The position numbers and the translations under genes are program-made. A stretch of 64,000 nucleotides of DNA from Candidatus Nomurabacteria bacterium RIFCSPHIGHO2_02_40_30 (GTDB taxonomy: Bacteria; Patescibacteriota; Minisyncoccia; Phycocordibacterales; UBA9973). Of the stretch, positions 1-64,000 are shown in pieces (positions within the stretch are counted from its first letter, which is position 1; the number at the start of each line of letters is the position of its first letter). The stretch spans positions 95,653 through 159,652 of the forward strand of contig MFTV01000016.1 in the NCBI GenBank assembly GCA_001785445.1, written 5' to 3'. Below the pieces are notes generated by a model. The model worked only from the letters and a program-made list of their open reading frames with translations, was not told where the DNA came from and made no database searches.

Positions 1-103
1 TGTCATAGGATTTTGGTTGATTTTTAATAATAATTAGGCCGAGAAGGGGATAATATAGTTTTCCTTGTTATTACCCCCAAATGCTAAGCCTATCGGGGCT
101 ATA

Positions 104-403
104 CTAGCCCTTTTTATCTATCACGAGATCTTCAAATGACTTGAAAAGCTTTCTGATTTTCTGAGCTGTGTTTTCAACAATGATTGCGATATCTTTCATT
201 TCTTTATCTTTTCCATCTGCTATGTTTAATCTAATCATATGACTTAGAATTTCTTCAAAACAATCTCCAATAGCACGATGGTAGGTATGGTATCCATTTT
301 TAATGGATTGCGTTGGATTTGATTTAATTACCAAGATGTACTGACGATCATCTGCTAATAGCGATATAGTTGATGTTAAGTGTGCTATTAATTTCTGGTC
401 CAT
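104..403 (-). CDS. hypothetical protein (99 aa)
   Basis: Intact ORF with no recognisable motifs. It lies on the same strand as the downstream island genes. Confidence 0.3.
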   Translation of the reverse strand: MDQKLIAHLTSTISLLADDRQYILVIKSNPTQSIKNGYHTYHRAIGDCFEEILSHMIRLNIADGKDKEMKDIAIIVENTAQKIRKLFKSFEDLVIDKKG

Positions 404-993
404 ATTTTCTATTTAATTTAATTATTAAGAGAAAAAAGACGAGATTCTCAAAAATAGCCCTATATCGACTTTAAAATAGAGACTATTTAGGAGAAATAAA
501 CTAAAAAACATCTATATTAAGCTCCTGGTGCTGTTTTAGATGCCTTGAGAAACGATATGTTGTTGTTCTACGAAAATGAAAATAAGCTATTTAAAATGTT
601 TATATGTTGCTGTGTCCATGGTTAATATTTTGCTAATGAAAAATGTTCATGTTGCTGACTTATTTTTCTAATATACTCCTTTTGTTTTATTTGTCAAGAA
701 AAAAGGACTGAATTTAATTCCGAAACACAAATCTATAAGCGCACAGAGTAATACTTCCCTAATTATAGGGAAAATTTCATTTCAACTGGTCCTCCACCAT
801 TCCAAGTAGGTAAGCAGATAGATAACGAGTTCGGCGGCCGAATTGGTCCAATAACGTTGAGAAGCATCGTATAATAGCTCCTACCCAGCTAGGTAAGCTG
901 AGTAATGTATATAGAAATCACGAGTCAGGATTAATCTCGGCCGCCGAGGTTGATCATACTACTGCCAACAAATCTCAAGTTTTTCTGAAAAGG

Positions 994-2535
994 TTAAGGT
1001 TCAATTACAGATAAGATATTACCAAGCAATTGCCCTGTTGGAACGCTTAAACTTGAGAGTGACTCCACTAATTGGGCGTTGGCATTACCAGGAAGAAGAA
1101 TTATCTGAATAGTGTTGCCAGAAGCAACATCATTTGTTCCATCATCATCATAAATATCACCTCGCACTTCCACGATAACACTCTGGCTAGGCAGGAGTTT
1201 TAATGGGGCAAACGTTGCGCCTATGTCTAAATAATGGGGTTCAATGCTTTCTTCTTTCAACGAATAGGAATAAGAAATCTTAGTTCCATCAACATATAAG
1301 GCCACATTACGTAAACTATTAAGATTATCATTATTTGTTTTTAATGTTATACGAAGAGAGCCAAAACGTATCTCTTCATTAAAAGCCTCTAACTTATAAC
1401 GCGCTAAGACAACATTCGATGCGCCAGCAAGTACTGTGCCAGATGGTGAATCAGTTGATTTGGTTATGGTTAATCTTCCCGGCTCAATCGTGAATGTTGT
1501 TGCAATACTACTAATAGGTGTACCTGAAGGTGTTATTTTTTCCTTGGTATCAATTTCTACAACATTTATATCAGAACTATTTCTTAAGGAGAATTGTACT
1601 GTACGGCTATTTCCGCTTTTAATATCGCCAGTAAACCTGAAACTCACATTTCCAACACTCAATTTAATTGATGGAAAATCAAAATTGGCATAACCATTAG
1701 CATCTACAGAAGAAACGGAAGAAACAAAGTTTTCATTTATGTACAGTTTAAGATTAGAAAATGCACTAGTTTGCGCAGATCCTACATTCCGAAGTTTCAA
1801 GGAAGTTATTTCTAAATCTTTTACACCAACAGAGGCTACGGCTTCCCACAGAGTTTGTTCAATAACACCATTCTTGACTAAATTTATATTACCACCATTA
1901 TGACCTCCTGAAATAAAGGCAAGAGTTCCTATTTCTTTTTTGATTAATATTGTTGCTGGAGGAGTTGGTTTTGTACTAAAAGTAATTTCTTGATTAGCCC
2001 AGGCATTATTCGCTAGAGCAGTAATAGATCCTGTATAGGAACGACCAGCATTTAAATCTTTAATCTCCACATAATGAAGAGCGTCAACACCGTTTTTTGA
2101 TTGGTAAGCAGTTCCATTTAAAAGGAGTTTTGACTCACTTGCCATATTAGTTTGCCAGCTTATATATACAGAGGTTGTTTTAGGATCGATATTTACATTA
2201 GAGATAGACAGAGCAGCAGCTTTTGGTTCATTTATAGTTGGAGGAACTACTGGAGAAAGTGGATTGGGCTTATTTTCTTTTCCAGTTTCTTTTGTTTGAG
2301 AATTAATTGGGCTAGAAGTTTTCTTAACCGTCGGCTTACTATTTAAAATAACACCCTTCTTTTCCACTGGTTTGATAACCGGTGTTGGCTTTTGCGGCAC
2401 TTCAACTTTTATTTCCTCGACAGGTATAACTGGTTTTTTATTAAACCAAGAAAATGGGTTCCACCACGATGCTAAAGCAAATTGGGGTGATAAAAATACA
2501 ATGGAGATAAAAATTATTATTAGTGATTTCTTCAT
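994..2535 (-). CDS. secreted protein; signal peptide followed by conserved 'ASWWNPFSWF' motif, a Pro/Lys-rich linker and an FN3/Ig-like beta-rich C-terminal region
   Basis: N-terminus MKKSLIIIFISIVFLSPQFALA has a signal-peptide pattern (basic n-region, hydrophobic core). It is followed immediately by SWWNPFSWF and a low-complexity P/K/T linker. The segment 'VYISWQTN...YTGSIT' resembles a fibronectin-III fold. A paralogue is at 43309..44295. Confidence 0.6.
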   Translation of the reverse strand: MKKSLIIIFISIVFLSPQFALASWWNPFSWFNKKPVIPVEEIKVEVPQKPTPVIKPVEKKGVILNSKPTVKKTSSPINSQTKETGKENKPNPLSPVVPPTINEPKAAALSISNVNIDPKTTSVYISWQTNMASESKLLLNGTAYQSKNGVDALHYVEIKDLNAGRSYTGSITALANNAWANQEITFSTKPTPPATILIKKEIGTLAFISGGHNGGNINLVKNGVIEQTLWEAVASVGVKDLEITSLKLRNVGSAQTSAFSNLKLYINENFVSSVSSVDANGYANFDFPSIKLSVGNVSFRFTGDIKSGNSRTVQFSLRNSSDINVVEIDTKEKITPSGTPISSIATTFTIEPGRLTITKSTDSPSGTVLAGASNVVLARYKLEAFNEEIRFGSLRITLKTNNDNLNSLRNVALYVDGTKISYSYSLKEESIEPHYLDIGATFAPLKLLPSQSVIVEVRGDIYDDDGTNDVASGNTIQIILLPGNANAQLVESLSSLSVPTGQLLGNILSVIEP

Positions 2536-2710
2536 ATTTTTTTAATTATTAATTTGGCCCATCAGTATCACAATTAGGGTTACCATATATTTTAACACAC
2601 TCTGCTCTTTCAGCCGGACTGACATAAGTCGGTTCCCGTAGTCCTATCCAAAAAATTATTATGATTAAGATTATAATTACTATTGTTGTTATTTTCATGT
2701 GTTTATTATT

Positions 2711-2899
2711 CTATTTTTCTAATCCGTGCTTACTTAAGCAACCCTCAAAAGTTCTGCTGTAAAATGATCCAGAAATAGTCGCTTCTTCTCCGCATTCTTT
2801 TCTGATTTGTGTTGGCCTATAGGAATACCAGTAAAAGATAAATCCCAAAAAAACTAACATTATTAAAACTATATATTTATATAATCTTATTTTCTCCAT
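2711..2899 (-). CDS. small single-TM membrane protein (62 aa) with Cys-containing tail
   Basis: Hydrophobic stretch YIVLIMLVFLGFIFYWY. A similar unlisted small ORF (~49 aa, MKITTIVIIILIIIIFWIGL...C..C) lies at ~2548..2697 on the same strand. Confidence 0.35.
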   Translation of the reverse strand: MEKIRLYKYIVLIMLVFLGFIFYWYSYRPTQIRKECGEEATISGSFYSRTFEGCLSKHGLEK

Positions 2900-3171
2900 A
2901 GTTTTTTCTTTGTTTCTAATTTATAAACCCCGGAAGTAGGCAAACAAAAAGCCTGCAGCTAGGTTTAGTAGTCTTTCGACTACAAGTGTCCATTTCTGGC
3001 CACTGCTCGCTAAAGCAAATCCTAACTACAGGTTTTTTATGCTTTAGCGAGACTTATTCACCATGCTTTTATTTCTAAAAGTTTAGGTTACTTTCATATT
3101 AAGTTATTTATCAATAATACAACCTTTATCTAAAGGTAGCAAACCTTATAATTTCTAGCATCGCTGGGGAT

Positions 3172-3675
3172 TTACTCTAAAGCAGTTTCAAGTCCTTTTT
3201 GCGTAATATAGTAAACTGGTTTTTTATGAGACATTTTGGAAATGGAAAGAAATTTTTTCTCCACGAGAGATTTTAAGCTCCTTGTTAAACTAACCTGCCT
3301 CTTATCATAGTCCTCATGCAATTTCATTCTTTCTCTCCTGGAGTTTAATAACTCTTTTGCATCCGGAGATAATGAGTTATTTATTAATCTTATAGTCTCT
3401 TCTTTTGTTTTCTCGTCAATTGTCCCGGAGTTAAACGCTACTTCTGTTTGGGCCATAAGAAGTATTTTTTGCATTATTTCACCAGATTCTTCTTTTTCTG
3501 AGGCATATCGGTAGGGTCTTGGAATCCAATAAATTTTTTCTGTTTTATCTCCAAGACGTCTAGCTATTCTCGCCCTACCAATTCCAAAAAATCTCTTAAT
3601 GTTAAGTTTCCGAGATTCTTCTTTATATATTTCCAAAATTTGCTTTTGTAGTAAAGATAATCTTTCTTTTGCCAT
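3172..3675 (-). CDS. hypothetical basic protein (167 aa)
   Basis: Intact ORF, K/R-rich, possible winged-helix-like C-terminus. No diagnostic motif. Confidence 0.4.
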   Translation of the reverse strand: MAKERLSLLQKQILEIYKEESRKLNIKRFFGIGRARIARRLGDKTEKIYWIPRPYRYASEKEESGEIMQKILLMAQTEVAFNSGTIDEKTKEETIRLINNSLSPDAKELLNSRRERMKLHEDYDKRQVSLTRSLKSLVEKKFLSISKMSHKKPVYYITQKGLETALE

Positions 3676-3968
3676 TTAACATTAAGGATACAGCAAAACC
3701 AACGAAAAACAAGACATTTTCCCTAGATTTTTTGAAAATTTTTAGAGGTCCTTAATTTGAAAAGGCGAAAATATTCCAAACAACCCCTATCACCTTTTTC
3801 ATTTTTGGAGCTATGGACAGGCCTGCATACCTAAACCCCATACAGGCAATAGTAAGGAATTATTGATTCCAACTACCCCCCGAATCACTTATTTTAAATA
3901 CTCAATACCGCACATTAAAACTATTTTAAGTGATAGATGAATCAATATATTTATCTATTTAACCCTAT

Positions 3969-4583
3969 ATGGTCGTACTGGGGCACTTTACTAATTTAAC
4001 TAAAATTATTATGAAAACAACAACTTATAGAAATCACATAGCTTCTCCATTTCAGTTGGCGCCAAAGAAAACATTTACCAAGAAAGATCCGCTTAAAGAA
4101 GAATTGCTAAAGAATACAGGAACATTTAACCTTACCGCTATTATTGAAGAAGATATTCAAACATCATCTCAGTTTAAGCATATTCCTGGATTTTTAGGAT
4201 ATATCTGCACTCTCAAGATAGGTAATGAGGTTATAGGAATTGGTAGAGGTTCGGCAATACTAAATCGCATGAACAAATTTGTCGAACGTGGGATAAGATT
4301 TGCCTATGGCGCATCTATCGTCGATGCTGTCGTTAGGTCCACAAAAACTCTTGATGCTTTGTATCTCAAAACAAGCGGTCAAGAAAATCCTGGGGTACTA
4401 AAAGAAGAAACAGGCGAGATTGATTATACTCCTGAACTAGCTACAGATAAGCAAAAGTCTTATCTCCGAGAACTCATCAATATTAATGTTCTTGACGATA
4501 GAGAAAGAGACCAATGGGCTTCGCAAATTGACGAACTCACGAAAGATGAGGCCTCAGAAAAAATACAGTTTTTCATGAGATAA
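3969..4583 (+). CDS. hypothetical protein (204 aa; start possibly at 4011)
   Basis: Intact ORF with no diagnostic motif. It is followed by a bidirectional hairpin terminator at 4598..4632. Confidence 0.4.
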   Translation: MVVLGHFTNLTKIIMKTTTYRNHIASPFQLAPKKTFTKKDPLKEELLKNTGTFNLTAIIEEDIQTSSQFKHIPGFLGYICTLKIGNEVIGIGRGSAILNRMNKFVERGIRFAYGASIVDAVVRSTKTLDALYLKTSGQENPGVLKEETGEIDYTPELATDKQKSYLRELININVLDDRERDQWASQIDELTKDEASEKIQFFMR

Positions 4584-4597
4584 TAGTTAACATTAAA

Positions 4598-4632
4598 TGG
4601 CGAGGTCATTATTGGCTTCGCCATTTTTTGTT
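4598..4632. terminator. bidirectional rho-independent terminator hairpin between convergent genes
   Basis: aaATGGCGAggtcattattggctTCGCCATtttttg: 7 bp stem with a T-run on one side and an A-run on the other. Confidence 0.5.
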
Positions 4633-4654
4633 TCAACAATGAATCATTAAACAA

Positions 4655-7018
4655 CTAAACTTTTACCTGTACGGCATTTTCAACTAGTTCAATAAGTTGG
4701 CTTGTTTTAAGTAACTCACTTCTTAGTTTTCCTTTGTTTGATATATCTTTAATTGATAAAACTACAGCATAATTTTGGAAAATTGAGTCTTCTGCCATTT
4801 CGTTTAAGAGATGGTTTGAAACTGTCATTTGTATACCAATTTGTAAATCTAAGTAACTAAGTCGTCTAATTTTTTTCTTATAATGAATCGTATTAAAATA
4901 ATTTGATTTATAATTCTCCCAACTGTGAGAAGGAGCCAATGGTTGTACATCCATCTTACCTGTAGGTTTCCCATCTTCCATTTTAGGGAAAACAAGCCCG
5001 ACTGAACCTTGAAGGTTTGTCATTTTATATTCTTTAAAGTTTGTATTAATTGGCGGATTATATACAAGAGTGAAAGTTAGTTCCACATTCCCCCCAAAAA
5101 GATATTCAGGCAATTTTATTATTATTTTTTGTTTTTTTTCTGAAAAATTTATTGCATCTGCGTAAATGATCGTTACCGTATCTTCTGTGTCATCAAACAA
5201 AGCCGGTATATATTCAGCCTTACCGAAACCATATGCTCTCTTTACCATATCATCTTCTATTTTTGCTTGTGTAATTCTTGATGTTGAGTGAATAAGCAAA
5301 GCTTTAACAAGATTTGCTTTGTTTTGATTAAAAAGTGGTATTTGATTAGAAAGGTTTGATTTTTTAAGATAATCAAGAACGAGAGTAGCAGTTCTGGTAA
5401 CTAATGGTGCACTTAGACTTGTACCGGTATCTCTACAAAAAATATTATTTTCCATTACATCAACTCCATACTTATTAGTAGAAGCAATCATGTGAGCTGC
5501 TTCGTATTTATTTGTGGGATCTTTTTCTACATTTCCTCCATATGCAACTAATTCAGGTTTTTTAATATCGTTACGAAAACCTCCTTTTCTAGTAAAAGGA
5601 GAAGGGTAGTCTACCATATCACATATGGTGTCAGCATGATGAACAATTTCAGCAATTGAACCTACTGACAGGGCATTTATGGCATCAGAGGGGGCAGATA
5701 TGTTGCAAGTCTCATCATTAGTGTTGAATATACGGTTATACCCTAATCCGTAGTTTCCATTTTGATTTCCAACAGCAGCTATAAAAAGAATGTCCTTTTT
5801 ACTTGAAATACTATCAATTAACGCTGTGGAATCATCTATATCATTCTTTTCATTTATTGGCTCTTTAGAGGCAATTGAAAGATTGTAAAGAGTAACATCA
5901 AATTTATTAGTTGATTCTTTAATTGCTTTCATTAAGATATCTGTATCTACAGATATTGAACCATCTCTTTTCTTATTTAGAACTTGTACATCAATAATTT
6001 TAGCTACGGGTTCAAGTTTTTCATTCTTAGAGATTTTACTAAAAAAGTTATGCCCAAAAATAAATCTACTAGCAACACTTGTACCATGTTTTTTATCTGC
6101 AGTATCTGAACTTGAAAGATAATTAACTGGGTGAACTACAAAAGGATTAATTAGGGGATTATCTATTCCGCTATCAATAAGTACCACTTTTTCATCTGTA
6201 AGTAACGGCCCTATTTGCACAGAACCAAAACTTGTATTAGGAGTAGACCTTTGTACAATAAATTCTGGGTTAATCTTTATACGAGCAATATAACCATATG
6301 TAGGGTCAGTAAGAAGACTTAAAATATTTTTGATATCAATGTTAGCACGATAAGACATATTACTAATAAAAAATTCTATATCTCTTTTATGCAAATTATC
6401 CGGCCCTATTTTCTTAACTATTTCTTTAAATATGTTTTCATATTCTGATAATTTTCTTTCATAATGTATTGTGATAATGCAATCCAACTTTCCTTTATAG
6501 TCTCCCTTTATAAGTTCCTGAAGTTGCGTTGATATTCTATTTTCTATAGTTTTATTTTTGTCATAAATTTCAGTTACAGCAAAAACTTGACGAGCGATGT
6601 CTTTATTCTTACCACTACCTTGAAATGCATTATCAAATGATGCTAAGCCTGTTATGTTGTTTAATTTTTCAAAATCTTCTGGTAAACCACTTAAGGTAAA
6701 AAATATCTCTCCGTTACGCTCTCTTGTTTCGACAATTTCTAAACCAGCCTCAGCCCACAATTTTGTTGGTTCGCTTGATTTTGAAGATGATCTTTCGTCA
6801 AGTTTTATCTCAGCATAGTATCGTCTGTCAGCTTTATTATATTTTTTTCTAAAGTTATTAATAATACTATCTAGCGCAGAAATACGCTTCTTGTACTGAG
6901 AAGCATAGTAAGTGGGATTAGTTTTAACTTCTTTCTCCCAGTAAGCTTTCCAAAAAGGACCTCCTCCTGTCTTTTTCTCCCTCCTGCTTTTTTCTTTTGG
7001 TACAAGTAATGTATACAT
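4655..7018 (-). CDS. S8 family subtilisin-like serine peptidase with ~270 aa N-terminal domain of unknown function (ietS-like)
   Basis: Subtilase catalytic triad motifs are present in D-H-S order: 'VVLIDSGID', 'KKHGTSVAS' and 'DTGTSLSAPLV'. It lies 1 bp downstream of the AAA ATPase gene. Confidence 0.8.
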   Translation of the reverse strand: MYTLLVPKEKSRREKKTGGGPFWKAYWEKEVKTNPTYYASQYKKRISALDSIINNFRKKYNKADRRYYAEIKLDERSSSKSSEPTKLWAEAGLEIVETRERNGEIFFTLSGLPEDFEKLNNITGLASFDNAFQGSGKNKDIARQVFAVTEIYDKNKTIENRISTQLQELIKGDYKGKLDCIITIHYERKLSEYENIFKEIVKKIGPDNLHKRDIEFFISNMSYRANIDIKNILSLLTDPTYGYIARIKINPEFIVQRSTPNTSFGSVQIGPLLTDEKVVLIDSGIDNPLINPFVVHPVNYLSSSDTADKKHGTSVASRFIFGHNFFSKISKNEKLEPVAKIIDVQVLNKKRDGSISVDTDILMKAIKESTNKFDVTLYNLSIASKEPINEKNDIDDSTALIDSISSKKDILFIAAVGNQNGNYGLGYNRIFNTNDETCNISAPSDAINALSVGSIAEIVHHADTICDMVDYPSPFTRKGGFRNDIKKPELVAYGGNVEKDPTNKYEAAHMIASTNKYGVDVMENNIFCRDTGTSLSAPLVTRTATLVLDYLKKSNLSNQIPLFNQNKANLVKALLIHSTSRITQAKIEDDMVKRAYGFGKAEYIPALFDDTEDTVTIIYADAINFSEKKQKIIIKLPEYLFGGNVELTFTLVYNPPINTNFKEYKMTNLQGSVGLVFPKMEDGKPTGKMDVQPLAPSHSWENYKSNYFNTIHYKKKIRRLSYLDLQIGIQMTVSNHLLNEMAEDSIFQNYAVVLSIKDISNKGKLRSELLKTSQLIELVENAVQVKV

Positions 7019-7019
7019 A

Positions 7020-8135
7020 TTATTTTAAATTATCCCTTAAAGTTGTATACGCTATTCCAGAAATAGATTCAATCTCTCTTAATTTAAAACCAGCATCTTT
7101 TAATTCTTGGCTTAATTGATAAGATATTTTTTTTGAAGGTTTTTTTTGAGTATTTTCTGCATTTGCAATTGTTAAATACGATTTTGCCAACATCGCATTT
7201 GTAATTTTATCACCCCCAGACATAATAGAATACTTTTTTGCACTTTGAACAATATCAAAAATATCTGAACCATTTAGTCCTTCTGTTATTAACGATACCA
7301 AATTAAAATCAACATCATGGGGTGTTTTATCAAAATATAGTTTAAGTAGAAGTTTACGACTTTCCGTATCTGGTAGATCGAATCTTATCTTTAGGGGGAA
7401 CCTCCTCCATATGGCTTTATCTAGTATTTCATCATGATTAGTCGCACCAATAATTATTGATTTACCAGAAAAAAAATCTATATTTTGTAATAAAACAGTT
7501 ACAACTCTTTTTAGTTCTCCAAGCTCTTTTTCGTCTGACCTAAACTTAGCGATGGTATCAATTTCATCTAAAAGAAGAACAACGGACTCTTTTGATGCAA
7601 TATGAAAAATATCCCTTATATTTTTTCCTGTTTCTCCTAAAAATGAAGATATAAGTTCATCCAAACGTACCAATACAAGTGGAAAATCTAAATGTTGCGC
7701 AATAGCATTTGCAAGCAATGTCTTTCCTGTTCCTGGTGGTCCATAGAATAAAATTCTATTAGCAGGAAATAAATCGTGTTTTGATAATCTTTCAAAATCT
7801 TCCCATTCTCTAAGCAAATTTTGTACCTTAACTTTTGCTGAAGTGTTTAGCACCACTTCTTCCATTGTGACCTTTGGTCTATATTTCTTAATAAGACCAC
7901 TTTCCTTAGTAGTAGATATATCAATTAATTTTATATCATCGTTGGATGAAGCACCAGAAAAAGATTTTTTAAGTGTAGGTATTTTCTTTATAATGTTTGC
8001 AAGTTTTTTACTCGCACCCATTTTCCCATCTCTTTTTAACCTAAGAGACTCTTCGGTAAGAATATCTATTGCTTGCTGACCTTTGCCTTCAGAAAATAAT
8101 ATTGTTATTTTTTCTATTAAATTTAATGACGCCAT
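7020..8135 (-). CDS. AAA+ family ATPase (ietA-like)
   Basis: Walker A 'FYGPPGTGKTLL', Walker B 'VLLLDEID' and second region of homology 'IIGATNHDEILDKAIWRRF'. Classic AAA, not STAND. Confidence 0.8.
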   Translation of the reverse strand: MASLNLIEKITILFSEGKGQQAIDILTEESLRLKRDGKMGASKKLANIIKKIPTLKKSFSGASSNDDIKLIDISTTKESGLIKKYRPKVTMEEVVLNTSAKVKVQNLLREWEDFERLSKHDLFPANRILFYGPPGTGKTLLANAIAQHLDFPLVLVRLDELISSFLGETGKNIRDIFHIASKESVVLLLDEIDTIAKFRSDEKELGELKRVVTVLLQNIDFFSGKSIIIGATNHDEILDKAIWRRFPLKIRFDLPDTESRKLLLKLYFDKTPHDVDFNLVSLITEGLNGSDIFDIVQSAKKYSIMSGGDKITNAMLAKSYLTIANAENTQKKPSKKISYQLSQELKDAGFKLREIESISGIAYTTLRDNLK

Positions 8136-8246
8136 TTTCGTAATTCTTAATTATACTTAAATATAGGGATAATTATACTATATATTACGAAAAAAAGTTA
8201 ATATGCTTAATTCGTAATTATCCACAGGTTAAGTTATCAAACAATA

Positions 8247-9164
8247 CTATACAGCCAAATCATTTAATGGGTGTTTTGTCATCTGCCCTCGTAGGTGTTC
8301 AGCACTAGCAGATAAGTAAATTGTAGTAGTTTTAATATCGGAGTGCCCCATCATTCGGGACAGGGAATAAATATCCACCCCACCTTCAAGCATAAGAGTT
8401 CCAAAAGTATGCCTCAATTTATGAACAGTAAAAATTATTCCGGAAGATTTACGTACTTGTTCTACTAATTTTTTTAGACCATTTTCAGTAAAACCTATAT
8501 TACCGCGCAGAGAAGAGAAAAACTCTGGGTTAGTTTTATTTAATCTCTTCCTCTCTTCCTTATACTTTTTCAAACTTTGCGCCAAAGTGTAACTAATCGG
8601 CACTACTCGATCTTTGTTCCCTTTACCTTGTCGAACAAAAATTGTTAGATTTTCTATATCTACATCGGCGAATTTTAGATTTATCAACTCCATTTTACGC
8701 AGACCAGTAAATATAAATGTAGAAAATATAGCATGGTTGCGATAGCGTAAAAATTTATATTCATAAGGGTAATTATAGACAATTTCCATTAGTCGTAATG
8801 CGGTCTGTTTAGTTAGTTTTATCGGCAATTTTCTCTCCATTTTGGGTTTTTCAATATCAAGAATTGGATTTTTTTCAAGATATCCTTGCTTCATACACCA
8901 ACGAAAAAATACCAATAAAGTTTTATGATAGACAATGAATGTATTTACCGACCATTTTCTCTCTGTCCGGCCCCAATAAAACAAATTCCTGACATTATCA
9001 TCCGTTACTTTATTGATTTCACTAACTCCTGCAATCCGACAATAACCCTTTATAACATTCTTATACCTCTTTAAAGTATTCTTTGAATACCCTTTAATAG
9101 ATGCTGAATACTCACAAAACTTCTGCGACAATATTTCGATGTCCATATCATATTTACATCTCAA
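8247..9164 (-). CDS. int: tyrosine site-specific integrase/recombinase
   Basis: C-terminal catalytic region 'HKLRHTFGTLMLEGGVDIYSLSRMMGHSDIKTTTIYL' (R..HxxR..Y). It sits directly beside the 3' end of tRNA-Lys. Confidence 0.85.
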   Translation of the reverse strand: MRCKYDMDIEILSQKFCEYSASIKGYSKNTLKRYKNVIKGYCRIAGVSEINKVTDDNVRNLFYWGRTERKWSVNTFIVYHKTLLVFFRWCMKQGYLEKNPILDIEKPKMERKLPIKLTKQTALRLMEIVYNYPYEYKFLRYRNHAIFSTFIFTGLRKMELINLKFADVDIENLTIFVRQGKGNKDRVVPISYTLAQSLKKYKEERKRLNKTNPEFFSSLRGNIGFTENGLKKLVEQVRKSSGIIFTVHKLRHTFGTLMLEGGVDIYSLSRMMGHSDIKTTTIYLSASAEHLRGQMTKHPLNDLAV

Positions 9165-9273
9165 GCAGAAAATTTATTTTTGAAGTAGTTTTTAGCCCAC
9201 GACCTGTTCACCGCGGGAGGTGGTCGTTCAAAATGACCTATTTTCCAAAATAAGCTTTAGTTTATAAACAATG

Positions 9274-9346
9274 TGCGCCCGGTTGGGATCGAACCAACGA
9301 CCTTATCCTTAAAAGGGATCTGCTCTACCGACTGAGCTACGGGCGC
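9274..9346 (-). tRNA. tRNA-Lys(TTT)
   Basis: GCGCCCGTAGCTCAGTCGGTAGAGCAGATCCCTTTTAAGGATAAGGTCGTTGGTTCGATCCCAACCGGGCGCA. Cloverleaf with a 7 bp acceptor stem, T-loop TTCGATC, anticodon loop CTTTTAA. CCA is not encoded. Confidence 0.85.
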
Positions 9347-9430
9347 ATTTATACAATCTAACGACCTACCAAAACAACTACGGGCGCATATTTAAAAATA
9401 TATATGAAATAAGGCTAAAAATCAAGAAAT

Positions 9431-10087
9431 TTAGAAAACTTCCAACAAAAACTGCTCAAAAGAGGCTTCGGCGTCACGGCCAGTCTTGCGGGCTTCGGGC
9501 AGGATGTAAGATATTTTTGAAGCGAAATTTTTAAGTTCCAGCTCTTTGAACTTGCCAAAGTTCTTTTTTATCAGCATGTCTTTGACTTTCCAAAAAAGAA
9601 CCCCGACTAGCTCTTCCATGCCCACCCCCCTATCCATAGCCTGGCGGAAATAAATCCAAAGATTGAGCTTGTCTTTTTGCTCAAAAGCGTTGGCTAGTAA
9701 AAAATTGTTAAATTTTTCTTTTTTTTCTTTAGGTAATTCAAAAACATTCATCTGAAGTCTTTTGGGCCCAACTTTTTTGAAAGCATCCAATATGGGCTTG
9801 TTTAATTTTCCTTCCAAAAATATAAAGTCGCTGGTTGATTCTCCTATTAACTCCAGTTTTTCTAAAATAAAATCCCGTGTTTCTTCATTTTCAAGAATGC
9901 CAGAAAATATAACAGCTGCTTTGGCAGAGAAAAGGCTTGAGCCGGAATATAAACTTTCTATTTGAATTTTATCAAAATTATTTCTACTCACTGAAAATTT
10001 GTCTCCCCCTTTGGGCAAAGACTTTATGAACTTTTCATAAGAAAGAATTTTATTCTTAGCGTCATCCCCTGTAAAAAGGTAAATCAT
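9431..10087 (-). CDS. holA: DNA polymerase III delta subunit-like protein (short form)
   Basis: N-terminus 'IYLFTGDD' resembles the HolA start. The size is small, as in reduced genomes. Weak. Confidence 0.45.
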   Translation of the reverse strand: MIYLFTGDDAKNKILSYEKFIKSLPKGGDKFSVSRNNFDKIQIESLYSGSSLFSAKAAVIFSGILENEETRDFILEKLELIGESTSDFIFLEGKLNKPILDAFKKVGPKRLQMNVFELPKEKKEKFNNFLLANAFEQKDKLNLWIYFRQAMDRGVGMEELVGVLFWKVKDMLIKKNFGKFKELELKNFASKISYILPEARKTGRDAEASFEQFLLEVF

Positions 10088-10096
10088 TTGTAGAAT

Positions 10097-10561
10097 TTAA
10101 AATTTTACTGATTTTTTGTATTCCGTATAATGCGTGCCATATTTTTCTTCAAGCATTTTCTCTTGTTTTTCTATGAATATAAATTTGGCGGTCAAAAAAG
10201 AAATAATTGAAAATACTATTACAAAAAAAGAGTTAGTAATAACACCAAAGCCAAGCATCAAGAAAAAAAGTCCCCACTGGGTAGGAATACGAGTATAGTG
10301 GTATGGTCCGCCATGAAAATGCTCTACCCTTTTTTCTTTTATTTTTCTAAATTCATGTCCTGTCTTTTGCGCCGAGAGTATTAAGACTGAAGCAAGTATC
10401 AGAAAAAAAAGTCCGACTGGTGCCATAAAAGTATCTGGGAAAACTTTAAAACCAAAAATAGCATCAAGATAAATAGCCAGTAAAAAGAAAATCAGATAAA
10501 CTACATACGAATGTGCCAGAACCTTGTGGACACTATGTTTTTTTGTATTTATTGTCTCCAT
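10097..10561 (-). CDS. isoprenylcysteine carboxyl methyltransferase (ICMT/PEMT) family membrane protein
   Basis: Multi-TM protein. C-terminal 'HFHGGPYHYTRIP...EEKYGTHYTEYKKSV' matches the ICMT signature (RHP.Y ... EE..L...FG..Y..Y). Confidence 0.55.
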   Translation of the reverse strand: METINTKKHSVHKVLAHSYVVYLIFFLLAIYLDAIFGFKVFPDTFMAPVGLFFLILASVLILSAQKTGHEFRKIKEKRVEHFHGGPYHYTRIPTQWGLFFLMLGFGVITNSFFVIVFSIISFLTAKFIFIEKQEKMLEEKYGTHYTEYKKSVKF

Positions 10562-10594
10562 TTTTTTATTCTAGCACGAAAAATTAATTTTGCC

Positions 10595-12976
10595 TTATTT
10601 TACTTCTCCAAAATTATCCCCATAACCAGAATGTACCACCAGCGGAATGTCGGTCTTATAGTGCAAATAAGAGCGTTCTAGCACAGTCTGCATTGCATTT
10701 TTTATTATTTTATCAGTTTTTTCTAACACACCGTCTTCCACTTCATACACCAGTTCATCATGAATCTGAAGCACCAAATGCACTTTGTCTAAAAGCCCCG
10801 CATTTTTTAAGTCTTGATAACCATACCTAATGGCCAGCTTAATGATATCGGCTGTGGCTGTGCCTTGGATAGGCGCATTGGTAGCGGTACGCTCGGCCAT
10901 ATTTTTTAAAAAAGGAATTCGGGAGTTGATATTTGGGAAATATCGCCTTCGGCCAAATAAAGTCTCGGTATAAGAGTGCTCCAAGGCGAACTTTTTCACT
11001 TCTTCTAGATAGTCTCGCACTCCGGAGAATTGATTGAAATAATTATCGTAAAATTTCTGAGCTTCTTCGCGCGTGCCGCCTAAATTTTTCCGCAGAGCAG
11101 TAACTCCCATGCCATAAATGATGCCGAAGTTTATAACCTTGGCCTTGCGGCGCATCTCACTATCCACCTTGTCTATCGGCATACCAAAAACAAAAGACGC
11201 TACTCCAGTATGAACATCTTTTTTCTCTCGGAAAATCTGCGTCATCTTTTTATCGCCGGAGAGCATCGCTGCCACCCGAAGCTCTATTTGGCTGTAATCA
11301 AAGGCGTAGAGTTTGTAGCCTTTTGGCGCAACAAATCCATTTCTAATTCTGTTACCAAGTTCTGTTTTTATAGGTAAATTTTGCAAATTCGGATCTTTGG
11401 AAGAAAACCTGCCTGTAGTCGCGCCATTTTGCAGAAACTTTGCATGCAGTCGACCATCTTCGCCTGCCATTTTAGGAATTAAATCAATATAAGTAGAAAG
11501 AAGTTTTTGCAACTCTCTATACGACATTATTTCTTTAATTATTGGGTTACCCTCTTCGAGCTCTTCTAGAACTGACACTTTTGTAGAAAAAGCTCCACTG
11601 GCGCCTTTCTTCTTGCTCTTCATACCCATTTTACCGAAGAGCACTTCACCCATTTGCTTCGGCGAATTTATATTAAATTCTGTGCCAGCCATTTTATATA
11701 TTTTCGCAGTTAATTTATCTAGTTCAGCATGATACTCTTTGCCTAATTTTTCAAAATATTTTTTGTCCAGCAAAATACCATGGTCCTCCATTTCTTTTAC
11801 TATGTGCATTATTGGCCGTTCTATCTCTTCGTATACTTTTTCTAAATTTTTTTCCTTCAGTTCTTTAAAAATGTACTCGTAGGCTTTATCAAAAGAATCA
11901 GTGTGTGAAAATAATAAAATGTCATCAAGTTGTGGGTTTGAAATGTCAGAATTAATCAACCAAAGAGCTATGGAAGCCTCCTGGAGTTTTATACTATCTA
12001 CTTTAATATCTATTTTTTCTTCTTTCTCAGTATTATTGCCATTAAAAAAACTTTTAAGGCGCATAAATAGAGACCGGAATTCAAACAAAGTAAAAGTTTT
12101 TTCTATCTTTTTTATATCTGCATTCTGCCAAAAAGTTTTCTCCGGAATTTTGAAATCTACGGGCGCATCAGTGCGAATAGTCGCTAAAGTTTTAGAAAAT
12201 AAAGCTTCTTCTTCATTGTGTTTAATCAATTCAACCATACGAGGACTAATGCCGGCTTTAATAAAAATCTTTTCGTCTTTTTTAATCTTTTTGTAAATTT
12301 CTTCAATAGTTCCGAAATTAGCAATCAAATTTTCTGCAGTTTTTTCTCCTATACCCTTAATCCCTTTAATATTATCTGAAGCATCTCCTCTAAGTCCTTT
12401 ATAATCTGGTAACAAAGAAGGTTTAAAATGAAATCTCTCTATCATTTTTTCTTCGTCATATAAAATAGTATCGGTAATGCCTTTCTTCAGCGTGTAAACT
12501 TGCACTTTTTTGTCATCCACCAATTGCATAGTATCCATGTCGCCTGAGGCGATGATAATTTTCAATTCGCAATTTTCAATTTTGAATTTTTTGCACTTTT
12601 CCACAATTGTGCCAATCACATCATCCGCTTCAAAACCGGATGCGTCATATATGGGAATATTGAAGGCTTCAAATATTTGACGAGAATTTTTTAATTGAAC
12701 AATAAGAGCATCATCGGTTTTGGCTCGCCCAGCTTTGTAGGCATCATAAGCAAGATGGCGAAAAGTTTTTTGTGGCAAGTCATAACAAGCCACAATATAA
12801 TCGGGTTTCAGGTCAGAGATTATCTTCATCAGCATTGAAGAGAGCCCGTACAAGGCTCCGGTAGGCTCGCCCGAGGATGATAAAAACTCGGGTAAGGCAT
12901 GATATGCGCGATGGATTATAGCGTGAGAGTCGAGTAGTACTAGCGTTTTACTTGTATTATTTTTTGCTTTAGACAT
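10595..12976 (-). CDS. polA: DNA polymerase I
   Basis: 5'-3' exonuclease N-terminus, polymerase motif 'RRKAKVINFGIIYGMG' and motif C 'LLQIHDELVYEV'. 793 aa. Confidence 0.95.
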   Translation of the reverse strand: MSKAKNNTSKTLVLLDSHAIIHRAYHALPEFLSSSGEPTGALYGLSSMLMKIISDLKPDYIVACYDLPQKTFRHLAYDAYKAGRAKTDDALIVQLKNSRQIFEAFNIPIYDASGFEADDVIGTIVEKCKKFKIENCELKIIIASGDMDTMQLVDDKKVQVYTLKKGITDTILYDEEKMIERFHFKPSLLPDYKGLRGDASDNIKGIKGIGEKTAENLIANFGTIEEIYKKIKKDEKIFIKAGISPRMVELIKHNEEEALFSKTLATIRTDAPVDFKIPEKTFWQNADIKKIEKTFTLFEFRSLFMRLKSFFNGNNTEKEEKIDIKVDSIKLQEASIALWLINSDISNPQLDDILLFSHTDSFDKAYEYIFKELKEKNLEKVYEEIERPIMHIVKEMEDHGILLDKKYFEKLGKEYHAELDKLTAKIYKMAGTEFNINSPKQMGEVLFGKMGMKSKKKGASGAFSTKVSVLEELEEGNPIIKEIMSYRELQKLLSTYIDLIPKMAGEDGRLHAKFLQNGATTGRFSSKDPNLQNLPIKTELGNRIRNGFVAPKGYKLYAFDYSQIELRVAAMLSGDKKMTQIFREKKDVHTGVASFVFGMPIDKVDSEMRRKAKVINFGIIYGMGVTALRKNLGGTREEAQKFYDNYFNQFSGVRDYLEEVKKFALEHSYTETLFGRRRYFPNINSRIPFLKNMAERTATNAPIQGTATADIIKLAIRYGYQDLKNAGLLDKVHLVLQIHDELVYEVEDGVLEKTDKIIKNAMQTVLERSYLHYKTDIPLVVHSGYGDNFGEVK

Positions 12977-13000
12977 TTAGCTAATTGTATCATTTTAGAC

Positions 13001-13462
13001 TTATTTTTCCTTGTTTTTCATTATTTTTATTTGAAAATCTCTATGCCCATTTTTGGCATGAGAAATATGAATAAAATGAGAATTTTTGGGTATAATTTCT
13101 TTTACATTTTCCGGCCATTCTATAAAAACCAAATGCTCTTTATTGCCTACAATTTTCTCCCAATCCAAGTAAAGTAATTCTTTTTCACTACCAAGACGAT
13201 ACGCATCCAAATGAAATAAAAACTTATAATTTTTTGAATTTTTAATAGAATATTTTTTTATAATTACAAAAGTGGGGCTAATAATCTTGTTTTTTACGCC
13301 AAGATGTTTCGCTATGGCTTGAGTAAAAGCTGTTTTACCAACACCTAAACCTCCAGAAAGGCATACCACTGTGGCCCTCCTGTCCTCTCTTTTGTTCCTT
13401 AGTATTTTACTAAAAAATCCTTCAGCAATTTCAGCAGTTTTTTCTATATTTTTTGAAAGCAT
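13001..13462 (-). CDS. tsaE: tRNA threonylcarbamoyladenosine biosynthesis ATPase TsaE
   Basis: P-loop 'CLSGGLGVGKTAF', 'SPTF', 'HLDAYRL' and 'IEWPE' motifs typical of YjeE/TsaE. Confidence 0.85.
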   Translation of the reverse strand: MLSKNIEKTAEIAEGFFSKILRNKREDRRATVVCLSGGLGVGKTAFTQAIAKHLGVKNKIISPTFVIIKKYSIKNSKNYKFLFHLDAYRLGSEKELLYLDWEKIVGNKEHLVFIEWPENVKEIIPKNSHFIHISHAKNGHRDFQIKIMKNKEK

Positions 13463-15178
13463 ATGTTATACTTTAACATAATGGCTTTATTTGACGAAGA
13501 AAAACAGAACAAACAGCTGGACGACTTGCACAAGCAAGAAGAAGAGCAGTTGGTGGCAAGTCTAGCGCAGTCGAAATATAATTTGCCTTACATTGACTTA
13601 TACCGTCTTGGAATAGACAACGAAGCCCTCCGGGCAATACCAGAGAAAGACGCGAGAGCTATGAAAGTCGCCCCGTTTAAGCTTGTAGGGAAAAGCATTT
13701 ATATAGCCGTGCGCTCACCGTCGCCGGAGCTTTTAAGCAAGTTAAAAGAAGATATGGAAAGGAGAAACTTGGTGGCTGTTTTTTATATGGTGTCGATAGC
13801 CAGCTTAGAGAAAGTCTGGAGCAGGTATAAAGAAATTTCTATGGCTGAAAGTTCCCAAGTCGGCGGGTTGGAAATATCGCTCGAAATTTTGAAAGACACG
13901 GCTAAAAACATAAACCGCATGCAGGATATTGAGAAACTTATCAACGCAGCTCTGGAAGATAATAAAATTCATAAAATTTCTCGCATTCTTGAAATAATTT
14001 TAGCCGGAGCCATCGCTATCAAAGCTTCGGACATACACATAGAACCAGAGAAAGATAAATGCCGGCTAAGGCTTCGCCTCGATGGAGTGCTACAAGATGT
14101 AAATTTCTTTGAATCTGACGTGTACCAACTGCTGAATTCACGCATTAAACTTCTTTCCGGCATGAAATTAACTTCTAAGTTAGCCCAAGACGGGCGTTTC
14201 AATATTATGGAAGGAGAAGAAGAGATAAGTATTCGTAGTTCCTTAATCCCCGGGTCTTACGGCGAGTCAATAGTCATGCGTATCCTCGACCCGAAGGCTA
14301 TCCAAGTAAAATTTGAAGAGCTTGGTATCGAGCCTTATCTTTTTAAAATCGCTCAAGAAGAAATTGCGAAACCGAATGGTCTTATTTTAGTCACCGGACC
14401 GACAGGCTCCGGCAAGACTACAACTCTGTATGCATTTTTGAGAAAAATATACTCAACGGAAATAAATATAATAACAATTGAAGACCCAGTGGAATATCAT
14501 CTAGACGGCATAACCCAGACGCAAGTAAACTTGAAAAAAGAATACACTTTTCCGGAAGGACTTCGTTCCGCGCTCCGCCAAGACCCGGACGTAATAATGG
14601 TGGGAGAAATCCGAGACGGAGAAACTGCCGAAATTGCGGTGCAGTCTTCACTTACCGGACACATGGTGTTTTCTACGCTCCACACCAATAATGCCGCCGG
14701 AGTCATTCCTCGCCTTATCGACCTTGGAGTCAATCCGAAAATTTTAGTCTCAGCGCTTTCTTTGTCTATTGCTCAACGTCTGGTGCGCAAGCTCTGTGTT
14801 TTTTGTAAAAAAGAATCTATCCCAACGGGAGAAGAAGCCAAAACTATACAGACAATCTTAGAGGGCATGAAGGGGGAAGGAAAAGATTTGACAAAATATA
14901 ATATCAAAAACGAGGCGTCCTTTAAAATTTTCTCCGCTGTGGGTTGTGAAAAATGCAACAACATAGGCTACACTGGACGTATAGGCATTTTCGAAGCTAT
15001 CAAAACTGATGAGGCGATAGAAAAAATAATGCCGGAAAACCCAAGCGAGCGGGAAATCAAAAAAGTGGCTAGCGCGCAAGGAATACTCTCTATGCGCCAA
15101 GATGGTGTCATAAAAATTTTAAATGGGATTACTTCAATTGTAGAAGTGCAAAGCGTGGTAGACCTAAACGAGGAGTAA
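13463..15178 (+). CDS. pilB: type IV pilus assembly / type II secretion ATPase (PilB/GspE family)
   Basis: Walker A 'VTGPTGSGKTTTL', 'VGEIRD', 'FSTLHTNNAAG' and C-terminal Cys cluster 'CEKCNN'. The start may be at an internal Met (~13481). Confidence 0.9.
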   Translation: MLYFNIMALFDEEKQNKQLDDLHKQEEEQLVASLAQSKYNLPYIDLYRLGIDNEALRAIPEKDARAMKVAPFKLVGKSIYIAVRSPSPELLSKLKEDMERRNLVAVFYMVSIASLEKVWSRYKEISMAESSQVGGLEISLEILKDTAKNINRMQDIEKLINAALEDNKIHKISRILEIILAGAIAIKASDIHIEPEKDKCRLRLRLDGVLQDVNFFESDVYQLLNSRIKLLSGMKLTSKLAQDGRFNIMEGEEEISIRSSLIPGSYGESIVMRILDPKAIQVKFEELGIEPYLFKIAQEEIAKPNGLILVTGPTGSGKTTTLYAFLRKIYSTEINIITIEDPVEYHLDGITQTQVNLKKEYTFPEGLRSALRQDPDVIMVGEIRDGETAEIAVQSSLTGHMVFSTLHTNNAAGVIPRLIDLGVNPKILVSALSLSIAQRLVRKLCVFCKKESIPTGEEAKTIQTILEGMKGEGKDLTKYNIKNEASFKIFSAVGCEKCNNIGYTGRIGIFEAIKTDEAIEKIMPENPSEREIKKVASAQGILSMRQDGVIKILNGITSIVEVQSVVDLNEE

Positions 15179-15450
15179 AAAAGAAAAAAGCATTAATCTC
15201 TAAACAATCCTTTCGGAGCTGGGCCCCGAGAGTAACAAATTATTATAGGATAGACCCAGAAATTAATAAATTAATACCAGAACGTCCTATGCAAAGTCGT
15301 ATAACCGGTGGCTGATTGCTTAGAGATTAATGCCTTTTTAATCTCAACAGAAACTATTGTACTATAAAGAAAAAACTGTAAATGCTATAATGTGTATAGC
15401 TATGTTGATACCCTGTTGATAAACCTACCACTTTTATAATATAGCATATT

Positions 15451-16491
15451 ATGAATAAAAAGTCAAGCGAAAAAACTATAGACCCACGCCATGGCGGGGC
15501 AAGCAAGACTGAAGATGTTCTGCTAGAAATAACCTTGCGCCCCACCCGCTGGGACGAGTATATTGGCCAAAAACACATAAAAGATAATGTTAAAATCCTA
15601 CTGAAAGCTGCGCAAGAACGCGGGCACATCCCTGAACACATTTTATTTTACGGTCCTCCCGGTTTAGGCAAAACAACTCTGGCACACCTAATAGCTAAGG
15701 AAACTGGACGACAAATGAAGATAACTTCCGGCCCGGCTATCGAAAAAGTTGGTGACTTAGCTTCTATTCTTACCAATCTCGCATCTGGAGATATTTTATT
15801 TATAGACGAAATTCACAGACTAAATAAAATGGTGGAAGAAATACTCTACCCTGCCATGGAGTCCGGTGTTTTAGACATTATTATCGGCAAGGGGCCTTCT
15901 GCTCGCACCATACAGCTCGACTTGCCACCTTTTACCCTCATTGCAGCCACCACTCGCGTAGCACTTATCTCGGCGCCACTGCGCTCACGCTTCTCCGGTG
16001 GAGTTTTCCGACTTGAATTTTATTCTGACGAAGAAATTTCAAAAATTGTGGAGAGGTCCAGTAAACTTTTAGAAACTAAATTAGACGCAGGCGCTTTAGG
16101 AGAGATTGCTAAGCGCAGCCGCTTCACCCCCCGCACGGCCAACTACTTTTTAAAAAGAGTGAGAGATTTTGCGCAAGTTAATAGAAGAGATTTAGATAAG
16201 AAAACTGTTCGCGAAGCACTCGACATGCTCGCCATCGATGAAATTGGACTAAATTCATCTGACAGAAAATTCTTAGAAATATTAATTGAAAAATTCAATG
16301 GTGGACCGGTAGGACTCAAAACTATGGCCGCGGCAATGTCGGAAGAAGAAGCCACGGTGGAAGAAGTTATCGAGCCATACTTGATCCAGCTAGGACTTCT
16401 CGAACGCACTGCCCGTGGACGTGTGGCTACCAAGAAAGCATATGAGCATCTAGAATTTGAATTTAAAGGAAAACAAGATAAACTTTTATGA
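15451..16491 (+). CDS. ruvB: Holliday junction DNA helicase RuvB
   Basis: 'LFYGPPGLGKTTLAHLIA' and 'LFIDEIHRL'. Overlaps ruvC by 4 nt. Confidence 0.95.
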   Translation: MNKKSSEKTIDPRHGGASKTEDVLLEITLRPTRWDEYIGQKHIKDNVKILLKAAQERGHIPEHILFYGPPGLGKTTLAHLIAKETGRQMKITSGPAIEKVGDLASILTNLASGDILFIDEIHRLNKMVEEILYPAMESGVLDIIIGKGPSARTIQLDLPPFTLIAATTRVALISAPLRSRFSGGVFRLEFYSDEEISKIVERSSKLLETKLDAGALGEIAKRSRFTPRTANYFLKRVRDFAQVNRRDLDKKTVREALDMLAIDEIGLNSSDRKFLEILIEKFNGGPVGLKTMAAAMSEEEATVEEVIEPYLIQLGLLERTARGRVATKKAYEHLEFEFKGKQDKLL

Positions 16492-16979
16492 GAATTTTAG
16501 GCGTAGACCCCGGGTTTGAAAGATTGGGAATTGCCGTACTAGAACGCACCCCTGAGGTCTTGCCTCAGGGGCAGAAGGAAAAAATAATTTTTTCCGAGTG
16601 TTTTAAAACTTCTGCTAAATTAGAATTCTCTGTTAGGTTAAGTTTGATTGGAGAAGAAGTGCGCAATATAATAAAAAAATACAAGCCGGAAGTCTTGGCT
16701 ATTGAAACTTTATTTTTAAATACAAACCAAAAGACGGTAATGCGTGTGGCCGAAGCACGAGGCGTAGTAGTGTATGAGTCTGCACGGGCAGGACTAAAAA
16801 TTTTTGAAGCCTCTCCCCCGCAAATAAAGATAGCCACCACCGGCTATGGCAGAGCAAATAAAGAACAAATAAATAAAATGCTAAAAATATTGGTGGAAAT
16901 AGATAAAAACAAAAAATCTGACGACGAATTGGATGCTATTGCTATTGCGCTGACGGCTTTTGCGCATTTGAAGAGTTAG
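16488..16979 (+). CDS. ruvC: Holliday junction resolvase RuvC
   Basis: 'MRILGVDPGFERLGIAV' N-terminus. RNase H-like resolvase. Confidence 0.9.
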   Translation: MRILGVDPGFERLGIAVLERTPEVLPQGQKEKIIFSECFKTSAKLEFSVRLSLIGEEVRNIIKKYKPEVLAIETLFLNTNQKTVMRVAEARGVVVYESARAGLKIFEASPPQIKIATTGYGRANKEQINKMLKILVEIDKNKKSDDELDAIAIALTAFAHLKS

Positions 16980-17092
16980 TTATCCACACATTCTATTGCC
17001 AAGTATTTCATATTTTGTTACAAAGTAGGAAATCAAAAAATAAATTTTATTAATAGGTCGTTTAGTAGCAGTAAAATTTTAAAAAGTTTTAT

Positions 17093-17227
17093 ATGAGTTA
17101 CGACGAAGACGAGGAAGTGCGAGGAGGTTTTAGGGTAACTGATGGCGATGACGACGAGCCGATGGAGATGCCGCCAGAGGACTTGGATTTTGGATTAGAC
17201 GAAGAAGACCCGGACAGAGACAGCTAA
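17093..17227 (+). CDS. small highly acidic protein (44 aa, MSYDEDEEVRGGFRVTDGDDDEPMEMPPEDLDFGLDEEDPDRDS)
   Basis: ORF below the 60 aa track cutoff. It ends 1 nt before a strong terminator hairpin. No clear RBS. Confidence 0.3.
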   Translation: MSYDEDEEVRGGFRVTDGDDDEPMEMPPEDLDFGLDEEDPDRDS

Positions 17228-17262
17228 CAAAAGATGACTAGGCAAGACCTAGTCATCTTTTG
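17228..17262. terminator. bidirectional rho-independent terminator (hairpin ATGACTAGG-caag-CCTAGTCAT flanked by A/T runs)
   Basis: aaaagATGACTAGGcaagaCCTAGTCATctttt, between the convergent small ORF and tyrS. A near-identical hairpin is at 26031..26066. Confidence 0.6.
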
Positions 17263-17264
17263 TT

Positions 17265-18449
17265 TTATGTAATTTTCACGAATCTTTTCTTGCCTATCCT
17301 AAACTTCGAGCCTTTTTTGGGCACAAAATTTGTGTCTGTTACTTTCTCATCAGTATCAAGGTTGGTAATGGCTCCTTCAGATACCAACCTTCGAAACTCT
17401 GTATTCGAAGCGACCACTTTCGCCTTCATCAGCATTTCCATCAGGCTTCCACTCTGAGCAACTTCGGTCATATCTTCCGGAATTTCTTTTTTAGAAAAAG
17501 TATTCACGAAATTTTCTTCAGCTTCTTTTGCTTTCTCTTCGTCACTTAGATTGGCAACCAAAATGTGCGCCACACGTTTCTTGAGCGTCATCGCATCTTT
17601 CTTGATATTCATTTTCTCTATTTCTTCTATCGGCATATCAGTGAGCAAGGTAAACATCGGAATTATCGCATCATCTCCAAGAGACATAATTTTACCGAAT
17701 AAGTCCCTCGGCTCATCCGTGAGTCCTATTACATTCCCCTCACTTTTCCCAATCTTCAGACCTTTTGCATCTTCTAAAAGTGGTGTAGTCATTACGAACT
17801 TTTCCTTATTCTTCATTGCCTTCATTAAGTGGCGCCCACAAAGCATATTAAATGTCTGGTCAGAACCACCTAATTCTAAATCCACATCCATGGCTACAGA
17901 ATCATACCCCTGTAAAAGCGGGTAAAGAAATTCTCGAAGATTTATAGATTCACCTTTCTTTAGGCGGTCCTGAAACATGTCTCTTTCAATGAGTTGTTGA
18001 ACAGAGAAATGTTGAGCAATGTCCAGAATATCAACCAAATTAAGTTTATTTAACCAGTCAGCGTTGTAGAGTATTTTAACCGGGTTTTCTCCGTCAAAAC
18101 GGACAATTTTTTTTGCTTGAGCTAGGTAGTCTTTGGCATTTGCGCGTAGTTCTGCTTGAGTAAAGAATTTTTCTCTTGTTTTTTTTCTGCCGGAAGGGTC
18201 GCCGGCTTGACCTGTGCCGTCGCCAATAAGGAAAATAACTTCATGCCCCAAATCTTGCCACTGTCGGTGCTTCCTGAAGCCCACCATGTGCCCGATATGC
18301 AGTTTGTCTCCCGTCGGGTCAAAGCCTTGGTATAACCGGAGCTTTTTGTCCGAACGCAAAACTTCTTCCAACTTTTCCTTGGAAGGGTAAATTTTATCTA
18401 CGCCTCTGGTCAGTAATTCACCAACTTTATCTGTATTTTTAGATTTCAT
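17265..18449 (-). CDS. tyrS: tyrosine--tRNA ligase
   Basis: HIGH motif 'KLHIGHMVG', KMSKS-like 'KIGKSEG' and C-terminal S4-like domain. Confidence 0.95.
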   Translation of the reverse strand: MKSKNTDKVGELLTRGVDKIYPSKEKLEEVLRSDKKLRLYQGFDPTGDKLHIGHMVGFRKHRQWQDLGHEVIFLIGDGTGQAGDPSGRKKTREKFFTQAELRANAKDYLAQAKKIVRFDGENPVKILYNADWLNKLNLVDILDIAQHFSVQQLIERDMFQDRLKKGESINLREFLYPLLQGYDSVAMDVDLELGGSDQTFNMLCGRHLMKAMKNKEKFVMTTPLLEDAKGLKIGKSEGNVIGLTDEPRDLFGKIMSLGDDAIIPMFTLLTDMPIEEIEKMNIKKDAMTLKKRVAHILVANLSDEEKAKEAEENFVNTFSKKEIPEDMTEVAQSGSLMEMLMKAKVVASNTEFRRLVSEGAITNLDTDEKVTDTNFVPKKGSKFRIGKKRFVKIT

Positions 18450-18475
18450 ATTCGAATAATAACATACTTTCTGCT

Positions 18476-21004
18476 ATGATTAAAGGAATGAAAAAACTGC
18501 ACAGAAACAAACATTTTTGGAAAAATGTAATATTGTTCGGAGCTGGAATTTTTGTTTTAATCGCCGGAATAATAATAGTATGGCTCGCTTCTATGAAGAT
18601 TCCGGATTTTCAGTCTTTTGGTGACAGAAAAATTGAAAATTCCACTAAAATTTACGACCGCACCGGAGAAATACTACTTTACGACATACATCGAGACACA
18701 AAAAGAACAGACATAACTTTTGAAAATATGGGAGCCAATATAAAAAATGCGACGGTGGCTATCGAAGACTCTGAATTTTATAACCACAGTGGCATACGGC
18801 TCACTTCTATCGTTCGCGCAGTGCTCTCCAATATTTTGGGCACTGGCCGCACCCAAGGTGGCTCGACCATTACCCAGCAGTTAGTGAAAAATACTCTACT
18901 AACATCAGAAAAATCTTATACCAGAAAAATAAAAGAGTGGGTCTTGGCAATTAAAATAGACAACTCAATTCCAAAAGAAAAAATTCTGGAATATTATTTA
19001 AATGAAGCTCCGTATGGAGGCACTGTTTATGGAATAGAAGAAGCAAGTAAAACTTATTTTAACAAACATGCACAAGATTTAACTCTGGGAGAGGCGGCGT
19101 ATCTGGCAGCCATCCCGCAGTCGCCGACAACCCTCTCTCCATACGGCAAAAATAAAGACAAGTTGGAAGCTAGAAAAAATTTAGTCCTCGGGAGGATGCT
19201 GGAGCTTAATTTTATAAAAAAATCAGAGTTTGACACGGCAAAAAATGAAATTGTGGCTTTTGTCCCGCAGGCAACTCTGGGCATCAGAGCGCCACATTTT
19301 GTCTTTTTTATTAAAGACTATCTGGAGCAGAAATATGGTAGTGCCATGCTTGCACATGGTGGGTTGAAAGTCACAACCACTCTAGATTATGGACTGCAGG
19401 AAAAAGGCGAGCAAATCGTGAAAGACGGCGCGCTTAAAAATGAAAAGGATTGGAGTGGTAAAAATGCCGGACTAGTGGCGATCGAGCCTTCCAGTGGACA
19501 AATTTTGAGCATGGTGGGCTCCAGAGACTATTTCGACAAAAATATAGACGGCAACTACAACATAGCCACAGCAAACAGACAGCCGGGTTCTTCTTTTAAA
19601 CCTTTTATTTATGCCACAGCTTTCAATAAGGGCTTTACTCCGAGTACAGTGCTCTTTGACTTGCCTACAGAATTCCAAAGCACTTGTGATGCTTACGGTA
19701 AGGCGTTGCCTGGACACAACCAAGACGACTGCTATATGCCGGACAATTATGACGAAAAGTTCCGCGGCCCGATGAGCTTGCGGGATGCGTTGGCGCAATC
19801 AATCAACGTTCCCGCCGTGCAACTTTTTTATCTAGCGGGGCTGGGAGACTCACTAAAGACGGCGGAAGACATGGGCATCAGCACTTTGACTGATATCGGA
19901 CGTTATGGGCTCACGCTCGTTATTGGAGGCGGAGAAGTATCACTTCTTGACATGACATCGGCTTATGGAGTTTTCGCCAACAATGGAGTCAGAAGTCCAT
20001 ATACTGGAATCTTAAAAATTGAAGACTCCACTGGAAAAATTTTAGAAGAATACACTCCAAATACCAGAGAAGTTTTGCCTAAAAACACAGCCTTAACTAT
20101 CTCTGACATTCTGTCGGACGAAAAAGCCCGAGTCCCGACCTTTGGGTCGCATGGAGTCCTTTATATACCAAATAGAGATGTGGCCGCAAAAACTGGAACT
20201 ACGAATAACAACAAGGACGCTTGGACCATAGGCTACACCCCTTCTATCGTAGTAGGTGTGTGGGCTGGAAATAACGACAACACTCCGATGAAAAAAGGTG
20301 GCGCAGCTGTCGCTGGGCCTATTTGGAATAAATTTATGAATGAAGCGTTAAAAACCTTGCCGAATGAAAAATTCGAGAAACCAAATTTAGAAGTTGACCC
20401 GACTCTCGTAAAACCGGTGCTTCGCGGACTCTGGCAAGGCAATGAAAATTTTTTTATAGACAAAATATCGGGGAAGCTAGCAACAGCTAGCACGCCAAAG
20501 GAAACAACGGAAGAGAAAGTTATCACCAATGTGCATTCAATTCTTTATTGGGTAAATAGAAATGACCTTCTGGGAGCCCCACCAATGGAGCCGGGGAGCG
20601 ACTGGCAATTTAACCATTTTGAAATACCCATACAAACTTGGTGGATGCAAAACAACACAAAGTACCACATAACCACACCAGCCGAAAAACCAACTCTGCT
20701 TGACGATGTACACATAGACGCAAAAAAGCCAATACTTTCAATTCTTGAACCAAACAGCCAAATAACATATTTGCCTACTCAAAAAATAAATATAAAAGTT
20801 TCTAGTTCCGGTCCTTTCCCGCTTGCTAAGACCGATATTTTTATCAACGACACTTATATAGGAACATATAACGCCGGCTCCATTTTTTCTTTCACGCCAA
20901 ACGAGTTGGAGGGACTTCAAGTAAACAACGAGTTAAAAATAATCGCCTACGACAGTGTTTATAATAAAAACGAGGCTACTTTAACCTTTAAAGTAGCTCC
21001 GTAA
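18476..21004 (+). CDS. mrcA: penicillin-binding protein 1A (bifunctional transglycosylase/transpeptidase)
   Basis: N-terminal TM segment, GT51 'AIEDSEFYNHSGI', transpeptidase 'SSFKP' (SxxK) and 'KTGTT'. Confidence 0.9.
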   Translation: MIKGMKKLHRNKHFWKNVILFGAGIFVLIAGIIIVWLASMKIPDFQSFGDRKIENSTKIYDRTGEILLYDIHRDTKRTDITFENMGANIKNATVAIEDSEFYNHSGIRLTSIVRAVLSNILGTGRTQGGSTITQQLVKNTLLTSEKSYTRKIKEWVLAIKIDNSIPKEKILEYYLNEAPYGGTVYGIEEASKTYFNKHAQDLTLGEAAYLAAIPQSPTTLSPYGKNKDKLEARKNLVLGRMLELNFIKKSEFDTAKNEIVAFVPQATLGIRAPHFVFFIKDYLEQKYGSAMLAHGGLKVTTTLDYGLQEKGEQIVKDGALKNEKDWSGKNAGLVAIEPSSGQILSMVGSRDYFDKNIDGNYNIATANRQPGSSFKPFIYATAFNKGFTPSTVLFDLPTEFQSTCDAYGKALPGHNQDDCYMPDNYDEKFRGPMSLRDALAQSINVPAVQLFYLAGLGDSLKTAEDMGISTLTDIGRYGLTLVIGGGEVSLLDMTSAYGVFANNGVRSPYTGILKIEDSTGKILEEYTPNTREVLPKNTALTISDILSDEKARVPTFGSHGVLYIPNRDVAAKTGTTNNNKDAWTIGYTPSIVVGVWAGNNDNTPMKKGGAAVAGPIWNKFMNEALKTLPNEKFEKPNLEVDPTLVKPVLRGLWQGNENFFIDKISGKLATASTPKETTEEKVITNVHSILYWVNRNDLLGAPPMEPGSDWQFNHFEIPIQTWWMQNNTKYHITTPAEKPTLLDDVHIDAKKPILSILEPNSQITYLPTQKINIKVSSSGPFPLAKTDIFINDTYIGTYNAGSIFSFTPNELEGLQVNNELKIIAYDSVYNKNEATLTFKVAP

Positions 21005-22102
21005 TTATCTGCTAATTGGCATTATTAAATAGGTAAAGCTTGGGTCAGAAACAGGAGATACTACCAGAGGGCGAGAAGTGCCGGACAGTTTTATAGATAA
21101 ACTGTCTGTACTGATTGAAGAAAAGCAGTCTAAAAAATACTTATAATTGAACCCAAGTTCTACATTTTCTCCAGTAACGGCTCCGTCTAAGTATGTTTTA
21201 TTTTCTCCAATATCGTTATTGGTAGAAGATAAAACAAAAATCTTTTCTTTTGGGTTAATAGTCAAGTTTACTTGGTTAAATTTATCTGAAAAAATGTTTG
21301 AGAGCTTTAACGCATTTAGTAAATCCTGTTTTAATATTGTGGCGGTAGTTTTGATATCTTTGGGTATAATTTGGCGGTAGTCTGGGAAAATGCCGTCAAT
21401 GACTCGCGAGGTTAAATAAATATTGTCGGAGGAAAAAGAAATCTGGTTTTTATTGAAACACACTTTTACGACACCTGCATGTTCTCCAAAAATTCTCAAG
21501 ATTTCTCCGACATTTTTAAAAGGGATAAGAATTCCTAAAATCTCTTCCAGTCCTTTCACTTTAATCTTTTTTTCAGCAAGCCTGAAAGAGTCAGTAGAGA
21601 CAAACACTAGCCCATCGTCGTTCGAGTAGATAAAAACACTTGATATTTCTGGTTTTATATCCGATGCCGCAGAACTATAATACACTGCCTTTATTCCCTC
21701 GACGAGCTTCTTAGCTTCTATCTCAAAAATTTTTCCGGAAACTTTTGGTATGGTTGGAAAGTCTTCATATGGCTGACCCTTTAGTTTTATTTGGTTTTTT
21801 TTGCTCTTTATTAATAAATTGCCGTCAACCCCCTCCAGTGAAATACTTTCATTTTGAAAAATGTTGGAAAAAACGCCACTCAACACTGAACCAGATATTG
21901 CTACAAGTCCTTCTTTTTCTACCTTGGCTCCTATTTCAACCTCTACCCCCAAACTCAAATTTGTTGACCGAAGTTTTAAAGACTTGTTTGACGCTATTAA
22001 TAAAATAGAGTTTAAAACAGGCAGAGTTAAATTTTTCCCAGTAATTCTTTCAACTTGGGAAACGGCATTTTTTATTTCTTCTACTTTACATTCTAGTTTC
22101 AT
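21005..22102 (-). CDS. dnaN: DNA polymerase III beta sliding clamp
   Basis: Typical DnaN N-terminus 'MKLECKVEEIKNAVSQVERI...LTLPVLNSILL'. 365 aa, immediately downstream of dnaA. Confidence 0.9.
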   Translation of the reverse strand: MKLECKVEEIKNAVSQVERITGKNLTLPVLNSILLIASNKSLKLRSTNLSLGVEVEIGAKVEKEGLVAISGSVLSGVFSNIFQNESISLEGVDGNLLIKSKKNQIKLKGQPYEDFPTIPKVSGKIFEIEAKKLVEGIKAVYYSSAASDIKPEISSVFIYSNDDGLVFVSTDSFRLAEKKIKVKGLEEILGILIPFKNVGEILRIFGEHAGVVKVCFNKNQISFSSDNIYLTSRVIDGIFPDYRQIIPKDIKTTATILKQDLLNALKLSNIFSDKFNQVNLTINPKEKIFVLSSTNNDIGENKTYLDGAVTGENVELGFNYKYFLDCFSSISTDSLSIKLSGTSRPLVVSPVSDPSFTYLIMPISR

Positions 22103-22301
22103 GGGGATATTTTATATATTTAATTTATTAATACTATTAGTGTTGTGTATAAGTGGATAATCTTATTTCGCCTTATATGTTTTGAATATTTTATGGTAGT
22201 AATTTTCTTTTTAGTCTAATAACTTTTTCTAGTTTTTTGTCATTTCTAAGTAATTTACTTTTCTGTTCTTGTTGTTGTATATTCTTAACAGGTTATTAAC
22301 A
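22103..22301. promoter_or_regulatory. dnaA-dnaN intergenic region; candidate oriC segment with DnaA-box-like nonamers
   Basis: AT-rich region containing aGTGGATAA (22152..22160, 8/9 to TGTGGATAA) and TGTGtATAA. A second AT-rich region upstream of dnaA (23649..23977) contains TGTtGATAA. Confidence 0.35.
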
Positions 22302-23648
22302 TTATTTAAACAAAGTTCTTATTTTTTCTAGTTCTTGCAGTAGTTGGGGGTCATTTTTTAAATCTGCTTTAATTTTCAAGCATGAGTGTATGACTGTGGT
22401 ATGGTCTTTACCACCCAGCTTCTGTCCTATTAAAGGGTAAGAAACATTGAAATCTTCTCGAAGTAAATACATTACTATCTGTCTCGCTTTGACAATTTCT
22501 TTTTTTCTTGTTTTTTCGTAAATTGAGGCTTCTTCTAGTTGGTAGTTTTCAGCCACTAGCTTAACAACATCTTTTATTGCCATATTTTTCTTGGGTTTCA
22601 TGTTGTTTTTTAGCAAGTTTTTAACCTCGGGGAGAGTAAGAGTTCTGTTCTTAAGGCGGTACTGCATTACGAGTATGTTTAAAGAACCCTCAAGTTCGCG
22701 AATATTTCCCTCCACCGCAGAGGCGACGTACTCCACAATCTCCTTATCTAGTTCTATATTAAGCTCTTGCAGTTTAACTTTCAAAATTGCAAGACGAGAT
22801 TCGTACTCTGGCGGAGAGATATCGACAATCATCCCGGCGGCAAAGCGGGATTTTAGACGGTCTGCCAGCTCTGGAATGTAGTTGGGGTGTTTGTCAGAAG
22901 AAAAAATAATCTGCTTATTATTTTCATAAAAAGTGTTGAATGTATGGAAGAGTTCTTCTTGAATTTTTTCCATTTTACCAATAAATTGAATGTCGTCTAT
23001 GATTAATAGGTCGTATTTACGATACTTTTCTTTAAAGGAATTTGCTTTATTGTTTTGCAGTGAATTTATGAAGTCCGTGGCAAATTTTTCTAAGGTCATA
23101 TAGTGCACTTTTTTATTTTCGTGTTTCTCTTTTATGGTGTTACCTACTGCTTGGATAAGATGAGTTTTGCCAAGTCCGGTGGGGCCGTATATAAAAAACG
23201 GATTATACTTAGTTCCCGGACTGTCTATGATAGCTTGAGCCGCGGCGTAAGCCAATTCGTTGAAAGTTCCCACAATAAATGAGTTGAAGTGATAACGTGG
23301 ATTTAAGTTATCTTCCGGGTTGATGTATAAGTCTCTTAAAGGCAACTCCTTGTTTACATAAGTTTCCACAGAATTTTCTACTTCTTCCTGCTTAGTCGCC
23401 TCTATTTTCGTAATAGTGTATTCCACTGCGCGCATATTTTCGTAGGCATCGGCGATTGTTTTAGTAATAAGCTTGTGATACTTATTCATTAACCAGTCAC
23501 GAACAAATTCGTTGGGCACACCTATATAGATAACCCCAGTTTCCTCTTTTATAATTGATGTATTTTTGAACCAAGTACTGAAATTTGCCTTAGAGATGCC
23601 TGTTTCTATCTCACCTAAACAATTTTTCCAAAGCTGTTTCGTATTCAT
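22302..23648 (-). CDS. dnaA: chromosomal replication initiator DnaA
   Basis: AAA+ 'IYGPTGLGKTHL', 'LLIIDDIQF' and C-terminal DNA-binding helix 'GGKDHTTVIHSCLKI'. Confidence 0.95.
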   Translation of the reverse strand: MNTKQLWKNCLGEIETGISKANFSTWFKNTSIIKEETGVIYIGVPNEFVRDWLMNKYHKLITKTIADAYENMRAVEYTITKIEATKQEEVENSVETYVNKELPLRDLYINPEDNLNPRYHFNSFIVGTFNELAYAAAQAIIDSPGTKYNPFFIYGPTGLGKTHLIQAVGNTIKEKHENKKVHYMTLEKFATDFINSLQNNKANSFKEKYRKYDLLIIDDIQFIGKMEKIQEELFHTFNTFYENNKQIIFSSDKHPNYIPELADRLKSRFAAGMIVDISPPEYESRLAILKVKLQELNIELDKEIVEYVASAVEGNIRELEGSLNILVMQYRLKNRTLTLPEVKNLLKNNMKPKKNMAIKDVVKLVAENYQLEEASIYEKTRKKEIVKARQIVMYLLREDFNVSYPLIGQKLGGKDHTTVIHSCLKIKADLKNDPQLLQELEKIRTLFK

Positions 23649-23977
23649 CGCCCCATAGTATACTATTTAGCAAAGGAAGCAAAATTATAAAACTTACTAA
23701 CTATGTTGATAATCTGTGCAAAACTATTTTTCAACCCTCACAAATAACGGTTTTATATAAAAAGAGCAATTAGACAAATAATTTTCTTTCTGCTATACTA
23801 TTTATGTTGAAGTTTAAAAATTTATTTCTTAATTCACGTCGGGCTTAGGAGGATATTCCATATATTATGAAGTGTTCAAGAGAAAATGTAAGACGAAATT
23901 TTAAAATCTTAGTTAAAGTTTCCCGAAAAATTAATCCGCAAATATAGTGGCATATTCTTGTAAGCTGACCAAAGCTT

Positions 23978-25510
23978 ATGAGTATAACATTGATAACAAT
24001 TCTAATTAGCGCCGGAGCGCTTCTTTTGGGTGTTGGCATAGGGTATTACTTGCGTTTCATAATAGCCTTAGGCAAAAGAAGGTCTATAGAAATAGACATA
24101 AAACAAATGATGGTTGGCGCCAAAGAAGAGGCGCAGAAAATCACCGATGAAGCCAAAAAAGTATCCGAAGAAAAACTAGCCGAGTTAAAAGAAGAAGAAA
24201 AAAAGAAAGAACAAGGGTTTAAGGAAACAGAGAAAAGACTTATTAAAAAAGATGAGTTTTTGGATGCTCGACAAGTGGAAATAGACAAAGAAGTTGAAAA
24301 TATAAAAACCAAAGTAGAAGAAATAAAAAGGATTCAGGAAAAAGTTTTAAATACCGAGGCAGAAAAAAGAGCTGAACTCGAAAAAGTGGCACAACTCTCC
24401 GAAACTGAAGCCAAGGAAGAACTTCTAAGAGAAATCGAAAAGAAGTATGAAGAAGACTTAATGGTTCGTATTCAAAAGTTGGAGAACGGAAACCAAGAAA
24501 AACTTGAAAACCGCGCTAAAGACATACTGGCTACAAGTATTCAGCGCCTCGCGGCTAGTACGGCTTCAGAGCTAATGACAACAGTAGTGACTATCAGCAA
24601 TAATGAAATAAAGGGTAAGATCATCGGGAAAGAAGGCAGAAATATAAGGGCTTTTGAGCGAGCTTCCGGAGTGGAACTTATTGTGGATGATACTCCGGGC
24701 TCAATAATTATCTCCTCCTTCGATCCTATCCGCAGACAAATTGCCCGCCTTGCGCTAGAAAACTTAATTTTAGATGGACGCATTCAGCCGGCCAAAATAG
24801 AAGAACTGGTGGAAAAAGCAAAAGAAGAAATAAATAAAATAATTAAAGAAAAGGGAGAGCAAGCAGTCTATGAGTGTGGAATATTTAACTTCGACCCACG
24901 CATTGTGGCTATTATTGGACGACTTTACTTCCGCACCAGCTATGGGCAAAATGTTTTGCAACACTCCATAGAGATGGCTCACATTGCCGGCATGATTGCC
25001 GAAGAGCTTGGTGCTGATGTTGCTATCGCCAAAGCCGGAGCTCTCGTTCACGATATAGGAAAAGCCCTTACTCACGAGGTGGAAGGCACTCATGTGGAGA
25101 TAGGCATGCGAATCTTGCAGAAGTTTGGGGCCGATGAACGCATCATTACTGCCATGAAGAGCCATCACGAAGAATATCCTTACGAAACTATTGAGTCCAT
25201 CATCGTGCAGACTGCAGATGCAATCTCTGGTGGCAGACCAGGTGCACGCCGCGACTCAGTAGAGAACTACTTAAAGAGACTGCAAGAACTAGAAGCACTG
25301 GTAAATGCCTTTCCTGGGATTGAAAAGTCCTATGCCCTGCAAGCTGGTCGCGAAATCCGCATCTTCGTAACACCGGAAAAGATTTCTGATGCTGAAGCTA
25401 AGATAATGGCCCGTGATATTGCCCTAAAAATAGAGCAAGAACTAAAATATCCGGGCGAAATCAAAGTCACCATGATCCGTGAGACAAGAGTTATTGAGTA
25501 TGCAAGGTAA
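23978..25510 (+). CDS. rny: ribonuclease Y
   Basis: N-terminal TM, coiled coil, KH 'IIGKEGRNIRAFE' and HD 'HSIEMAHIAG...VHDIGK'. Confidence 0.95.
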   Translation: MSITLITILISAGALLLGVGIGYYLRFIIALGKRRSIEIDIKQMMVGAKEEAQKITDEAKKVSEEKLAELKEEEKKKEQGFKETEKRLIKKDEFLDARQVEIDKEVENIKTKVEEIKRIQEKVLNTEAEKRAELEKVAQLSETEAKEELLREIEKKYEEDLMVRIQKLENGNQEKLENRAKDILATSIQRLAASTASELMTTVVTISNNEIKGKIIGKEGRNIRAFERASGVELIVDDTPGSIIISSFDPIRRQIARLALENLILDGRIQPAKIEELVEKAKEEINKIIKEKGEQAVYECGIFNFDPRIVAIIGRLYFRTSYGQNVLQHSIEMAHIAGMIAEELGADVAIAKAGALVHDIGKALTHEVEGTHVEIGMRILQKFGADERIITAMKSHHEEYPYETIESIIVQTADAISGGRPGARRDSVENYLKRLQELEALVNAFPGIEKSYALQAGREIRIFVTPEKISDAEAKIMARDIALKIEQELKYPGEIKVTMIRETRVIEYAR

Positions 25511-25517
25511 AACCTCC

Positions 25518-25620
25518 AAAATATAAACTTTTTTCGGGTACAGATTTTTTGAAGCTTAAAAAATCCTGAAGTTTTCGCGCCGTCGCGCTCAAAACCCCCT
25601 TCAAAAGTTATATTTCAGAG
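25518..25620. repeat. ~100 nt intergenic repeat, copy A (second copy at 60598..60700)
   Basis: aaatataaacttttttcgggtacagattttttgaagcttaaaaaatcctgaagttttcg... is ~85% identical to copy B. It begins 8 nt after the rny stop. Contains hairpin cagatttttt-GAAGCTT-aaaaaatcctg. Confidence 0.6.
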
Positions 25621-25734
25621 GTTTTCTTGATTTATACATGCCCCTTGCCTTAAAAAAGCCTTGATATATAATGAATAGGTAGGAATTTAATGTGTTTTAA
25701 GGTCGAAATATTACAAATTTTTTCTTTTTAAAAT

Positions 25735-26007
25735 ATGAATAAACAAGCATTAGCTGAATGGGTACATGGAAAGCTAGGTGGCACAAAGGTGCAGGCTGAA
25801 GAAGTCGTAGACGGCATGTTTGAGGCTATCATCGGCACCTTGAAAAAGGGCGGTGAAGTATCAATCGCTGGCTTCGGAATCTTCTCTGTAAAGCAAAGAG
25901 CTGCTCGCATGGCTCGCAATCCGAAAACCGGAGAGCAAGTCAAAGTGGCTGCTAAGAGAGTTCCAAAGTTCCGACCGGCCAAAGGTTTGAAGGACACGAT
26001 TGCGTAA
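25735..26007 (+). CDS. hup: DNA-binding protein HU
   Basis: 'GFGIFSVKQRAARMARNPKTGEQV' arm motif. 90 aa. Confidence 0.95.
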   Translation: MNKQALAEWVHGKLGGTKVQAEEVVDGMFEAIIGTLKKGGEVSIAGFGIFSVKQRAARMARNPKTGEQVKVAAKRVPKFRPAKGLKDTIA

Positions 26008-26030
26008 ATTCTTTTCGCGCGAGAAGAATT

Positions 26031-26066
26031 AAAAAAATGACTAGGTAAGACCTAGTCATTTTTTGT
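26031..26066. terminator. bidirectional rho-independent terminator (same hairpin family as 17228..17262)
   Basis: aaaaaaATGACTAGGtaagaCCTAGTCATtttttg, between convergent hup and livF. Confidence 0.6.
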
Positions 26067-26070
26067 TTGG

Positions 26071-26790
26071 CTAGATTTTTCCCATAAACACTTGTTCCAG
26101 AATATCGCTCCCAGCGATAGCTCCACCTGTGTCTGAAGCCACAATTTTTCCATGAGCAAGCACGTAGGCTCGGTCAGTAATAGGAAGGAGTGAATGTAAA
26201 TTGTGCTCCACCACAAGGATAGCAGTTTTTTGGTCTTCATTTATATCTTTAATAGTTTTAAATATTTCTTTGACTACTTTTGGCGAGAGTCCGAGAGTAG
26301 GTTCATCAAGTAAAAGAAGCTTCGGCTGTGTCATAAGCCCTCGGGCGATAGAGAGAAGCTGTTGTTGTCCACCGGAGAGAGCCCCGGCATATTCGTTTTG
26401 CTTGGTAGATAATATTGGGAAAAGGTGCATTAAATGTTCTGCTCTGCGAATACATTCTATTTCATCATTTAGGGAGAAGCCACCAATCTCTATATTTTCT
26501 TTTACAGTTAAATTGGCAAATACTCGCCTGCCTTGTGGGACAAAGGCCACTCCCATTTTTACCAAATTTTGTGGTGAAGGATAAATTTTTTCTCCTTCGT
26601 ATAAAATACTTCCAGTATGTGTGATAAAACCAAAAATCGCTTTGAGTATTGTAGATTTCCCTGCGCCGTTTGGCCCCATCAATGCCACAATTTCAGCCTC
26701 ATCTATCAAGAGAGAAATATCGTGAATGACATTTTGTCCACTATATCCGGCCGAAACGTTTTTTAACTCCAATAATAATTCTTTTTTCAT
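26071..26790 (-). CDS. livF: branched-chain amino acid ABC transporter ATP-binding protein (LivF-like)
   Basis: 'LMGPNGAGKST', 'LSGGQQQLLSIARGL', 'LLLDEP'. Confidence 0.9.
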   Translation of the reverse strand: MKKELLLELKNVSAGYSGQNVIHDISLLIDEAEIVALMGPNGAGKSTILKAIFGFITHTGSILYEGEKIYPSPQNLVKMGVAFVPQGRRVFANLTVKENIEIGGFSLNDEIECIRRAEHLMHLFPILSTKQNEYAGALSGGQQQLLSIARGLMTQPKLLLLDEPTLGLSPKVVKEIFKTIKDINEDQKTAILVVEHNLHSLLPITDRAYVLAHGKIVASDTGGAIAGSDILEQVFMGKI

Positions 26791-26828
26791 ATTCTTGTCC
26801 CGTAGTGAGCCTTGCTTTACTACTGGGA

Positions 26829-27563
26829 TTATTCTCCCAAGTATGCTTCCAACACACTTTTTTCTGCAAGTATTTTCTCCGGATGTCCTTCTGCCAACAA
26901 TTTACCGGCATCCATTACTATCAAATGGTCGCACAAGTTCCGAATAATAGCCATGTTGTGTTCGACAAGCACGATTGTTTTTCCCTCCTTTTTCAATTCC
27001 AGAATTATGCCTTCGATTTTTTTCACCATCTCTGGGAAGAGGCCTGCGAAGGGCTCATCAAGAAGAATGATGTTGCTGTTCATGGCAAGCACTCTCCCCA
27101 TTTCTAGCAATTTCCGCTGGCCGTAAGATAAATCTCCCGCATGATGTGACTTTTTTTCATGGAGGTCGATCCTTTTTAAAATGTCTTCGGCTATTTTCAG
27201 GTGATAGGCGCCGTGGCGTTCGAAGAGCGCAGCCAGCGGGCTTCTTTCGGTCAGCACCACCAATATATTGTCGAGTACGCTCATCTGGTCAAAAAGCCTG
27301 ATTTGTTGGAATGTGCGGGTTATGCCATACGCTTGGTTTTCCCAAGGTAGGATTTTTTTTCTATCTACTCCAGAGAAAACAATACTCCCTTCGTCCTCTC
27401 CGGAAAACCCCGAAAGGACATTGACCAGAGTTGTTTTACCGCTGCCATTCGGGCCAACTAAGCCGGTAATGATTCCTTGTGGAATGTTAATAGAAAGGTG
27501 ATCAACGGCATGCACCCCGCCAAAACTTTTTGTCAAACTCTTTGTTTCTAAAATGTATTTCAT
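26829..27563 (-). CDS. livG: branched-chain amino acid ABC transporter ATP-binding protein (LivG-like)
   Basis: 'LVGPNGSGKTT', 'LSYGQRKLLEMGRVL', 'ILLDEP'. Confidence 0.9.
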   Translation of the reverse strand: MKYILETKSLTKSFGGVHAVDHLSINIPQGIITGLVGPNGSGKTTLVNVLSGFSGEDEGSIVFSGVDRKKILPWENQAYGITRTFQQIRLFDQMSVLDNILVVLTERSPLAALFERHGAYHLKIAEDILKRIDLHEKKSHHAGDLSYGQRKLLEMGRVLAMNSNIILLDEPFAGLFPEMVKKIEGIILELKKEGKTIVLVEHNMAIIRNLCDHLIVMDAGKLLAEGHPEKILAEKSVLEAYLGE

Positions 27564-27604
27564 GGTTCTATTTTATCACCATGACCCTGAGTTCATCGAA
27601 TGGG

Positions 27605-28471
27605 TCATAATTTATACTTGCCTAAAATTCCATTTGGTCGGAAAAGCATTAACAACACCAAGAGACTTCCGTAGATGAACTGTCTTAAAAGCCCAGCGAA
27701 TTCTGTCGGAAAACCGACAAAGCGCAAAAACTCCGGAACTATAATCAAAATAAATGCCCCCACGACGGCGCCGCGGTTCCTGCCAATACCTCCCAAAATA
27801 ATCATTGACCAAAGAAGCAAGGACTCGTTGATGGTAAAAAAATTAGAGTCAATGAATGTAATATAGCTAGCGAAAAGGACTCCAGCACAAGCGGAAAGAG
27901 AAGCCCCGAGAGTGAATGCAAGCAGTTTATAAGAAGACGTTTTGTAGCCGAAAATTTTAAGCGCATCTTCGTCTTCGCGTATGGCATTGAGTACTCGGCC
28001 GAATGAAGAACGGGAGATTCGGTAACTTATACCTAAAGTAAGAAGAAAAATAGCCAGAGCGAGGAGAAGGAAAGAAGCCGGAGTTTGAAAAGTAAAATTG
28101 AAAAGTTCGGGCTTGGAAATTCCAGCTATGCCATACGCCCCACCGGTGAGCTCTTCCCAATTCCGCACGACCGTGTGAAAGATCATCAAAAATCCCAAAG
28201 TCGCGAGCATGAAGTAGTCATCTCTAAACCGAGCAAAACTCACACCCACCACACAGGCTATGATTCCAGCCAGAATAGGTGCGAGGGCAAGACTTGCAAA
28301 AATATTCACACCGAATTTGGTCGCCAGTATAGCCGCCGTATATGCGCCGATACCGTAGAATGCCGCTCCTCCAAGAGTCAAAAGTCCAGTAGAGCCCATA
28401 ACTAAATTTTGAGCTATGGCCAAGATACCATAGATGAAGATCAATATAAAAATGTGGAAAATATATTCCAT
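27605..28471 (-). CDS. livM: branched-chain amino acid ABC transporter permease (LivM-like)
   Basis: Polytopic membrane protein in an operon with LivH/G/F-type genes. Confidence 0.8.
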   Translation of the reverse strand: MEYIFHIFILIFIYGILAIAQNLVMGSTGLLTLGGAAFYGIGAYTAAILATKFGVNIFASLALAPILAGIIACVVGVSFARFRDDYFMLATLGFLMIFHTVVRNWEELTGGAYGIAGISKPELFNFTFQTPASFLLLALAIFLLTLGISYRISRSSFGRVLNAIREDEDALKIFGYKTSSYKLLAFTLGASLSACAGVLFASYITFIDSNFFTINESLLLWSMIILGGIGRNRGAVVGAFILIIVPEFLRFVGFPTEFAGLLRQFIYGSLLVLLMLFRPNGILGKYKL

Positions 28472-29334
28472 TATCGTTTTAATATTCCTTCTGGCTTAAT
28501 AAAAAGAATTATTATAAGAATAGCAAATGGTACTGCCTGTATCCAATCACCGCCGAAAAACACGACCGTAAGCTGTTGCGCGACAGCGAGAATAAAAGCT
28601 CCAAGGATGCCGCCCCAAAAGCTCCACATGCCCCCCACCACAGAGGCAACCACAGTAGGCAGCATAATCAAAAGCCCAGAAGCAGGAATGTTTCCAAGAT
28701 CAAGTGCTTGAATGATACCGGCAAAACCCCCGATCATGCCAGAGAGAAAAAAGATTTTCATTAATGTTCCCTCTTTTGAGATTCCTACAAGTTCAGCTAC
28801 TTCGCTATCATCTTCTATCGCTCGCATAGCTACTCCAAAACGAGTTTTACGCCTAAGATATGCCAAGAAAAAAATTATAACTGGAGTAACAGTAATAGAT
28901 AAGACCTGCACAATATTAAGGGATGCGCCTAAAATATCTATTGTGTATATGTCGCTTAATTTTCTCGCCGCCAAAGAAAGCTGATTGCCAAAGAGCATAC
29001 CTAGCCCCGCTGATGTGGCCGCTAAAAGGCCGAAGGAAGCAATTAAAGAAACTAAAGTCTTTGCTTTGCGGCGAAGTAATATACTAAAGACAAATTTGTA
29101 GCATAAAAGTAAGTACAACCCCGAAATGGCGAAACTGCACAAAATTGAGACGAAAAAATTAATCCCAAGCATCCGGTACAAAAAGAATGCCATATAACTA
29201 CCGACCAGAAAAGCTCCTCCGTAGGAAAAATTAAAAAATTTTATACTTCGCAGAGTAAAGCCAAAACCAATGGCAAGAAGCGAATAGTACATCCAAGCTG
29301 AAAGTGTATAGAGAAGTAGTTGCCACAGTACCAT
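28471..29334 (-). CDS. livH: branched-chain amino acid ABC transporter permease (LivH-like)
   Basis: Polytopic membrane protein. Its start overlaps livM. Confidence 0.8.
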   Translation of the reverse strand: MVLWQLLLYTLSAWMYYSLLAIGFGFTLRSIKFFNFSYGGAFLVGSYMAFFLYRMLGINFFVSILCSFAISGLYLLLCYKFVFSILLRRKAKTLVSLIASFGLLAATSAGLGMLFGNQLSLAARKLSDIYTIDILGASLNIVQVLSITVTPVIIFFLAYLRRKTRFGVAMRAIEDDSEVAELVGISKEGTLMKIFFLSGMIGGFAGIIQALDLGNIPASGLLIMLPTVVASVVGGMWSFWGGILGAFILAVAQQLTVVFFGGDWIQAVPFAILIIILFIKPEGILKR

Positions 29335-29408
29335 ATATCTGAATTATATAACTAAACAAACAAAAAAGGCATGATGCCTTTTTTGTTTGTTATTCTTTTC
29401 ACCCATTG

Positions 29409-30536
29409 TTACTTCATTTCCTCCGCCTTGCCATTCTTTGCCACTTTAATGATGTATGCGGCAGAAACAGGGTCTCCGTTTGCGTCAAACATATGTTCTT
29501 TTGACGAGATGCCTCCGGTGTACTTGATTTTGTACAAGGCATTCTTGATCGAAGTACCGTCGGCCTTGCCGGCTTTCTTGATGGCTTCAGCAATTATCTT
29601 TACTCCGTCATATGCGTAGTTAGAACAGTAGACCAAGTCTTCCTTGCCGAGTTTTATTTTCATCTTAGCCTTGAACTCGTCGCTTGAGTTGGTTCCGACG
29701 ACTGTGAACATGGCGCCGTCACCGAGCTTGCCCAGCTCGCTCCAAATTTTTGTATCATCCCAAGCATCTGCGCCGAAGAACAGAGTCTTAAGATTAAGGT
29801 CACTCGCTTGTTTGAGTCCGGCAATAGAAGCATCGGTGTAACCGGCAAAGTATACGGCATCGGGGTTTTTAGCCTTGATGGTGGTCAGTTGAGTTTTGAG
29901 GTCTTTCGCGTCAGGATTGAAAGAATCATCCGAAACGATAGTACCACCAGCTTTTACAAATGCGCTGTTAAACGCTTTGCGCAAACCCTCCCCCCAGTCA
30001 TTCTTCACGGCGAGCAGGGCAACCTTTGTCTTGCCATTCTGCATCAGATATTTTGCGGCGTAGTCTGCTTGAAAGAGGTCAGAGGGGACATCTCGGAAAA
30101 TATAATCTCCAGCCGCAGTTATAAGCGGGCTGGTAGAACAGTAAGAAAGCTGAACGACTTTTGCCGCTTCTGCAATCGGGGCTTCACCAAGGGTTGCCCC
30201 CGAACACAAACTGCCTAAAACAGCCACCACTTTATCAGTATTAACAAGTTTGGACATGGCATTTGCCCCAGTAGCTCCAGTACATAAGTCGTCCTCGTAG
30301 ACTACTTCAATCTTTTTGCCGAGGACTCCTCCGGCGGCATTTATTTCTTCCACGGCAATCATTACTGCCGCTCGGGCATTTTCTCCCATATTGGCCAGCT
30401 CGCCGGAGAGCGGACCGACGAAACCAATCTTGATACTTTCAGAACTAGTGCTACCATTTTTAGACATAGATGATATGCCCCAAATAACAAGAATTATAAC
30501 CACTACCCACACAATAACCTTCGTTGTTGTATTCAT
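29409..30536 (-). CDS. livK: ABC transporter substrate-binding protein, LivK/LivJ family
   Basis: N-terminal TM/signal anchor. Periplasmic binding protein type I features ('IKIGFVGPLSG', 'EVVYEDD'). Confidence 0.85.
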   Translation of the reverse strand: MNTTTKVIVWVVVIILVIWGISSMSKNGSTSSESIKIGFVGPLSGELANMGENARAAVMIAVEEINAAGGVLGKKIEVVYEDDLCTGATGANAMSKLVNTDKVVAVLGSLCSGATLGEAPIAEAAKVVQLSYCSTSPLITAAGDYIFRDVPSDLFQADYAAKYLMQNGKTKVALLAVKNDWGEGLRKAFNSAFVKAGGTIVSDDSFNPDAKDLKTQLTTIKAKNPDAVYFAGYTDASIAGLKQASDLNLKTLFFGADAWDDTKIWSELGKLGDGAMFTVVGTNSSDEFKAKMKIKLGKEDLVYCSNYAYDGVKIIAEAIKKAGKADGTSIKNALYKIKYTGGISSKEHMFDANGDPVSAAYIIKVAKNGKAEEMK

Positions 30537-30733
30537 GTTTTAATAAATTAAACTAATAATAGACTACTTAATAATCAATATATAAATGCAGTATATAAAA
30601 TAAAAACAAATTGTCAAATTTTATAGTCAATATCTATGTTAATAACTCCTTAGTTTAATATATTTAAAACCAAAGTATATTATTTTGTGGAAAAGTATTG
30701 ACACAGATATACTAAATAATATATACTGTTTTC

Positions 30734-31522
30734 GTGATTCATACACCAAAGCAAGAATATAGAGAACTAGAACAATCACTGGTAGAAATAGGACTTTCTA
30801 GTAAAGAAGCCGGCGTATACCTCGCGCTACTTACTCTGGGGCACGGAACAGTGTCACAAATATCCCGCCGAGCGAATATTAACCGTACGACAGGGTATGA
30901 CATTTTAGATTCCCTTTCCGCAAAAGGGCTAGTTAGTATTTCCGGCAAGGAACCCAAGCAAGAGTACAGCGCCGAGTCGCCAGAAAACTTAAGTAAATTT
31001 ATTTCCGAAGAAATAAAAGAAAAAAATAAGATTTTAGAAAAAACGGAGGAGATTATTCCAGAGTTAAAATCAGTCCACAATATAAAAGACAGACCCAGAG
31101 TGCTTTTTTATGAAGGCAGAGGTGGGCTGGAAAAAGTCTACGAAGATACGCTTACCTCAACTGAACCGATAAGGGCTTATGCCAACGTAGAGCACATGAC
31201 TGTCGGATTGCCGGGCTATTTCCCAGAATATTTTAAAAGACGGGCGCAAAAAGGTATTTTCATTCGTGGTATTGGCCCAAAGACAGAAGACAACCTCGAG
31301 CTGGCAAAGCGTAACACTGACGAAAAACGTGAAACAGCCTTGGTGCCGAAAGACAAGTACGACTTTGTCCCAGAGATAAATATTTATGACAATAAAGTTA
31401 TGATAGCTTCGTGGCGGGAACAGCTCGGCATCATTATTGAAAGCACAGAAATAGCCAATGCCATGAAAGTTATTTACGAACTAGCTTGGGCCGAAGCTAA
31501 AAGACTAGAAAAAGAAAGCTAA
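30734..31522 (+). CDS. TrmB-family HTH transcriptional regulator
   Basis: N-terminal 'LVEIGLSSKEAGVYLALLTLGHGTVSQISRRANINRTTGYDILDSLSAKGLV' (TrmB HTH). Divergent from the liv operon. Confidence 0.6.
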   Translation: MIHTPKQEYRELEQSLVEIGLSSKEAGVYLALLTLGHGTVSQISRRANINRTTGYDILDSLSAKGLVSISGKEPKQEYSAESPENLSKFISEEIKEKNKILEKTEEIIPELKSVHNIKDRPRVLFYEGRGGLEKVYEDTLTSTEPIRAYANVEHMTVGLPGYFPEYFKRRAQKGIFIRGIGPKTEDNLELAKRNTDEKRETALVPKDKYDFVPEINIYDNKVMIASWREQLGIIIESTEIANAMKVIYELAWAEAKRLEKES

Positions 31523-31567
31523 AAAAAGAATGGCCACGCTTGCCCGTAGGGTATCCCTAATATCTCC

Positions 31568-32410
31568 TTAAGCGTTTTGGTAGGGTAATTTATTAAACAA
31601 ACTAAACTCTTGAGAAATTTTCTGTTTCTTAAATCTTATAAAATCAAGCTTATATTTATTTCTAATTTTGCCATCATGTAAAAGTCTGTCATTTATCATC
31701 TTGTAATATTCTGGATGAATTTCGCAGCTGATAAAATTGCGTTTAAGTTTTTTACAAAGTGTTAATTCACTCCCACTACCACCAAATAGTACAAAGACAT
31801 CATCGTTTACTTTAGTGCAGGACTTTATCAGCATTTCAACAAGAGATAGGGGTATTTGGCAAGCATGAAATGTCTTGTCTTTAGAAACATTTTTTACAAG
31901 ATCAAAATAAAACCAGCTGTATGGCATCCTGCCTAAATGCCCAGCTGCAATACGCCCCTTAATTCTTTTATCTTGAGGATTTTGGTATGGTAAAGCCACT
32001 TGTTCTTTATAAAAATTATTATTTTTTGATTTTGTTGCATGTAAAATAGAACGATGCGCAGTTGTAAAACGTCTTGGTGTGTGTCCAACATTAGTATTAT
32101 ACGTCCAAACATAATCTTGAACATTAAAAGCATTGTCATCTAGATACTTTACTCGCAGATGAGCATTTTGCTTGGGGTAATTCATCATAAAAAGATTGCC
32201 GGTTGGTTTCAACACCCTTATGCATTCTTGGGTCAGTTTTATATACCAATCAATGTAATCATCCCACTTTGCTTTGTAATTTTTGCCCGCGTAATTAATC
32301 CCGACATTGTAATCCGGATCGCCATATATCATATCAACCGAATTGTCCGGCATTTTAGCCAATATTTTCATTACATCATCATTGAATACTTTGTTTTTGA
32401 ATTTTTCCAT
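31568..32410 (-). CDS. beta-class DNA methyltransferase (N6-adenine or N4-cytosine), type II R-M
   Basis: Motif IV 'GDPDYN' near the N-terminus and motif I 'VLFGGSGS' near the C-terminus (beta permutation). Confidence 0.8.
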   Translation of the reverse strand: MEKFKNKVFNDDVMKILAKMPDNSVDMIYGDPDYNVGINYAGKNYKAKWDDYIDWYIKLTQECIRVLKPTGNLFMMNYPKQNAHLRVKYLDDNAFNVQDYVWTYNTNVGHTPRRFTTAHRSILHATKSKNNNFYKEQVALPYQNPQDKRIKGRIAAGHLGRMPYSWFYFDLVKNVSKDKTFHACQIPLSLVEMLIKSCTKVNDDVFVLFGGSGSELTLCKKLKRNFISCEIHPEYYKMINDRLLHDGKIRNKYKLDFIRFKKQKISQEFSLFNKLPYQNA

Positions 32411-32417
32411 AATTTTT

Positions 32418-33251
32418 CTAATTACTCTGAGTAATTAACTTATATTCGGCAGATTTTATAAAAACAATCGATGTTATGTCTAGTGGTTTCTTAAATGTAT
32501 ATGCCCACAATTTCAGTAAATCGCCACCTTTGGATTTTTCTCTCAGAACATAAACGCAAAATATATTCTTAATTTTTCCTTTTAATTCAGTCTTTCGGTT
32601 GGCATTGAAATAATATAAAAACGGATGATATAGTTGATAAATAGAAAAATTCTCAGGTCTACCATTCTTGCCTTCAAATATACCAATAATGCCCTGAAAT
32701 TCAATCGTAAGATCAATTTCAATCTGTATTGAATCAAGTTGGAGTTTTATTCCCTTTCCAACAAAATATTCGAGACTAGTTTTGGTTCTATGTGGAAAAT
32801 AAGTTTTCGGACGTTTTTCAATATCTATATCTTCAAATTCTCTATCTTGGTTAAAAATAAAATGATGTAAAATTCTTTGATTGTTTGCCACTGAAAGTAT
32901 ATTACTTTCACTCGAATTATATTGATTGAGCAAGCTTTTCTTATATTTCCAATCTATCTTTTTTTGAATTGGCTCAAATTTATGAAAAACCTTATCTATG
33001 CCTTTGATAAATTGATGTTTCCCTTGTCCTTTGTGAAGGATGGCGTAATTATTTTTTATCAAAATTTCAGGAAATTTTTTTATATTATCAAGTTTAGTAA
33101 CATCAAATGGATTACCAAACCCAACCTTTTTACAAATATTTTTAACTAAATCATTGTGAAAAATATAGTTATTTTTTCTTCTGCAAACTCGAAAAAGTTC
33201 TGTTATTACTTGGTTTTTCTTACCTATTTTCATATTCTTATTATATATCAT
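32418..33251 (-). CDS. putative type II restriction endonuclease (cognate to adjacent methyltransferase)
   Basis: Unrecognisable 277 aa protein, 7 bp upstream of the MTase on the same strand. Assigned by context only. Confidence 0.4.
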   Translation of the reverse strand: MIYNKNMKIGKKNQVITELFRVCRRKNNYIFHNDLVKNICKKVGFGNPFDVTKLDNIKKFPEILIKNNYAILHKGQGKHQFIKGIDKVFHKFEPIQKKIDWKYKKSLLNQYNSSESNILSVANNQRILHHFIFNQDREFEDIDIEKRPKTYFPHRTKTSLEYFVGKGIKLQLDSIQIEIDLTIEFQGIIGIFEGKNGRPENFSIYQLYHPFLYYFNANRKTELKGKIKNIFCVYVLREKSKGGDLLKLWAYTFKKPLDITSIVFIKSAEYKLITQSN

Positions 33252-33272
33252 TTTTTAAATTTAGAACATATC

Positions 33273-33839
33273 TTAGTATTTCCTAATCACCGCCTTGAGT
33301 ACTGCATTTATATTTAAAGAATGCACAGGGTAGATTGCTTTATAATTTTTATTGGCTGGTTCCAGCCAAGTTTTGTTTCCAACCCTACGAAAGTATTTCA
33401 TAGTAAATTCTCCGTCTACCTCGGCGATGACTATTTGCCTGTCTTTGGCGACAGTCGCCCGCTCCACGAGCACCATATCCCCCTTCTCTATATGCGCATC
33501 TATCATAGAGTCGCCATCTACTTCGAGCATGTATGTAGTGGCTTTGTTTTTTACCAGCAAATCATCTAGGTTCACTGTGTCTGCAAGTTCTTCCTCGACT
33601 GTTGCTGGCAAGCCGGCAGTAACTAATCCTGCTACTTGAATTTCTCCGAATCCTTGTGAAGGAATCAGCCTCCCGAGGTGGTCTTTGGCCACAAGTCCTG
33701 CTTCCATTAATTTTTCTACCACCTTAAAAACCGCGTTCTTGGATTTGAAACCAAAGAGCTTCAGCATCTCCGAGTAACTCGGCATCCTTTTGTTCTCGGA
33801 GTAGAAAGACTCTATCTTTATTTGGTAAATATTACGCAT
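33273..33839 (-). CDS. lexA: LexA repressor (probable true start at 33785, 'MPSYSEMLKLFGF')
   Basis: N-terminal wHTH and S24 peptidase domain 'LEVDGDSMIDAHIEKGDMVLV' (Ser) with a downstream Lys in 'TMKYFRR'. A Cheo-type box lies upstream. Confidence 0.85.
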   Translation of the reverse strand: MRNIYQIKIESFYSENKRMPSYSEMLKLFGFKSKNAVFKVVEKLMEAGLVAKDHLGRLIPSQGFGEIQVAGLVTAGLPATVEEELADTVNLDDLLVKNKATTYMLEVDGDSMIDAHIEKGDMVLVERATVAKDRQIVIAEVDGEFTMKYFRRVGNKTWLEPANKNYKAIYPVHSLNINAVLKAVIRKY

Positions 33840-34038
33840 AGATGTTTTTGCGGAAGAATAAATGAATCATTCTTTGGCTAAAACTTTGCTTGGTGTGATA
33901 ACGAACTTTTTTCAAGAGAAGTCTGTGGTCTCTCGCCTCTTTTCTGTACACTTCGCCTTTGAGGATTTTCAAGTCAATTTTCTTATTCAATTTTTGGATT
34001 TCCTTCTCAAGCATCTTGAGATATTGTGTTTGTGACAT
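33832..34038 (-). CDS. small basic coiled-coil protein (68 aa), first gene of lexA operon
   Basis: ORF immediately upstream of lexA, downstream of the LexA box and promoter. No recognisable motif. Confidence 0.4.
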   Translation of the reverse strand: MSQTQYLKMLEKEIQKLNKKIDLKILKGEVYRKEARDHRLLLKKVRYHTKQSFSQRMIHLFFRKNIYA

Positions 34039-34085
34039 ATTTTTATACTAATTAATCTACTAAAACATCGACATAAATAGTATAA

Positions 34086-34101
34086 GTGAACGCTCGTTCA
34101 C
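34086..34101. promoter_or_regulatory. LexA operator (Cheo-box type GAAC-N4-GTTC palindrome)
   Basis: GTGAACgctcGTTCAC lies ~50 bp upstream of the first gene of the lexA operon. A TATACT-like -10 sits between the box and the gene. Confidence 0.6.
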
Positions 34102-34252
34102 TGTCAACAAACCAACTGTGGATAACTAAGATTAGAAAGCCGGCACTTAAGGGTGTGCCGGCGTACCCACAGGGATGAGCCCTGTACAACATATTAGAGA
34201 TCATGCTCCTTTCCGTCCCAGCTCGACTCTTCTCAAAACCACTAGCTCCATT

Positions 34253-34465
34253 TCATATGCTTCGTCTATTGTTGATTTGACGAAGTACTTTTGGCGGTGG
34301 GAGTTGTCGTCGACTCGGACTAGTTGCTTCGTGGTACTGACTGTCTCGGAGCAATTGTTTAAGACGGGCAGTGCTTTCTCTAGACTCGGCATTTTTCCAT
34401 CCTCCAATCGAAATTCCAAGCAGAACCCCAAACAGAATAAGCGTGATTCTAACCTTCCATGACAT
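34253..34465 (-). CDS. small membrane protein (70 aa, one TM, basic C-terminus)
   Basis: Strong RBS AGGAGG 7 nt upstream of the ATG and its own promoter-like motif at 34494..34524. A hairpin terminator (CCGGCAC...GTGCCGG) lies downstream at ~34140..34165. Confidence 0.45.
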   Translation of the reverse strand: MSWKVRITLILFGVLLGISIGGWKNAESRESTARLKQLLRDSQYHEATSPSRRQLPPPKVLRQINNRRSI

Positions 34466-34589
34466 TGGGAACCTCCTTGTTGTGAACTACTAGACTTGAG
34501 TTAAGTATACTACAAATAGAAAAAGGGAGGCGACGAGTCGACTCCCCACTCGTCTTTCCGAGTTGTCAAAGAGTAGAATCACTTCCGTC

Positions 34590-34793
34590 TTAAGCCGCGA
34601 ATCTGTTAGGGGCGATTTCTCTTACTAGTTGGACACTAGTACAAAATTCTCCCTGCCATACAAACTGCAGAGTTTTTCCTGCAGCTTCGGCTTCCCTCCG
34701 CTTATCTTCTATGCATCTCCGGTGGAACTCTGTGTTGCCAATCTGGACGAGATGCGTGCCGTCCAGCTGGATTATACAAATTGGGCAATTCAT
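34590..34793 (-). CDS. small zinc-ribbon protein (67 aa; CPIC...HRRC)
   Basis: GAGG RBS, and a promoter-like motif at 34824..34852 that is near-identical to the one at 34494..34524. A hairpin terminator (GACGAGTggggagtcgACTCGTC) lies downstream. Confidence 0.45.
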   Translation of the reverse strand: MNCPICIIQLDGTHLVQIGNTEFHRRCIEDKRREAEAAGKTLQFVWQGEFCTSVQLVREIAPNRFAA

Positions 34794-34862
34794 ATTGCCT
34801 CGCTTTCTTTTCTTAGATTACATTCAAGTTAAGTGTACCACAAATAAAAATCAATAGATTAT

Positions 34863-35309
34863 TTAGCTAAACTCAGTCTTTAAATACTCGAAAGCTTGGT
34901 TTAGTACCTCTCTTGCTTCTGGGAAAGTTAGCAGTTGTTTTGCTTCATTATAATTAACCCATCTTAATTCAAGAATCTCCTTTTTAAAATTTTCAGGAGT
35001 CGTAGCAGTAATAGATGATACAAAACCAATAAAATACTTTGCGGATTTATTATATTGAATACTGGCTCGCTCAAAAGAATATTTTTCAATAAATGATTTT
35101 TTATCTAAAATAACATTATTAATACCTGTTTCTTCTTGCAGTTCTCTCTTGGCAGTTTCTTCTTCTGATTCACCTGCATCCTGATGCCCCTTCGGGAACC
35201 CCCAGTGCCCTTCAGCCTCGTGGATAAGACAAAAAAGAAAATTATTATTTTCTTTAAAAACTGGAATAACACCAAACGATTGTTCTTTTTTAGTTTCCAT
35301 ATTACGCAT
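34863..35309 (-). CDS. NUDIX hydrolase
   Basis: Nudix box 'GHQDAGESEEETAKRELQEETGI' (GX5EX7REUXEEXGU). Confidence 0.85.
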   Translation of the reverse strand: MRNMETKKEQSFGVIPVFKENNNFLFCLIHEAEGHWGFPKGHQDAGESEEETAKRELQEETGINNVILDKKSFIEKYSFERASIQYNKSAKYFIGFVSSITATTPENFKKEILELRWVNYNEAKQLLTFPEAREVLNQAFEYLKTEFS

Positions 35310-35919
35310 TCACCTTCGGACGGTATTGTATTGCCTCTAGGATATGATTACTTTCAACCTCTGGAGAATTTTCAAGGTCGGCGATAGTGCGGGCAATTTT
35401 TATGACGCGGTGATACGCGCGGGCCGAAAGCCCGAGGTGCTCGGCACTGTCGTCCAGTAAGTCGCGCACTTCTTTCTTCAATTTCACCATGGTCGATAAA
35501 TCTTTCACATTCATCTCACTATTGGTAGCTATGTCTCGGCCCAGTTTCTTAAATCTTTCTTTCTGACGCACACGGGCACCTATAACCCGCGCTTTTATTT
35601 TCTCGCTATGCTCGCCCGTTCCCTCCTCACCTAGTTTTTTATAATCCACATTGCCGACAGACACCCAGATGTCGATACGGTCTATTATTGGTCCGGAGAG
35701 TTTTCTTTTATATCTATCAAGGTCGGAAGGTTTACATATGCAAGCTTTTTTCTTGCTGCCAGCATTGCCGCAAGGACATGGATTCATCGCGGCTACTAGA
35801 ATAAAATTTGACGGGAAAATCGCCGAACCTTTAGCGCGAGAAATCGAAACAATATTGTCTTCAAGCGGTTGCCTCAATGATTCGATAACCCTCTTTTCAA
35901 ATTCCGGAAATTCATCCAG
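35302..35919 (-). pseudogene. comM: 3' (C-terminal) fragment of comM/yifB (Mg-chelatase-like ATPase) separated from its 5' half by a 15 kb insertion
   Basis: The translation resumes at 'LDEFPEFEKRVIESLRQPLEDNIVSISRAKGSAIFPSNFILVAAMNPCPCG'. This is the ComM segment that normally follows Walker B 'GVLFLDE'. There is no ATG; the ORF track begins it at TTG. Confidence 0.8.
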
Positions 35920-35978
35920 GATAGTTGTCTCACAAATAGTCATAAGTAAGTTTATAAACAAAGGAAAAACCTTGATTA

Positions 35979-36593
35979 TTAAGACGATTTTACTCTTTTT
36001 ACTTCTATTGTTCCATAGTTGTTTCTATCCCTACCTGAATAATAATCCCCAGTTAAAGAGTCCGTTTCAGCATTGTAAGTAAGTTTTGTTGAACCCTCGT
36101 GTATAGCCATTGTGGACACCGCGTCATACTCTGGTTCATTTCTGAAAAAGTAAAAGAGTGCAGTTTTATTGTCTATTTCACTCCTACCAAAATTCTCATG
36201 TATGCTAACTGATTTTGATTTGTTAAAAATACCATGTATTTTTATTTTTGTTGCAGTCTGTTTAATCACAAGTTGAGCATCTATGTTGGTTGCAAATTTT
36301 TCATAGGAAGATTTTACAATGCCAATCCACTTACCATTCAAGTCATCTGCTATAACAAGTCCAAGCGATTTAAACATTTTTAGTTTCCATAGATACTTAT
36401 CAAAAAGAAAGAAAAGGAATACATATATTGCAGGGACAGAGGGTATTGAGATAAAAATCTGCATAGAAACTGGTAATTGACTTATATACTGACTAAAAAT
36501 AGAAAAAATCAAATAAGCCAAAAGAGTACTAACACTTATTAGGACAACAATGAGGACAGTAAAGATTTTATAGTTGTTTGTATTTATATTCAT
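35979..36593 (-). CDS. 2TM membrane effector-like protein (Cap15 / S-2TM-beta-like)
   Basis: Two N-terminal TM helices (IFTVLIVVLISVSTLLAYLIF; IFISIPSVPAIYVFLFFLF) followed by a ~130 aa beta-rich soluble domain. It lies 7 bp downstream of the nucleotidyltransferase gene. Confidence 0.5.
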   Translation of the reverse strand: MNINTNNYKIFTVLIVVLISVSTLLAYLIFSIFSQYISQLPVSMQIFISIPSVPAIYVFLFFLFDKYLWKLKMFKSLGLVIADDLNGKWIGIVKSSYEKFATNIDAQLVIKQTATKIKIHGIFNKSKSVSIHENFGRSEIDNKTALFYFFRNEPEYDAVSTMAIHEGSTKLTYNAETDSLTGDYYSGRDRNNYGTIEVKRVKSS

Positions 36594-36599
36594 AAAAAG

Positions 36600-37514
36600 T
36601 TAGATAGTATTCCAGTTATCCCATAAGTTTACAAGTGCGTTGATTGTTGTGTTTGCGTCTGTTATGTTCCATTGATGTTTTGAAGTACCAAAAAGTTGAT
36701 GTTGATTACTCTGTGTTACGAAACTGCTTATGTCATGTTCGTTGAGATACTTTAGTATATTAAAAACTGCTGTGTTGTTATCTCCAGTAAACATTTCATT
36801 CGGTACATTATAAACTAAACTTTGTAGAAAATATGAAGGGGCAGTTTCTTCTGACAAAAGACCCTTTTCAACGGCATAAGACCTAGCATTTTTAATAATG
36901 CGTACAACTCTCTTAAATAGATTTGAAGTTGCTTGATGTTTAGCAACTCCATTATTGTAGTGTTGGTCAGGATAATTTATTATTGTCTCTCCTGTTGCCT
37001 TATGATTAAGTAATATCCCTTCTACTTTTGAGTGATTATGTAATCCTAAAAAATATGAATATGTCCGATGTGCAATGACTGGAACAATGTCTGCCTTAAG
37101 ACGACCAGAATTTTTCAATAGTTTTATAGATTTATTACCAGTTTCATCTATAAAAGCATTCCCATAGTAGGCCTTTAGGGCAATAAGTACATCTCTGCGT
37201 AAATGAGCCAAAATGTAATCTGCAGTAAAGTAGGTTTGTTCGTGTAATAAATATTGTTCTCTGGGTAATAATAACTTGTTTGACTGAAAGACATCCAATC
37301 TAACAAGAACATCAACATCACTATCCCCTCTGGTATTTGTATCGTTTGCATATGACCCCTGTAGGTCAATTTTTACCTTGCCTGATGTTATCATTTCACG
37401 GATAGGCGAACTACTACCACTTAGGGCATTCCTAACTGACTGATATGTTGTACTTGAAAGGTCTTTTGACCCCTGTTTTGCCCAAGTATCTAATTGGTTT
37501 GCTGGTATAGACAT
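36600..37514 (-). CDS. CD-NTase/SMODS-like nucleotidyltransferase (pol-beta superfamily)
   Basis: 'DLQGSYANDTNTRGDSDVDVLV' fits GS-x(9-13)-[DE]h[DE]h, and a later 'KADIVPV' supplies a third acidic residue. At 304 aa it is far larger than minimal MNT toxins. Confidence 0.5.
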   Translation of the reverse strand: MSIPANQLDTWAKQGSKDLSSTTYQSVRNALSGSSSPIREMITSGKVKIDLQGSYANDTNTRGDSDVDVLVRLDVFQSNKLLLPREQYLLHEQTYFTADYILAHLRRDVLIALKAYYGNAFIDETGNKSIKLLKNSGRLKADIVPVIAHRTYSYFLGLHNHSKVEGILLNHKATGETIINYPDQHYNNGVAKHQATSNLFKRVVRIIKNARSYAVEKGLLSEETAPSYFLQSLVYNVPNEMFTGDNNTAVFNILKYLNEHDISSFVTQSNQHQLFGTSKHQWNITDANTTINALVNLWDNWNTI

Positions 37515-37674
37515 ATCTATAAGTGGAGTTTACCCCTATGTAATAAATAAATCAAACTTATGTGGATAAAGTTGAAAAAAGTAATGAAACTGTTAACTTA
37601 CTTACTTGATTTTTTAGAAAAAAGGAGTATATTCTCATTTATATAGAAACCGTGTAAAAATTATTTTAATTATT

Positions 37675-38043
37675 ATGAAGCTCAAAAAAGTAAAAATGTC
37701 AGACATACAGGAAGGACCAATAAGACATCTAACTTTGCCTGATGGCTTTATCCAGCGTGTAAAGGAGTTCAAGCAAGCATTAGCCGAGGTTGAAAAAACA
37801 TCACTAGAAAGCACACTTGAAAACTTTCAAAGAGATACAAACCCTGAAAATGAACTAAGGGTATGGGAAAAAATAGCATCAACTTATCAATGGGCTGTAA
37901 TAGACAATGTTGGGCTTATAGAAGCAGAAAAAAAGGATGTCTTTGGTATCTTGCTTGGTTTATCTATGGGTATGAAGGATTTTAGTAATTTCAAGAACTT
38001 GAGTAAAGAAAAAGTTGCTGAAGTTGTTAGTCATTTTTCATAA
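37675..38043 (+). CDS. hypothetical protein (122 aa)
   Basis: Intact ORF on the opposite strand, between the NTase and the recombinase. Confidence 0.4.
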   Translation: MKLKKVKMSDIQEGPIRHLTLPDGFIQRVKEFKQALAEVEKTSLESTLENFQRDTNPENELRVWEKIASTYQWAVIDNVGLIEAEKKDVFGILLGLSMGMKDFSNFKNLSKEKVAEVVSHFS

Positions 38044-38185
38044 AAATACGAAAGCAATTATTTTAGCAAGCGAGTCAGATAAAAATCAGAGTTCAAATGT
38101 ATCTCTTAATCTAATAAAAGGGTGTTGCGTGATTCTGTGTTCACATCTCGTGAATGTTTCTTTATTAGTTGGTGGTCTATACCAT

Positions 38186-39976
38186 CTATAAAACAAATGT
38201 CTTAGGAAAATACATTAGAGGGTTTAATTTGATTATCTGTTGTCTTCTTTCCGTTTCAGAAATCGTCTTTAAGTCTAGTATAAGTGGGAATGACTCTTTT
38301 TGTTCTTGTGAAACTCCGTTAACTAAACTAATGTTTGTTGTCTTCGTATAACTGGGGAACCTGAAAACAACATTAACATAATCCTCTTTTGCATAGAGGG
38401 TAATTCGTTCAATGAATAGAAATACGATTTTTTGCTTTTCTTCATACGAAACATTTTCTAGTCTATTTTTTATTTGTTCGTATACTTTTTTAAGAGACAC
38501 CTCTCTTTCTTCTTTTTCTTTTTTAGTAGTAGACAACTGGTGTAAATGTATCGTTTCATCCTTGAGTTTTTGTTCGTCATTTTTATATTGACTAACATAC
38601 ATTTCATATTGTTTTTTAGAAATCTGTCCATTCACATAAAGTTCATTGGCTCTGTCTCTCTTTTCACTGATTGAAGATGACTCAGTTTCAATTTCTGTTA
38701 ATCGTATTTTAGTTAACTTGGGGTTTTCTGTTTTATAGATGTATTGTTTTAACGGATGAAACATATTTTGTGGATTTTTGAGTATTTCTTTTAAACAATA
38801 CCAGATGGGTTCTAATCTTGCCTCAGAGTATTGAGGACACCACTCACATCTTTTTGTAGTGCCAACAGCGTCATCTTTTCTATAAATACCATGATAGTAT
38901 CTTCCATTACCGTGCTCCCAGTTTTTTCGTGGGGGTTGAAACCCACTAAACATCTTATAATTGCATTTACCACAATAGATAAGTTTTGAATACAAATACT
39001 CTCGTTTCTGATTTCTTTTTGAAAATTCCCTATTTCTCATTAGTTGTTGTTTTGCGAGTTCAAAAGTTTCTGGTGAAATAACCACGGGTGTTTCTATTTG
39101 TACCCAGTCTTCTTTTGGTCTCAATTTATTTTTATCTGTTATACTTGTAAGATTGTTAAAAGGTCTCTTGTATTTTCTATAATAGAAAACTCCAGTATAA
39201 ACTTCGTTAGTTAAAATTCTTCCTATCGTTCGTTTATACCAATAGTTGTTAGTGGTTCGTTTTTTGACTTTAGTAAAATACGGAGTGGGTATTTTCATTT
39301 GGTTCATTCTTCTCTCTAATTCATTTAGAGACAATCTTTCGTCAATGAGCCATTTAAAAAGTTTCTGAACTATTTTTACTTCTTCTGGAACAAGAAGAAG
39401 TTTTTTTGTTTTTTTGTCAACTTTAAAACCAAAAGGAGGCACACCAGTCACCCACTTTCCTGCTTTAGCGGCACATAATTTTCCATTTGATGTCCTTTCT
39501 CTGATAGTTTCTCTTTCCATTTCTGCGACAGCTCCTAAAAGAGTAGTCATAAATTTTCCTGTACTACTTGTAGTATCAAATGCTTCAGTTGTTGAACGGA
39601 AACCAACATTATAATTTCCAAGAAGTTCAATGGCTCCCAGTAATAATGTGGTCTTTCTAAAAAATCTATCTAATCTATAAACAAGAACAACATCAAACTC
39701 CTTGTTTTGTGCGTCAGTAAATAATTGTTTTAGTTGTGGTCTAGAATCAACGGGTAAAGTACCAGAAAAACCTTCTTCAGAATAGATGTGTTTTTCTTCT
39801 AAAGAATAATCTTGAGACTGGACAAAGGCGAGTAGTTTTTCTTTTTGTACTTCAAGTCCGTATCCTGAAATTTGTTCCCCTGTCGATACTCGGAGATACA
39901 AGGCGACTCTTATTTTATTTTTTGTTTCAGTTTCCATTTTCATAATTCTTTTGACGACAGAGTTTAAAGAGTTCAT
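38186..39976 (-). CDS. large serine recombinase (probable start ~39943/39937)
   Basis: Resolvase-type N-terminal catalytic domain 'IRVALYLRVSTGEQ' with catalytic Ser. Large recombinase C-terminal domain with Cys-rich zinc ribbon (CGKCNYKM...C..C). Confidence 0.9.
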   Translation of the reverse strand: MNSLNSVVKRIMKMETETKNKIRVALYLRVSTGEQISGYGLEVQKEKLLAFVQSQDYSLEEKHIYSEEGFSGTLPVDSRPQLKQLFTDAQNKEFDVVLVYRLDRFFRKTTLLLGAIELLGNYNVGFRSTTEAFDTTSSTGKFMTTLLGAVAEMERETIRERTSNGKLCAAKAGKWVTGVPPFGFKVDKKTKKLLLVPEEVKIVQKLFKWLIDERLSLNELERRMNQMKIPTPYFTKVKKRTTNNYWYKRTIGRILTNEVYTGVFYYRKYKRPFNNLTSITDKNKLRPKEDWVQIETPVVISPETFELAKQQLMRNREFSKRNQKREYLYSKLIYCGKCNYKMFSGFQPPRKNWEHGNGRYYHGIYRKDDAVGTTKRCEWCPQYSEARLEPIWYCLKEILKNPQNMFHPLKQYIYKTENPKLTKIRLTEIETESSSISEKRDRANELYVNGQISKKQYEMYVSQYKNDEQKLKDETIHLHQLSTTKKEKEEREVSLKKVYEQIKNRLENVSYEEKQKIVFLFIERITLYAKEDYVNVVFRFPSYTKTTNISLVNGVSQEQKESFPLILDLKTISETERRQQIIKLNPLMYFPKTFVL

Positions 39977-40205
39977 CGTTGGTTAAGACCTCAATTCTTT
40001 CGGTCTTTAGGGTAATAAGTTCATTGGTCAACTCCTCCCTAGAAAGGGTCTGTATTCTTTGAATCTCATCTGAGATTAAACAATCTTTAAGTTCTGTGGT
40101 GTCATTCATATTTTTTGAAAACAATACTGTGTGTGTCTTACAATAAGTTTCCTTATGCATATTGTTATAGGTGTGTATATAAAAGTACAACAAATATGTT
40201 AACAA
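39927..40205 (-). CDS. small hypothetical protein upstream of recombinase (possible recombination directionality/regulatory protein)
   Basis: ORF overlapping the recombinase start in another frame. The real start is likely internal (MNDTTELK...). No motif. Confidence 0.3.
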   Translation of the reverse strand: MLTYLLYFYIHTYNNMHKETYCKTHTVLFSKNMNDTTELKDCLISDEIQRIQTLSREELTNELITLKTERIEVLTNDELFKLCRQKNYENGN

Positions 40206-40313
40206 CTGATGAGACCATTAGAACGATTGGTTGTTTTTGACCTACTGATGTGTGCAAAATTTTAGTTCTATATATAGATTGCATAGTTGCAACGATGAGT
40301 ATTAAGTAAGTAT

Positions 40314-42170
40314 TTATTCAAAAAGGTGTTCCATCTCTTCATCCTCTTCGTCTATTTTTACGATTTCTTCATCGATTTCAATAGTAGATTTTGTAATGGA
40401 CTCTTTTGGTGTTGTTAATTTTTCGTCCTCTCTGGGGAGTCTGTAAATGTTTCTCTTTCCTGACTTGTCGACCACTATCTTTTTCTCTTTTGTTAGTTCT
40501 TTAAGTGCATCTACAACATTCCTCCCACCTGCTTGTGCTTTTACTGCTTCTTGTAATGCTTCCTTTATGTGTGGACCATCCTCCAGTACGATTAAGATAG
40601 CCATTTTTGCATTTTCTTTTTTGCTTTTTTCCTCTTCAATTTCTTGATAATCCCCTAAAGATACTTTTCCGTCTACTTCAATCAACTTCACACTAAAGGG
40701 GTCAGCTGCTTTACTTCGTCTTGACTTCACATGCTCAATTTCCATAATAAACGCTTTTGTATTTTTTTTATCTTTTTTAACTGTTATGTGTGAATCTAAT
40801 CTTCCTGAAATAGCAGACGAACCACGAAGACTTTGTGCTCCTTTTGGTTGTCCGATTCCATCTTTTCTGTGGTGATGGATAAATAAAACAGAAGCACCTA
40901 CTTTATTTATTTCTTGCATAGCTTGCATAATCTGTTCTGCTTGTTCAGCACTATTTTCTTCTTTTGAATGTAGTGCTGCGAATGGGTCAAACATAACCAA
41001 AGAAATATTGTTTTGTTGAACTATGTTTTTAAGTTGGTCTAAGTCTTTTCTATTATCAATTTTGAAGTGTTGAAGAATACTAAACATAATTGGTAAATCT
41101 TTTTTGAATGACATTCTTTCTATTCGTCTTTTTGTCTCACCCTCACCTGACTCTTCATCAACAAGAAGTATTTTTCCAGTCATAGTTTCAAAATGGTCAA
41201 ATACTTTTTTACCTGATGCTATTGCTTTAGCAATATGCAACATTACCCAACTTTTTCCATGACTTGGTTGTCCTGAAAGAGCAATAATGCCTTGCCTTGG
41301 GATAAGTGGATTGACTAAAAATTCCTGTTCTTTGGTCTCTAGTTTTAAAACATCACTAACAGAAAGTATTTTTATCAATCGTTGTTCCGTGTTTTCGGGT
41401 TCTTTCCCATCTTTTCTTTGTTTTCTTTGAGATTCTGCAAGACTCTCGAAAACTTCAAATAAGTGTTTGTCTTCTAATGGTGGATTGTTGTTTTTGTTCC
41501 ATGACTGGACTAACGGGAAACAAAAAGTAAACCAATCCTTTTCTGAATATTGGTATAACAATTTTCCAGAAATTCGAGTTAAAACATCATGACGAGAACC
41601 TGTCTCAACTCCACTAAATAGAACATCCCATTTTTGGTCTGACTGGTTGTGATTTTGAGTTGTCTTTTTTTCGTCAAGAACCATCCACTTTGGAACTTCA
41701 GCAAGGGGTAGTTTGTCTAAATCAATTTCCCATTCGTAATGATTCCCAGATAGATGAAGAGATGGGGGGACAACTATGTATCCCCCATCACCTCTAATAT
41801 CTATTTTACGACCCAAAATACGAGTGGCATTTTTTATACCAGTCTCAGGATATTTGAAGTAGAAATGTTTCCCTCCCCCTCCAGATTTCACAGTCGGGGT
41901 GTTTGGTATCTCTAATCCAGTTGTATCTCCGTCATGTTCAACATCTAAAACAACTATCCCAGAAATTTTTCCTGTCACTAATGCAATACCATCTGGGATA
42001 TTGTTCTTAAACCATGATTCTATTTCTTCTTTACTGGCTTGTCTTTCTTGATACTCTTTCCAAGACGACAAGAGTGGTGTTTTGTCTCTTTTGATGGGGA
42101 TAACAGAGAGCCCCTTTTCTTGAAGTCGGAGAGCGGCCTGAAGTAGAACACTTCTTTTTTTTGTTTGCAT
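40314..42170 (-). CDS. bifunctional primase-polymerase (Prim-Pol) N-terminal domain fused to RecA-like/DnaB-like helicase (AAA_25-type) replication protein
   Basis: N-terminal 'GLSVIPIK...GIALVTGKISGIVVLDVEHDGD...GGGGKHFYFKY...DIRGDGGYIVVPPS' is a prim-pol signature. Central P-loop 'LSGQPSHGKSW' and 'ILLVDEESGEG' are also present. Confidence 0.75.
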   Translation of the reverse strand: MQTKKRSVLLQAALRLQEKGLSVIPIKRDKTPLLSSWKEYQERQASKEEIESWFKNNIPDGIALVTGKISGIVVLDVEHDGDTTGLEIPNTPTVKSGGGGKHFYFKYPETGIKNATRILGRKIDIRGDGGYIVVPPSLHLSGNHYEWEIDLDKLPLAEVPKWMVLDEKKTTQNHNQSDQKWDVLFSGVETGSRHDVLTRISGKLLYQYSEKDWFTFCFPLVQSWNKNNNPPLEDKHLFEVFESLAESQRKQRKDGKEPENTEQRLIKILSVSDVLKLETKEQEFLVNPLIPRQGIIALSGQPSHGKSWVMLHIAKAIASGKKVFDHFETMTGKILLVDEESGEGETKRRIERMSFKKDLPIMFSILQHFKIDNRKDLDQLKNIVQQNNISLVMFDPFAALHSKEENSAEQAEQIMQAMQEINKVGASVLFIHHHRKDGIGQPKGAQSLRGSSAISGRLDSHITVKKDKKNTKAFIMEIEHVKSRRSKAADPFSVKLIEVDGKVSLGDYQEIEEEKSKKENAKMAILIVLEDGPHIKEALQEAVKAQAGGRNVVDALKELTKEKKIVVDKSGKRNIYRLPREDEKLTTPKESITKSTIEIDEEIVKIDEEDEEMEHLFE

Positions 42171-42209
42171 AACATATTTTTTTACTAAAGATAAACTCTA
42201 ATACTAAAA

Positions 42210-42566
42210 CTACTTTTTAGTTTGAGTATTATTAAACCAATAATAAGTTTTGTGGGTAAATTTAGCCTCTAAGGGATTAAACTTACCTGAACAAGTAAAC
42301 CGAGTAATAAAATCAGTCATTTGAATAAACATTGTTATCTTCTTTTTTGGTATGTCGTAACGACATCTAAGAACAATTTCTTCTTTGTCTTTCAAGCCAC
42401 TAACATGTCCAGTGTTTATCGACTCTGCACTTATTTTTCTTTCCACAATAGATTCTAATTCTTCACAAATATTTTCCATGCTGTCTTGAACCGCCACTCT
42501 ATATTTGTCTCCAGGTTGTCTAGTATTCTTCAGACTTATATCTCTTACTTTATTTATTTTTTTCAT
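42210..42566 (-). CDS. hypothetical protein (118 aa)
   Basis: Intact ORF with no motif. Confidence 0.4.
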   Translation of the reverse strand: MKKINKVRDISLKNTRQPGDKYRVAVQDSMENICEELESIVERKISAESINTGHVSGLKDKEEIVLRCRYDIPKKKITMFIQMTDFITRFTCSGKFNPLEAKFTHKTYYWFNNTQTKK

Positions 42567-43308
42567 CTTCTAATTCGTTATCACTTATAATTTCGCTGGA
42601 TTTTATTTCATCTGACGATAAAATAAGCTGAAAGAAAGCATTAAATACTGCAGATATTTCTTGCTCAATTTTTTTATCATTTTTAGACATAGAAAAGGCC
42701 AGCTACAAGATTGTGCCTAATACATTGAATTTTTGAGTATGACCACTACTACAAAAAATAAATGCCAAGCAAATCTTTTTTTGCAGTTTTTTTTGGTAGA
42801 GTGAGAATGTCACCGCTGGTTCGACCTGAAGCGACAACACAATTTAGATTAAACTGACTACATATTAAGTATGGCATGCAGAAATACCAAAAGTGTCAAA
42901 ATAAGATATAAAAAAAGAGAAAAGTAAACAAGAAATAAAAAACTCTTATTTTTAAAGACTCTTTTGGATTTATATAACAGTATGTTGATTACTTGTCAAT
43001 TTTTTTGACACTTTTTTAGCCCTTTTGAGCAAAAAAGGCTACACAAAAATGACCCAGTTTTAGTAAAAAATTGTATGGATATAGAATACCACCTCTTTCA
43101 CGGGGGAAGGCCTCTAAAAGGACTCTAGAATGGCCAGACACCCAATTAGGGTGTTGGTTGTCCTAGTTTATACATGTGCATGCTAATCCAAAACACAGTT
43201 CTATAAACTTTACTATATAAACTCGTAAATCATTATGAATCTCGTAGAAGCTATAATGGGTTGCTACTCGTAGCGTCGTACACAATTTTTCCATTAAAAA
43301 TCATTCAG

Positions 43309-44295
43309 TCAAGGAATTAAATAGACCGAGTACTCTAATTGCCTTCTTGCATCTACATCTCCTGGTTGAACACAATTAAAATCATCCTGATTATCAATTC
43401 CAATCGTGACGATATGAACCCCTGTTGAACTATTACTCACATCGAGAGTGAAAGTATTCTCAAGTGAAAAGACCTTCCAACCAGACTCACTAGACCAGTC
43501 GGCTGGTGTATCATGTGTAAAGTAGACAGGAAGTCCTTGTGGGTCAGTAGCTGTTATCTCTAATGTGATAGAGTTAACTGTCCCCTTAGCGAAACCGCCT
43601 CTAATGCCAAAACCTTGAAACGGATAATTGCCAACATTGCCAAGACTATCTTTAATCATAGTAATCTTTGGACAATGAAGTTCTTTGTAAGTTAATGGGG
43701 GCGTAGGTGTTGGAGTTGGAGTCTGTCTTTTTCTAGTTATAATTGCAGGAGGAGTAATTGGAGTTATGCTTGGTATAACAAGAATTGTGTCGTTGCATGA
43801 CTTACCAGTTATTGAACTAAACTTATTGCCTGAATCACACCCTGCATTTACTGGAAGTACCTGACTTGAAGTTGAATTATCAATAATAACAGGCGGTGCA
43901 GTACATGGTCCCACTATTGGGCATGGTCCCACCATAACTCCAGGACTTGCTCCACCACCTGCGCTACTGGAGGGGGTAGTCAATGTTGTTGGTTTTGTTG
44001 GAGTGATTTGTTTTGATGTAGACTTAGTGTCCTGTTTTTCTTTTTTGAGTACAACTTTTTCTTTTTCAACTTTTTTATCATTAACGGAGTTAGTAGTTGG
44101 AACAGAAACTTGAACTACTGGAGGTTGAACAACTTGTTTTTTAAACCATGAAAACGGATTCCACCAAGAAGCAAAAGCAATAGAGGGAGTTAAAAATACT
44201 ATTAAAAGTAGACACAAGGAATATCTTTTCATAAAATTATTTAAGACAAAAATTGCTAATAATTCCATGAATGGGAAACAAAAAGCCCACCACAT
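43309..44295 (-). CDS. secreted protein with 'ASWWNPFSWF' post-signal motif (paralogue of 994..2535); likely start at ~44232 (MKRYSL...)
   Basis: 'MKRYSLCLLLIVFLTPSIAFASWWNPFSWFKK' is a signal peptide plus the same motif. It is followed by a P/T/S-rich linker and a C-terminal globular domain. Confidence 0.6.
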   Translation of the reverse strand: MWWAFCFPFMELLAIFVLNNFMKRYSLCLLLIVFLTPSIAFASWWNPFSWFKKQVVQPPVVQVSVPTTNSVNDKKVEKEKVVLKKEKQDTKSTSKQITPTKPTTLTTPSSSAGGGASPGVMVGPCPIVGPCTAPPVIIDNSTSSQVLPVNAGCDSGNKFSSITGKSCNDTILVIPSITPITPPAIITRKRQTPTPTPTPPLTYKELHCPKITMIKDSLGNVGNYPFQGFGIRGGFAKGTVNSITLEITATDPQGLPVYFTHDTPADWSSESGWKVFSLENTFTLDVSNSSTGVHIVTIGIDNQDDFNCVQPGDVDARRQLEYSVYLIP

Positions 44296-44490
44296 GGGTA
44301 GAGACCGAAGTCTCTCATATTAGTTTCCTAATATGGCCTGACGGACACCCCATATGATGGGTTCTTTATGTCCGTCAGGACTCTTTCACCATGCTATTGA
44401 AAAATCAATAGTTTAGGCTACTTTTAAAATATTCAGTTGTATCTATATAGTATTACTTGTCTAAAGAAATGTAAAATAAAGAGGTCATAA

Positions 44491-45309
44491 CTACATGATA
44501 AGAGTTGATAATTCCTTTGCATTATTGAGTGGTAATGATAGATATAATGCCTTTTCTGATTTGCCTGCTTGTACCATCTTTTTTAATGTAAAGTTTTGCG
44601 AGAAGAAGTTTTTATCAATATATCCAACTATGTATGCTTTTCGAGTTGATATATCAATATAAATTCTTACATAAAAAAAACGCATATTGATTTGCTCTTC
44701 ATTGCGCATTTTTAATATACACTCAGAATTAGATAAACAATTAAAACTCCTGTATGTTTTACAAAAATTTATATAGTCCATCAAATTGTTTATTTTATCA
44801 AATTCATCTACACGGAGATATTTAGGGTACTCAAGAAAATCATCACTCATGATAATACTAGAGATGTTCTGGTCACTGCTTCCTGTTCTTTTGTGCCGCT
44901 CTGCAACTCTTGTAGATTTTATTTCAACCGTATAAATACCATTACTTTCAAGACCAATTTTTGTCCCATCACTTATCTTCCCATAGTCACTATTTTTAAC
45001 CTCATAATTGATTTGTTCTATATATTTATTAACTATTGATTGGTCTTTATTTGATACGAATATTATTCCATCAAAAGGAGCATGCTTTTCAAAATTATTA
45101 GACCTAAACTCATCATACGATAAGTATTTATAATTCGGAAAATTCTGAATTATAAATTCCTTAAACACTTTTTCAGCAATTTTACCTAGTGATGTATCTG
45201 AAGCTTTTTCTTCGTTAGAACGACCTAGTTGCCATGTATTTGCTGTGTTTTCAACAATCTTTTTGAAACTACCAGAATTGTTAATTGTTATATCATTAAT
45301 TATTATCAT
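44491..45309 (-). CDS. hypothetical protein co-transcribed with type III res; possible PD-(D/E)xK fold
   Basis: Overlaps the res stop by 4 nt. 'PFDGIIF...YEVKNS / VEIKST' weakly resembles a PD-ExK nuclease core. Confidence 0.4.
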   Translation of the reverse strand: MIIINDITINNSGSFKKIVENTANTWQLGRSNEEKASDTSLGKIAEKVFKEFIIQNFPNYKYLSYDEFRSNNFEKHAPFDGIIFVSNKDQSIVNKYIEQINYEVKNSDYGKISDGTKIGLESNGIYTVEIKSTRVAERHKRTGSSDQNISSIIMSDDFLEYPKYLRVDEFDKINNLMDYINFCKTYRSFNCLSNSECILKMRNEEQINMRFFYVRIYIDISTRKAYIVGYIDKNFFSQNFTLKKMVQAGKSEKALYLSLPLNNAKELSTLIM

Positions 45310-47849
45310 TGCTTTTTCAATTCTTCAAATAATCTTACCTGCTCACGCTGGAGTGAAGCATTGAAAATGATATGATATTCAAAGTTTTTATTTATACTCT
45401 TAAAATCAGAGAAGCCGATTTCTTTTGCTAGTATTTCGTTTGTGAGATTTTCCATTTTGCCTTTGTATGATTTTTTATTTGCTTCATAGTCAGCTTGTTC
45501 GTCTCCTCCTTTCGTTTCAATCACTAAAAAACGTTCCTTTGATGTTTCAATGAGAAAATCTGGAAAGTATCGCCCCATACGCTTTTGCTCTGGACTCCAA
45601 TATTCAAAGTAAAAATCGGTTCGGCTCGGGTCTGCACAAACACGAGCTCCTGTAAAATATATATCTTTGATAGTTTCTTTTTTTTCAAGCACACTTCTCA
45701 AGTATCGAAATAAATCCTTTTCATCACTACTATCAAAAGCATACGGATTGATGTGAAAACCGATACGACCCTTTCGTCCTTCTTCTGCTTCAGTTTCTTT
45801 GTATACTACTAGAGTATTTCTACCCTGTTGAACACTAATTTTAAACGGAAAGAGTTTTGTAAGTTCAAGTTCTTCTTCTACAATCTCAGTCTTTTCTTCA
45901 TACTTGTAAGCACTTTTTAGGATTTCTTGTACTATAAATGGAACGAGGGCGAAATTCTCATTTGTCATTTTTACAAACTCATCCCGTTTCTTGCTACTAG
46001 AAATAATACTACTAATCACAATACACGATAGGTGTGTATAGCGATTGATAATTTCTACTATCTCGTAGAAAGTAAAATCGTTTTTGTCTTCTATTTTTCG
46101 GACTGCTCTAACTTCACTGTATCCAGCATTTCCCTCATCACCAAGAAAGATACCCCCCTCACTGACAAATGACTGGTATCGCTCTGGCTTGAACTTCTTA
46201 AAATCTACTTTTATGTTCTCTGCGTTCGCCTCCTGTACTGCTAAAATCTCTTTAAGCACCTTCTTAACTTTGATGGTCTTTCGTTTCTCAACTTCTAGTG
46301 TATGTTCTACCATTTTCTGGTCTTGTGTATTCAACTCGCTTATGCTGGAAGCAAAGTTATTCTTAAGTTCTTTATCAAGTATTTTGTAATTTTCCTTTGA
46401 AAGAAAGATGTGAGCACGAGTAGAATTGTCACCAATAGCACGGAGACATCTTGTTGTGGATTGAAGCACAAGGATAGTGCTTTTTGGCTTTTTATACAGA
46501 GCAACTGAAACAAGCGAACGACAATTCCATCCTTCAGTTCCTTTACCTACGAGCAGTACAAATCGCTTTTTGCTTTCTGCTGTATCAAGCTGTCTAAAAT
46601 CATTAATGTTTTCTTCTGCTCGTGTGTGATATTCCAGAATAGTGCTTGGCGAGATATTTCTCTCTGTGAGAATACGCTCCAGTTTTGGCTTCAAGTCAGT
46701 TTGTAAATCATTAATGTTTGATGCGTAAAAAGCAATCTTCGGCAATCGTCCTTCAAGTCTCTTCTTGTCATACTCAGCAATAAAAGTATCAATGACTTCT
46801 TCAAGAAATTTTTGTGACCGCACTATACCATAATCTAAGATGCGAACCTGTTTCAAAATTCCTTTCTCTATACCTTGCTTAAGACCGAAGTGATACACTA
46901 CATCAGAAATCATCTTATTGTTTACATAGGGAGTTCCTGTGAGGTTCACTACAGATATAAGTGGTGTGTGCTTGTGTAAATAATCAATCGTTTGACGTGT
47001 TTTCTTCAAAGTTCCTTCAAGAGTTTTGCCATATGAATGATGGGCTTCGTCCACAAAAATTTGAAGTGAACCAAGTTGTCGTATGGCTTGCAATCGCATA
47101 TTCTCAACCTCTCGTTTCCCGAGCTCATTCTTATCGCCAAAAAGACGCTTTGTGGCATTGTTTTCGTCCCCATTTCTTGTCTTCAAAATTATCTTCTGTG
47201 AGTTGGAAACAATGACATTATAGTTCCCATTTGGAGCTAGAGGAGTGTCAGTACTTTCAAGGTAATGGTATTTTATATTCAAAATGATATTCTCGTATTC
47301 TTTCGGAAGCACTCGTGAGTAGTCAAAAGTCTTGATTTCTTTCAAGCTCTCAATGATGGTTGTATCAGGAGCAAAGACTAGAGCATTTTTCGCAAAACGT
47401 TCGTCATCATTGTGATAGAACGAAAGCACAAAATCATAGAGCATCATCACGGCCATCAAAATTGTTTTACCCGAACCCATTGTGAGAGCATAGACCTGAT
47501 TTGCATAATCCGAAGTCCCGAACTTATCATCAAGAATTAGCTGTATTTTTTCATCTTTTTTCTTATCGTAGGCAAGCTCAAACGCTTCTTTGTCAGAAAT
47601 ACCCAGAGCACGGATGAGTTCAATTTCATTTTCAAATGATTGTCGGAACACTTCCACTGACGGCTTGTTGCCTACTACTTCTTTGAGGTAGATATAAGTT
47701 TCCAATGCTTCAATCTGTGGCTCGTGCAAAAAAGCTACTCGCTTGATGTGAGTGAGAATGTTCTCCGTCTCTTTGTACACGCTTTTATATCCATCAGCAC
47801 GCCAGAGAGCTACTTGTTTTTGTATGTTTTGAAGAAAAAAACTATCCAT
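45306..47849 (-). CDS. res: type III restriction enzyme Res subunit (SF2 helicase + C-terminal PD-(D/E)xK endonuclease)
   Basis: Walker A 'LTMGSGKTIL', DEAH 'IFVDEAHHS', motif VI-like 'VGKGTEGWNCRS' and C-terminal 'FPDFLIE...LVIETKG'. Confidence 0.8.
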   Translation of the reverse strand: MDSFFLQNIQKQVALWRADGYKSVYKETENILTHIKRVAFLHEPQIEALETYIYLKEVVGNKPSVEVFRQSFENEIELIRALGISDKEAFELAYDKKKDEKIQLILDDKFGTSDYANQVYALTMGSGKTILMAVMMLYDFVLSFYHNDDERFAKNALVFAPDTTIIESLKEIKTFDYSRVLPKEYENIILNIKYHYLESTDTPLAPNGNYNVIVSNSQKIILKTRNGDENNATKRLFGDKNELGKREVENMRLQAIRQLGSLQIFVDEAHHSYGKTLEGTLKKTRQTIDYLHKHTPLISVVNLTGTPYVNNKMISDVVYHFGLKQGIEKGILKQVRILDYGIVRSQKFLEEVIDTFIAEYDKKRLEGRLPKIAFYASNINDLQTDLKPKLERILTERNISPSTILEYHTRAEENINDFRQLDTAESKKRFVLLVGKGTEGWNCRSLVSVALYKKPKSTILVLQSTTRCLRAIGDNSTRAHIFLSKENYKILDKELKNNFASSISELNTQDQKMVEHTLEVEKRKTIKVKKVLKEILAVQEANAENIKVDFKKFKPERYQSFVSEGGIFLGDEGNAGYSEVRAVRKIEDKNDFTFYEIVEIINRYTHLSCIVISSIISSSKKRDEFVKMTNENFALVPFIVQEILKSAYKYEEKTEIVEEELELTKLFPFKISVQQGRNTLVVYKETEAEEGRKGRIGFHINPYAFDSSDEKDLFRYLRSVLEKKETIKDIYFTGARVCADPSRTDFYFEYWSPEQKRMGRYFPDFLIETSKERFLVIETKGGDEQADYEANKKSYKGKMENLTNEILAKEIGFSDFKSINKNFEYHIIFNASLQREQVRLFEELKKQ

Positions 47850-47854
47850 AATTT

Positions 47855-49846
47855 TTACGCATTTACTTCAAATGTCTCAAAGTATTCTTCCCCAAGCACA
47901 TCTACAATCTTGATTGCGACAGTGTATTTACCTTTCTTTTGGTACTCCCACGAATACTTGGCTTTAATAATTTCTTTCTTGTCTGGCAGGTCTATCACTT
48001 CAGCATTAAATAATTTGCTGTTATAATCCACGTCAATAGCAACACTATCAATGATTTGCTTGAAGTCATTAACTTTTGTTTTATGCTCTTTCTTGAGTAC
48101 CTTCTCGTTTTCAATCTCTAGCTTTCGCATTAGTATAGGAGAATAAAAATCATTGAGCTCAACAGTAAGCTTTTTATCTTTCACTTTCATTTCAATTTTC
48201 GCTTCTGGTTTTTTCTTAAAGATAAGGTTTTTCTTATCAGTCAAAATATCTCTAACTTCAATTTTAACACCCGTCTTGTTTTCCTTCTTAATAAAATCCA
48301 TTACATCAAGTTCCATTCCTGAACAAACAACGAGTACTCCTTCTTCGTAAACTGCATCTCTTGCTTTTGATTTTATCTTCACAGTAAAGCTATCTAGTTT
48401 ATCTCCTATACTCTTGAGCATTGTGCGAATGTCCATCTTGTTTAAAACTCGATTAAGAGACATTATCTTAACAAAGTTCTTGTCTAAAACACCATCAAAG
48501 TAAATTCGCTTTACTGGTTCTATCCCATACATCTCCATCACGATTTCTTTTGCCTCAAGCTCGTTTTTAAACACATCATAATCGTTCACATTGAGTATTT
48601 TGAAACCAAGTGAACCTTTAAAGTTCTTTGTTTTTTCTTTTTGCTGGTCTGTAATAATTTGACCGAGCCGTTTTGTGCTTGTTTGTATTGCCCCTATGTT
48701 AATATCGCACCCTATCCATCGTCGTCCGAGCTTCTGTGCAACAGCACAAGTAGTACCAGAGCCGAGAAAGAAATCCGCAACAAGGTCTTTCTCATCTGAG
48801 GATGCTTCTATTACTCTTTTGAGTAAAGCTTCAGTTTTTTGTGTCGGATAACCTGTATCTTGACCTGGAGTCGTACCAAGTCCTGCTATATCTTCCCATA
48901 TATTATCCACGGCTCGTTCTGCAATATATTTACTCCCCTTCTTTTTTAGATAATACTTCACACCAACACTACCACCATTACTACAAGAAACTGTTTTCGT
49001 CTCTTCATTAAAAACAACTTTACCACCAAAAGGCGCATATAGACGTCCTTCTTTATGAAGTTTTTTCAGTGTCTCAAAGCCAGAAGAACCTGGGTCAGAG
49101 GAATGGAAATACCCTCCCTCATCTTTCCTATACTCACTCGCCGCTTCTTCTTCCGTTAGCTTTGTTTCTTTCTTTTGAGAATGCCAAGTCGTTGGATACT
49201 TTTTATTTTTTGCATAGATGTTTAAAAAATGTGTACTATAAGCATAATAAAAAGCATTGACCTTTGCCCCACGAGCAACCTGACTTCTCCATGAGATAGT
49301 ATTTAAATAGCTGTCCTCACCAAAAACATCATCTAATAAAAGTCGTATATGATGTTCTTTTCTATGGTCGCAGTGAACATATATTACCCCCTTTTCCGAA
49401 AGAAGTTCTTTCATAAGAAGGATGCGCTCATACATAAACTGCAAGAACTCGTCATTTGCCCAAATGTCGGAATATTGTTTTTCTTCTAGCAAGCCTTGTT
49501 GTATACCCTCTATTTTCTCCCCTCGTATTTTCACACGCCTCACATACTCTGCTTCACTAGCAAATGGAGGGTCAATGTATATCAAATCAACCTTACCACG
49601 ATAGTTCTTTAAAAGGTGAGAAAGGACTTGGAGATTATCCCCCCAAAATAGTTTGTTGAAATCCTCTGCACTCTTATCGCCATACACCTCAGTTTCTTGT
49701 GCAGGATAAAATTGTACACCCTCAAGGGGTTTTTTACCTACCCACTGGAGAAGCGGACGACCTTTTGCTTGTTCTACTTTTTGATACTGTTGTTCTTTTT
49801 GATTTTTCATAACATTTTTTTCACTCTTACATTCCATAAATAGCAT
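47855..49846 (-). CDS. mod: type III R-M Mod subunit (beta-class N6-adenine DNA methyltransferase)
   Basis: Motif IV 'DLIYIDPPF' precedes motif I 'DFFLGSGTTCAVA'. Lies 5 bp upstream of res. Confidence 0.8.
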   Translation of the reverse strand: MLFMECKSEKNVMKNQKEQQYQKVEQAKGRPLLQWVGKKPLEGVQFYPAQETEVYGDKSAEDFNKLFWGDNLQVLSHLLKNYRGKVDLIYIDPPFASEAEYVRRVKIRGEKIEGIQQGLLEEKQYSDIWANDEFLQFMYERILLMKELLSEKGVIYVHCDHRKEHHIRLLLDDVFGEDSYLNTISWRSQVARGAKVNAFYYAYSTHFLNIYAKNKKYPTTWHSQKKETKLTEEEAASEYRKDEGGYFHSSDPGSSGFETLKKLHKEGRLYAPFGGKVVFNEETKTVSCSNGGSVGVKYYLKKKGSKYIAERAVDNIWEDIAGLGTTPGQDTGYPTQKTEALLKRVIEASSDEKDLVADFFLGSGTTCAVAQKLGRRWIGCDINIGAIQTSTKRLGQIITDQQKEKTKNFKGSLGFKILNVNDYDVFKNELEAKEIVMEMYGIEPVKRIYFDGVLDKNFVKIMSLNRVLNKMDIRTMLKSIGDKLDSFTVKIKSKARDAVYEEGVLVVCSGMELDVMDFIKKENKTGVKIEVRDILTDKKNLIFKKKPEAKIEMKVKDKKLTVELNDFYSPILMRKLEIENEKVLKKEHKTKVNDFKQIIDSVAIDVDYNSKLFNAEVIDLPDKKEIIKAKYSWEYQKKGKYTVAIKIVDVLGEEYFETFEVNA

Positions 49847-49936
49847 TGTAAGAAATTGATAATGGCTTCCGTTATTCCTAGTATTCAGTATATTATAGTT
49901 TCAAGTATTTATACATATTTCCATATTAAGCTTCTA

Positions 49937-49976
49937 CGCTTTTTCTGCGAAAAGTATCTGCTACACTATATCACAC
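49937..49976. promoter_or_regulatory. ~40 bp conserved upstream motif (copy 1) shared by two element operons
   Basis: cgctttttctgcgaaaagtatctgctacactatatcacac lies upstream of mod. A similar motif at 51006..51045 lies upstream of the HEXXH/CPBP genes. Confidence 0.4.
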
Positions 49977-50028
49977 TATTTTAGTCAGTTTTTTTATTAG
50001 TTTTTAACCTTTTAAGAACTAATACAAA

Positions 50029-50475
50029 TCAAGCTTTTACTATAATGTTGTAGAGTAAATGCAAGTAGACTGGAATTAGTAAAGCAAATGAATACCAAAT
50101 ACTCTTAAAAGATAAGTATTTCGGGTTGGTTGCTAAGTAAAAGAAGTAAGCCATTACAAGTCCAAGTATGACATGAACCCAAAAAGGAACTATACTAGCT
50201 TTTCCATAAGCCATTAAATGGTAAATTCCTTCCATGAAACCAAAACCAATACTTACGAATGGAATTGTAGAGGGTGTTAAATAAGCAATTCTTATTAAGA
50301 GTAATGCTGTTCCGAACTTTAATCCCTCTTCTAGCCATGGACCATAGGATATTGAGCTATAGGATGAAAGAAAACTAGGAAATAAATGAAAAAATAAAAT
50401 AATGAGACAAAGCAAACTTCCTCCAGCAAAAAAAGATGCTATTGCTTGAAGAAATAATAACTGCTTTTGAGACAT
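50029..50475 (-). CDS. CPBP-family (CAAX protease/Abi-like) intramembrane protein
   Basis: Multi-TM. Motifs 'PWLEEGLKFG' (EE), 'FMEGIYH' (FxxxH) and 'HLLYN' (HxxxN). Confidence 0.55.
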   Translation of the reverse strand: MSQKQLLFLQAIASFFAGGSLLCLIILFFHLFPSFLSSYSSISYGPWLEEGLKFGTALLLIRIAYLTPSTIPFVSIGFGFMEGIYHLMAYGKASIVPFWVHVILGLVMAYFFYLATNPKYLSFKSIWYSFALLIPVYLHLLYNIIVKA

Positions 50476-50493
50476 TTTACAAAATTTTTATTG

Positions 50494-50958
50494 TTAATTG
50501 CTTTTCTTCCCCGACTGTAGTTGCCAACTTTTATATACATACCTTTTGAATGACCCAGTGAAATGAGGTTGCAACCATTGAATAGCTTGCTTATCAGCAC
50601 TTCTTTCTCGTTTAATGTTTACCGCAGGATTTGTATCATTAATACTTACAAATCCATGCCTAAGATATGCATGTGCAACTTCATGAGCAACGACAAATGT
50701 TATAGCTTTTTTATTTTCAAACCAAAGTACATTAGACAACAATATTATATTTTGTTTGCTTTTAAGACGAAAATCACTGAGAGATAAATGTATTCCCCTG
50801 TAGTCTTTTTCTAAAGAAACAAAAACACATTTCTCAATAACAAAATCTATGACTTTTTCTGGCAAGTAAGACAAAGCTGTGGAGAGAGGAACTCTTGCAT
50901 ATTCAGGGATGAAATCAGTATCTCCCAATTCATAGTCAATCTTTTCTAGTGTGTGCAT
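50494..50958 (-). CDS. HEXXH zinc metallopeptidase-like protein (ImmA/IrrE/SprT-like)
   Basis: 'FVVAHEVAHAYLRH' HExxH motif. 154 aa. Confidence 0.55.
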   Translation of the reverse strand: MHTLEKIDYELGDTDFIPEYARVPLSTALSYLPEKVIDFVIEKCVFVSLEKDYRGIHLSLSDFRLKSKQNIILLSNVLWFENKKAITFVVAHEVAHAYLRHGFVSINDTNPAVNIKRERSADKQAIQWLQPHFTGSFKRYVYKSWQLQSGKKSN

Positions 50959-51005
50959 AAGAATATTATAATAATTATACTTCAGGTATGTTCTTTGGTT
51001 TCTGG

Positions 51006-51045
51006 CCTTTTCACACGAAAAGTATCGGCCTACCTATATGACACA
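51006..51045. promoter_or_regulatory. ~40 bp conserved upstream motif (copy 2) near right end of element
   Basis: ccttttcacacgaaaagtatcggcctacctatatgacac is similar to 49937..49976. It overlaps hairpin GGCCTAcctatatgacacaaacaTAGGCC followed by a T-run. Confidence 0.4.
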
Positions 51046-51074
51046 AACATAGGCCTGTTTTTTTTATTACTTTT

Positions 51075-52103
51075 TTAAGCATAATAAGGTTCTATTTGTG
51101 GGACATCTATTAATGTGTAAGTCCTGCTATATGGACTTTTTACACTTAGCGGAACACCTTTTAGAAACAAAACTCCTCTGTGAGCCAGTGTCACTTCTCC
51201 TGGTTTAGGGTATGTTCCTCCACCAACGATAGATACGTAAGAAGATGTATGATGTGGAGCACGAAAAGGCGGAAAGCAAACCAATTCCCCTCGAATATTT
51301 CCTGCCACGGAGTGAATGCCTGTTATCTCCAGCACTTCTTCGGTACTTAAGTCTGGCAATAACCCAGAGAATACTCTGGCCAGCATGGTCTTGCCTGTGC
51401 CCGGCGGGCCATACATGGCTATGTTGTGCCCGCCGGCAGCCGCTATCTCGAGCCCGCGCTTGGCGCCTTCTTGCCCTCTGATATCAGCGAAATCCCCGCT
51501 CTGATTCTCTTTGGTTTCTTTTTTATAATTTATTTTAGTTCTTGGCTGAGGAATAATTTTCTTCTGTTTACGTTCCGGATTTTTTGTTTCGTCAATATGC
51601 GAAATAACGTTTTTGAGGCTTTCAGCGCCAAAAATTTTTATACCTTCCACTAAGGCTGCTTCCACTGCATTTTCTTTCGGCAAATATATTTCTTCGTAAC
51701 CTTTTCTCTTTGCTTCTTCCGCCAAAGGCAATGCCCCACGAATACTACGCAGTGTGCCGTCAAGACCAAGCTCGCCAAGGAAAATTTTTTTTTCTGAATT
51801 AAATTTAATTTCTCCTGCTGATTTTAAGTAGGCCATAGCGATAGCCAAATCGAAAAACGGTCCTTCTTTCTTCAGGTCAGCCGGCGAGAGCGACACGGTG
51901 ATTTTCTGATTTTTAGCCTTAGGAGATTTATAACCGGAATTCTTTATGGCCCCACTTACCCTGTCTTTCGACTCGTCCACAGCTTTGTCCGGCAAGCCCA
52001 CCACAGAAAAAGTATGTAGACCTTTCGACAAGTCTACTTCTATGGTCACGATAGCTCCTTTTAACAAATTTACTTGTGCTGAATAAACTTTAGCAAAGCT
52101 CAT
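51075..52103 (-). pseudogene. comM: 5' (N-terminal) fragment of comM/yifB; comM-derived part is 51162..52103 and the last 28 codons are read-through into the inserted element
   Basis: Lon-like N-terminal domain, Walker A 'IAMYGPPGTGKTML', '...RAPHHTSSYVSIVGGGTYPKPGEVTLAHRGVLFL', then unrelated 'KGVPLSVKSPY...*'. Confidence 0.8.
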
Positions 52104-52104
52104 T

Positions 52105-52461
52105 TTAATTTTCTAAGTGTTTCTTGCAGGTTCGAGCAGCAGGGTTCGCTTCTAGGCGGGCTATCTCAATATCTTTTTTACATACTTCGCATTTGCCGAA
52201 AGAATCTCTATTTAGTCCCTTGAGCGCCTTCAGAATATTATTAAGTCTTGGTTCCAATGTTCGGAGCATTGAGCTTCGAGCTTCGAAGTCCTCAAATCTG
52301 TCGGCCATGTCGTTTTGGTCTGACTCCGGGATGTCTTGCTCTTCTGGAGTAGCCTCCCATTCACCTGTGTCAGTATTCAATTTCCCCATGTCGCGCAATT
52401 CTTCAAGCAGAATGTCCCTTTCTATCTCTAATTTTTCTTTTATTTTTTTCTTATCTAACAT
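52105..52461 (-). CDS. DksA/TraR-family C4-type zinc-finger protein
   Basis: Coiled-coil N-terminus and 'CEVCKKDIEIARLEANPAARTC' resembling the DksA/TraR zinc finger. Confidence 0.65.
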   Translation of the reverse strand: MLDKKKIKEKLEIERDILLEELRDMGKLNTDTGEWEATPEEQDIPESDQNDMADRFEDFEARSSMLRTLEPRLNNILKALKGLNRDSFGKCEVCKKDIEIARLEANPAARTCKKHLEN

Positions 52462-52548
52462 CCCAGTATGAAAATTTTAGCTTTAATAATAATCTTTGTG
52501 TCACGTAATCAAAAATTTCATACGGGACAGGTGCCTAGATAATAACAT

Positions 52549-53493
52549 CTACTTCTTGATTTGGCTACCAGAGAGACGAAGCATTATCTCGCGGGCAGCA
52601 CTTTTAGTATTAGTAACAACAATGGAAGTATCATCCGCAAATATATACATCATTACTATTTTCCTGTCTCTGTCATAAAGAATCCGAGCGTTTTTATTTT
52701 CAATAACCCCATCTTCGAAATCTGCCGTCAACAAATACTTTGTCGTGGGGGAGATAGGAACTCCGAAGAAACCATGCAAATCAAGGAACATTTTATTTTC
52801 CCAATTATGTAAAAGGCTAAAAACATCAGAAAGCGTTCGCACTTTTAGCAGGATAAAAAAGTCTTTAGCCTCGCTATTCACAACACCCATTAAGAAGTTG
52901 TCGTTGACCAAGCTAATGCCACCATGAGTGTCATCCGGAGCTAAGTTTCCACTCAAGAGAGCAATAAACTTTCTAAGTTCCGCTATTTTTTTATTTTCTG
53001 TAATGTAAATTCCCTCTATTCCGCCAACCTTTACCTCTGTTCCTTTTACTTTATTTAAAATAGTTTGAGATATCTCGTCTTTACTAAACCCTGCCACCTC
53101 CACGAAAGAGCTTTTATCATTAAAGATTATCGGGGTAAACTGATTTCCTATTTCAACCGTTTTAACATCTGTTTTAAAGAAAAAAGATAAAACTGCCAAA
53201 GCTATTGTAAAAAGCAACATGCTTAAAAGCATAAATAACTTATTCTTTTTTGACTGCGGAGACAATTCCCTCTTTTCTTTTTCTGCTTCCTCCTCCCCGT
53301 GAATTATTTTTTTTACCAAGCCGCTTGTGTCATTTTCAATAACCCCAGCCATGTCTTCGGCATAAGTTTGAACCAGTTTGTTTTTTGCTTCCGTATCGTT
53401 TTCCATAACTGCGGAATAATTAAGACTTCTTGAAAAAATCTTTATCAGCTTCTTTGATTGATAAGCCGATTCTCCCCTTCTCTCTATCCACAC
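52549..53493 (-). CDS. membrane-anchored hypothetical protein (probable start at 53406)
   Basis: One TM ('LFMLLSMLLFTIALAVLSFFF') followed by a soluble domain. The upstream Met would overlap pnp, so an internal start is likely. Confidence 0.4.
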   Translation of the reverse strand: MWIERRGESAYQSKKLIKIFSRSLNYSAVMENDTEAKNKLVQTYAEDMAGVIENDTSGLVKKIIHGEEEAEKEKRELSPQSKKNKLFMLLSMLLFTIALAVLSFFFKTDVKTVEIGNQFTPIIFNDKSSFVEVAGFSKDEISQTILNKVKGTEVKVGGIEGIYITENKKIAELRKFIALLSGNLAPDDTHGGISLVNDNFLMGVVNSEAKDFFILLKVRTLSDVFSLLHNWENKMFLDLHGFFGVPISPTTKYLLTADFEDGVIENKNARILYDRDRKIVMMYIFADDTSIVVTNTKSAAREIMLRLSGSQIKK

Positions 53494-55531
53494 TTATCAC
53501 CTTTACAGGGACAATCATGCCTTCCTTTATTATATCGATAACTCTCTCTACACGCCATGGGGCAATCTCGGAAATATGTACCATGCCATCCGTAGAAGCA
53601 TTTAGTTTAACAAAGGCTCCAAAGTCAGCAACTTTAACTATTTCCCCTTTCAAGATTTCTCCAACTCTAAACTCGCGTGTCATATCTAGAACTATAGCCC
53701 TTGCTTCTTGTGCCGATATCCCTTTACCGGTGAAGTACACTGTGCCGTCGTCTTCAATAGTTATTTCCGCGCCACTTCTTTCCTTTATTTCTTTAATGGT
53801 CTTTCCACCACCGCCAATAACCAGTCCTATTTGGTCGGGATTGATTTTAATAATTAGTATTTTCGGAGCATTTGCAGATATATCCGGTCGAGGAGATGGT
53901 ATTTCTTTTTCAATTCTGTCTATTATGGCCACTCTCGCAGCCTTGGACTGAATCATAGCTTCACCTAGTATTTTTATCGGCACTCCCTCCACTTTTACAT
54001 CAAGCTGGATGGCCGTCACACCCTCCTTCGTGCCTGCAATTTTGAAATCCATATCGCCATGATGGTCTTCGGGTCCTTGGATATCGGTGAGGATTTTATA
54101 ACTGGTATCATTTTTGTACATTAATCCCATGGCAATACCGGCCACCGGTGCTTTTATTGGAACTCCGCCGTCCATAAGCGCTAGTGTGGAAGCGCAGATT
54201 GAAGCTTGAGAGGTCGAACCATTAGAGGCCATTGATTCAGATACAACTCGAATAGTGTAAGGAAAATCTTCAACTGCCGGCAATACCATAGCTAGAGCTT
54301 TTTCAGCTAATGCTCCGTGTCCCACTTCTCGGCGATTGGTAAAGCCGGCTCTGCCGACTTCGCCCCCAGAATAAGGCGGAAAATTATAATGGTGCATGAA
54401 CCTTTTTTCAGTTTTAGTTTGCATGCCGTCCACCATGTGTCTGTCTTCCGGACCACCGAGAGTGAGTACCGAGAGTACGTGTGTGCCACCGCGATAGAAA
54501 ATTCCGGAGCCGTGCAAAACAGAAGAAATTCCTCCAGCTTGCGCATATAGGTCTCGAAGTTCGTCCATGGCTCTGCCATCCGCACGTTTATTTTCGTTGA
54601 TAGCTTTCTCGTGTAAGATGTCATTTTCTGTGTCATCAAATAAATTATCTTCTATAGCGAAATCTTCGCGCTCTGGATATTTTTCCGCCACTAGATTGTT
54701 CCATTCTGTGTGCAGGTTGTCTATTTTTGTCTTGCCCGCTCCGGAAAAAATAGCGTCTGCCATTTTTGGTAAGATATTTTCGTTAAAAAGCTTAACGGAA
54801 GTATCAGAAATTTTTTCCCTGTCTATTACCCTCTTCTCCTTGCCTAAGTCGATAGCTATTTTCTTTTGGAAATTTTCCAATTTGGTAATTTCTTCGCTGG
54901 CTTTGCTTAAAGCATCCTCTAATTCTTTTTCGTCCGTCTGGTGCGCTGACGCCTCGATCATATTTATGTTGCCATCTTTACCGCATACAGTCAGGTCAAA
55001 TTTATATTGGTCGTCGTTTTCACGTAATTTTTGAGATGGATTTATTTGTAAAGTATCGGTGTCATATTTTCCGATTCGAACACAGCCGATAGGCCCATTC
55101 CAAGGAATATTTGACACCGCCAAGGCCAAAGAGGCCGCATTTACGGCCAAAATTGTAGGGTCGTTGTCGTCTACGGAAATAACTGTCACTATTACCTGCA
55201 CTGCATGGCGAATTGACTGTTCGAAAAGTGGGCGAAGAGTGCGATCGATAACCCGACTAGCCAAAATAGCGTCCTCGCTTGGTTTACCCTCTCTCTTTAC
55301 AAATCTTGAGCCTGAAATTTTTCCTGCAGCGTAAAATCTTTCCACATAGTCAACCGTTAAATTAAAAAATCCTAAGCCTTTTTGCTTGTCGTGTGACATG
55401 CAAGTGGTGGCGAGGACTATCGTCTCGCCATATTTTAACATTACGGAGCCATGAGCTTGCTCTGCCAAGTCTGTAAAAATAGCAGTTAAAGTTTTTCCAC
55501 CAATCTCTACACTATATTCTTTTTTTTGCAT
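53420..55531 (-). CDS. pnp: polynucleotide phosphorylase
   Basis: Two RNase PH domains, KH 'VIGGGGKTIKEIKE' and S1 'VGEILKGEIVKVADFGAFVKL'. 703 aa. Confidence 0.95.
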   Translation of the reverse strand: MQKKEYSVEIGGKTLTAIFTDLAEQAHGSVMLKYGETIVLATTCMSHDKQKGLGFFNLTVDYVERFYAAGKISGSRFVKREGKPSEDAILASRVIDRTLRPLFEQSIRHAVQVIVTVISVDDNDPTILAVNAASLALAVSNIPWNGPIGCVRIGKYDTDTLQINPSQKLRENDDQYKFDLTVCGKDGNINMIEASAHQTDEKELEDALSKASEEITKLENFQKKIAIDLGKEKRVIDREKISDTSVKLFNENILPKMADAIFSGAGKTKIDNLHTEWNNLVAEKYPEREDFAIEDNLFDDTENDILHEKAINENKRADGRAMDELRDLYAQAGGISSVLHGSGIFYRGGTHVLSVLTLGGPEDRHMVDGMQTKTEKRFMHHYNFPPYSGGEVGRAGFTNRREVGHGALAEKALAMVLPAVEDFPYTIRVVSESMASNGSTSQASICASTLALMDGGVPIKAPVAGIAMGLMYKNDTSYKILTDIQGPEDHHGDMDFKIAGTKEGVTAIQLDVKVEGVPIKILGEAMIQSKAARVAIIDRIEKEIPSPRPDISANAPKILIIKINPDQIGLVIGGGGKTIKEIKERSGAEITIEDDGTVYFTGKGISAQEARAIVLDMTREFRVGEILKGEIVKVADFGAFVKLNASTDGMVHISEIAPWRVERVIDIIKEGMIVPVKVISVDREKGRIGLSIKEADKDFFKKS

Positions 55532-55681
55532 TTTTTTCTCGCCCCGAGTTTACCCGAGGGGTAGTTCGTATCCAGACTACAGTGTTGTTCTATATATAGA
55601 ACACTACTTTGTGTCTAGACGCGAACGGATTAACTGGTAATTGTCTAGTATCCTAGCACTTTGAGCGAAGAAAGCAAGAAT

Positions 55682-56191
55682 TTATCTTGAGCCTATCAGA
55701 TATTTTCTGGGATTGTCTCCCAAGTCTACAAAGTCGTCTACGGCTTCACGGAGTTTGCCGGAAGTTGATTTACCAAATGAAACCACTTCTACTTGCACGC
55801 CGATGGTCTGTAAGTATTCTACAAGTGGCACAAAGTCTCCGTCACCGGAAACTATTACCACAGAATCTAGGCGAGGAGACATTTTAATAGCGTCCACAGC
55901 CAGCCCCACGTCCCAGTCGGCCTTTTTTGTGCCACCGGCAAATATTTGCAAATCTTTTGTTTTGGTTTCAATGCCTAGCTTAGAGAGCGCTTCAAAAAAG
56001 TTTTTTTCATCTCCGGCTTCAGTGGTGATGACGTAGGCTACTGCCCGCACCAGCTTCCTGCCGGCCACAGCATCTTTCAAAACCGCGCCGAAATTAACTC
56101 GTGCTTTGTATAAGTTGCGAGCGCAGTGATATAGATTTTGAGTATCGATAAATACCCCAACTCTTTGTTCTTTATGTTTTATGACTGTCAT
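55682..56191 (-). CDS. NYN/LabA-like domain protein
   Basis: 'RVGVFIDTQNLYH' and 'VVIVSGDGDFVPLV' match the NYN (PIN-like) signature. Confidence 0.7.
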   Translation of the reverse strand: MTVIKHKEQRVGVFIDTQNLYHCARNLYKARVNFGAVLKDAVAGRKLVRAVAYVITTEAGDEKNFFEALSKLGIETKTKDLQIFAGGTKKADWDVGLAVDAIKMSPRLDSVVIVSGDGDFVPLVEYLQTIGVQVEVVSFGKSTSGKLREAVDDFVDLGDNPRKYLIGSR

Positions 56192-56229
56192 ATGTTTAAT
56201 TGTAGCACAAAAGAAAATTCGGAGAAAAA

Positions 56230-56493
56230 CTAAACTAGCTCCATTTTCTTGACCAATGCGTTGTAACGAGTCTTATTTGTTCTTTCTAGGTACTTCAAAT
56301 GAGTGCGTCTGTCGGCAACCATCTTTATTAGACCTCTCCTAGAATGATTATCTTTCTTGTGTTTCTTTAAATGTTTAGCTAATTCATCAATTGCGGCAGA
56401 AATAACAGCTACTTGCACTTCAGTAGAGCCTGTATCTTTGTCATGAATCTGATTTTTCTTAATAATTGACTGCTTTTTCTTGGTTGCTAACAT
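56230..56493 (-). CDS. rpsO: 30S ribosomal protein S15
   Basis: 'DTGSTEVQVAV...KKDNHSRRGL'. 87 aa, upstream of pnp. Confidence 0.95.
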   Translation of the reverse strand: MLATKKKQSIIKKNQIHDKDTGSTEVQVAVISAAIDELAKHLKKHKKDNHSRRGLIKMVADRRTHLKYLERTNKTRYNALVKKMELV

Positions 56494-56567
56494 TCATATA
56501 TAGTAGCATAAAACGCTTAAAAATGCAACCTGCATCGTGTCGCACAATATTATGCTAAAATGTAAGC

Positions 56568-57473
56568 ATGGCATCGCTGAAACAGCTAAAAAATCAATTT
56601 CTAGAATATATAGAGATAGAAAAGGGGCGGTCGCTAAAGACTGTGGAGAATTACGACCACTACCTGACTCGTTTTTTAAGTTTTTCAAAAAATGACAATC
56701 CGGCAAATATTACCGACACATCCGTTCGTGAATTTCGCCTTTGGCTCAACAGGCAGTCAACAGGTAACAATAAGGCTAATGGTGAAACTTTGTCTAAGAA
56801 AACCCAAAATTATTATCTGATAGCCTTGCGCGCGTTTTTGAAATATCTAGCTAGACAAGAAGTGAAGTCTCTGCCGGCTGAACGCATAGAACTGGCTAAA
56901 GTTTCTGAACGAACACTTGACCTTATTACAAATGAAGAATTAAATAGACTACTAAATTCTCCCAACGGCAAGGAACTAAAAGACTTGCGAGATAAGGCCA
57001 TACTAGAGCTTTTGTTTTCTACCGGACTGCGTGTCTCCGAACTTTGCTCTCTAACTTCCGATATTGACTTGCGTTCAGATGAGCTTTCAATCCGTGGGAA
57101 AGGCGGAAAAGTCCGAGTGGTATTTCTTTCAGAAGATTCAAAAAAATATTTACGTGTATATCTTTCTGCCCGCAAAGACATGAGTGATGCACTCTTTGTG
57201 CAATTGGAAAAAAATAAAAATAATGGAGCGCTGACTAGGAGGTCTGTAGAAAGAATTGTGAAACAACATGCCATCAAGGCGGGAATTTCAAAAAAAGTCA
57301 CTCCGCACGTGATGCGCCACATGTTCGCCACTGATCTTTTGGGTAACGGCGCCGATCTGCGCTCGGTGCAGGCCCTCCTCGGGCATTCCAGTATTGTTAC
57401 CACTCAAATATACACTCATGTCACCGACAAACACTTGCGCGACATACATAAGAAATATCATAATAAGGGCTAG
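56568..57473 (+). CDS. xerC: tyrosine recombinase XerC/XerD
   Basis: 'HVMRHMFATDLL...ALLGHSSIVTTQIYTHV'. N-terminal SAM-like core-binding domain. Confidence 0.9.
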   Translation: MASLKQLKNQFLEYIEIEKGRSLKTVENYDHYLTRFLSFSKNDNPANITDTSVREFRLWLNRQSTGNNKANGETLSKKTQNYYLIALRAFLKYLARQEVKSLPAERIELAKVSERTLDLITNEELNRLLNSPNGKELKDLRDKAILELLFSTGLRVSELCSLTSDIDLRSDELSIRGKGGKVRVVFLSEDSKKYLRVYLSARKDMSDALFVQLEKNKNNGALTRRSVERIVKQHAIKAGISKKVTPHVMRHMFATDLLGNGADLRSVQALLGHSSIVTTQIYTHVTDKHLRDIHKKYHNKG

Positions 57474-57475
57474 TA

Positions 57476-58243
57476 ATGAAAATAATTTCTTGGAATACAA
57501 ATGGTTTACGGGCTACAGCGAAACAAGGACACTTCACTCCCCTATTTAAACAAGAGAGGCCGGATATTCTATGTTTACAAGAAACCAAAGTTGAGCCAGA
57601 CCAATTACCGGATGATGTGCGCAATGTTTCCGGATACTTTTCTTACTTTTCACATCCGAAATTAAAAAAAGGCTATAGTGGCGTAGCAATTTATTCTAAA
57701 GAAAAACCACGAGAAGTTTTTTACGGTATGGGAGTGAAAAAATTGGATGATGAAGGTAGGTTAATTGGCGCAAAGTTTAAAAACTTCACAATTATAAATG
57801 TTTATTTCCCAAATGGCGGGCAAGGTCCACACAGACTGAAATACAAATTGGAATTCTATGATGCATTTTTAAAATTTATCAACAAGCTCCGAAAAAACGG
57901 CGAAAATGTAATTTTTTGCGGAGATGTGAATACGGCACATGAAGCTATCGACCTTGCTCGGCCGAAAGAAAACGAAGAAAATACGGGTTTTCTGCCTATA
58001 GAGCGAGCTTGGATAACTAAAGTGATAAAAAATAATTTTTTAGATGTATGGAGAGTTTTGAATCCAAACAAAAAAGATGTTTATACTTATTGGGATATAA
58101 AAACGAGAGCTAGAGACAGAAATGTCGGCTGGAGAATCGACTATTTTTTTGCCGATGCCAAGATTTTAGGAAAAATCAAAAATGCCGGCATGATGGCGGA
58201 CTACATGGGCTCAGACCACTGCCCTATTTTTATTGAAATTTAA
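57476..58243 (+). CDS. xth: exodeoxyribonuclease III
   Basis: 'ISWNTNGLRA', 'LCLQETK', 'SDHCPI'. EEP fold. Confidence 0.95.
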   Translation: MKIISWNTNGLRATAKQGHFTPLFKQERPDILCLQETKVEPDQLPDDVRNVSGYFSYFSHPKLKKGYSGVAIYSKEKPREVFYGMGVKKLDDEGRLIGAKFKNFTIINVYFPNGGQGPHRLKYKLEFYDAFLKFINKLRKNGENVIFCGDVNTAHEAIDLARPKENEENTGFLPIERAWITKVIKNNFLDVWRVLNPNKKDVYTYWDIKTRARDRNVGWRIDYFFADAKILGKIKNAGMMADYMGSDHCPIFIEI

Positions 58244-58261
58244 ATATGTTATATTTGTGGG

Positions 58262-58894
58262 ATGAGCCACGCACGACTAGACCAGCTTTCAGACGGAATT
58301 TTCGCCATTGTCATGACGATTCTTGTTTTCGAAATAAAGGTGCCAACTATCTGGGGGCCGATAGACAATACGGGGTTGTGGCTTGAAATAAAAATGCTTC
58401 TGCCTCTATTTTTGAGCTATATTTTGAGTTTTGCCTTGCTCTTTACTTACTGGCGAGCGCACCACTTTTTTATTTCAGTCTATGCTAAAAATATTGATTC
58501 CAAACTTACAAATATAAATGCTTTCTTTTTTATGCTTGTAAGCCTCATTCCTTTTTCAGCAAGTATTTTGGGTCAGTTCAGTAGAAACGAACTGTCGGTT
58601 ATCATATTTGGCATACACATTATTTTAATCGGCTTAACTCTCTACTGGATGCGAAGCTATGTCTTGTATTCTCCTCATATTCAAAATCCAGAAATAACTA
58701 AAAGAGAAATTCATGGCAGCACTGTCCGCACTTTGGTGCCTGTTGTCTTCGCGTTGATCGCCATCCCTCTGTGTTTTTATAGCATTGAGCTTTCTCTATT
58801 TTTATTTACTATGGCTGTAATTTTCAACCTCTCTTCATACAGCACTCACCTGTTTGAAGGCACCTTCAAGATGCTGTACCCAAAAGAGAGCTAG
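58262..58894 (+). CDS. DUF1211/TMEM175-like membrane protein (putative K+ channel family)
   Basis: N-terminal signature 'RLDQLSDGIFAIVMTILVFEI' and multiple TM helices. Confidence 0.7.
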   Translation: MSHARLDQLSDGIFAIVMTILVFEIKVPTIWGPIDNTGLWLEIKMLLPLFLSYILSFALLFTYWRAHHFFISVYAKNIDSKLTNINAFFFMLVSLIPFSASILGQFSRNELSVIIFGIHIILIGLTLYWMRSYVLYSPHIQNPEITKREIHGSTVRTLVPVVFALIAIPLCFYSIELSLFLFTMAVIFNLSSYSTHLFEGTFKMLYPKES

Positions 58895-58900
58895 ACTTTT

Positions 58901-60589
58901 TTGAGTTCTATGCAAAAGACTTGCCAAACATGCAAAAAAGATTTTGAGATAAGAAAAGAAGACCTTATTTTTTATGAGCAGGTAAAAACAGTGCCACCAC
59001 TTGATTGTCCGGATTGTCGTGTCATGAAGCGCCTCGCCTTCAGAAACGAAAGAACATTTTACAAAAGATCTTGCGACCCATGTAAGAAAGATATTATTTC
59101 TTTATATCCGAAAAGTAGCCCATACCCTATCTACTGTAATACATGCTGGTGGAGTGATAAATGGGATCCAAAAAGTTTTGCTCAAGATTACGACTTCAAG
59201 AAAACTTTTTTTGAACAATACAGAGAGCTACAAATAAAAGTGCCTCGTTTGGCATTGATGATGCTTAATTCCGTGCGAAGTGAATATACAAATGGCGCAT
59301 CAGACAACAAGGATTGTTATTTGATTTTCGCCGCCGAATACAACGAAGACTGCATGTATAGTAGGCTCATTCAAAAATGCAAAGGATGCATTGATTGTGC
59401 CTTTATTCACCAATCTGAGCTTTGCTATGAGTGTATAGATGTTCGTGAGTGTTTCAAATGCATGTTCTGCCAAGAATGCCAGTCATCGACTGACTTAATC
59501 TTCTGTTACAATATGCGTAATTCAAACAATTGTATTTTTTGCACAAATGGCAGAAATCTTTCCAACGCAATTTTCAATGTAAAATACTCAAAAGAAGAGT
59601 ATGAGAAAAAGAAAAATGAAATTTTCTCAAGTTATGAAAATCTTGAAAAGGCAAAAAAAGAATTTAAAGATTTAAAGAGTAAGACAATAGTAAAATATGC
59701 TTCTGCCACAAAATGCAATAATGTGACCGGCAATTATCTGCACAATTGTTATGATGGCGTAAGGGTTTTCGATACCACAGGTACAAAAAATTGTTCCTAC
59801 ATGGCTGACACCGAAGAATCCATAGATAGCATGGATTGTAATAATTTTTATTACAAAAATGAACTCTGCTACAACATGATGGGAGTGCTCCAGAGTAGTA
59901 AATCCAAAAATTGCGCATACGTGTTTTATTGCAACGAAGTTGAATACTCAGAAAATTGTCACAACCTCGCAAGTGGGATAGGATGCAATGCAATACGCAA
60001 AGGGCAATACATGATTCTCAATAAAGAATATTCCAAAGAAGATTTTTACAAAATCAAGGAACAGATTGATGAACAAATGAAAAAGGATACAACATATGGG
60101 AAATTTTTCCCGCCCGAACTAGCACCTTTTGGTTTTAATGAAACTCTCGGGTACGAATACTTCCCCATAAATGAAAAAGAAGCAAAAGAAAAAGGTTTTA
60201 ACTGGCAAGAACAAGTGACTGGCACCTATGGCAAAGAAACAATAAAAGAGCCGGAGATGCCAGCGACTATTGGTGAAGTTACAGAAGATATTTTGAATCA
60301 GGTTTTAGTTTGCAAAGATTGTAAAAAGAATTTTCGCATTACAAAGGGAGAATTTGATTTTTATAAAAGGATGAATCTGCCTCTTCCCCACAAAGACTTC
60401 GAGTGCAGGCATCAAGATCGCATGAAGAAAAGAAATCCGCGCAAGCTTTGGCACCGAAATTGTATGTGTGAACTCAAAACTCACCAACATGGCGCCCAAA
60501 AATGCGCTAACGAATTCGAAACCTCCTACTCCCCCGATAGAAAAGAAATAGTCTACTGTGAGACCTGCTATCAGCAAGAAGTTTCCTAA
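58901..60589 (+). CDS. cysteine-rich protein with duplicated N- and C-terminal zinc-ribbon modules and central Cys-periodic repeats
   Basis: N-terminus 'CQTCKKDFEI..FYEQV...CPDC...CDPC...YCNTC' parallels C-terminus 'CKDCKKNFRI..FYKRM...C...NCMC...YCETC'. The middle region has ~9 aa CxxC repeats and ~13 aa 'NC' repeats. Confidence 0.6.
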   Translation: MSSMQKTCQTCKKDFEIRKEDLIFYEQVKTVPPLDCPDCRVMKRLAFRNERTFYKRSCDPCKKDIISLYPKSSPYPIYCNTCWWSDKWDPKSFAQDYDFKKTFFEQYRELQIKVPRLALMMLNSVRSEYTNGASDNKDCYLIFAAEYNEDCMYSRLIQKCKGCIDCAFIHQSELCYECIDVRECFKCMFCQECQSSTDLIFCYNMRNSNNCIFCTNGRNLSNAIFNVKYSKEEYEKKKNEIFSSYENLEKAKKEFKDLKSKTIVKYASATKCNNVTGNYLHNCYDGVRVFDTTGTKNCSYMADTEESIDSMDCNNFYYKNELCYNMMGVLQSSKSKNCAYVFYCNEVEYSENCHNLASGIGCNAIRKGQYMILNKEYSKEDFYKIKEQIDEQMKKDTTYGKFFPPELAPFGFNETLGYEYFPINEKEAKEKGFNWQEQVTGTYGKETIKEPEMPATIGEVTEDILNQVLVCKDCKKNFRITKGEFDFYKRMNLPLPHKDFECRHQDRMKKRNPRKLWHRNCMCELKTHQHGAQKCANEFETSYSPDRKEIVYCETCYQQEVS

Positions 60590-60597
60590 TAATTTCA

Positions 60598-60700
60598 AAA
60601 ATACAAACTTTTTTCGGTACGGATTTTTCGAAGCTTGAAAAATCCTGAAGTTCTCGGCTCGTCAGCCTCGAAACCCCTTCAAAAGCTTTATTTTTGAAAT
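60598..60700. repeat. ~100 nt intergenic repeat, copy B (see 25518..25620)
   Basis: aaatacaaacttttttcggtacggatttttcgaagcttgaaaaatcctgaagttctcg... begins 9 nt after the stop of the Cys-rich gene, between convergent genes. Confidence 0.6.
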
Positions 60701-60703
60701 TAA

Positions 60704-62266
60704 CTACTTCCTCACTCCATGTTTTTTATGCAGTTTTGTGACTTCTTCTTCTTCGAGTTCATCTTTTTTTTCTCTACCACGCTCGCCGAGAGCTTTTAAT
60801 TCTTGGTCGTCAAGCATGTTCAGAGACTTTACCAGTTCAGATAAATGTTCCACTGTATTTTTTTCCGGAGCATCGAGTACTTCTTCAAGTAATGCATGGA
60901 GCATCCACCCCATTCTTGGTCCCGCTTTAATGTCTAGCTCTTTAATCATGTATTCTCCATTAATTTTTAGCTGTCCTACGGATATAGGGTCGCGGAGGGC
61001 CTCCTCTATCATGGCATGATACTTACGCAAACGATACGAAGTCTCTTTTTTATTTGTGCCGACTCTGTCGCACTCACGCAAATTCATAAGTGACCAAATG
61101 TTTTCTTCCCCAATTTTTGTAATAATTCTACGAACAGCGGAAAGTGTAATTAATTCCGTGTCAGAGAAAAACATGTGGTAACGAACTAATTTTTCCACCA
61201 GTATAATTTCTTTATTAGAAAATTTTAGTCGCTCCATTATTTTTTTAGTCATGCGGGCGCCCACAACTTCGTGGCCGTAGAATGTGTATTGTTTTTTAGC
61301 CAAATCTTTTGCTGACTTCACCTCTCTCTGCCTTTTAGTTTTTGGTTTTCCCACATCGTGAAAAAGAGCCGCAAGTCTTATAGATAATGGCCAGTTTTTA
61401 TCTGCTGCGTGTTGCAAAGAATATAGCGCATGATTCCACACATCGTAAGCATGCTCCCCAGACTGGTCGCAACCTATTCCCTCCTCGAGTTCCGGTATTA
61501 TATTTTTTAGTAAATTCAATTTTTGAAGCATAACAATTCCAGTAGCAGGGTTTGCAGACATTACTATTTTTACCAATTCCTCACGAATTCTTTCTCCGGA
61601 AATTTCTTTTATTAAATCTGAATTTTTTACAATACTTTCAGTTGTTTCCTGTGAAATAGAGAAGTCAAGTTGGACGGAAAAACGCACTGCTCGAAGCATC
61701 CGGAGAGCATCTTCCTTGAAACGTGCATCAGGGTCTCCTACTGCTCGCAGCACTTTGTCCTTAATGTCCTTTATACCATCATATATGTCCATTACAGAGC
61801 TTTTTCTATAAGCTATGGCGTTTACTGTGAAATCACGCCTCTTTAGGTCATCTTCAAGTTTATCACTAAATTTAACCTCGTCAGGGTGTCTAAAGTCAGT
61901 ATATTCTGCTTCAATTCTATATGGAGTAACTTCTACAATCACATATTCTAGTGTTTCATGAATAACATTACTATTAGATGTTTCACGCGAAACGTTTTCA
62001 GTAAGTGTTTCACGATTAACATCTCTAGGGATACAAACACCTACCGTGCCGAAAGTATTCTCGTATACAGTCTTCTCAAAAAGGCCAATAATTTGTTCGG
62101 GCTTAGCATTTGTAGTTACATCCCAGTCTTTGGGCTCCCTGTCCATAAGCATATCCCTTACACAGCCACCGACTAGGTAGGCATCAAAACCAGCTTTTTC
62201 TAATATATCTGTTACATGTGAAACTTCTGGGGGTATTTTATACGATAGGTCTTTTTTTATCTCCAT
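60704..62266 (-). CDS. cca: CCA-adding tRNA nucleotidyltransferase with HD domain
   Basis: 'YLVGGCVRD', 'RRDFTVNAIAY' and HD 'LAALFHDVGKP'. The start is taken at MEIKK (62266), because the longer ORF would run through the tRNA-Arg gene. Confidence 0.9.
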   Translation of the reverse strand: MEIKKDLSYKIPPEVSHVTDILEKAGFDAYLVGGCVRDMLMDREPKDWDVTTNAKPEQIIGLFEKTVYENTFGTVGVCIPRDVNRETLTENVSRETSNSNVIHETLEYVIVEVTPYRIEAEYTDFRHPDEVKFSDKLEDDLKRRDFTVNAIAYRKSSVMDIYDGIKDIKDKVLRAVGDPDARFKEDALRMLRAVRFSVQLDFSISQETTESIVKNSDLIKEISGERIREELVKIVMSANPATGIVMLQKLNLLKNIIPELEEGIGCDQSGEHAYDVWNHALYSLQHAADKNWPLSIRLAALFHDVGKPKTKRQREVKSAKDLAKKQYTFYGHEVVGARMTKKIMERLKFSNKEIILVEKLVRYHMFFSDTELITLSAVRRIITKIGEENIWSLMNLRECDRVGTNKKETSYRLRKYHAMIEEALRDPISVGQLKINGEYMIKELDIKAGPRMGWMLHALLEEVLDAPEKNTVEHLSELVKSLNMLDDQELKALGERGREKKDELEEEEVTKLHKKHGVRK

Positions 62267-62277
62267 TGACTTTTCCG

Positions 62278-62352
62278 TGGTGCACCCGGCAAGACTCGAA
62301 CTTGCAATGACAGTTCCGAAGACTGTTGTGATATCCATTTCACTACGGGTGC
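62278..62352 (-). tRNA. tRNA-Arg(TCG), CCA encoded
   Basis: GCACCCGTAGTGAAATGGATATCACAACAGTCTTCGGAACTGTCATTGCAAGTTCGAGTCTTGCCGGGTGCACCA. All four stems pair. Anticodon loop CTTCGGA. Confidence 0.85.
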
Positions 62353-62481
62353 AGAATTAATTAATAATCTATGTATTTTACACTATTTTTAAAATGTTGG
62401 CAAATAATGCTTATTTTACAAGCTATTTTTGCAATTGCATTAGTTTATAAAAAATAATATAATAAAAAAGTATTTTTCTTT

Positions 62482-62552
62482 GCGGCCATGGTTTAATGGT
62501 AGAACGAGTGGTTGCCAATCATTCGGTGGGAGTTCGATTCTCCCTGGCCGCA
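62482..62552 (+). tRNA. tRNA-Gly(GCC)
   Basis: GCGGCCATGGTTTAATGGTAGAACGAGTGGTTGCCAATCATTCGGTGGGAGTTCGATTCTCCCTGGCCGCA. Anticodon loop TTGCCAA, T-arm GGGAG/CTCCC. Confidence 0.85.
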
Positions 62553-62852
62553 CAAATATGATGTCCCTTAGTTGTACCCTTGCTTTTAAAGGTTTTATTG
62601 AAATCTGTGGATAACCATGTTGGTAATGTTTATAAAGGACATCATGAAAAGTTGTCTTTTAGGACAAAAATAGCTAAAATATGTTGCTAAATAAGAATTA
62701 TTTTGTAAAAGACATAAAGTTGCTTATAATTGTTTCATGTGAAACAATTATAAGCATGTTATTCGTGAAACATTGATATACTTGTCCCGTACTAAATTTT
62801 TGATTAAAATAAATAACCACTATGATTAAAAGTTTAAAATTTTAGTACTGGG

Positions 62853-63260
62853 ATGCCTAAAGTATTTACTTCGGAGACACAAAAGACAGGAGAAATTGGA
62901 GAAAACATAGCTGTTAAGTTTCTCGTGAAACAGAGTTTCTCAATACTAGAGCGAAACTACACTAAAAAATGGGGTGAGATAGATATAATAGCTAAAAAGG
63001 ACAAAAAACTCTATTTTGTAGAGGTCAAAAGTGTTTCTCGACCTGACCTCGAGAATGTTACTCGTGAAACATTAGATCAATATCACCCAGAGGACAACAT
63101 GCACCCGTGGAAGTTAAAAAGACTCTCAAGGACAATTCAGACTTATCTTTTGTCTAAAAATCTGGATGATATAGAGTGGCAGGTAGATTTGCTGGTTGTT
63201 TTTTTGGACTTAAAGGGGAAGAAAGCCAGGATAAAAGTAGTAAGTGATATTATTCTGTGA
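62853..63260 (+). CDS. yraN: YraN/UPF0102 family endonuclease
   Basis: 'GEIGENIAVKFL...ILERNYTKKWGEIDIIAKK...LYFVEVKS' (PD-(D/E)xK core of YraN). Confidence 0.8.
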   Translation: MPKVFTSETQKTGEIGENIAVKFLVKQSFSILERNYTKKWGEIDIIAKKDKKLYFVEVKSVSRPDLENVTRETLDQYHPEDNMHPWKLKRLSRTIQTYLLSKNLDDIEWQVDLLVVFLDLKGKKARIKVVSDIIL

Positions 63261-63280
63261 TATATTAGAGCGTGCGAACA

Positions 63281-63351
63281 CGGGCTGTCGTATACCGGTA
63301 GTACGTCTGTTTTGGGAACAGATAGACTGGGTTCGATTCCCAGCAGCCCGA
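63281..63351 (+). tRNA. tRNA-Pro(TGG)
   Basis: CGGGCTGTCGTATACCGGTAGTACGTCTGTTTTGGGAACAGATAGACTGGGTTCGATTCCCAGCAGCCCGA. Anticodon loop TTTGGGA. Confidence 0.85.
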
Positions 63352-63366
63352 CAGTTTTTTGATTTT

Positions 63367-63437
63367 GCGGGATTAGTTTAGTGGTAGAATAAGAGTTTTC
63401 CAAACTCTGGGCAGGCGTTCGATTCGCCTATCCCGCA
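63367..63437 (+). tRNA. tRNA-Gly(TCC)
   Basis: GCGGGATTAGTTTAGTGGTAGAATAAGAGTTTTCCAAACTCTGGGCAGGCGTTCGATTCGCCTATCCCGCA. Anticodon loop TTTCCAA. Confidence 0.85.
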
Positions 63438-63478
63438 CAGAATCTTTTATTTATTAAACAATAAACAAATACAAAATT

Positions 63479-64000
63479 ATGACCACAACTTATATTTATG
63501 CCTTTGCTAGTGTTGCAGTAGTGAGCCTAGTTTCTTTAATTGGGGTTTTTGCTCTTTCCCTGAAAGAAGAGTTGATGCGAAAATATGTTTTTACTTTTAT
63601 TAGCCTCGCCATAGGGGCGCTTTTAGGGGATGCTTTTATACACCTTATACCGGAAGCATTGGAAAAATCAACAAATCCAACTCTGACTAGCACCTTGGTT
63701 ATTGCGGGGATTCTTTTATTTTTTATTTTAGAAAAGTTTTTGCACTGGCACCACCACGGTGAAGATCAAGAAGAAACACAAATTCACCCAGTAGGGAAGT
63801 TAGTACTAGTGTCGGACGGAGTGCATAATTTTATAGACGGAGTAATTATCGGCGCTAGTTTCTTGATTAGTTTGCCTGTCGGCATTGCTACCACCTTGGC
63901 AGTAATTTTACATGAAATTCCTCAAGAAGTAGGCGACTTTGCGGTGTTGTTGCATTCCGGCTATTCTAAAACTCGCGCTCTGTGGCTCAATTTTCTTTCG
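63479..64000 (+). CDS. zupT: ZIP-family zinc transporter (ZupT-like), 3' truncated by window end
   Basis: Own translation: MTTTYIYAFASVAVVSL...HWHHHGEDQ...HNFIDGVIIG...ILHEIPQEVGDFAVLL (ZIP signature). The ORF runs off the window end. Confidence 0.7.
   Translation, partial: MTTTYIYAFASVAVVSLVSLIGVFALSLKEELMRKYVFTFISLAIGALLGDAFIHLIPEALEKSTNPTLTSTLVIAGILLFFILEKFLHWHHHGEDQEETQIHPVGKLVLVSDGVHNFIDGVIIGASFLISLPVGIATTLAVILHEIPQEVGDFAVLLHSGYSKTRALWLNFLS

Follow-up and report, generated by a model that had tools for sequence, protein, structure and literature searches.

A large serine recombinase element with predicted defence cargo and arrayed attP-like sites interrupts comM in a Candidatus Nomurabacteria genome

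The window analysed is a stretch of 64,000 nucleotides from Candidatus Nomurabacteria (Patescibacteria), a tiny groundwater bacterium. Its comM gene lies on the minus strand in two pieces, separated by an insert of 15,243 bp (35920..51162), with the break falling inside the Walker-B motif, after VLF-L and before DEF (Table 1). The ORF containing the N-terminal half (51075..52103, minus strand) reads ...AHRGVLFL and then runs through 28 unrelated residues to a stop at 51075, inside the element. This half matches Pfam ChlI (9.9e-41) and positions 1-116 of the Mg_chelatase profile (tblastn, 100% over residues 1-314). The ORF containing the C-terminal half (35302..35961, minus strand) reads ...TTI-LDEFPEFEK... 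and matches positions 111-206 of the same profile, followed by Mg_chelatase_C (1.6e-30). A preliminary description of this DNA had proposed that ~15.2 kb separate the L and D codons, with junctions at ~51161 and ~35919; both fragments are where it placed them, and its junctions are correct to ~1 nt. Its remark that the C-terminal ORF has no ATG is mistaken, because an in-frame ATG precedes the Leu codon of the junction by nine codons.

When joined at L|D, the halves make a protein of 518 aa. Residues 17-515 of this protein align as contiguous halves, end to end, with the ComM structure 8rxd (E=1e-111), and AHRGVLFLDEFPEF is paired with AHHGVLFLDELPEF in this alignment. An intact 518-aa ComM orthologue is 95% identical to the rejoined protein and is the best intact match; no empty-site allele identical to the window comM was found. 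The dinucleotide CT is present once at each junction, in ...gtt ttg ttt CT|aaaaggt... at attL (CT at 51164-51163) and ...aactatc|CT g gat gaa at attR (CT at 35919-35918). CT had been suggested as the crossover, and it is indeed the core, positioned at the symmetry centre of the att half-sites and the same at both ends.

Table 1. Predicted features of the interrupted comM locus, in window coordinates
Feature	Position	Strand	Basis or remark
comM C-terminal half	35302..35919	-	LDEFPEF... through stop; tblastn
attR crossover dinucleotide CT	35918..35919	-	sequence
att site 1, left arm	35920..35938	-	TATTTGTGAGAC aactatc; half-site geometry
CBASS effector, Cap15-like	35979..36593	-	Pfam Cap15_CD_rec 9.1e-26; PADLOC 2TM effector 3.7e-62
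CBASS CD-NTase (cyclase)	36600..37514	-	PADLOC cyclase 7.9e-100; GS...DSDVD motif
122-aa ORF	37675..38043	+	no matches (Pfam, PADLOC, PHROG, NCBIfam); strand opposite to neighbours
Large serine recombinase	38186..39937	-	583 aa from METETK; ORF reaches 39976
61-aa acidic ORF	39927..40112	-	overlaps recombinase start; no family match (PHROG)
PrimPol/PriCT/AAA_25 helicase replication protein	40314..42170	-	Pfam, PHROG
118-aa ORF	42210..42566	-	no matches (Pfam, PADLOC, PHROG)
742-bp stretch without ORF of at least 60 aa	42567..43308	.	only ORFs of 25-46 aa
Secreted or membrane-anchored protein	43309..44295	-	directly downstream of LOOT; likely start MKRYS at 44232
LOOT RNA (Rfam RF03000), full length	44300..44419	-	85.7 bits vs gathering score 46.4; E=2.4e-15
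Third R-M operon gene, 272 aa	44491..45309	-	no Pfam, PADLOC, PHROG or NCBIfam match
Res subunit, SF2 helicase	45306..47849	-	Pfam ResIII 7.4e-9; NCBIfam BPTD_3080 restriction endonuclease 3e-21, below cut-off
Type III-like R-M Mod methyltransferase	47855..49846	-	Pfam N6_N4_Mtase 2.5e-42; PADLOC MTase_III 6.3e-62
A-rich/stem-loop module, copy 2, upstream of mod	49929..50005	-	blastn to L082:11937-12014; alignment
Polytopic membrane protein, weakly PrsW-like	50029..50475	-	Pfam PrsW-protease 0.0036, below cut-off
Small HEXXH metallopeptidase-like protein	50494..50958	-	weak Lit/U49/M48-like matches
A-rich/stem-loop module, copy 1, promoter-like	51008..51075	-	conserved
Internal att site 2 (TT), intact	51096..51129	-	TAGCAGGAC ttacaca TT aatagat GTCCCACAA
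att site 1 (CT), right arm	51143..51162	-	aaaaggt GTTCCGCTAAGTG; GTYCC motif begins exactly 7 nt from core
attL crossover dinucleotide CT (Leu codon bases 1-2)	51163..51164	-	same as attR core; centre of half-site geometry
comM N-terminal half	51163..52103	-	Lon-like ChlI domain, Walker A, through VLFL

The recombinase matches Pfam Resolvase (5.9e-35), Recombinase (3.9e-18) and Zn_ribbon_recom (0.0066), and a PHROG integrase family (2.6e-105). Residues R16, S18, R91 and R94 are invariant across 17 homologues. With these domains and catalytic residues present, the protein looks intact; P0001 of Ca. Nomurabacteria GW2011_GWF2_40_31 matches it at 100% identity. The 61-aa ORF is kept at the same position in seven family members (35-52% identity) and is a candidate directionality/excision factor or regulator. 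Upstream of the operon that it forms with the recombinase gene lies a conserved P-arm-like half-site. The replication protein carries Prim-Pol (1.7e-30), AAA_25 (6.8e-28) and PriCT_1 (3.2e-8) domains and matches a PHROG DNA polymerase/primase (3.9e-37), and the window element is integrative and probably replicative.

Several further features recur in related elements, which are labelled L082 and the like. The 742-bp stretch is 82.8% identical over 559 nt to L082:7296-7847. LOOT RNAs are found in most family elements, and small membrane-anchored proteins come after LOOT in others as well; the one in the window has no family match in Pfam, PHROG or NCBIfam. L082 and L169 have homologues of the polytopic membrane protein at their left ends. 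Module copy 1 can be aligned with three other stretches: the attL flank of L082, L082:11903-12003 and window 49929-50005.

Judging by profile matches and motifs, the cargo appears to be devoted to anti-phage defence, comprising a type I CBASS system, a three-gene type III-like R-M operon and a HEXXH protein resembling Lit. The CD-NTase has weak matches to Pfam NTP_transf_2 and SMODS and a below-cut-off match to an NCBIfam anti-phage nucleotidyltransferase (2.8e-81). Its Cap15-like partner has two TM helices and a cyclic-dinucleotide receptor domain. The Res subunit, which has no PADLOC match, ends in a PD-(D/E)xK-like motif (FPDF...VIETKG) that was read from the sequence only. A D...EIK motif suggests that the third gene encodes a PD-(D/E)xK nuclease; in L171, a 236-aa third gene likewise comes after the Mod and Res genes. 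The HEXXH protein matches Pfam Peptidase_U49 (7.6e-4), PADLOC Lit (3.8e-6) and NCBIfam Lit (8.9e-5). The cargo had been listed largely correctly before: PADLOC and Pfam recover the CBASS pair, mod-res, PrimPol and the HEXXH protein, but the supposed CPBP protein is only weakly PrsW-like. The preliminary description had missed a second att site within the element, the LOOT RNA and the element's place in a widespread family.

Relatives indicate that comM was whole before the element arrived. The gene is continuous across the junction in all 80 related Nomurabacteria loci (species representatives). All 24 contigs that were read for the identical recombinase have the same occupied comM context, so the window insertion is not an assembly artefact. 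The element has a GC content of 34.3% and a GC3 of 0.24-0.34, against 40% and 0.37-0.46 for the flanks, and the shift occurs at the junctions. Thus, the alignment to intact ComM, the unoccupied loci and the element-versus-flank composition bear out the earlier proposal of an integrative large-serine-recombinase (LSR) element in comM, as do the Pfam and PHROG matches and the junctions. That comM is instead naturally split here, or that the contig is chimeric, is a formal possibility alone, as the source is a metagenome-assembled genome. It is refuted by the perfect abutment of the halves on the solved structure, the intact relatives, the identical junctions in independently assembled contigs, the matching attL and attR cores of nine family elements and the compositional change, and we give it a negligible probability. 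Insertion of an LSR element in comM is nearly certain.

Recombinase homologues with 38-85% identity come from 18 distinct elements with context, 17 of which interrupt comM at one and the same codon; a ribosomal operon is the target of one retargeted family member. In the 17, the recombinase genes lie 0.3-6.4 kb upstream of the comM C-terminal half (0.3-3.0 kb except in L254), which begins exactly at the D of DEFPEF. Both halves were seen in nine elements, and in each of these the attL core equals the attR core. Cargo differs widely. These comparisons point to a Patescibacteria-wide element family nearly always aimed at one comM codon. The spelling of this codon, readable in 79 of the 80 intact loci, is TTR in 48, CTN in 29 and ATG in 2.

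The family att motif is TTGTGGGAC-7-NN-7-GTCCCACAA, and a strict scan for it found 15 sites in 226 kb, compared with 1.5 in shuffles (maximum 5). In the 64-kb window, the only two exact matches to TTTGTGRGAC are the left arm of site 1 and the opposite end of the element, in inverted orientation. The right arm of site 1 is homologous to aaaacaa GTCCCGCTATTTG of an intact CT site in L256. Site 2 has its TT core at 51113-51112, 51 nt inside from the attL core, with arm scores of 8/9 and 9/9. Its right arm plus the next bases (~33 nt in total) are identical to the arm used at the L082 attL, and its homologue is the crossover site in L256. Family elements bear arrays of attP-like palindromes whose central dinucleotides differ (CT, TT, AT), and the core of a complete internal site is always unlike that used by the same element (Table 2). 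In L096, which used TT, the available 1.4 kb contains no further site.

Table 2. Cores used and internal att sites in family elements, with distance counted from the used core
Element	Core used	Internal core	Distance
Window	CT	TT	+51
L169	CT	TT	+51
L084	CT	TT	+51
L172	CT	AT	+53
L171	TT	CT	-52
L170	TT	CT	-51
L256	TT	CT	-51
L082	TT	CT	-1612
L092	TT	CT	-536
L254	AT	TT and CT	
L099	AT	CT, GT and TG	

For array use, the decisive comparison is that between the window element and L256, whose recombinases are 79% identical. Their reconstructed circular junctions are colinear through both sites. In the window element the crossover took place at CT (host CTG) and the TT site is retained; L256 shows the reverse, a crossover at TT (host TTA) with the CT site retained. 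LSRs need identical central dinucleotides in both partner sites, as established for Bxb1 and phiC31 and restated in PMC10083194; arrayed sites with different cores would therefore be mutually orthogonal. We infer that they are alternative attP sites, each fitting another allele of the target codon, and consider it fairly probable that they are functional in this sense. The literature yielded no account of an element family with at least two alternative docking sites, each suited to a different spelling of the target codon. Counting against such a role, L099 has GT and TG sites, the latter without a plausible Walker-B codon, and the AT core is palindromic; palindromic cores lose orientation control in characterised integrases. 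If the two-site architecture came from one ancestor, it would represent few independent observations.

The internal site could instead be a functionless fossil next to a single attP, left when two elements accreted in tandem at comM or when a second element decayed, comparable to composite SCC arrays. In L082, L092, L099 and L254 the sites are separated by 0.5-5 kb of cargo, which is consistent with this, and L082 repeats the P-prime arm and promoter-like module before a DUF5655 segment, which resembles cassette acquisition. The inner arms of both window sites (GTTCCGCTA and TAGCAGGAC) are also degenerate, which speaks against functional arrays. However, sequential integration by one recombinase predicts a single core, yet no internal site shares the used one. 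Random decay would not yield the 51-53 bp spacing kept in seven elements with 53-79% recombinase identity. Moreover, the spacers of the CT site (..ATC|CT|AAAA..) and TT site (..ACA|TT|AA..) are distinct and conserved, and both are real crossovers in close relatives. We consider the fossil explanation unlikely.

Two other possibilities concern the nature of the element itself, and each seems quite improbable. It might be a domesticated gene-intervening switch, comparable to the Listeria comK prophage or the sigK skin element, whose regulated precise excision restores comM when competence-type recombination is needed. Serine-recombinase excision would exactly restore the ORF, the small ORF coupled to the recombinase gene and the half-site upstream are conserved, and all contigs read for the organism stably carry the element. 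A selfish mobile element nevertheless fits better with the sporadic distribution (comM is intact in all 80 related species representatives), the highly variable, defence-related cargo, the replication module and the retargeted family member, although a switch is compatible with our main explanation. It might also be a defective prophage or a phage satellite that depends on a helper phage for packaging and transfer, as the PHROG integrase match, the similarity of PrimPol to phage primase PHROGs, RepO-like proteins in relatives and the satellite-like size of 8.5-15 kb would allow. However, no ORF tested has a capsid, terminase, portal or tail match in PHROG or Pfam, no family member is present among 2.9 million IMG/VR contigs (best recombinase match, 29% identical), and megablast of the element against phage and plasmid records gave no match. 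Identity as a phage or known plasmid is rejected on these grounds. IMG/VR likewise yielded no circular-junction sequence, and no virion genes, conjugation genes or other transfer machinery were identified in the window element.

The best overall explanation, an LSR element in comM with an array of alternative attP sites, is in our judgement likely, a rating that blends the firmer insertion with the less certain array. In this model, the recombinase would join attP of the circular element to attB inside comM, with crossover at the CT that opens the Leu codon of VLF-L-DEF; the split comM should be inactivated. The circular form would run from recombinase through cargo, attP (CT), 51 bp or a cargo segment, and attP (TT or AT) to the promoter-like module. 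The arrayed sites may be adaptive, fitting target alleles with CTN Leu, TTR Leu or ATG Met; the window element used its CT site, and its TT site survives intact, 51 bp inward from attL. If the element is still active, PrimPol-helicase would replicate the excised circle, and the 61-aa ORF may supply the excision factor. To judge from work in Proteobacteria, loss of comM should make recombination of heterologous transforming DNA less frequent, and the element would thereby be protected from replacement by an empty allele.

The preliminary description rightly called comM an integration hot spot. Its disruption by mobile elements, often with CBASS, is well documented, as are the consequences in other bacteria (PMC11472951, PMC4774983, PMC12378983). 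Its claim of novelty was overstated, as targeting of comM/Mg-chelatase by LSRs is already known; what is new is limited to the Patescibacteria (CPR) host and the recombinase family. LSRs target Mg-chelatase/comM more often than any other gene (Durrant 2022), and Mg-chelatase/ATP-dependent protease homologues (ComM/YifB family) are the most enriched, at 12.4% of site-specific LSRs (PMC10083194). The sr1WO recombinase of Wolbachia phage WO likewise targets the Mg-chelatase/ATP-dependent protease family (PMC9203015).

The preliminary description held that comM is split by an insertion of ~15 kb, and this reading is borne out by the Pfam assignments of the two halves, by alignment to the solved ComM 8rxd and by exact CT junctions. 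The N-terminal ORF runs to ...AHRGVLFL and continues with 28 unrelated residues, and the C-terminal half reads ...TTI-LDEFPEF.... Joined at L|D, the halves form a 518-aa protein whose residues 17-515 align to 8rxd (E=1e-111), contiguously across the junction and straight through the Walker-B motif. By this match and by its Pfam ChlI, Mg_chelatase and Mg_chelatase_C domains, the target gene encodes a ComM/YifB-type Mg-chelatase-like AAA+ protein. Both junctions carry one identical 2-bp core, CT, in a junction repeat no longer than 2 bp. From the positions of CT at the two element-host junctions (attL and attR), the insert therefore spans 35920..51162, or 15,243 bp.

Comparison with relatives and with the flanking DNA also agrees with insertion. 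A genome scan returned 80 comM loci from Ca. Nomurabacteria/Paceibacteria, all of them uninterrupted across the site (the Leu codon is readable in 79). GC content is lower in the element than in the flanking DNA (34.3% versus 40%), and so is GC3 (0.24-0.34 versus 0.37-0.46). The closest intact ComM in the protein collection also has 518 aa and is 95% identical; an identical protein, which would point to an unoccupied site within the strain itself, was not found in that collection. An identical recombinase protein is annotated in Ca. Nomurabacteria bacterium GW2011_GWF2_40_31, and the same occupied context was present in 24/24 contigs read for the identical recombinase. The earlier identification of a serine-recombinase element in comM is thus supported. 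Its novelty is smaller than claimed, because Mg-chelatase/comM is already known as the most enriched target of large serine recombinases (LSRs), accounting for 12.4% of site-specific LSRs, and competence genes are enriched among LSR targets (PMC10083194).

Features of the comM element, its junctions and nearby segments. Positions are those of the window unless another locus examined (L number) is named; element genes are listed in the comM reading direction.
Feature	Position (strand)	Observation
ComM N-terminal half	52103..51075 (-)	Pfam ChlI; Mg_chelatase profile positions 1-116
ComM C-terminal half	35961..35302 (-)	Mg_chelatase positions 111-206; Mg_chelatase_C
attL	CT at 51164-51163 (-)	gttttgttt-CT-aaaaggt
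attR	CT at 35919-35918 (-)	aactatc-CT-ggatgaa
Small HEXXH protein		Weak Lit/U49-like matches
Membrane protein		Weakly PrsW-like
Mod methyltransferase		PADLOC MTase_III 6e-62
Res protein		ResIII helicase domain, Pfam 7.4e-9; C-terminal PD-ExK-like motif read by eye; no PADLOC REase_III match
Third R-M operon gene		272 aa; no family match; absent from canonical type III system
LOOT RNA	44300-44419 (-)	Full-length, Rfam RF03000; 85.7 bits versus gathering 46.4; model positions 1-121
Secreted or anchored protein		
Stretch without long ORFs	42567-43308	742 bp; no ORF of at least 60 aa; 83% identical to relative L082 over 559 nt
Replication protein		PrimPol-PriCT-AAA_25
Acidic ORF		61 aa (40112-39927); conserved; overlaps recombinase start; candidate directionality factor
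Large serine recombinase		
122-aa ORF		Opposite strand
Type I CBASS pair		Cyclase 7.9e-100 and Cap15-like 2TM effector 3.7e-62 (PADLOC); Cap15_CD_rec 9.1e-26
Half-site TTTTTRYRGGAC	~40135-40150	P-arm-like
Inverted site-1 arm copy GGAACACCTTTT	40309-40332	Just past PrimPol stop codon
~70-nt module copies	51008-51075, 49929-50005; L082 3310-3390, 11903-12014; L084 ~4660-4720	
Second integrated element	~1-9350	GC 30-36%; also several ORFs
Its tyrosine integrase	8247-9164	Phage_integrase 1.1e-30; adjoins tRNA-Lys 9273-9346
Its AAA ATPase	7020-8135	
Its S8 subtilase	4655-7018	
Its LOOT RNA	2968-3089 (-)	76.7 bits
NUDIX gene	34863-35309	GC3 0.23, like comM element
NUDIX segment	34040-35309	NUDIX gene and ~0.8 kb without long ORFs
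Half-site TATTTGTGGTAC acttaac TT	34835-34846	P-arm-like; just past NUDIX
Segment downstream of S24 peptidase gene	31568-33251	DUF6996/6997 and N6_N4 methyltransferase
Equivalent spot in L082	L082 16701-18141	PDDEXK_5 nuclease and C5 methyltransferase

The recombinase (583 aa) has an N-terminal catalytic domain (Pfam Resolvase, 5.9e-35), in which R16, S18, R91 and R94 are invariant and D90 is near-invariant in 17 homologues. Its C-terminus contains a Recombinase domain (3.9e-18) and visible CxxC...CxxC pairs, with a Zn_ribbon_recom match of 0.0066 that lies below the cut-off. The CBASS pair is of type I, having a cyclase and a single effector without Cap2/Cap3 or HORMA/TRIP13, and its neighbors are the recombinase gene and comM. 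Searches for capsid, terminase, portal and tail genes (Pfam, PHROG) yielded only one weak partial match, inside Res. No relaxase, coupling protein or type IV secretion genes were detected among the ORFs of at least 90 aa scanned with Pfam, no TnsA/B/C-type (tniA/B/C) transposition domains in any ORF scanned, and no matches by megablast of the element against phage and plasmid records. A scan of IMG/VR with the recombinase alone produced no relative, and a scan with a 17-sequence recombinase alignment produced only distant integrases of at most 29% identity. The recombinase family is not catalogued as viral. The 742-bp stretch without long ORFs is as conserved between the window and L082 as is the recombinase gene, despite different replication proteins, and could be an origin or regulatory region.

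The contigs that carry recombinase homologues of 38-85% identity were examined for context, which was usable in 18 distinct elements. In 17 of these, the C-terminal half of comM starts exactly at the D of DEFPEF, and the recombinase gene lies 0.3-6.4 kb upstream of it (0.3-3.0 kb in all except L254). Both comM halves are visible in nine elements, the family elements are 8.5-15.2 kb in size, and the att geometry described below is common to nine two-ended relatives. The replication gene is either RepO-like or a PrimPol-helicase, and cargo varies among elements, including type II R-M pairs, a diversity-generating retroelement, an OLD-like nuclease, a UmuDC-like pair and HTH/M78 pairs; L171 carries a type III-like module similar to that of the window. 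The recombinase clade is Patescibacteria-specific, with at most 29% identity to phage integrases. When metagenomes were scanned with the recombinase alignment, degenerate patterns proved too general: ~11 family loci were recovered, and the remainder were unrelated integrases, which served as a negative background for LOOT and comM.

One family member, on groundwater contig L253 (5157-13900; recombinase 51% identical), resides outside comM. It is inserted within a ribosomal protein operon, 2-3 nt past the rplE stop codon and upstream of an intact but unannotated rpsN, and it carries a LOOT RNA, a RepO-like gene and an OLD-like nuclease gene. An internal perfect CT palindrome is retained at 13500. 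Distant serine recombinases (~28-34% identity) on two human gut metagenome contigs, L150 and L153, directly adjoin a comM fragment beginning near residue 358, in the AAMNPCPCG region. Here comM is entered at another point, consistent with this gene as a general LSR target.

The attachment sites have the half-site geometry TTGTGGGAC-7 nt-NN-7 nt-GTCCCACAA, with the center at Leu codon positions 1 and 2. Exact TTTGTGRGAC occurs only twice in 64 kb, at both element ends and in inverted orientation. The left-end copy is off the junction and forms part of a second complete site, TAGCAGGAC ttacaca TT aatagat GTCCCACAA, which has a TT core and is located 51 nt inside attL. The 51 nt that separate comM from the perfect GTCCCACAAA arm were considered as a random remnant, a reading rejected because the same architecture is repeated in L084, L169, L172 and L256. 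A strict att-site scan found 15 sites in 226 kb versus 1.5 in shuffled sequences, and only this version is informative; a loose scan gave counts equal to shuffles, and a generic repeat search within the element returned AT-rich noise only. In the elements tabulated, the core that was used is never repeated at an internal complete site of the same element.

Cores used at comM and internal complete sites in the window element and related elements (L numbers).
Core used	Element	Internal complete site
CT	Window, L084, L169	TT at +51
CT	L172	AT at +53
TT	L256, L170	CT at -51
TT	L171	CT at -52
TT	L092	CT at -536
TT	L082	CT at -1612
AT	L254	TT and CT
AT	L099	CT, GT and TG

The element in L256/L257 is complete (10,352 bp), and its recombinase is 79% identical to that of the window. 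When circular junctions were reconstructed for both, the two align colinearly through both sites, yet crossover was at the CT site in the window (host CTG) and at the TT site in L256 (host TTA). We regard this as the decisive comparison. The target codon in 79 intact comM genes is TTR in 48, CTN in 29 and ATG in two, and the cores that dominate the arrays are exactly the three found in these codons (TT, CT and AT). Serine integrases need identical central dinucleotides in both partners, as established for Bxb1 and phiC31 (restated in PMC10083194), and on this ground the arrayed sites may be read as orthogonal attP, that is, as alternative sites on the element. This is the simplest reading. The circular element would hold two or more such attP, each suited to a single target-codon allele, and would integrate through whichever matches the host codon. 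On balance, we think it somewhat probable that the elements carry a natural array of mutually orthogonal attP (CT, TT and AT) that lets one recombinase match any spelling of the comM Leu/Met codon, with the spaces between sites serving as a platform that gathers defence cassettes.

The main rival is tandem accretion of elements at comM, as in composite SCC arrays. Accretion predicts one core at every site of an array, which was never seen, and it leaves unexplained both the conserved 51-53 bp spacing and the distinct conserved spacers of CT versus TT sites. An accessory role for the second site would follow the res sites of Tn3/gamma-delta, in which adjacent palindromes tens of bp apart are bound by small serine recombinases, crossover takes place at site I only, and sites II and III are accessory. 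This role is contradicted because, unlike in res, both sites of the comM family have served for crossover in different integrated copies (CT in the window, TT in L256).

An array of orthogonal attP has weak points of its own. The inner arms of the two window sites are degenerate, no second att site was seen in the 1.4 kb available of related locus L096, the TG site of L099 has no plausible target codon, and the AT core is palindromic. Captured host comM DNA is a candidate origin for the inner arms, but these are ~52% similar to the arms of the host site attB, no better than their ~56% similarity to the consensus of the element's P' arm (manual comparison). As to activity, the site is occupied in every contig read for the identical recombinase, the best intact ComM stops at 95% identity, and the predicted circular junction P-CT-P' is absent from IMG/VR by exact search. 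No description of a natural element with several attP sites, and no paper linking comM, Patescibacteria and integrases, was found in the limited collection of literature searched.

Additional att-like sequences lie inside the elements. Most of the family members examined have a single half-site, TTTTTRYRGGAC, 35-40 nt ahead of the operon formed by the small ORF and the recombinase gene, with equivalent positions in L082, L084, L169, L170, L171 and L256; it is not evident in L085. It is a candidate operator for recombinase autoregulation. A conserved module of ~70 nt, composed of an A-tract, a variable stem-loop and then GATACTTTTCGCG, follows the P' arm and recurs upstream of cargo operons. 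Compensatory changes in its stem-loop were judged by eye in the alignment, and the module may act as a promoter/leader or mark the boundary of a cassette.

LOOT RNA is present in most family elements (L082, L085, L092, L099, L169, L170, L172, L253 and L254), and the next gene usually encodes a small membrane-anchored protein. A profile search of 3.43 Mb of loci detected LOOT in family elements only, plus one weak match in L105; the regions flanking 80 intact comM loci gave no match. The second copy in the window resides in a different element, which has a tyrosine integrase. LOOT therefore seems to mark integrative elements in this group of bacteria. LOOT is not discussed in the main text of the paper that reported its discovery. 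This orphan structured RNA gains a context through its carriage on such elements.

Two further segments lie near comM. The NUDIX segment lies between comM and a conserved orf68-S24 peptidase pair, which in relatives such as L004 is within ~120 nt downstream of comM; NUDIX downstream of comM was found in no relative. The segment may be the remnant of another insertion. The region after the S24 gene, with unlike contents in the window and L082, appears to be another small variable R-M islet near comM.

With this comM-splitting LSR island and its defence cargo, a well-known pattern reaches Patescibacteria, a phylum whose mobile elements are, to our knowledge, poorly described. Members of this group are thought to rely on DNA uptake, and loss of ComM is therefore biologically interesting. 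The att array bears on the problem that a 2-bp core needing an exact match is subject to synonymous variation. If both sites are active, the array would be a natural answer to core variation for a site-specific element, and it would be of direct use in engineering integrases, as one enzyme would have several proven orthogonal site pairs. If the array hypothesis is true, it would represent a new route to wider host range in which specificity is not relaxed, and orthogonal att sets for a single integrase could be drawn from nature.

Among known systems, SCCmec/SCC is a non-phage, non-conjugative cassette moved by CcrAB/CcrC LSRs; its cargo varies, and one array can hold several att sites. The window element resembles SCC in these respects, and NCBIfam gives its recombinase weak similarity to CcrB/CcrC. 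However, SCC integrates at the rlmH 3' end and does not destroy that gene, and its composite arrays arise by sequential insertion with one shared core, whereas the arrayed sites of the comM family differ in core and the target gene is destroyed. In Wolbachia, the LSR of phage WO sr1WO inserts into a host magnesium chelatase gene, fragments of which flank the element (PMC9203015). WO is a complete tailed prophage for which a second att site is not reported (PMC9203015), whereas the window element lacks virion genes and has such a site.

Other islands, many with defence systems such as CBASS in their cargo, also interrupt the Mg-chelatase domain of comM, with the proposed benefit that the element is shielded from removal by transformation (PMC11472951, PMC4774983, PMC12378983). 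AbaR/AbGRI and other comM elements, found in Proteobacteria including Acinetobacter, use Tn7-like transposition or tyrosine integrases, in contrast to the serine recombinase, 2-bp core and CPR hosts described here; AbaR/Tn7-like islands generate a 5-bp target duplication rather than a 2-bp junction repeat. The LSR elements of Durrant et al. 2022 share with the window element the enzyme class, target gene family, 2-bp core and gene disruption, but that survey of isolate genomes inferred one attP per element (PMC10083194), whereas attP-like arrays differing in core are found in the window family. In engineered phiC31/Bxb1 systems, one integrase acts on a set of attP/attB pairs that are distinguished by the 2-bp core alone and show no cross-reaction (PMC3936721). 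Those orthogonal sets are laboratory constructs, whereas the comM arrays seem to be products of natural evolution that accommodate the codon variants of a single chromosomal target. Thus, splitting of comM by LSRs was already known, and the additions made here are family-wide targeting, att arrays with alternative use and the association with LOOT.

Follow-up and report, generated by a model that had tools for sequence, protein, structure and literature searches.

A predicted two-gene type I CBASS operon, cdnE–cap15, at the edge of an integrative island in comM of a Candidatus Nomurabacteria bacterium

Two adjoining genes on the minus strand of a contig from Candidatus Nomurabacteria (CPR/Patescibacteria), cdnE (36600..37514, 304 aa) and cap15 (35979..36593, 204 aa), very probably constitute an intact two-gene type I CBASS anti-phage operon, as judged from sequence matches and structural models (all coordinates refer to the window, i.e. 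the whole 64,000-nucleotide stretch of DNA that was analyzed). The first-pass annotation had described the pair as a CBASS-like type I candidate; both open reading frames were confirmed at their coordinates on the same strand, and the combined results of sequence, structure and synteny justify replacing ‘CBASS-like’ with a genuine type I CBASS operon. Its anti-phage function is one that we infer from characterised homologs.

By profile search, PDB match, structural model and homolog alignment, the 304-aa protein is a clade-E CD-NTase. It matched the PADLOC Cyclase model PDLC00788 over residues 1–301 of 304 (E = 7.9e-100), and its sequence matches in the PDB were CdnE enzymes only (RmCdnE, LpCdnE, EmCdnE, EfCdnE and ClCdnE), the best of which was RmCdnE 6e0k (E = 1e-48). 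When the AlphaFold model of CdnE (pLDDT 92.2) was searched with Foldseek, the top 12 matches were all CdnE, with RmCdnE 6e0k/6e0l at TM 0.84–0.88, and CdnD, CdnC, cGAS and DncV ranked after the CdnE structures at TM ~0.5–0.6. These matches agree with the cGAS/DncV-like cyclase that had been proposed on the basis of a GS...DxD motif and a later KADIV, which are indeed present at residues 52–71 (QGSYANDTNTRGDSDVDVLV) and 140–144, respectively. The catalytic residues G53–S54, D66, D68 and D142 (GS, DxD and the third Asp) were invariant in the homologs (71/71), and all nearly invariant residues of the family were intact in the homolog alignment. The C-terminal helical domain is covered by a precomputed match of PF26305 (CD_NTase_C) on a protein identical to CdnE.

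The 204-aa protein is Cap15 according to its profile matches and its predicted fold. Pfam Cap15_CD_rec (PF18153) scored 91 bits against a cutoff of 31.2 (E = 9.1e-26), the PADLOC 2TM effector model PDLC00705 matched over the full length (E = 3.7e-62), and the PDB sequence match was Cap15 7n34 (E = 8e-7). [quoted passage not shown] YaCap15 is the Cap15 of Yersinia aleksiciae, whose structures (PDB 7N34/7N35) were reportedly described by Duncan-Lowey et al. in 2021. The predicted cyclic-dinucleotide receptor barrel corresponds to approximately residues 84–200 and, since basic residues follow TM2, would be placed inside the cell by the positive-inside rule.

For both proteins one expected Pfam model scored just under its gathering threshold: SMODS (PF18144) on CdnE (23.5 versus 26.5 bits, E = 7.2e-5, profile positions 21–138 of 164), of which a precomputed match is present in many close CdnE homologs, and Cap15_TM (PF23471) on the 204-aa protein (26.8 versus 28.2 bits, E = 8e-6). 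For each of the two families, further models gave very high scores. The best NCBIfam match to CdnE was NF053871, ‘DS2_2 anti-phage nucleotidyltransferase’ (full length, E = 2.8e-81), at 273 bits against an equivalog cutoff of 350 bits, indicating that CdnE is related in sequence to this equivalog, yet is not a member of it; the equivalogs CBASS_cyclase_a and CBASS_cyclase_b scored far under their cutoffs. ‘Liu-DS2’ denotes CBASS-DAC (PMC13069673), and a link from that name to the ‘DS2_2’ of the NCBIfam model is unconfirmed. The public annotation lists the cdnE product only as “hypothetical protein”, and for its relatives no name goes beyond “nucleotidyltransferase”; the assignment made here corrects this entry to CBASS cyclase.

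The start codon of cap15 follows the stop codon of cdnE after 6 bp on the same strand, so that the earlier description of an effector directly downstream holds, apart from a trivial difference in the gap, which had been given as 7 bp. This arrangement is conserved, Cap15 being located directly 3' of the cyclase in 73 of the 78 related genome loci that have room downstream of the cyclase, and CdnE–Cap15 loci span CPR bacteria, many other bacterial phyla and archaea. On one side the pair is neighboured by orf122 and then by a serine recombinase, and on the other side the island that carries it ends 59 bp past cap15. Searches with Pfam and PADLOC detected no Cap2/Cap3 (E1/E2/JAB), HORMA/TRIP13 or other ancillary CBASS genes beside cdnE–cap15, and the operon was therefore classified as type I; type II and type III CBASS were rejected for lack of nearby Cap2/Cap3 and HORMA/TRIP13 genes. 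The neighbouring orf122 (37675..38043, plus strand), which is divergent from cdnE and kept in all contigs carrying the identical island (L001–L003), had no match in Pfam, PADLOC, PHROGs or NCBIfam; its function is unassigned, and it is not a recognised CBASS accessory gene.

The nucleotide product of CdnE was predicted from its lid residues by applying published rules (PMC10442399). Lid 1 is N180, lid 2 is H185 and lid 3 is H280-x-W282. N180 aligns with N166 of RmCdnE and predicts a uracil-specific acceptor pocket, and the donor pocket is predicted to be open to purines, as T267 and H280 replace Glu and Arg/Gln. Since an acceptor pocket with N180 would be combined with a donor pocket open to purines, the product is best guessed to be c-UMP-AMP or a different cyclic dinucleotide that contains uracil. 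The guess is a weak one because H280 is unusual, a His at this position of lid 3 occurring in only 2/71 homologs; the family consensus at the lid positions is C/E-x-W, in place of which the present enzyme has T267 and H280-x-W282. Exclusive synthesis of di-pyrimidine products is not predicted, given that the pair of Glu and (R/Q)xW is missing. More speculatively, the unusual His of lid 3 could mean a product new to CdnE enzymes.

RmCdnE of Rhodothermus marinus (6E0K/6E0L), a c-UMP-AMP synthase and the best match both in sequence and in structure, albeit at an identity of only ~35%, has the same GS/DxD/D site, the same lid 1 Asn and a likewise unclosed donor pocket (C252/E265, aligned with T267/H280 here), but its lid 3 residue is Glu instead of His. 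LpCdnE, ClCdnE and EfCdnE synthesise cyclic di-UMP, and each shares a type I operon with Cap15 (PMC10442399); like the present enzyme they belong to clade E, have a Cap15 partner and carry an Asn at lid 1, and lid 2 of ClCdnE and EfCdnE is His as well, whereas in these three enzymes Glu and (R/Q)xW close the donor pocket to purines. The Ssc-CBASS of S. schleiferi (type I-B, CdnE03 and Cap15) provides phage defence via cGAMP-triggered membrane disruption, in which Ssc-CdnE03 is activated by phage cabRNA and makes cGAMP (Banh et al. 2023, PMC10686824). The present operon resembles it in having two genes, a clade-E CD-NTase and then a 2TM Cap15, with no accessory genes, and in adjoining restriction-modification genes; unlike Ssc-CdnE03, its lid 1 Asn is of the uracil type, from which a uracil-containing product rather than cGAMP would be predicted. 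Cyclic dinucleotides that contain uracil are sensed by Cap15, which forms oligomers (PMC10419184); in the literature, ligand binding, oligomerisation and disruption of the membrane are known for YaCap15 and Ssc-Cap15.

A mechanism can be proposed by analogy with these characterised homologs, which serve as the model for the trigger and product as well as for ligand binding, disruption of the membrane and defence against phage. CdnE would be made and stay idle until a phage-derived cue arrives, which might be a virion-assembly protein or, as with Ssc-CdnE03, a structured RNA of the phage. The pol-beta site of the activated enzyme (G53–S54, D66, D68 and D142) would then link two NTPs into a cyclic dinucleotide, and this may bind the cytoplasmic beta-barrel of Cap15, held by its two TM helices. 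Cap15 would in turn form higher-order oligomers and disrupt the cytoplasmic membrane, so that the infected cell would be killed ahead of the release of phage progeny (abortive infection).

The opposite logic, i.e. inverse or ‘guard’ signalling, would require the cyclase to make its cyclic dinucleotide constitutively and thereby keep a Cap15-like effector off, until the phage strips the signal with a sponge of the Acb2 type or a nuclease of the Acb1 type and the released effector kills the cell. Such inhibitory signalling operates in Panoptes, in which the synthase OptS is an mCpol and the effector OptE is a Cap15 homolog of the S-2TM-beta family, like the effector found here (PMC12657218), and the direction of ligand action is not readable from sequence alone. 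Nevertheless, we consider inverse signalling very improbable for this operon: effectors of the Panoptes type pair with mCpol or, in newer reports, with a minimal DAC synthase and not with a CD-NTase, whereas the partner here is a full-length clade-E CD-NTase, and profile searches gave no mCpol match among the neighbours of the pair. In addition, the characterised operon of CdnE and Cap15 acts by activation (PMC10686824), and the best effector matches in our analysis were CBASS 2TM effector models.

It was also considered that the operon had become an inactive or decaying passenger of the island, its genes still recognisable and their function lost. The 160-bp region upstream of cdnE (37515..37674, minus strand), divergent from orf122, is by its position likely to contain the promoter and has a weak sigma-70-like match (37658->37631, TTTACA-16-GAGAAT); the promoter scan yielded 10 matches versus a shuffled expectation of 11.1, and the terminator scan yielded nothing above shuffled expectation, so that expression signals not above chance would fit with decay. 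CPR genomes are streamlined, and on general reasoning abortive infection may be costly to an episymbiont, which points in the same direction. On the other hand, both reading frames are full length with catalytic and nearly invariant residues intact, and records of a protein identical to CdnE cover 94 contigs and 178 index blocks, drawn from many samples and with the gene pair kept, making a decayed operon highly unlikely. Rfam at gathering thresholds detected no structured RNA or riboswitch at 35.3–38.3 kb.

The remaining reading, that a nucleotidyltransferase without a signalling role (of the aminoglycoside NTase, MNT antitoxin or CCA-adding kind) happens to lie beside an unrelated small membrane protein, could appeal to the generic NTP_transf_2 as the sole Pfam match to CdnE above gathering score (residues 46–89 only), but is already refuted by full-length sequence and fold matches to CD-NTases only, with none of aminoglycoside-NTase or MNT type, by the CD_NTase_C helical domain, and by a neighbour that is Cap15 in profile and fold and is paired with the cyclase across related loci. 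Both findings that the first-pass annotation had named as fatal to its proposal, membership of a non-signalling NTase family and lack of a barrel or Cap15-like fold in the 204-aa protein, were looked for and neither was obtained.

The carriage of the CBASS operon on a mobile element, claimed at first pass, was substantiated by alignment of the window to L085, a related metagenome contig with an empty site and an intact ComM. The alignment delimits an integrative island of 15,243 bp (35920..51162) inserted in comM, with breakpoints at window positions 51163 and 35919 and a 2-bp overlap, and the GC content of the island is 34.3% compared to ~39% in its flanks. The island integrase is a large serine recombinase (38186..39976, minus strand), supported by Pfam (Resolvase, 5.9e-35; Recombinase, 3.9e-18; Zn_ribbon_recom) and by PHROG 95 integrase (2.6e-105). 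A CT crossover core on the minus strand lies where the island meets the 3' half of comM (35918..35919) and again where the 5' half meets the island (51163..51164). The 3' half (YifB/Mg-chelatase-like; 35302..35917, minus strand) retains Mg_chelatase profile positions 111–206 and Mg_chelatase_C, and the 5' half (51165..52103, minus strand) retains the ChlI domain and Mg_chelatase profile positions 1–116; the open reading frame of the latter at present reads into island DNA up to a stop codon at 51075. When the two halves were joined over the CT core, an in-frame ORF of 518 aa was restored, whose product shares 82% identity with the unbroken ComM of L085. The large serine recombinase has inserted the island precisely into comM, with attB being GGAGTTTTGTTTCTGGATGAATTTCCGGA and attP being GAGACAACTATCCTAAAAGGTGTTCCGC. 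An empty site in the same strain was not found, and L085, the best empty-site contig, represents a related species at ~70–75% nucleotide identity.

Besides the CBASS operon, orf122 and the recombinase, the island cargo comprises a PrimPol-AAA_25 primase/helicase (40314..42170), a LOOT RNA (44300..44419), a Res-like helicase (45306..47849), a Type III-like methyltransferase (47855..49846) and a Lit/SprT-like metalloprotease (50494..50958); CBASS travels with a Type III-like restriction-modification pair. Several unknown ORFs are also among the cargo, and four further island ORFs besides orf122 had no match in PHROGs, PADLOC or NCBIfam. Megablast of the island DNA and tblastn of the cyclase against sequenced phages gave no match; in IMG/VR neither an exact match to the junction of the excised circle (attP) nor relatives of the recombinase were found, and IMG/VR and plasmids contained only distant cyclase homologs (32–39% identity). 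Since none of these searches returned a close match, the island is not a recognisable phage or plasmid.

These results leave the understanding of CBASS unchanged, as CdnE–Cap15 ranks among the most common configurations of type I, with both experimental and structural characterisation available; standard defence finders would flag the pair, and dense defensomes and accessory defences of CBASS type are already known in CPR bacteria from large surveys (PMC12259885). What is provided here is a clean case of a complete CBASS in an uncultivated, tiny-genome CPR groundwater bacterium, on a delimited island of 15.2 kb. Of modest added value are a defined attB/attL/attR set for a large serine recombinase of CPR bacteria and a recurrent insertion site in comM in two CPR lineages, the second of which is a Kaiserbacteria chromosome of 62% GC whose comM carries an insert of 38–48% GC. 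On the strength of these two cases, Nomurabacteria and Kaiserbacteria, we tentatively raise the idea, which at present seems rather doubtful, that the Walker-B codon of comM (GVLF|LDE) is a shared landing site for a family of integrative islands moving CdnE–Cap15 between CPR lineages of very different GC content. If this were true, these ultra-small episymbionts would be giving up a gene associated with competence in return for immunity by abortive infection. The attB 29-mer itself was found in 6 metagenome contigs.

The 304-aa ORF at 36600..37514 (minus strand), here cdnE, is present exactly as the first-pass annotation had described it, and both motifs quoted for its product were found (QGSYANDTNTRGDSDVDVLV, residues 52-71; KADIV, residues 140-144). 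The claimed pol-beta active site was borne out: DVDV and KADIV form the catalytic triad, and G53, S54, D66, D68 and D142 are invariant in 71/71 aligned sequences. The protein matched the PADLOC CBASS "oligonucleotide cyclase" model PDLC00788 from end to end (E=7.9e-100, residues 1-301) and nine more PADLOC cyclase models at E<1e-5. Its sequence matches in the PDB were clade E CD-NTases only (RmCdnE 6E0K, 1e-48; LpCdnE 7X4F, 1e-39; EmCdnE, EfCdnE and ClCdnE), and its AlphaFold model (71 homologs, pLDDT 92.2, pTM 0.84) superposed on RmCdnE, a c-UMP-AMP synthase (PDB 6E0K), with TM of 0.84-0.88. The next-ranked fold matches were all CdnE enzymes, with CdnD, CdnC, cGAS and DncV scoring lower; folds of aminoglycoside-NTase or MNT type were absent from the matches. 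The proposed placement in the CD-NTases was thereby narrowed to clade E, and the reading as a non-signalling nucleotidyltransferase was refuted. Two profile scores were weaker. Pfam SMODS, at 23.5 bits, stayed below its gathering score of 26.5. The top NCBIfam model, NF053871 "DS2_2 anti-phage nucleotidyltransferase", reached 273 bits where its cutoff is 350; the cyclase is therefore a relative of that curated equivalog and not one of its members.

The second gene, cap15 (35979..36593, minus strand, 204 aa), also lies exactly where it had been placed. Two hydrophobic segments (residues ~11-33 and 46-66) precede a polar C-terminal domain, which agrees with the two transmembrane helices predicted earlier. 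PADLOC 2TM CBASS effector model PDLC00705 covered the full length of the protein (E=3.7e-62), and Pfam Cap15_CD_rec (PF18153) scored 91 bits against a cutoff of 31.2, with Cap15_TM at 26.8 against 28.2; the sole PDB sequence match was the YaCap15 receptor domain (7N34). In the AlphaFold model (64 sequences, pLDDT 89.4, pTM 0.80), N-terminal helices are followed by eight beta-strands, and the only significant Foldseek matches in the PDB were three YaCap15 chains (TMt 0.80-0.86, rmsd 2.3-3.0 A), with lipocalin-like barrels far behind; the barrel expected after the helices was thus recovered. Since basic residues follow the second helix (K66, K70, K72 and K75), the positive-inside rule would put the barrel on the cytoplasmic side, where it can meet the signal.

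The two genes are adjacent on the same strand, as reported, with a gap of 6 bp instead of 7 bp. Scanning one genome per species gave 80 loci with cyclase relatives (36-68% identity), spread over CPR (Kaiser-, Pacei-, Nomura-, Morani-, Roizman- and Saccharibacteria), many other bacterial phyla and several archaea. With an HMM of the effector, the next gene downstream, on the cyclase strand, proved to be a Cap15 homolog at 73 loci; of the other seven, two are cut short by the end of the contig and five are long enough but have another neighbour. Neighbouring ORFs and profile searches revealed no Cap2/Cap3, HORMA/TRIP13 or other accessory genes near cdnE-cap15. On one side of the pair come an orphan ORF of 122 aa and, beyond it, a recombinase; on the other, the island ends 59 bp past cap15. 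Type I CBASS is by definition a cyclase and an effector without accessory genes (PMC10419184), and cdnE-cap15 fits this definition. CdnE-Cap15 is among the commonest type I layouts, already characterised structurally and genetically; PADLOC-type tools would call it automatically, and CPR defensomes have been surveyed at scale before (PMC12259885).

By homology with characterised systems, CdnE would be activated on infection and make a cyclic dinucleotide (PMC10686824, PMC10419184), which would bind the Cap15 barrel; higher-order Cap15 assemblies would then abort the infection by disrupting the membrane (PMC10686824, PMC10419184). The only serious alternative to activation is inverse signalling as in Panoptes, whose effector OptE is a Cap15 homolog (PMC12657218); however, the partner of the effector in Panoptes systems is an mCpol, not a CD-NTase, and in the characterised CdnE-Cap15 operon the signal is an activating one. 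We regard this alternative as very improbable. Decay of the pair to a non-functional relic is unlikely because the invariant residues of the cyclase are intact and identical copies occur in many samples.

Product specificity of the cyclase was predicted from its lid residues by the rules of PMC10442399. At lid 1 it has N180 (corresponding to RmCdnE N166; Asn in 66/71 homologs), an Asn that hydrogen-bonds a uracil acceptor (PMC10442399), and at lid 2 a His (H185). Whereas di-pyrimidine enzymes shut the donor pocket to purines by Glu and (R/Q)xW (PMC10442399), the cyclase has T267 and H280-x-W282 at these positions; the family consensus there is C/E-x-W, like RmCdnE (C252/E265), and His at lid 3 is rare (2/71). 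From the lid 1 Asn and the departure from Glu and (R/Q)xW, the product is predicted to be a mixed cyclic dinucleotide that contains uracil, c-UMP-AMP for example, although the rare lid 3 His weakens this prediction. Such a product would fit the reported preference of Cap15 for uracil-containing signals (PMC10419184).

The pair had also been said to be carried on a mobile element, correctly. Downstream of cap15, the gene for a ComM/YifB-type Mg-chelatase-like ATPase is represented by its 3' half alone (profile positions 111-206), and the 5' half (profile 1-116) is 15 kb off at 51075..52103; at the break the halves read ...AHRGVLFL/KGVPL... and ...TTI/LDEFPEF.... Fusing them across a common CT dinucleotide gave an in-frame 518-aa ORF with the Walker-B GVLFLDEFPEF restored. 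The reconstructed 29-bp empty site matched six metagenome contigs exactly. The best of them encodes an intact ComM (82% identical), and its alignment to the window passes from 51163 directly to 35919, the two aligned segments overlapping by 2 bp. This delimits the insert as 35920..51162 (15,243 bp), and its 2-bp core is CT (35918..35919 and 51163..51164). A 2-bp crossover core is expected of a serine recombinase, and the island encodes a large one (38186..39976; PHROG integrase, 2.6e-105). The CBASS occupies the slot between integrase and att site. The identical cyclase, which occurs on 94 contigs and every time in the same neighbourhood, is annotated in Candidatus Nomurabacteria bacterium RIFCSPLOWO2_02_40_28 as "hypothetical protein A2W67_00930". 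No similarity of the island to sequenced phages was detected, and no relatives of its recombinase were found in IMG/VR.

The closest CBASS relative, with a cyclase 68% identical, is in a complete Ca. Kaiserbacteria chromosome (CP066682.1; 4150..7514 of the locus compared). There, too, comM is broken at the same Walker-B codon (...AHRGVLF/AEVGY-stop), GC is 62% in the host but only 38-48% in the insert, and the CBASS lies <1 kb from the break, from which a LexA-like S24 gene separates cdnE. This suggests that CBASS-bearing islands insert recurrently at the comM Walker-B site in CPR bacteria.

The island also carries a PrimPol-AAA_25 primase/helicase, several orphan ORFs and a Type III-like restriction-modification pair (45306..49846, minus strand), which with the CBASS makes it a small mobile defence island. 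The methyltransferase of the pair matched PADLOC MTase_III (6e-62); its partner, a ResIII-type helicase/restriction subunit of 847 aa, had no PADLOC match and only a weak NCBIfam match, to the BPTD_3080 family. At the far end, a 148-aa orphan ORF (50029..50475, minus strand) adjoins a small metalloprotease-like ORF (50494..50958, minus strand; weak Peptidase_U49/Lit, SprT-like and PHROG 87 metallo-protease matches), for which a Lit-like abortive-infection protease and an ImmA-type regulator are possible identities. The 122-aa ORF between CBASS and integrase (37675..38043, plus strand), divergent from cdnE, had no match in Pfam, PHROGs, PADLOC or NCBIfam; it is kept on all contigs with the identical island and could be a recombination directionality factor or regulator.

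Just outside the island lies a second restriction-modification-like pair (31568..33251, minus strand), comprising an N6/N4 methyltransferase (31568..32410, minus strand) and a DUF6996/DUF6997 protein (PADLOC Type II REase, 4e-13), adjoined by a LexA-like S24 peptidase gene (33273..33839). The ~800 bp at 34040..34860, between the S24 peptidase operon and a NUDIX hydrolase gene, are relatively GC-rich (~42%). All ORFs there are short and overlap, and Rfam gave no match at gathering thresholds; the stretch may hold an unannotated RNA or the remains of a gene. The NUDIX hydrolase gene (34863..35309, minus strand; PADLOC candidate family PDC-S07, 4e-10) overlaps the comM end by 8 bp; it lies outside the island and is probably a host gene; NUDIX domains occur in some CBASS effectors (Cap16).

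The LOOT RNA motif (Rfam RF03000, gathering score 46.4) is present twice at full length, with scores of 85.7 and 76.7 bits, once in the island (44300..44419, minus strand) and once in host DNA (2968..3089, minus strand); both copies end in a terminator-like GC-rich stem and then CTTTTTGTTT. Each has downstream of it the gene of a secreted protein, of 328 aa in the island (43309..44295) and of 513 aa in host DNA (994..2535); the two proteins have the N-terminal 'ASWWNPFSWF' in common and are 36% identical over 108 aa, and LOOT RNA may be functionally linked to this secreted protein family in CPR bacteria.

Follow-up and report, generated by a model that had tools for sequence, protein, structure and literature searches.

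A third gene in a type III restriction-modification operon

The 64,000-nucleotide stretch of a Candidatus Nomurabacteria genome analyzed here (the window) contains a type III restriction-modification operon in which mod and res are followed by a third gene, ORF3. What this gene does, and whether it belongs to the restriction system, are the questions raised by the locus. A sequence-only reading had described a type III operon with mod and res 5 bp apart and a translationally coupled frame for a 272-aa protein overlapping the res stop by 4 nt, and had suggested that this protein might be a specificity or anti-restriction-sensing accessory. The layout is as described (Table 1): the spacing is AAATT, the overlap is an ATGA junction, and the first two genes match PF01555 and PF04851, respectively. 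The operon departs from the two-gene mod–res order of type III systems by its coupled gene after res.

Table 1. Features of the operon and of its three predicted products, in window coordinates
Feature	Position	Strand	Basis or remark
mod	47855-49846	minus	longest ORF, 663 aa; PF01555, MTase_III
res	45306-47849	minus	847 aa; SF2 helicase and C-terminal PD-(D/E)xK nuclease; PF04851
ORF3	44491-45309	minus	272 aa; predicted stand-alone PD-(D/E)xK nuclease, unclassified family
mod–res spacer AAATT	47850-47854	minus	5 nt between mod stop TAA and res ATG
ATGA overlap of res stop and ORF3 start	45306-45309	minus	same point is the homology breakpoint relative to ORF3-less relatives
Mod motif IV DPPF, aa 92	49562-49573	minus	read from sequence
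Mod motif I FLGSGT (SAM binding), aa 360	48752-48769	minus	read from sequence
TRD cassette in mod, Mod aa ~183-328	48862-49300	minus	replaced relative to ORF3-less relatives
Res Walker A GSGKT, aa 125-129	47463-47477	minus	motif alignment
Res DEAH box, aa 267-270	47040-47051	minus	motif alignment
Res nuclease motif P763-D764...E778-x-K780	45510-45563	minus	motif alignment
ORF3 predicted catalytic D80, HAPFD motif	45070-45072	minus	invariant in 61 sequences; start of strand 81-85
ORF3 predicted catalytic E129-x-K131, VEIKST motif	44917-44925	minus	invariant in 61 sequences; strand 126-134
Perfect 11-nt inverted repeat, 3' of ORF3	44337-44379	.	operon membership uncertain

Mod matched PF01555 (E=2.5e-42) and PADLOC MTase_III (E=6e-62), and its closest solved structure is the Mod of EcoP15I (4zcf, E=4e-20). 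The order of its motifs, DPPF before FLGSGT, with a central target-recognition domain (TRD), is that of a beta-class N6-adenine methyltransferase, as had been proposed. In relatives, Mod starts (with MKN) at the residue matching M13 of the window protein, so that translation probably begins at nt 49810 rather than 49846. A promoter scan did no better than shuffled sequences. The inverted repeat downstream of ORF3, after which a T-run is absent, may form a transcript-end hairpin.

Res has more than 4,700 homologues, for which the source annotations are type III restriction enzyme or restriction endonuclease subunit R. It was correctly recognized at first as an SF2 helicase with a C-terminal PD..ExK nuclease: the Walker A, DEAH and PD...ExK motifs are all conserved across relatives, the last being kept in the window, P0284, P0320, L021, L080 and L067. 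No sequence match to Res was obtained in the PDB, nor any PADLOC Res match. The idea that ORF3 replaces a dead Res nuclease was discarded, since the Res motif is intact both here and in ORF3-linked relatives.

ORF3 as a predicted nuclease of an unclassified family

The search for ORF3 homologues returned 63 proteins, with E values down to 4e-24, which excludes a chance open reading frame; a profile search with the family extended it to 229 cluster representatives. The AF2 model of ORF3 is confident and consists of one nuclease domain. It has a restriction-endonuclease-like alpha/beta core, with D...(D/E)xK on strands 2 and 3. In an alignment of 61 homologues the residues of this putative active site are invariant, likewise K43, E46 and H76. 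The PD-(D/E)xK-like pattern noted at first is therefore present, and it was undervalued when called weak. Alignment and model together show ORF3 to have a predicted nuclease fold with an intact active site. An invariant N-terminal NTxNTWQ lies where the model is least confident, with a block pLDDT of 67.

The family stands apart from those already classified. ORF3 has no match in Pfam, PADLOC, NCBIfam or PHROGs, no consistent Pfam family was obtained across 61 members, and comparison with the PDB gave nothing by sequence or by profile. Its structural neighbors include the modification-dependent enzymes NhoI, Eco15I and DpnI. Literature searches on DUF4391 and on type III systems with a third gene turned up no account of such a system. 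Family members are currently annotated only as 'hypothetical protein'.

Adenine methyltransferases as constant neighbors

Gene neighborhoods show a strong linkage of the ORF3 family to adenine methylases. A DNA adenine methyltransferase gene lies within three genes of ORF3 in 21 of 26 informative clusters; the methylase belongs to PF01555 in 18 of these and is of the gamma-class Eco57I type in the other 3. Neither a methylase nor a Res-type gene is nearby in 3 of the 26, and the homologues in L023-26, L055 and L078 stand alone, away from any methylase. DPPY or DPPF was present in all 29 distinct partner methyltransferases examined, and motif I followed motif IV, the beta-class m6A order, wherever motif I could be located (21 of 21).

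Two kinds of partnership are prominent. Type III mod–res operons contain ORF3 in 10 of 26 informative loci, with every gene order seen; homologues of the third gene recur beside mod and res in many operons. In 7 of 26 clusters ORF3 and a small beta-class methylase form a two-gene pair that has no Res and whose genes overlap or abut. The eight small methylases make up one family (247–270 aa, mutual identity 60–89%), while their ORF3 partners are only 35–71% identical, a divergence correlated with that of the methylases (r=0.83). By their sequences, these pairs follow the classical type II M/R pattern. In L003 and L020 a 71-aa Cro/C1 HTH protein is encoded with a 4-nt overlap of the ORF3 start; in this position it recalls the controller proteins encoded in front of toxic R genes. 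As a separate polypeptide that has no NTPase domain and is encoded next to a methyltransferase, ORF3 itself fits type II. The small methylases were also considered as truncated Mods, an idea dropped because M.MboIIA and M.RsrI align with them over the full length and Mods match them only around the catalytic motifs.

Translational coupling inside restriction operons, in many gene orders, and a frequent setting in defense islands (beside GmrSD, Mrr, UvrD-nuclease or SNF2 helicase genes) would also suit a guard or abortive-infection effector of the PrrC kind. Such a protein, which corresponds to the anti-restriction sensing suggested at first, would be silent under the restriction-modification complex, freed when a phage anti-restriction protein disables Mod or Res, and then destroy nucleic acids non-specifically. 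This reading is very unlikely. ORF3 has no NTPase or sensor domain and no NTPase motif; in the AF2 model it is a single nuclease domain, as opposed to the NTPase or sensor plus anticodon-nuclease arrangement of PrrC and RloC, and it has no sequence similarity to either and no PADLOC or NCBIfam match. Moreover, the small-methylase pairs offer no complex restriction machine to guard, and a guard would not be predicted to be coupled to a particular TRD (see below). Nothing thus points to either of the first suggestions, the anti-restriction sensor or the specificity subunit; the nuclease active site favors a second endonuclease.

Recent acquisition of ORF3 and replacement of the TRD

The closest relatives of the operon (L081–L083, Res 74–89% identical) are without ORF3, and no remnant of it was found in any of the three. 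L082 and L083 are plain two-gene mod–res operons; in L081 mod is degraded. DNA homology to these relatives ends at the res stop codon, and in comparison with relatives 79–81% identical in DNA the window operon has just two differences, the addition of ORF3 and the replacement of the TRD, the cassette being the sole gap in homology to L081 and L082. The GC content of ORF3 is 28.7%, against 36.7% and 37.1% for mod and res. More than 100 Res clusters were found at 66–96% identity, and no ORF3 clusters at 55–82%. By these comparisons, ORF3 looks like a recent graft in this lineage. The view of the third gene as a conserved part of the operon family had to be abandoned: conservation next to res fails in the nearest homologous operons and holds in more distant ones.

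The TRD protein segment is 0–30% identical to the Mods of ORF3-less L082 and L083 and 43–59% identical to those of ORF3-linked L021, L080, L011 and L018, whose Mod backbones are far more diverged. The five loci with this TRD type present four gene orders among the four that show all three genes; in L011 ORF3–Mod alone is visible. Sequence comparison thus shows ORF3 co-occurring with one particular TRD, which the window Mod has in common with four other ORF3-linked Mods and which is missing in two ORF3-less close relatives, all loci with this TRD having been ascertained through ORF3. A search of a big protein database with the 161-aa TRD segment, by word index, returned 10 fragments and did not recover the window's own Mod. 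The window TRD was not found in viral, plasmid and phage collections.

Within clades, ORF3 and its Mod and Res partners diverge together. The window ORF3 is closer to ORF3s with other methylases (53% identity to L067, 52% to L069 and about 50% to small-methylase loci) than to those of same-TRD loci (39–45%), so that there is no one-to-one phylogeny of nuclease and TRD.

A serine recombinase gene and a PrimPol gene lie just downstream of ORF3 on the same strand. Together with the absence of ORF3 from close relatives, its lower GC content and the homology break exactly at the res stop, they could mark ORF3 as unrelated to mod and res: a hitch-hiker at the edge of a neighboring integrative element, or a nuclease in its own right, modification-dependent (type IV) or selfish, that happens to cluster with restriction-modification genes in defense islands. 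The modification-dependent structural neighbors and the existence of solitary copies agree with this. It is nonetheless held to be quite unlikely. A methylase within three genes in 21 of 26 clusters, often with 4-nt overlaps, is far beyond island-level clustering; the partner small-methylase family is conserved; and the same triad with the same TRD occurs in different gene orders. In addition, a methyl-dependent nuclease would turn on its own cell if an active adenine methylase were coupled to it, and no ORF3 homologues were found in IMG/VR or plasmids.

The only other small methyltransferase in the window was considered as the cognate of ORF3 and dismissed: it has 27% identity to the family of ORF3 partners, and its own partner is a DUF6996/6997 gene. 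Word avoidance was uninformative. Among palindromic 4-mers, GATC is the one most strongly avoided across ORF3 loci, with a 3.4-fold depletion in the window, but CPR relatives without ORF3 show equal or greater depletion, so no recognition site can be inferred from it. Loci with zero GATC also have no CCGG and GGCC.

Proposed function

The reading preferred here gives the operon a single methyltransferase and two restriction nucleases, with ORF3 type II-like and held in check by Mod methylation; its probability is put at about 0.5. It is favored by the intact active site, the Res-less small-methylase pairs, the C-protein-like HTH and the TRD co-occurrence, which together point to a second endonuclease tied to the specificity of Mod. 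As the family is tied to adenine methyltransferases, protection of the cell against two distinct restriction nucleases probably falls to a single methylase here. Mod and Res would form an ordinary type III enzyme. ORF3 would represent a new PD-(D/E)xK family, as a stand-alone endonuclease that depends on Mg. It would have been added to an older two-gene cassette at the 3' end and be co-translated with Res. It would cut DNA lacking the N6-methyladenine mark in a type II-like manner, independently of ATP and with no need for the Res helicase, and its protecting methylase would here be the type III Mod, with the TRD swapped to match. We infer that ORF3 cleaves DNA, that it does so with sequence specificity and that Mod methylation blocks it.

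Several points count against this reading. Type III Mods normally act on asymmetric sites and mark one strand, and replication then leaves one daughter duplex fully unmethylated there; a single-site nuclease guarded by Mod alone should therefore endanger the host. Solitary homologues are unusual for a lethal type II enzyme. The gamma-class Eco57I-type partners in three clusters and the lack of a one-to-one nuclease/TRD phylogeny also weigh against it.

Alternatively, ORF3 might have no DNA specificity of its own and be a small nuclease subunit that is docked on a methyltransferase and targeted by it (the Mod dimer here, a small methylase elsewhere), a helicase-less 'mini-Res' acting as a second cutting head of the type III complex. 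The methylase is the constant neighbor, whatever its type, and the solitary copies suggest that ORF3 may be harmless alone. The invariant NTxNTWQ, with its low block pLDDT, would fit an interaction motif, and the one co-occurring TRD could be the docking surface. Docking is considered unlikely, for the partners differ greatly in structure (MboIIA/RsrI-like enzymes of 250 aa, 570–680-aa Mods from several families whose TRDs are unrelated, and gamma-class Eco57I-type enzymes), which makes a common docking surface hard to see. The small-methylase pairs resemble ordinary type II systems, and among the 229 representatives none was found in which ORF3 is fused with a methylase or with Res.

With ORF3 as a second endonuclease, the operon might, tentatively, represent a new restriction-modification architecture, in which one type III Mod serves two nucleases (Res and a type II-like or Mod-directed PD-(D/E)xK cutter) with a matched TRD, in several gene orders across Patescibacteria, Campylobacterota, Bacillota and Proteobacteria. 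Type III cleavage is ATP-dependent and requires two inversely oriented unmethylated sites, and phages whose sites all point one way escape it. If the proposal is true, a type III system with the extra nuclease could cut single sites without ATP, and this route would be closed. A methylation-sensitive, Mod-guarded ORF3 would define a new restriction-enzyme family and a hybrid type II/type III system, and would raise the question of how a one-strand methylase safely guards a second nuclease. Docking on methylases would instead make ORF3 a minimal analog of Res that lacks a motor. A Mod TRD and a separate nuclease gene appear to be co-selected, a rule that can be checked computationally and could predict cognate specificities, and new stand-alone restriction nucleases would have value as reagents.

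Comparison with known systems

In its core the operon resembles the type III systems EcoP15I and EcoP1I: mod lies directly upstream of res, Mod is a beta-class m6A enzyme with a central TRD, Res combines an SF2 helicase with a C-terminal PD-(D/E)xK nuclease, and the nearest relatives are two-gene systems. It differs in the coupled stand-alone third nuclease and in a TRD that appears to track the third gene and not the Mod backbone; its Res family is also remote from that of EcoP15I.

The overlapping M-then-R units in which ORF3 homologues follow a 247–270-aa beta-class m6A methylase are like type II pairs with methyltransferases of the MboIIA, RsrI or DpnA type. As in such pairs, the nuclease diverges faster than the methylase, and one clade has a C-protein-like HTH ahead. 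Unlike them, the window ORF3 has no adjoining small methylase, and its family matches no described family of restriction enzymes in Pfam or the PDB.

PrrC, an ABC-ATPase-linked anticodon nuclease that acts on tRNA, is encoded in the EcoprrI type I locus. PrrC and RloC in type I loci share with ORF3 the position of an extra nuclease gene within a restriction operon. ORF3, by contrast, is predicted to be a single-domain DNA-nuclease fold and is also found with plain small methylases.

CglI and NgoAVII consist of a C5 methylase, an R nuclease (a PLD nuclease with a B3 DNA-binding domain) and N, a helicase-like ATPase that has no nuclease. Both sets comprise three genes, in which a methylase is joined by a helicase-like NTPase protein and by a small nuclease encoded separately. 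The window Res, however, has an intact PD-(D/E)xK motif, which gives two predicted nucleases, and the window methylase is of the N6-adenine type.

AhdI, a type IIH hybrid, has a type I-like M+S methylase and no second nuclease. There, as proposed here, a type II-style nuclease would rely on a methyltransferase borrowed from another type of restriction-modification system; in the window, that methylase would be a type III Mod that keeps its own Res.

The mod–res core

The three genes of the operon, mod, res and ORF3, belong to a Candidatus Nomurabacteria (CPR) genome and lie head-to-tail on the minus strand. The TAA stop of mod is followed by AAATT and then by the res ATG, and an ATGA is common to the res TGA and the ORF3 start codon, so that both the 5-nt spacing and the overlap described in the sequence-only reading are confirmed. 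Window Mod matches PF01555 (2.5e-42) and the PADLOC type III methylase models (6e-62), with EcoP15I Mod as its closest solved relative. DPPF (aa 92) precedes FLGSGT (aa 360), in agreement with the beta class proposed earlier. As the Mod of relatives begins at the match of window M13, the true mod start is probably nt 49810 rather than 49846. Res, read before as a helicase with a C-terminal nuclease motif, indeed matches PF04851, and its GSGKT, DEAH and PD...ExK motifs (P763-D764, E778-x-K780) are kept in relatives. The mod–res core is an ordinary type III system.

Features of the operon and its surroundings (positions along the window)
Feature	Position	Strand	Description
mod	47855-49846	minus	663 aa
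res	45306-47849	minus	847 aa
ORF3	44491-45309	minus	272 aa
Inverted repeat	44337-44379		perfect, 11 nt, CCTGACGGACA / TGTCCGTCAGG, 21-nt loop; between ORF3 and the gene that follows it
Gene after ORF3	43309-44295	minus	328 aa; N-terminal hydrophobic segment, Thr/Pro-rich linker
PrimPol + AAA_25 + PriCT replication protein	40314-42170	minus	downstream of ORF3
Large serine recombinase	38186-39976	minus	downstream of ORF3
DUF6996/DUF6997 protein	32418-33251	minus	277 aa; directly upstream of the N6_N4 methylase
Candidate R-M methylase, N6_N4	31568-32410	minus	280 aa; unusual DPDY motif IV

ORF3 is a predicted PD-(D/E)xK nuclease

ORF3 is 100% identical to 'hypothetical protein A2W67_00895'. Neither the window protein alone nor 61 family members gave a match in Pfam, PADLOC, NCBIfam, PHROGs or PDB sequences. 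A word-indexed search found 63 homologues, and a full profile search of 1.84 billion proteins gave 229 representatives at 50% identity; ORF3 is a real, conserved gene of a rare family. Full-length members are nearly all stand-alone proteins of about 260-410 aa (the longest among the matches listed has 492 aa), and none of the 229 representatives was seen to be fused to a methylase or Res. A deep clade (L043, L029, L037 and related fetched loci) has 350-379 aa, including a C-terminal extension of ~90 aa without a Pfam match, and in the L043 group an 89-aa ORF, weakly winged-helix, overlaps the start of the ORF3 homologue.

The family alignment has 22 invariant positions, among them K43 and E46 in the first long helix, H76 and D80 in an HAPFD motif and E129-x-K131 in a VEIKST motif. 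In the confident AlphaFold model (pLDDT 93.6, pTM 0.90), D80 heads strand 81-85 and the ExK lies within strand 126-134. Structural neighbours are D212 (7.2), the Eco15I N-domain (6.8), I-Ssp6803I (6.8), Hjc (6.4), NhoI (6.4), DpnI (6.2), MspI (5.8) and SwaI (5.3), and Foldseek matched the model to viral 'restriction endonuclease' models. Taken together, the invariant residues, their placement in the model and the structural matches identify ORF3 as a divergent PD-(D/E)xK nuclease whose predicted active site is intact, and the pattern called weak in the sequence-only reading proves to be strong. Conservation comes in blocks: the core strands and the N-terminal NTxNTWQ, DDFLEYP..LR and C-terminal GKSE motifs are kept, and helices 86-125 and 170-210 are variable. 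By sequence, ORF3 and its homologues constitute a new family inside the PD-(D/E)xK superfamily.

Genomic company of the family

The gene neighbourhoods examined came from genomes (4 loci), metagenomes (62 loci) and the surroundings of particular homologues (14 contexts). ORFs were called with a simple longest-ORF script, and methylases and Res were labelled by iterative phmmer from Pfam-verified seeds. Clusters of ORF3 at 70% identity that were flanked by two or more genes on either side were taken as informative (n = 26); on short contigs the classes that follow are incomplete. A PF01555 methylase and a ResIII helicase-nuclease, the type III pair, lie near ORF3 in 10 clusters, a small PF01555 methylase alone in 7, a large Mod with Res farther along in one (L003), an Eco57I-type methylase with a ResIII/T5orf172 helicase in 3, Res alone in 2 and neither kind of gene in 3. 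ORF3 is thus linked to a methylase in 21 of 26 informative clusters. DPPY or DPPF is present in each of the 29 distinct PF01555 partners examined, and motif I follows motif IV in all 21 in which it could be located, indicating beta-class m6A enzymes.

Within type III operons ORF3 occupies all positions. The order is Mod-Res-ORF3 in the window, L001, L002, L013-15, L037 and L073; ORF3-Mod-Res in at least L029, L032, L036, L039, L043, L051, L058, L061 and L069; Mod-ORF3-Res in L067, with a 4-nt overlap of ORF3 and mod; ORF3-Res-Mod in L021; Res-x-Mod-ORF3 in L080; and Res-ORF3-Mod in L018. Hosts include Patescibacteria, Arcobacter cryaerophilus, Ruminobacter, Clostridiales and human-gut bacteria. 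Integrases or recombinases adjoin many loci (L003, L067, L069, L073 and L077 included). The family had no match in IMG/VR or the plasmid collection and a single weak one in the phage collection.

The linked Mod and Res families are very distant from one another; for instance, the Mods of the window and L002 share 22% identity, and the only part of their Res proteins that aligns is the nuclease motif. A 'mini-Res' subunit that docks onto the methylase and has no specificity of its own would have to bind methylases that differ greatly, and is an unlikely role for ORF3, even though it would explain both the conserved, low-confidence N-terminal motif and the few solitary copies without a methylase neighbour (L023-26, L055 and phage-like L078).

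Several neighbourhoods hold further genes. In L078 the lone homologue sits in a phage-like stretch beside matches to the Acb1, DarA_C, PTS_2-RNA (Tpt1-type) and RNase T families. In L069 (3067-12822; Arcobacter cryaerophilus CP128652), genes for an SNF2 helicase (1089 aa), DUF4391 (223 aa), ORF3, Mod (628 aa) and Res (1028 aa, with an RE_endonuc domain) are joined by 4-nt overlaps from SNF2 helicase through DUF4391 to ORF3, a short gap before Mod and a 1-nt overlap of Mod and Res. L032, too, has a DUF4391 fragment ahead of ORF3; the literature search found no paper on DUF4391 function. In seven human-gut loci (L038, L039, L062, L051, L065, L061, L033) a UvrD helicase-PDDEXK_1/Cas4-like nuclease fusion of ~900-980 aa adjoins a long-form homologue, upstream in most (4-nt overlap in L038, L039 and L062) and downstream in L033.

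ORF3 without Res

In the 7 clusters lacking Res, ORF3 overlaps or abuts a methylase of 247-270 aa that aligns over its full length with M.MboIIA or M.RsrI. The eight small methylases form one family with 60-89% identity, their ORF3 partners are 35-71% identical, and the two sets of identities are correlated (r = 0.83). Orthodox type II R-M pairs have nucleases that diverge more quickly than their methylases, and the pattern seen here reads as the signature of such a pair. Moreover, in L003/L020 a 71-aa Cro/C1-type HTH protein (PF13443, 1.3e-17) has a 4-nt overlap with the start of ORF3; by analogy, this would be the classical order of a controller protein followed by a toxic R gene. Replacement of a dead Res nuclease by ORF3 was ruled out, as the adjacent Res proteins retain their own nuclease motif. 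Together these findings favour a restriction nuclease over a helper of Res.

The window operon as a mosaic

The window Res family is very large and mostly CPR, with >4,700 matches and >100 clusters at 66-96% identity. ORF3 has just two other clusters above 80% identity and none between 55% and 82%. Three close relatives of the operon (L081-L083; Res 89%, 85% and 74% identical) carry either mod-res or res together with a decayed mod. ORF3 is absent from them, and maximum-sensitivity hmmsearch of six-frame translations found no remnant. The three-gene arrangement raised in the sequence-only reading is therefore conserved in part: it is missing from the nearest relatives (Res 74-89%), and ORF3 recurs in other type III operons. 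Cassette DNA is 79-81% identical to L081 and L082 and 70% to L083; the homology reaches from about nt 49873 to nt 45302-45307, precisely where res ends. At 28.7%, the GC content of ORF3 lies below that of mod (36.7%) and res (37.1%). ORF3 appears to be a recent acquisition of this operon. In L081 (3100-5000) mod is split into several small ORFs with persisting DNA homology and Res is intact (89% identical); res has apparently outlived its mod.

The homology has one break, nt 48862-49300 inside mod. This segment is the target-recognition domain (TRD; aa ~183-328, lying between motifs VIII and X/I), which is 0-30% identical to those of L082/L083, with large gaps, and 43-59% identical to those of the L021, L080, L011 and L018 Mods, all four adjoining ORF3 homologues. 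The rest of these four Mods is far more diverged (8-40% for L080). This TRD and ORF3 are therefore the two features that distinguish the operon from its closest relatives. They occur together in four other loci, which were found through ORF3, and the four of the five TRD-sharing loci with all three genes visible have four different gene orders. Type III Mods normally vary most in the TRD; among the ORF3-linked members it is the most conserved region, which may indicate that a methylation specificity suited to ORF3 has been selected.

The recent insertion and low GC content would suit a hitch-hiking gene with no tie to mod-res, or else a selfish or type IV nuclease, on the border of the integrative element next to it. 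The methylase linkage (21/26) and the recurring triads are at odds with this origin, which is considered quite improbable. A PrrC-like guard or abortive-infection effector is very improbable: ORF3 has no sensor domain, and both its pairing with a plain small methylase and the TRD link would be left unexplained. This effector corresponds to the anti-restriction-sensing role suggested in the sequence-only reading.

Surroundings in the window

No T-run follows the inverted repeat after ORF3. The 328-aa protein has no family match and, from its sequence features, is probably secreted or on the surface. The serine recombinase and PrimPol protein indicate that an integrative element abuts or carries the R-M unit. 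The N6_N4 methylase and the DUF6996/DUF6997 protein form a candidate second R-M pair; the methylase is just 27% identical to the ORF3-partner family.

GATC was counted in the whole window and in loci L008, L009, L012, L030 and L081-L083. The window has 42 copies where 142 are expected (z about -10), a strong avoidance. GATC is equally or more strongly depleted in CPR relatives lacking ORF3 (O/E 0.07-0.24), and absent, as are CCGG and GGCC, from 35 kb of four small-methylase loci. The avoidance thus gives no ground for a link to ORF3.

Proposed mechanism

The preferred reading, given a probability of about 0.5, is that one Mod guards two nucleases. Mod would methylate its sites and Res would restrict as a normal type III motor-nuclease, while ORF3, co-translated with Res, would act as a second, ATP-free endonuclease on unmethylated DNA, host DNA being shielded by the Mod mark. 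The observations themselves are the fold and active site, the methylase linkage, the Res-free pairs elsewhere, the recent acquisition and the TRD link; DNA cleavage, methylation sensitivity and sequence specificity of ORF3 are what we infer. This reading meets some difficulties. At an asymmetric site, a type III Mod ordinarily methylates just one of the strands, so that replication leaves one daughter duplex unmarked, and a single-site nuclease should then be dangerous. The solitary copies (L023-26, L055 and L078) and the finding of the TRD-sharing loci through ORF3 also count as difficulties. In addition, window ORF3 is 52-53% identical to those of L067 and L069, which have other methylases, versus 39-45% to same-TRD ORF3s; specificity does not seem to map simply onto the ORF3 tree, a neighbour-joining tree with unsupported deep branches. 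Most of the data are also accounted for by a plainer case, in which a type II enzyme simply sits next to a methylase that is compatible with it.

Relation to known systems

No description of a type III system with a third gene was found in the literature search, and the coupling of a TRD to a nuclease is unexpected. In type IIH hybrids such as AhdI, a type II nuclease relies on the methylase of another type; CglI/NgoAVII combine a methylase, an NTPase and a separate nuclease; and PrrC is found in type I loci. All three resemble mod-res-ORF3 in logic, yet each is distinct from it.
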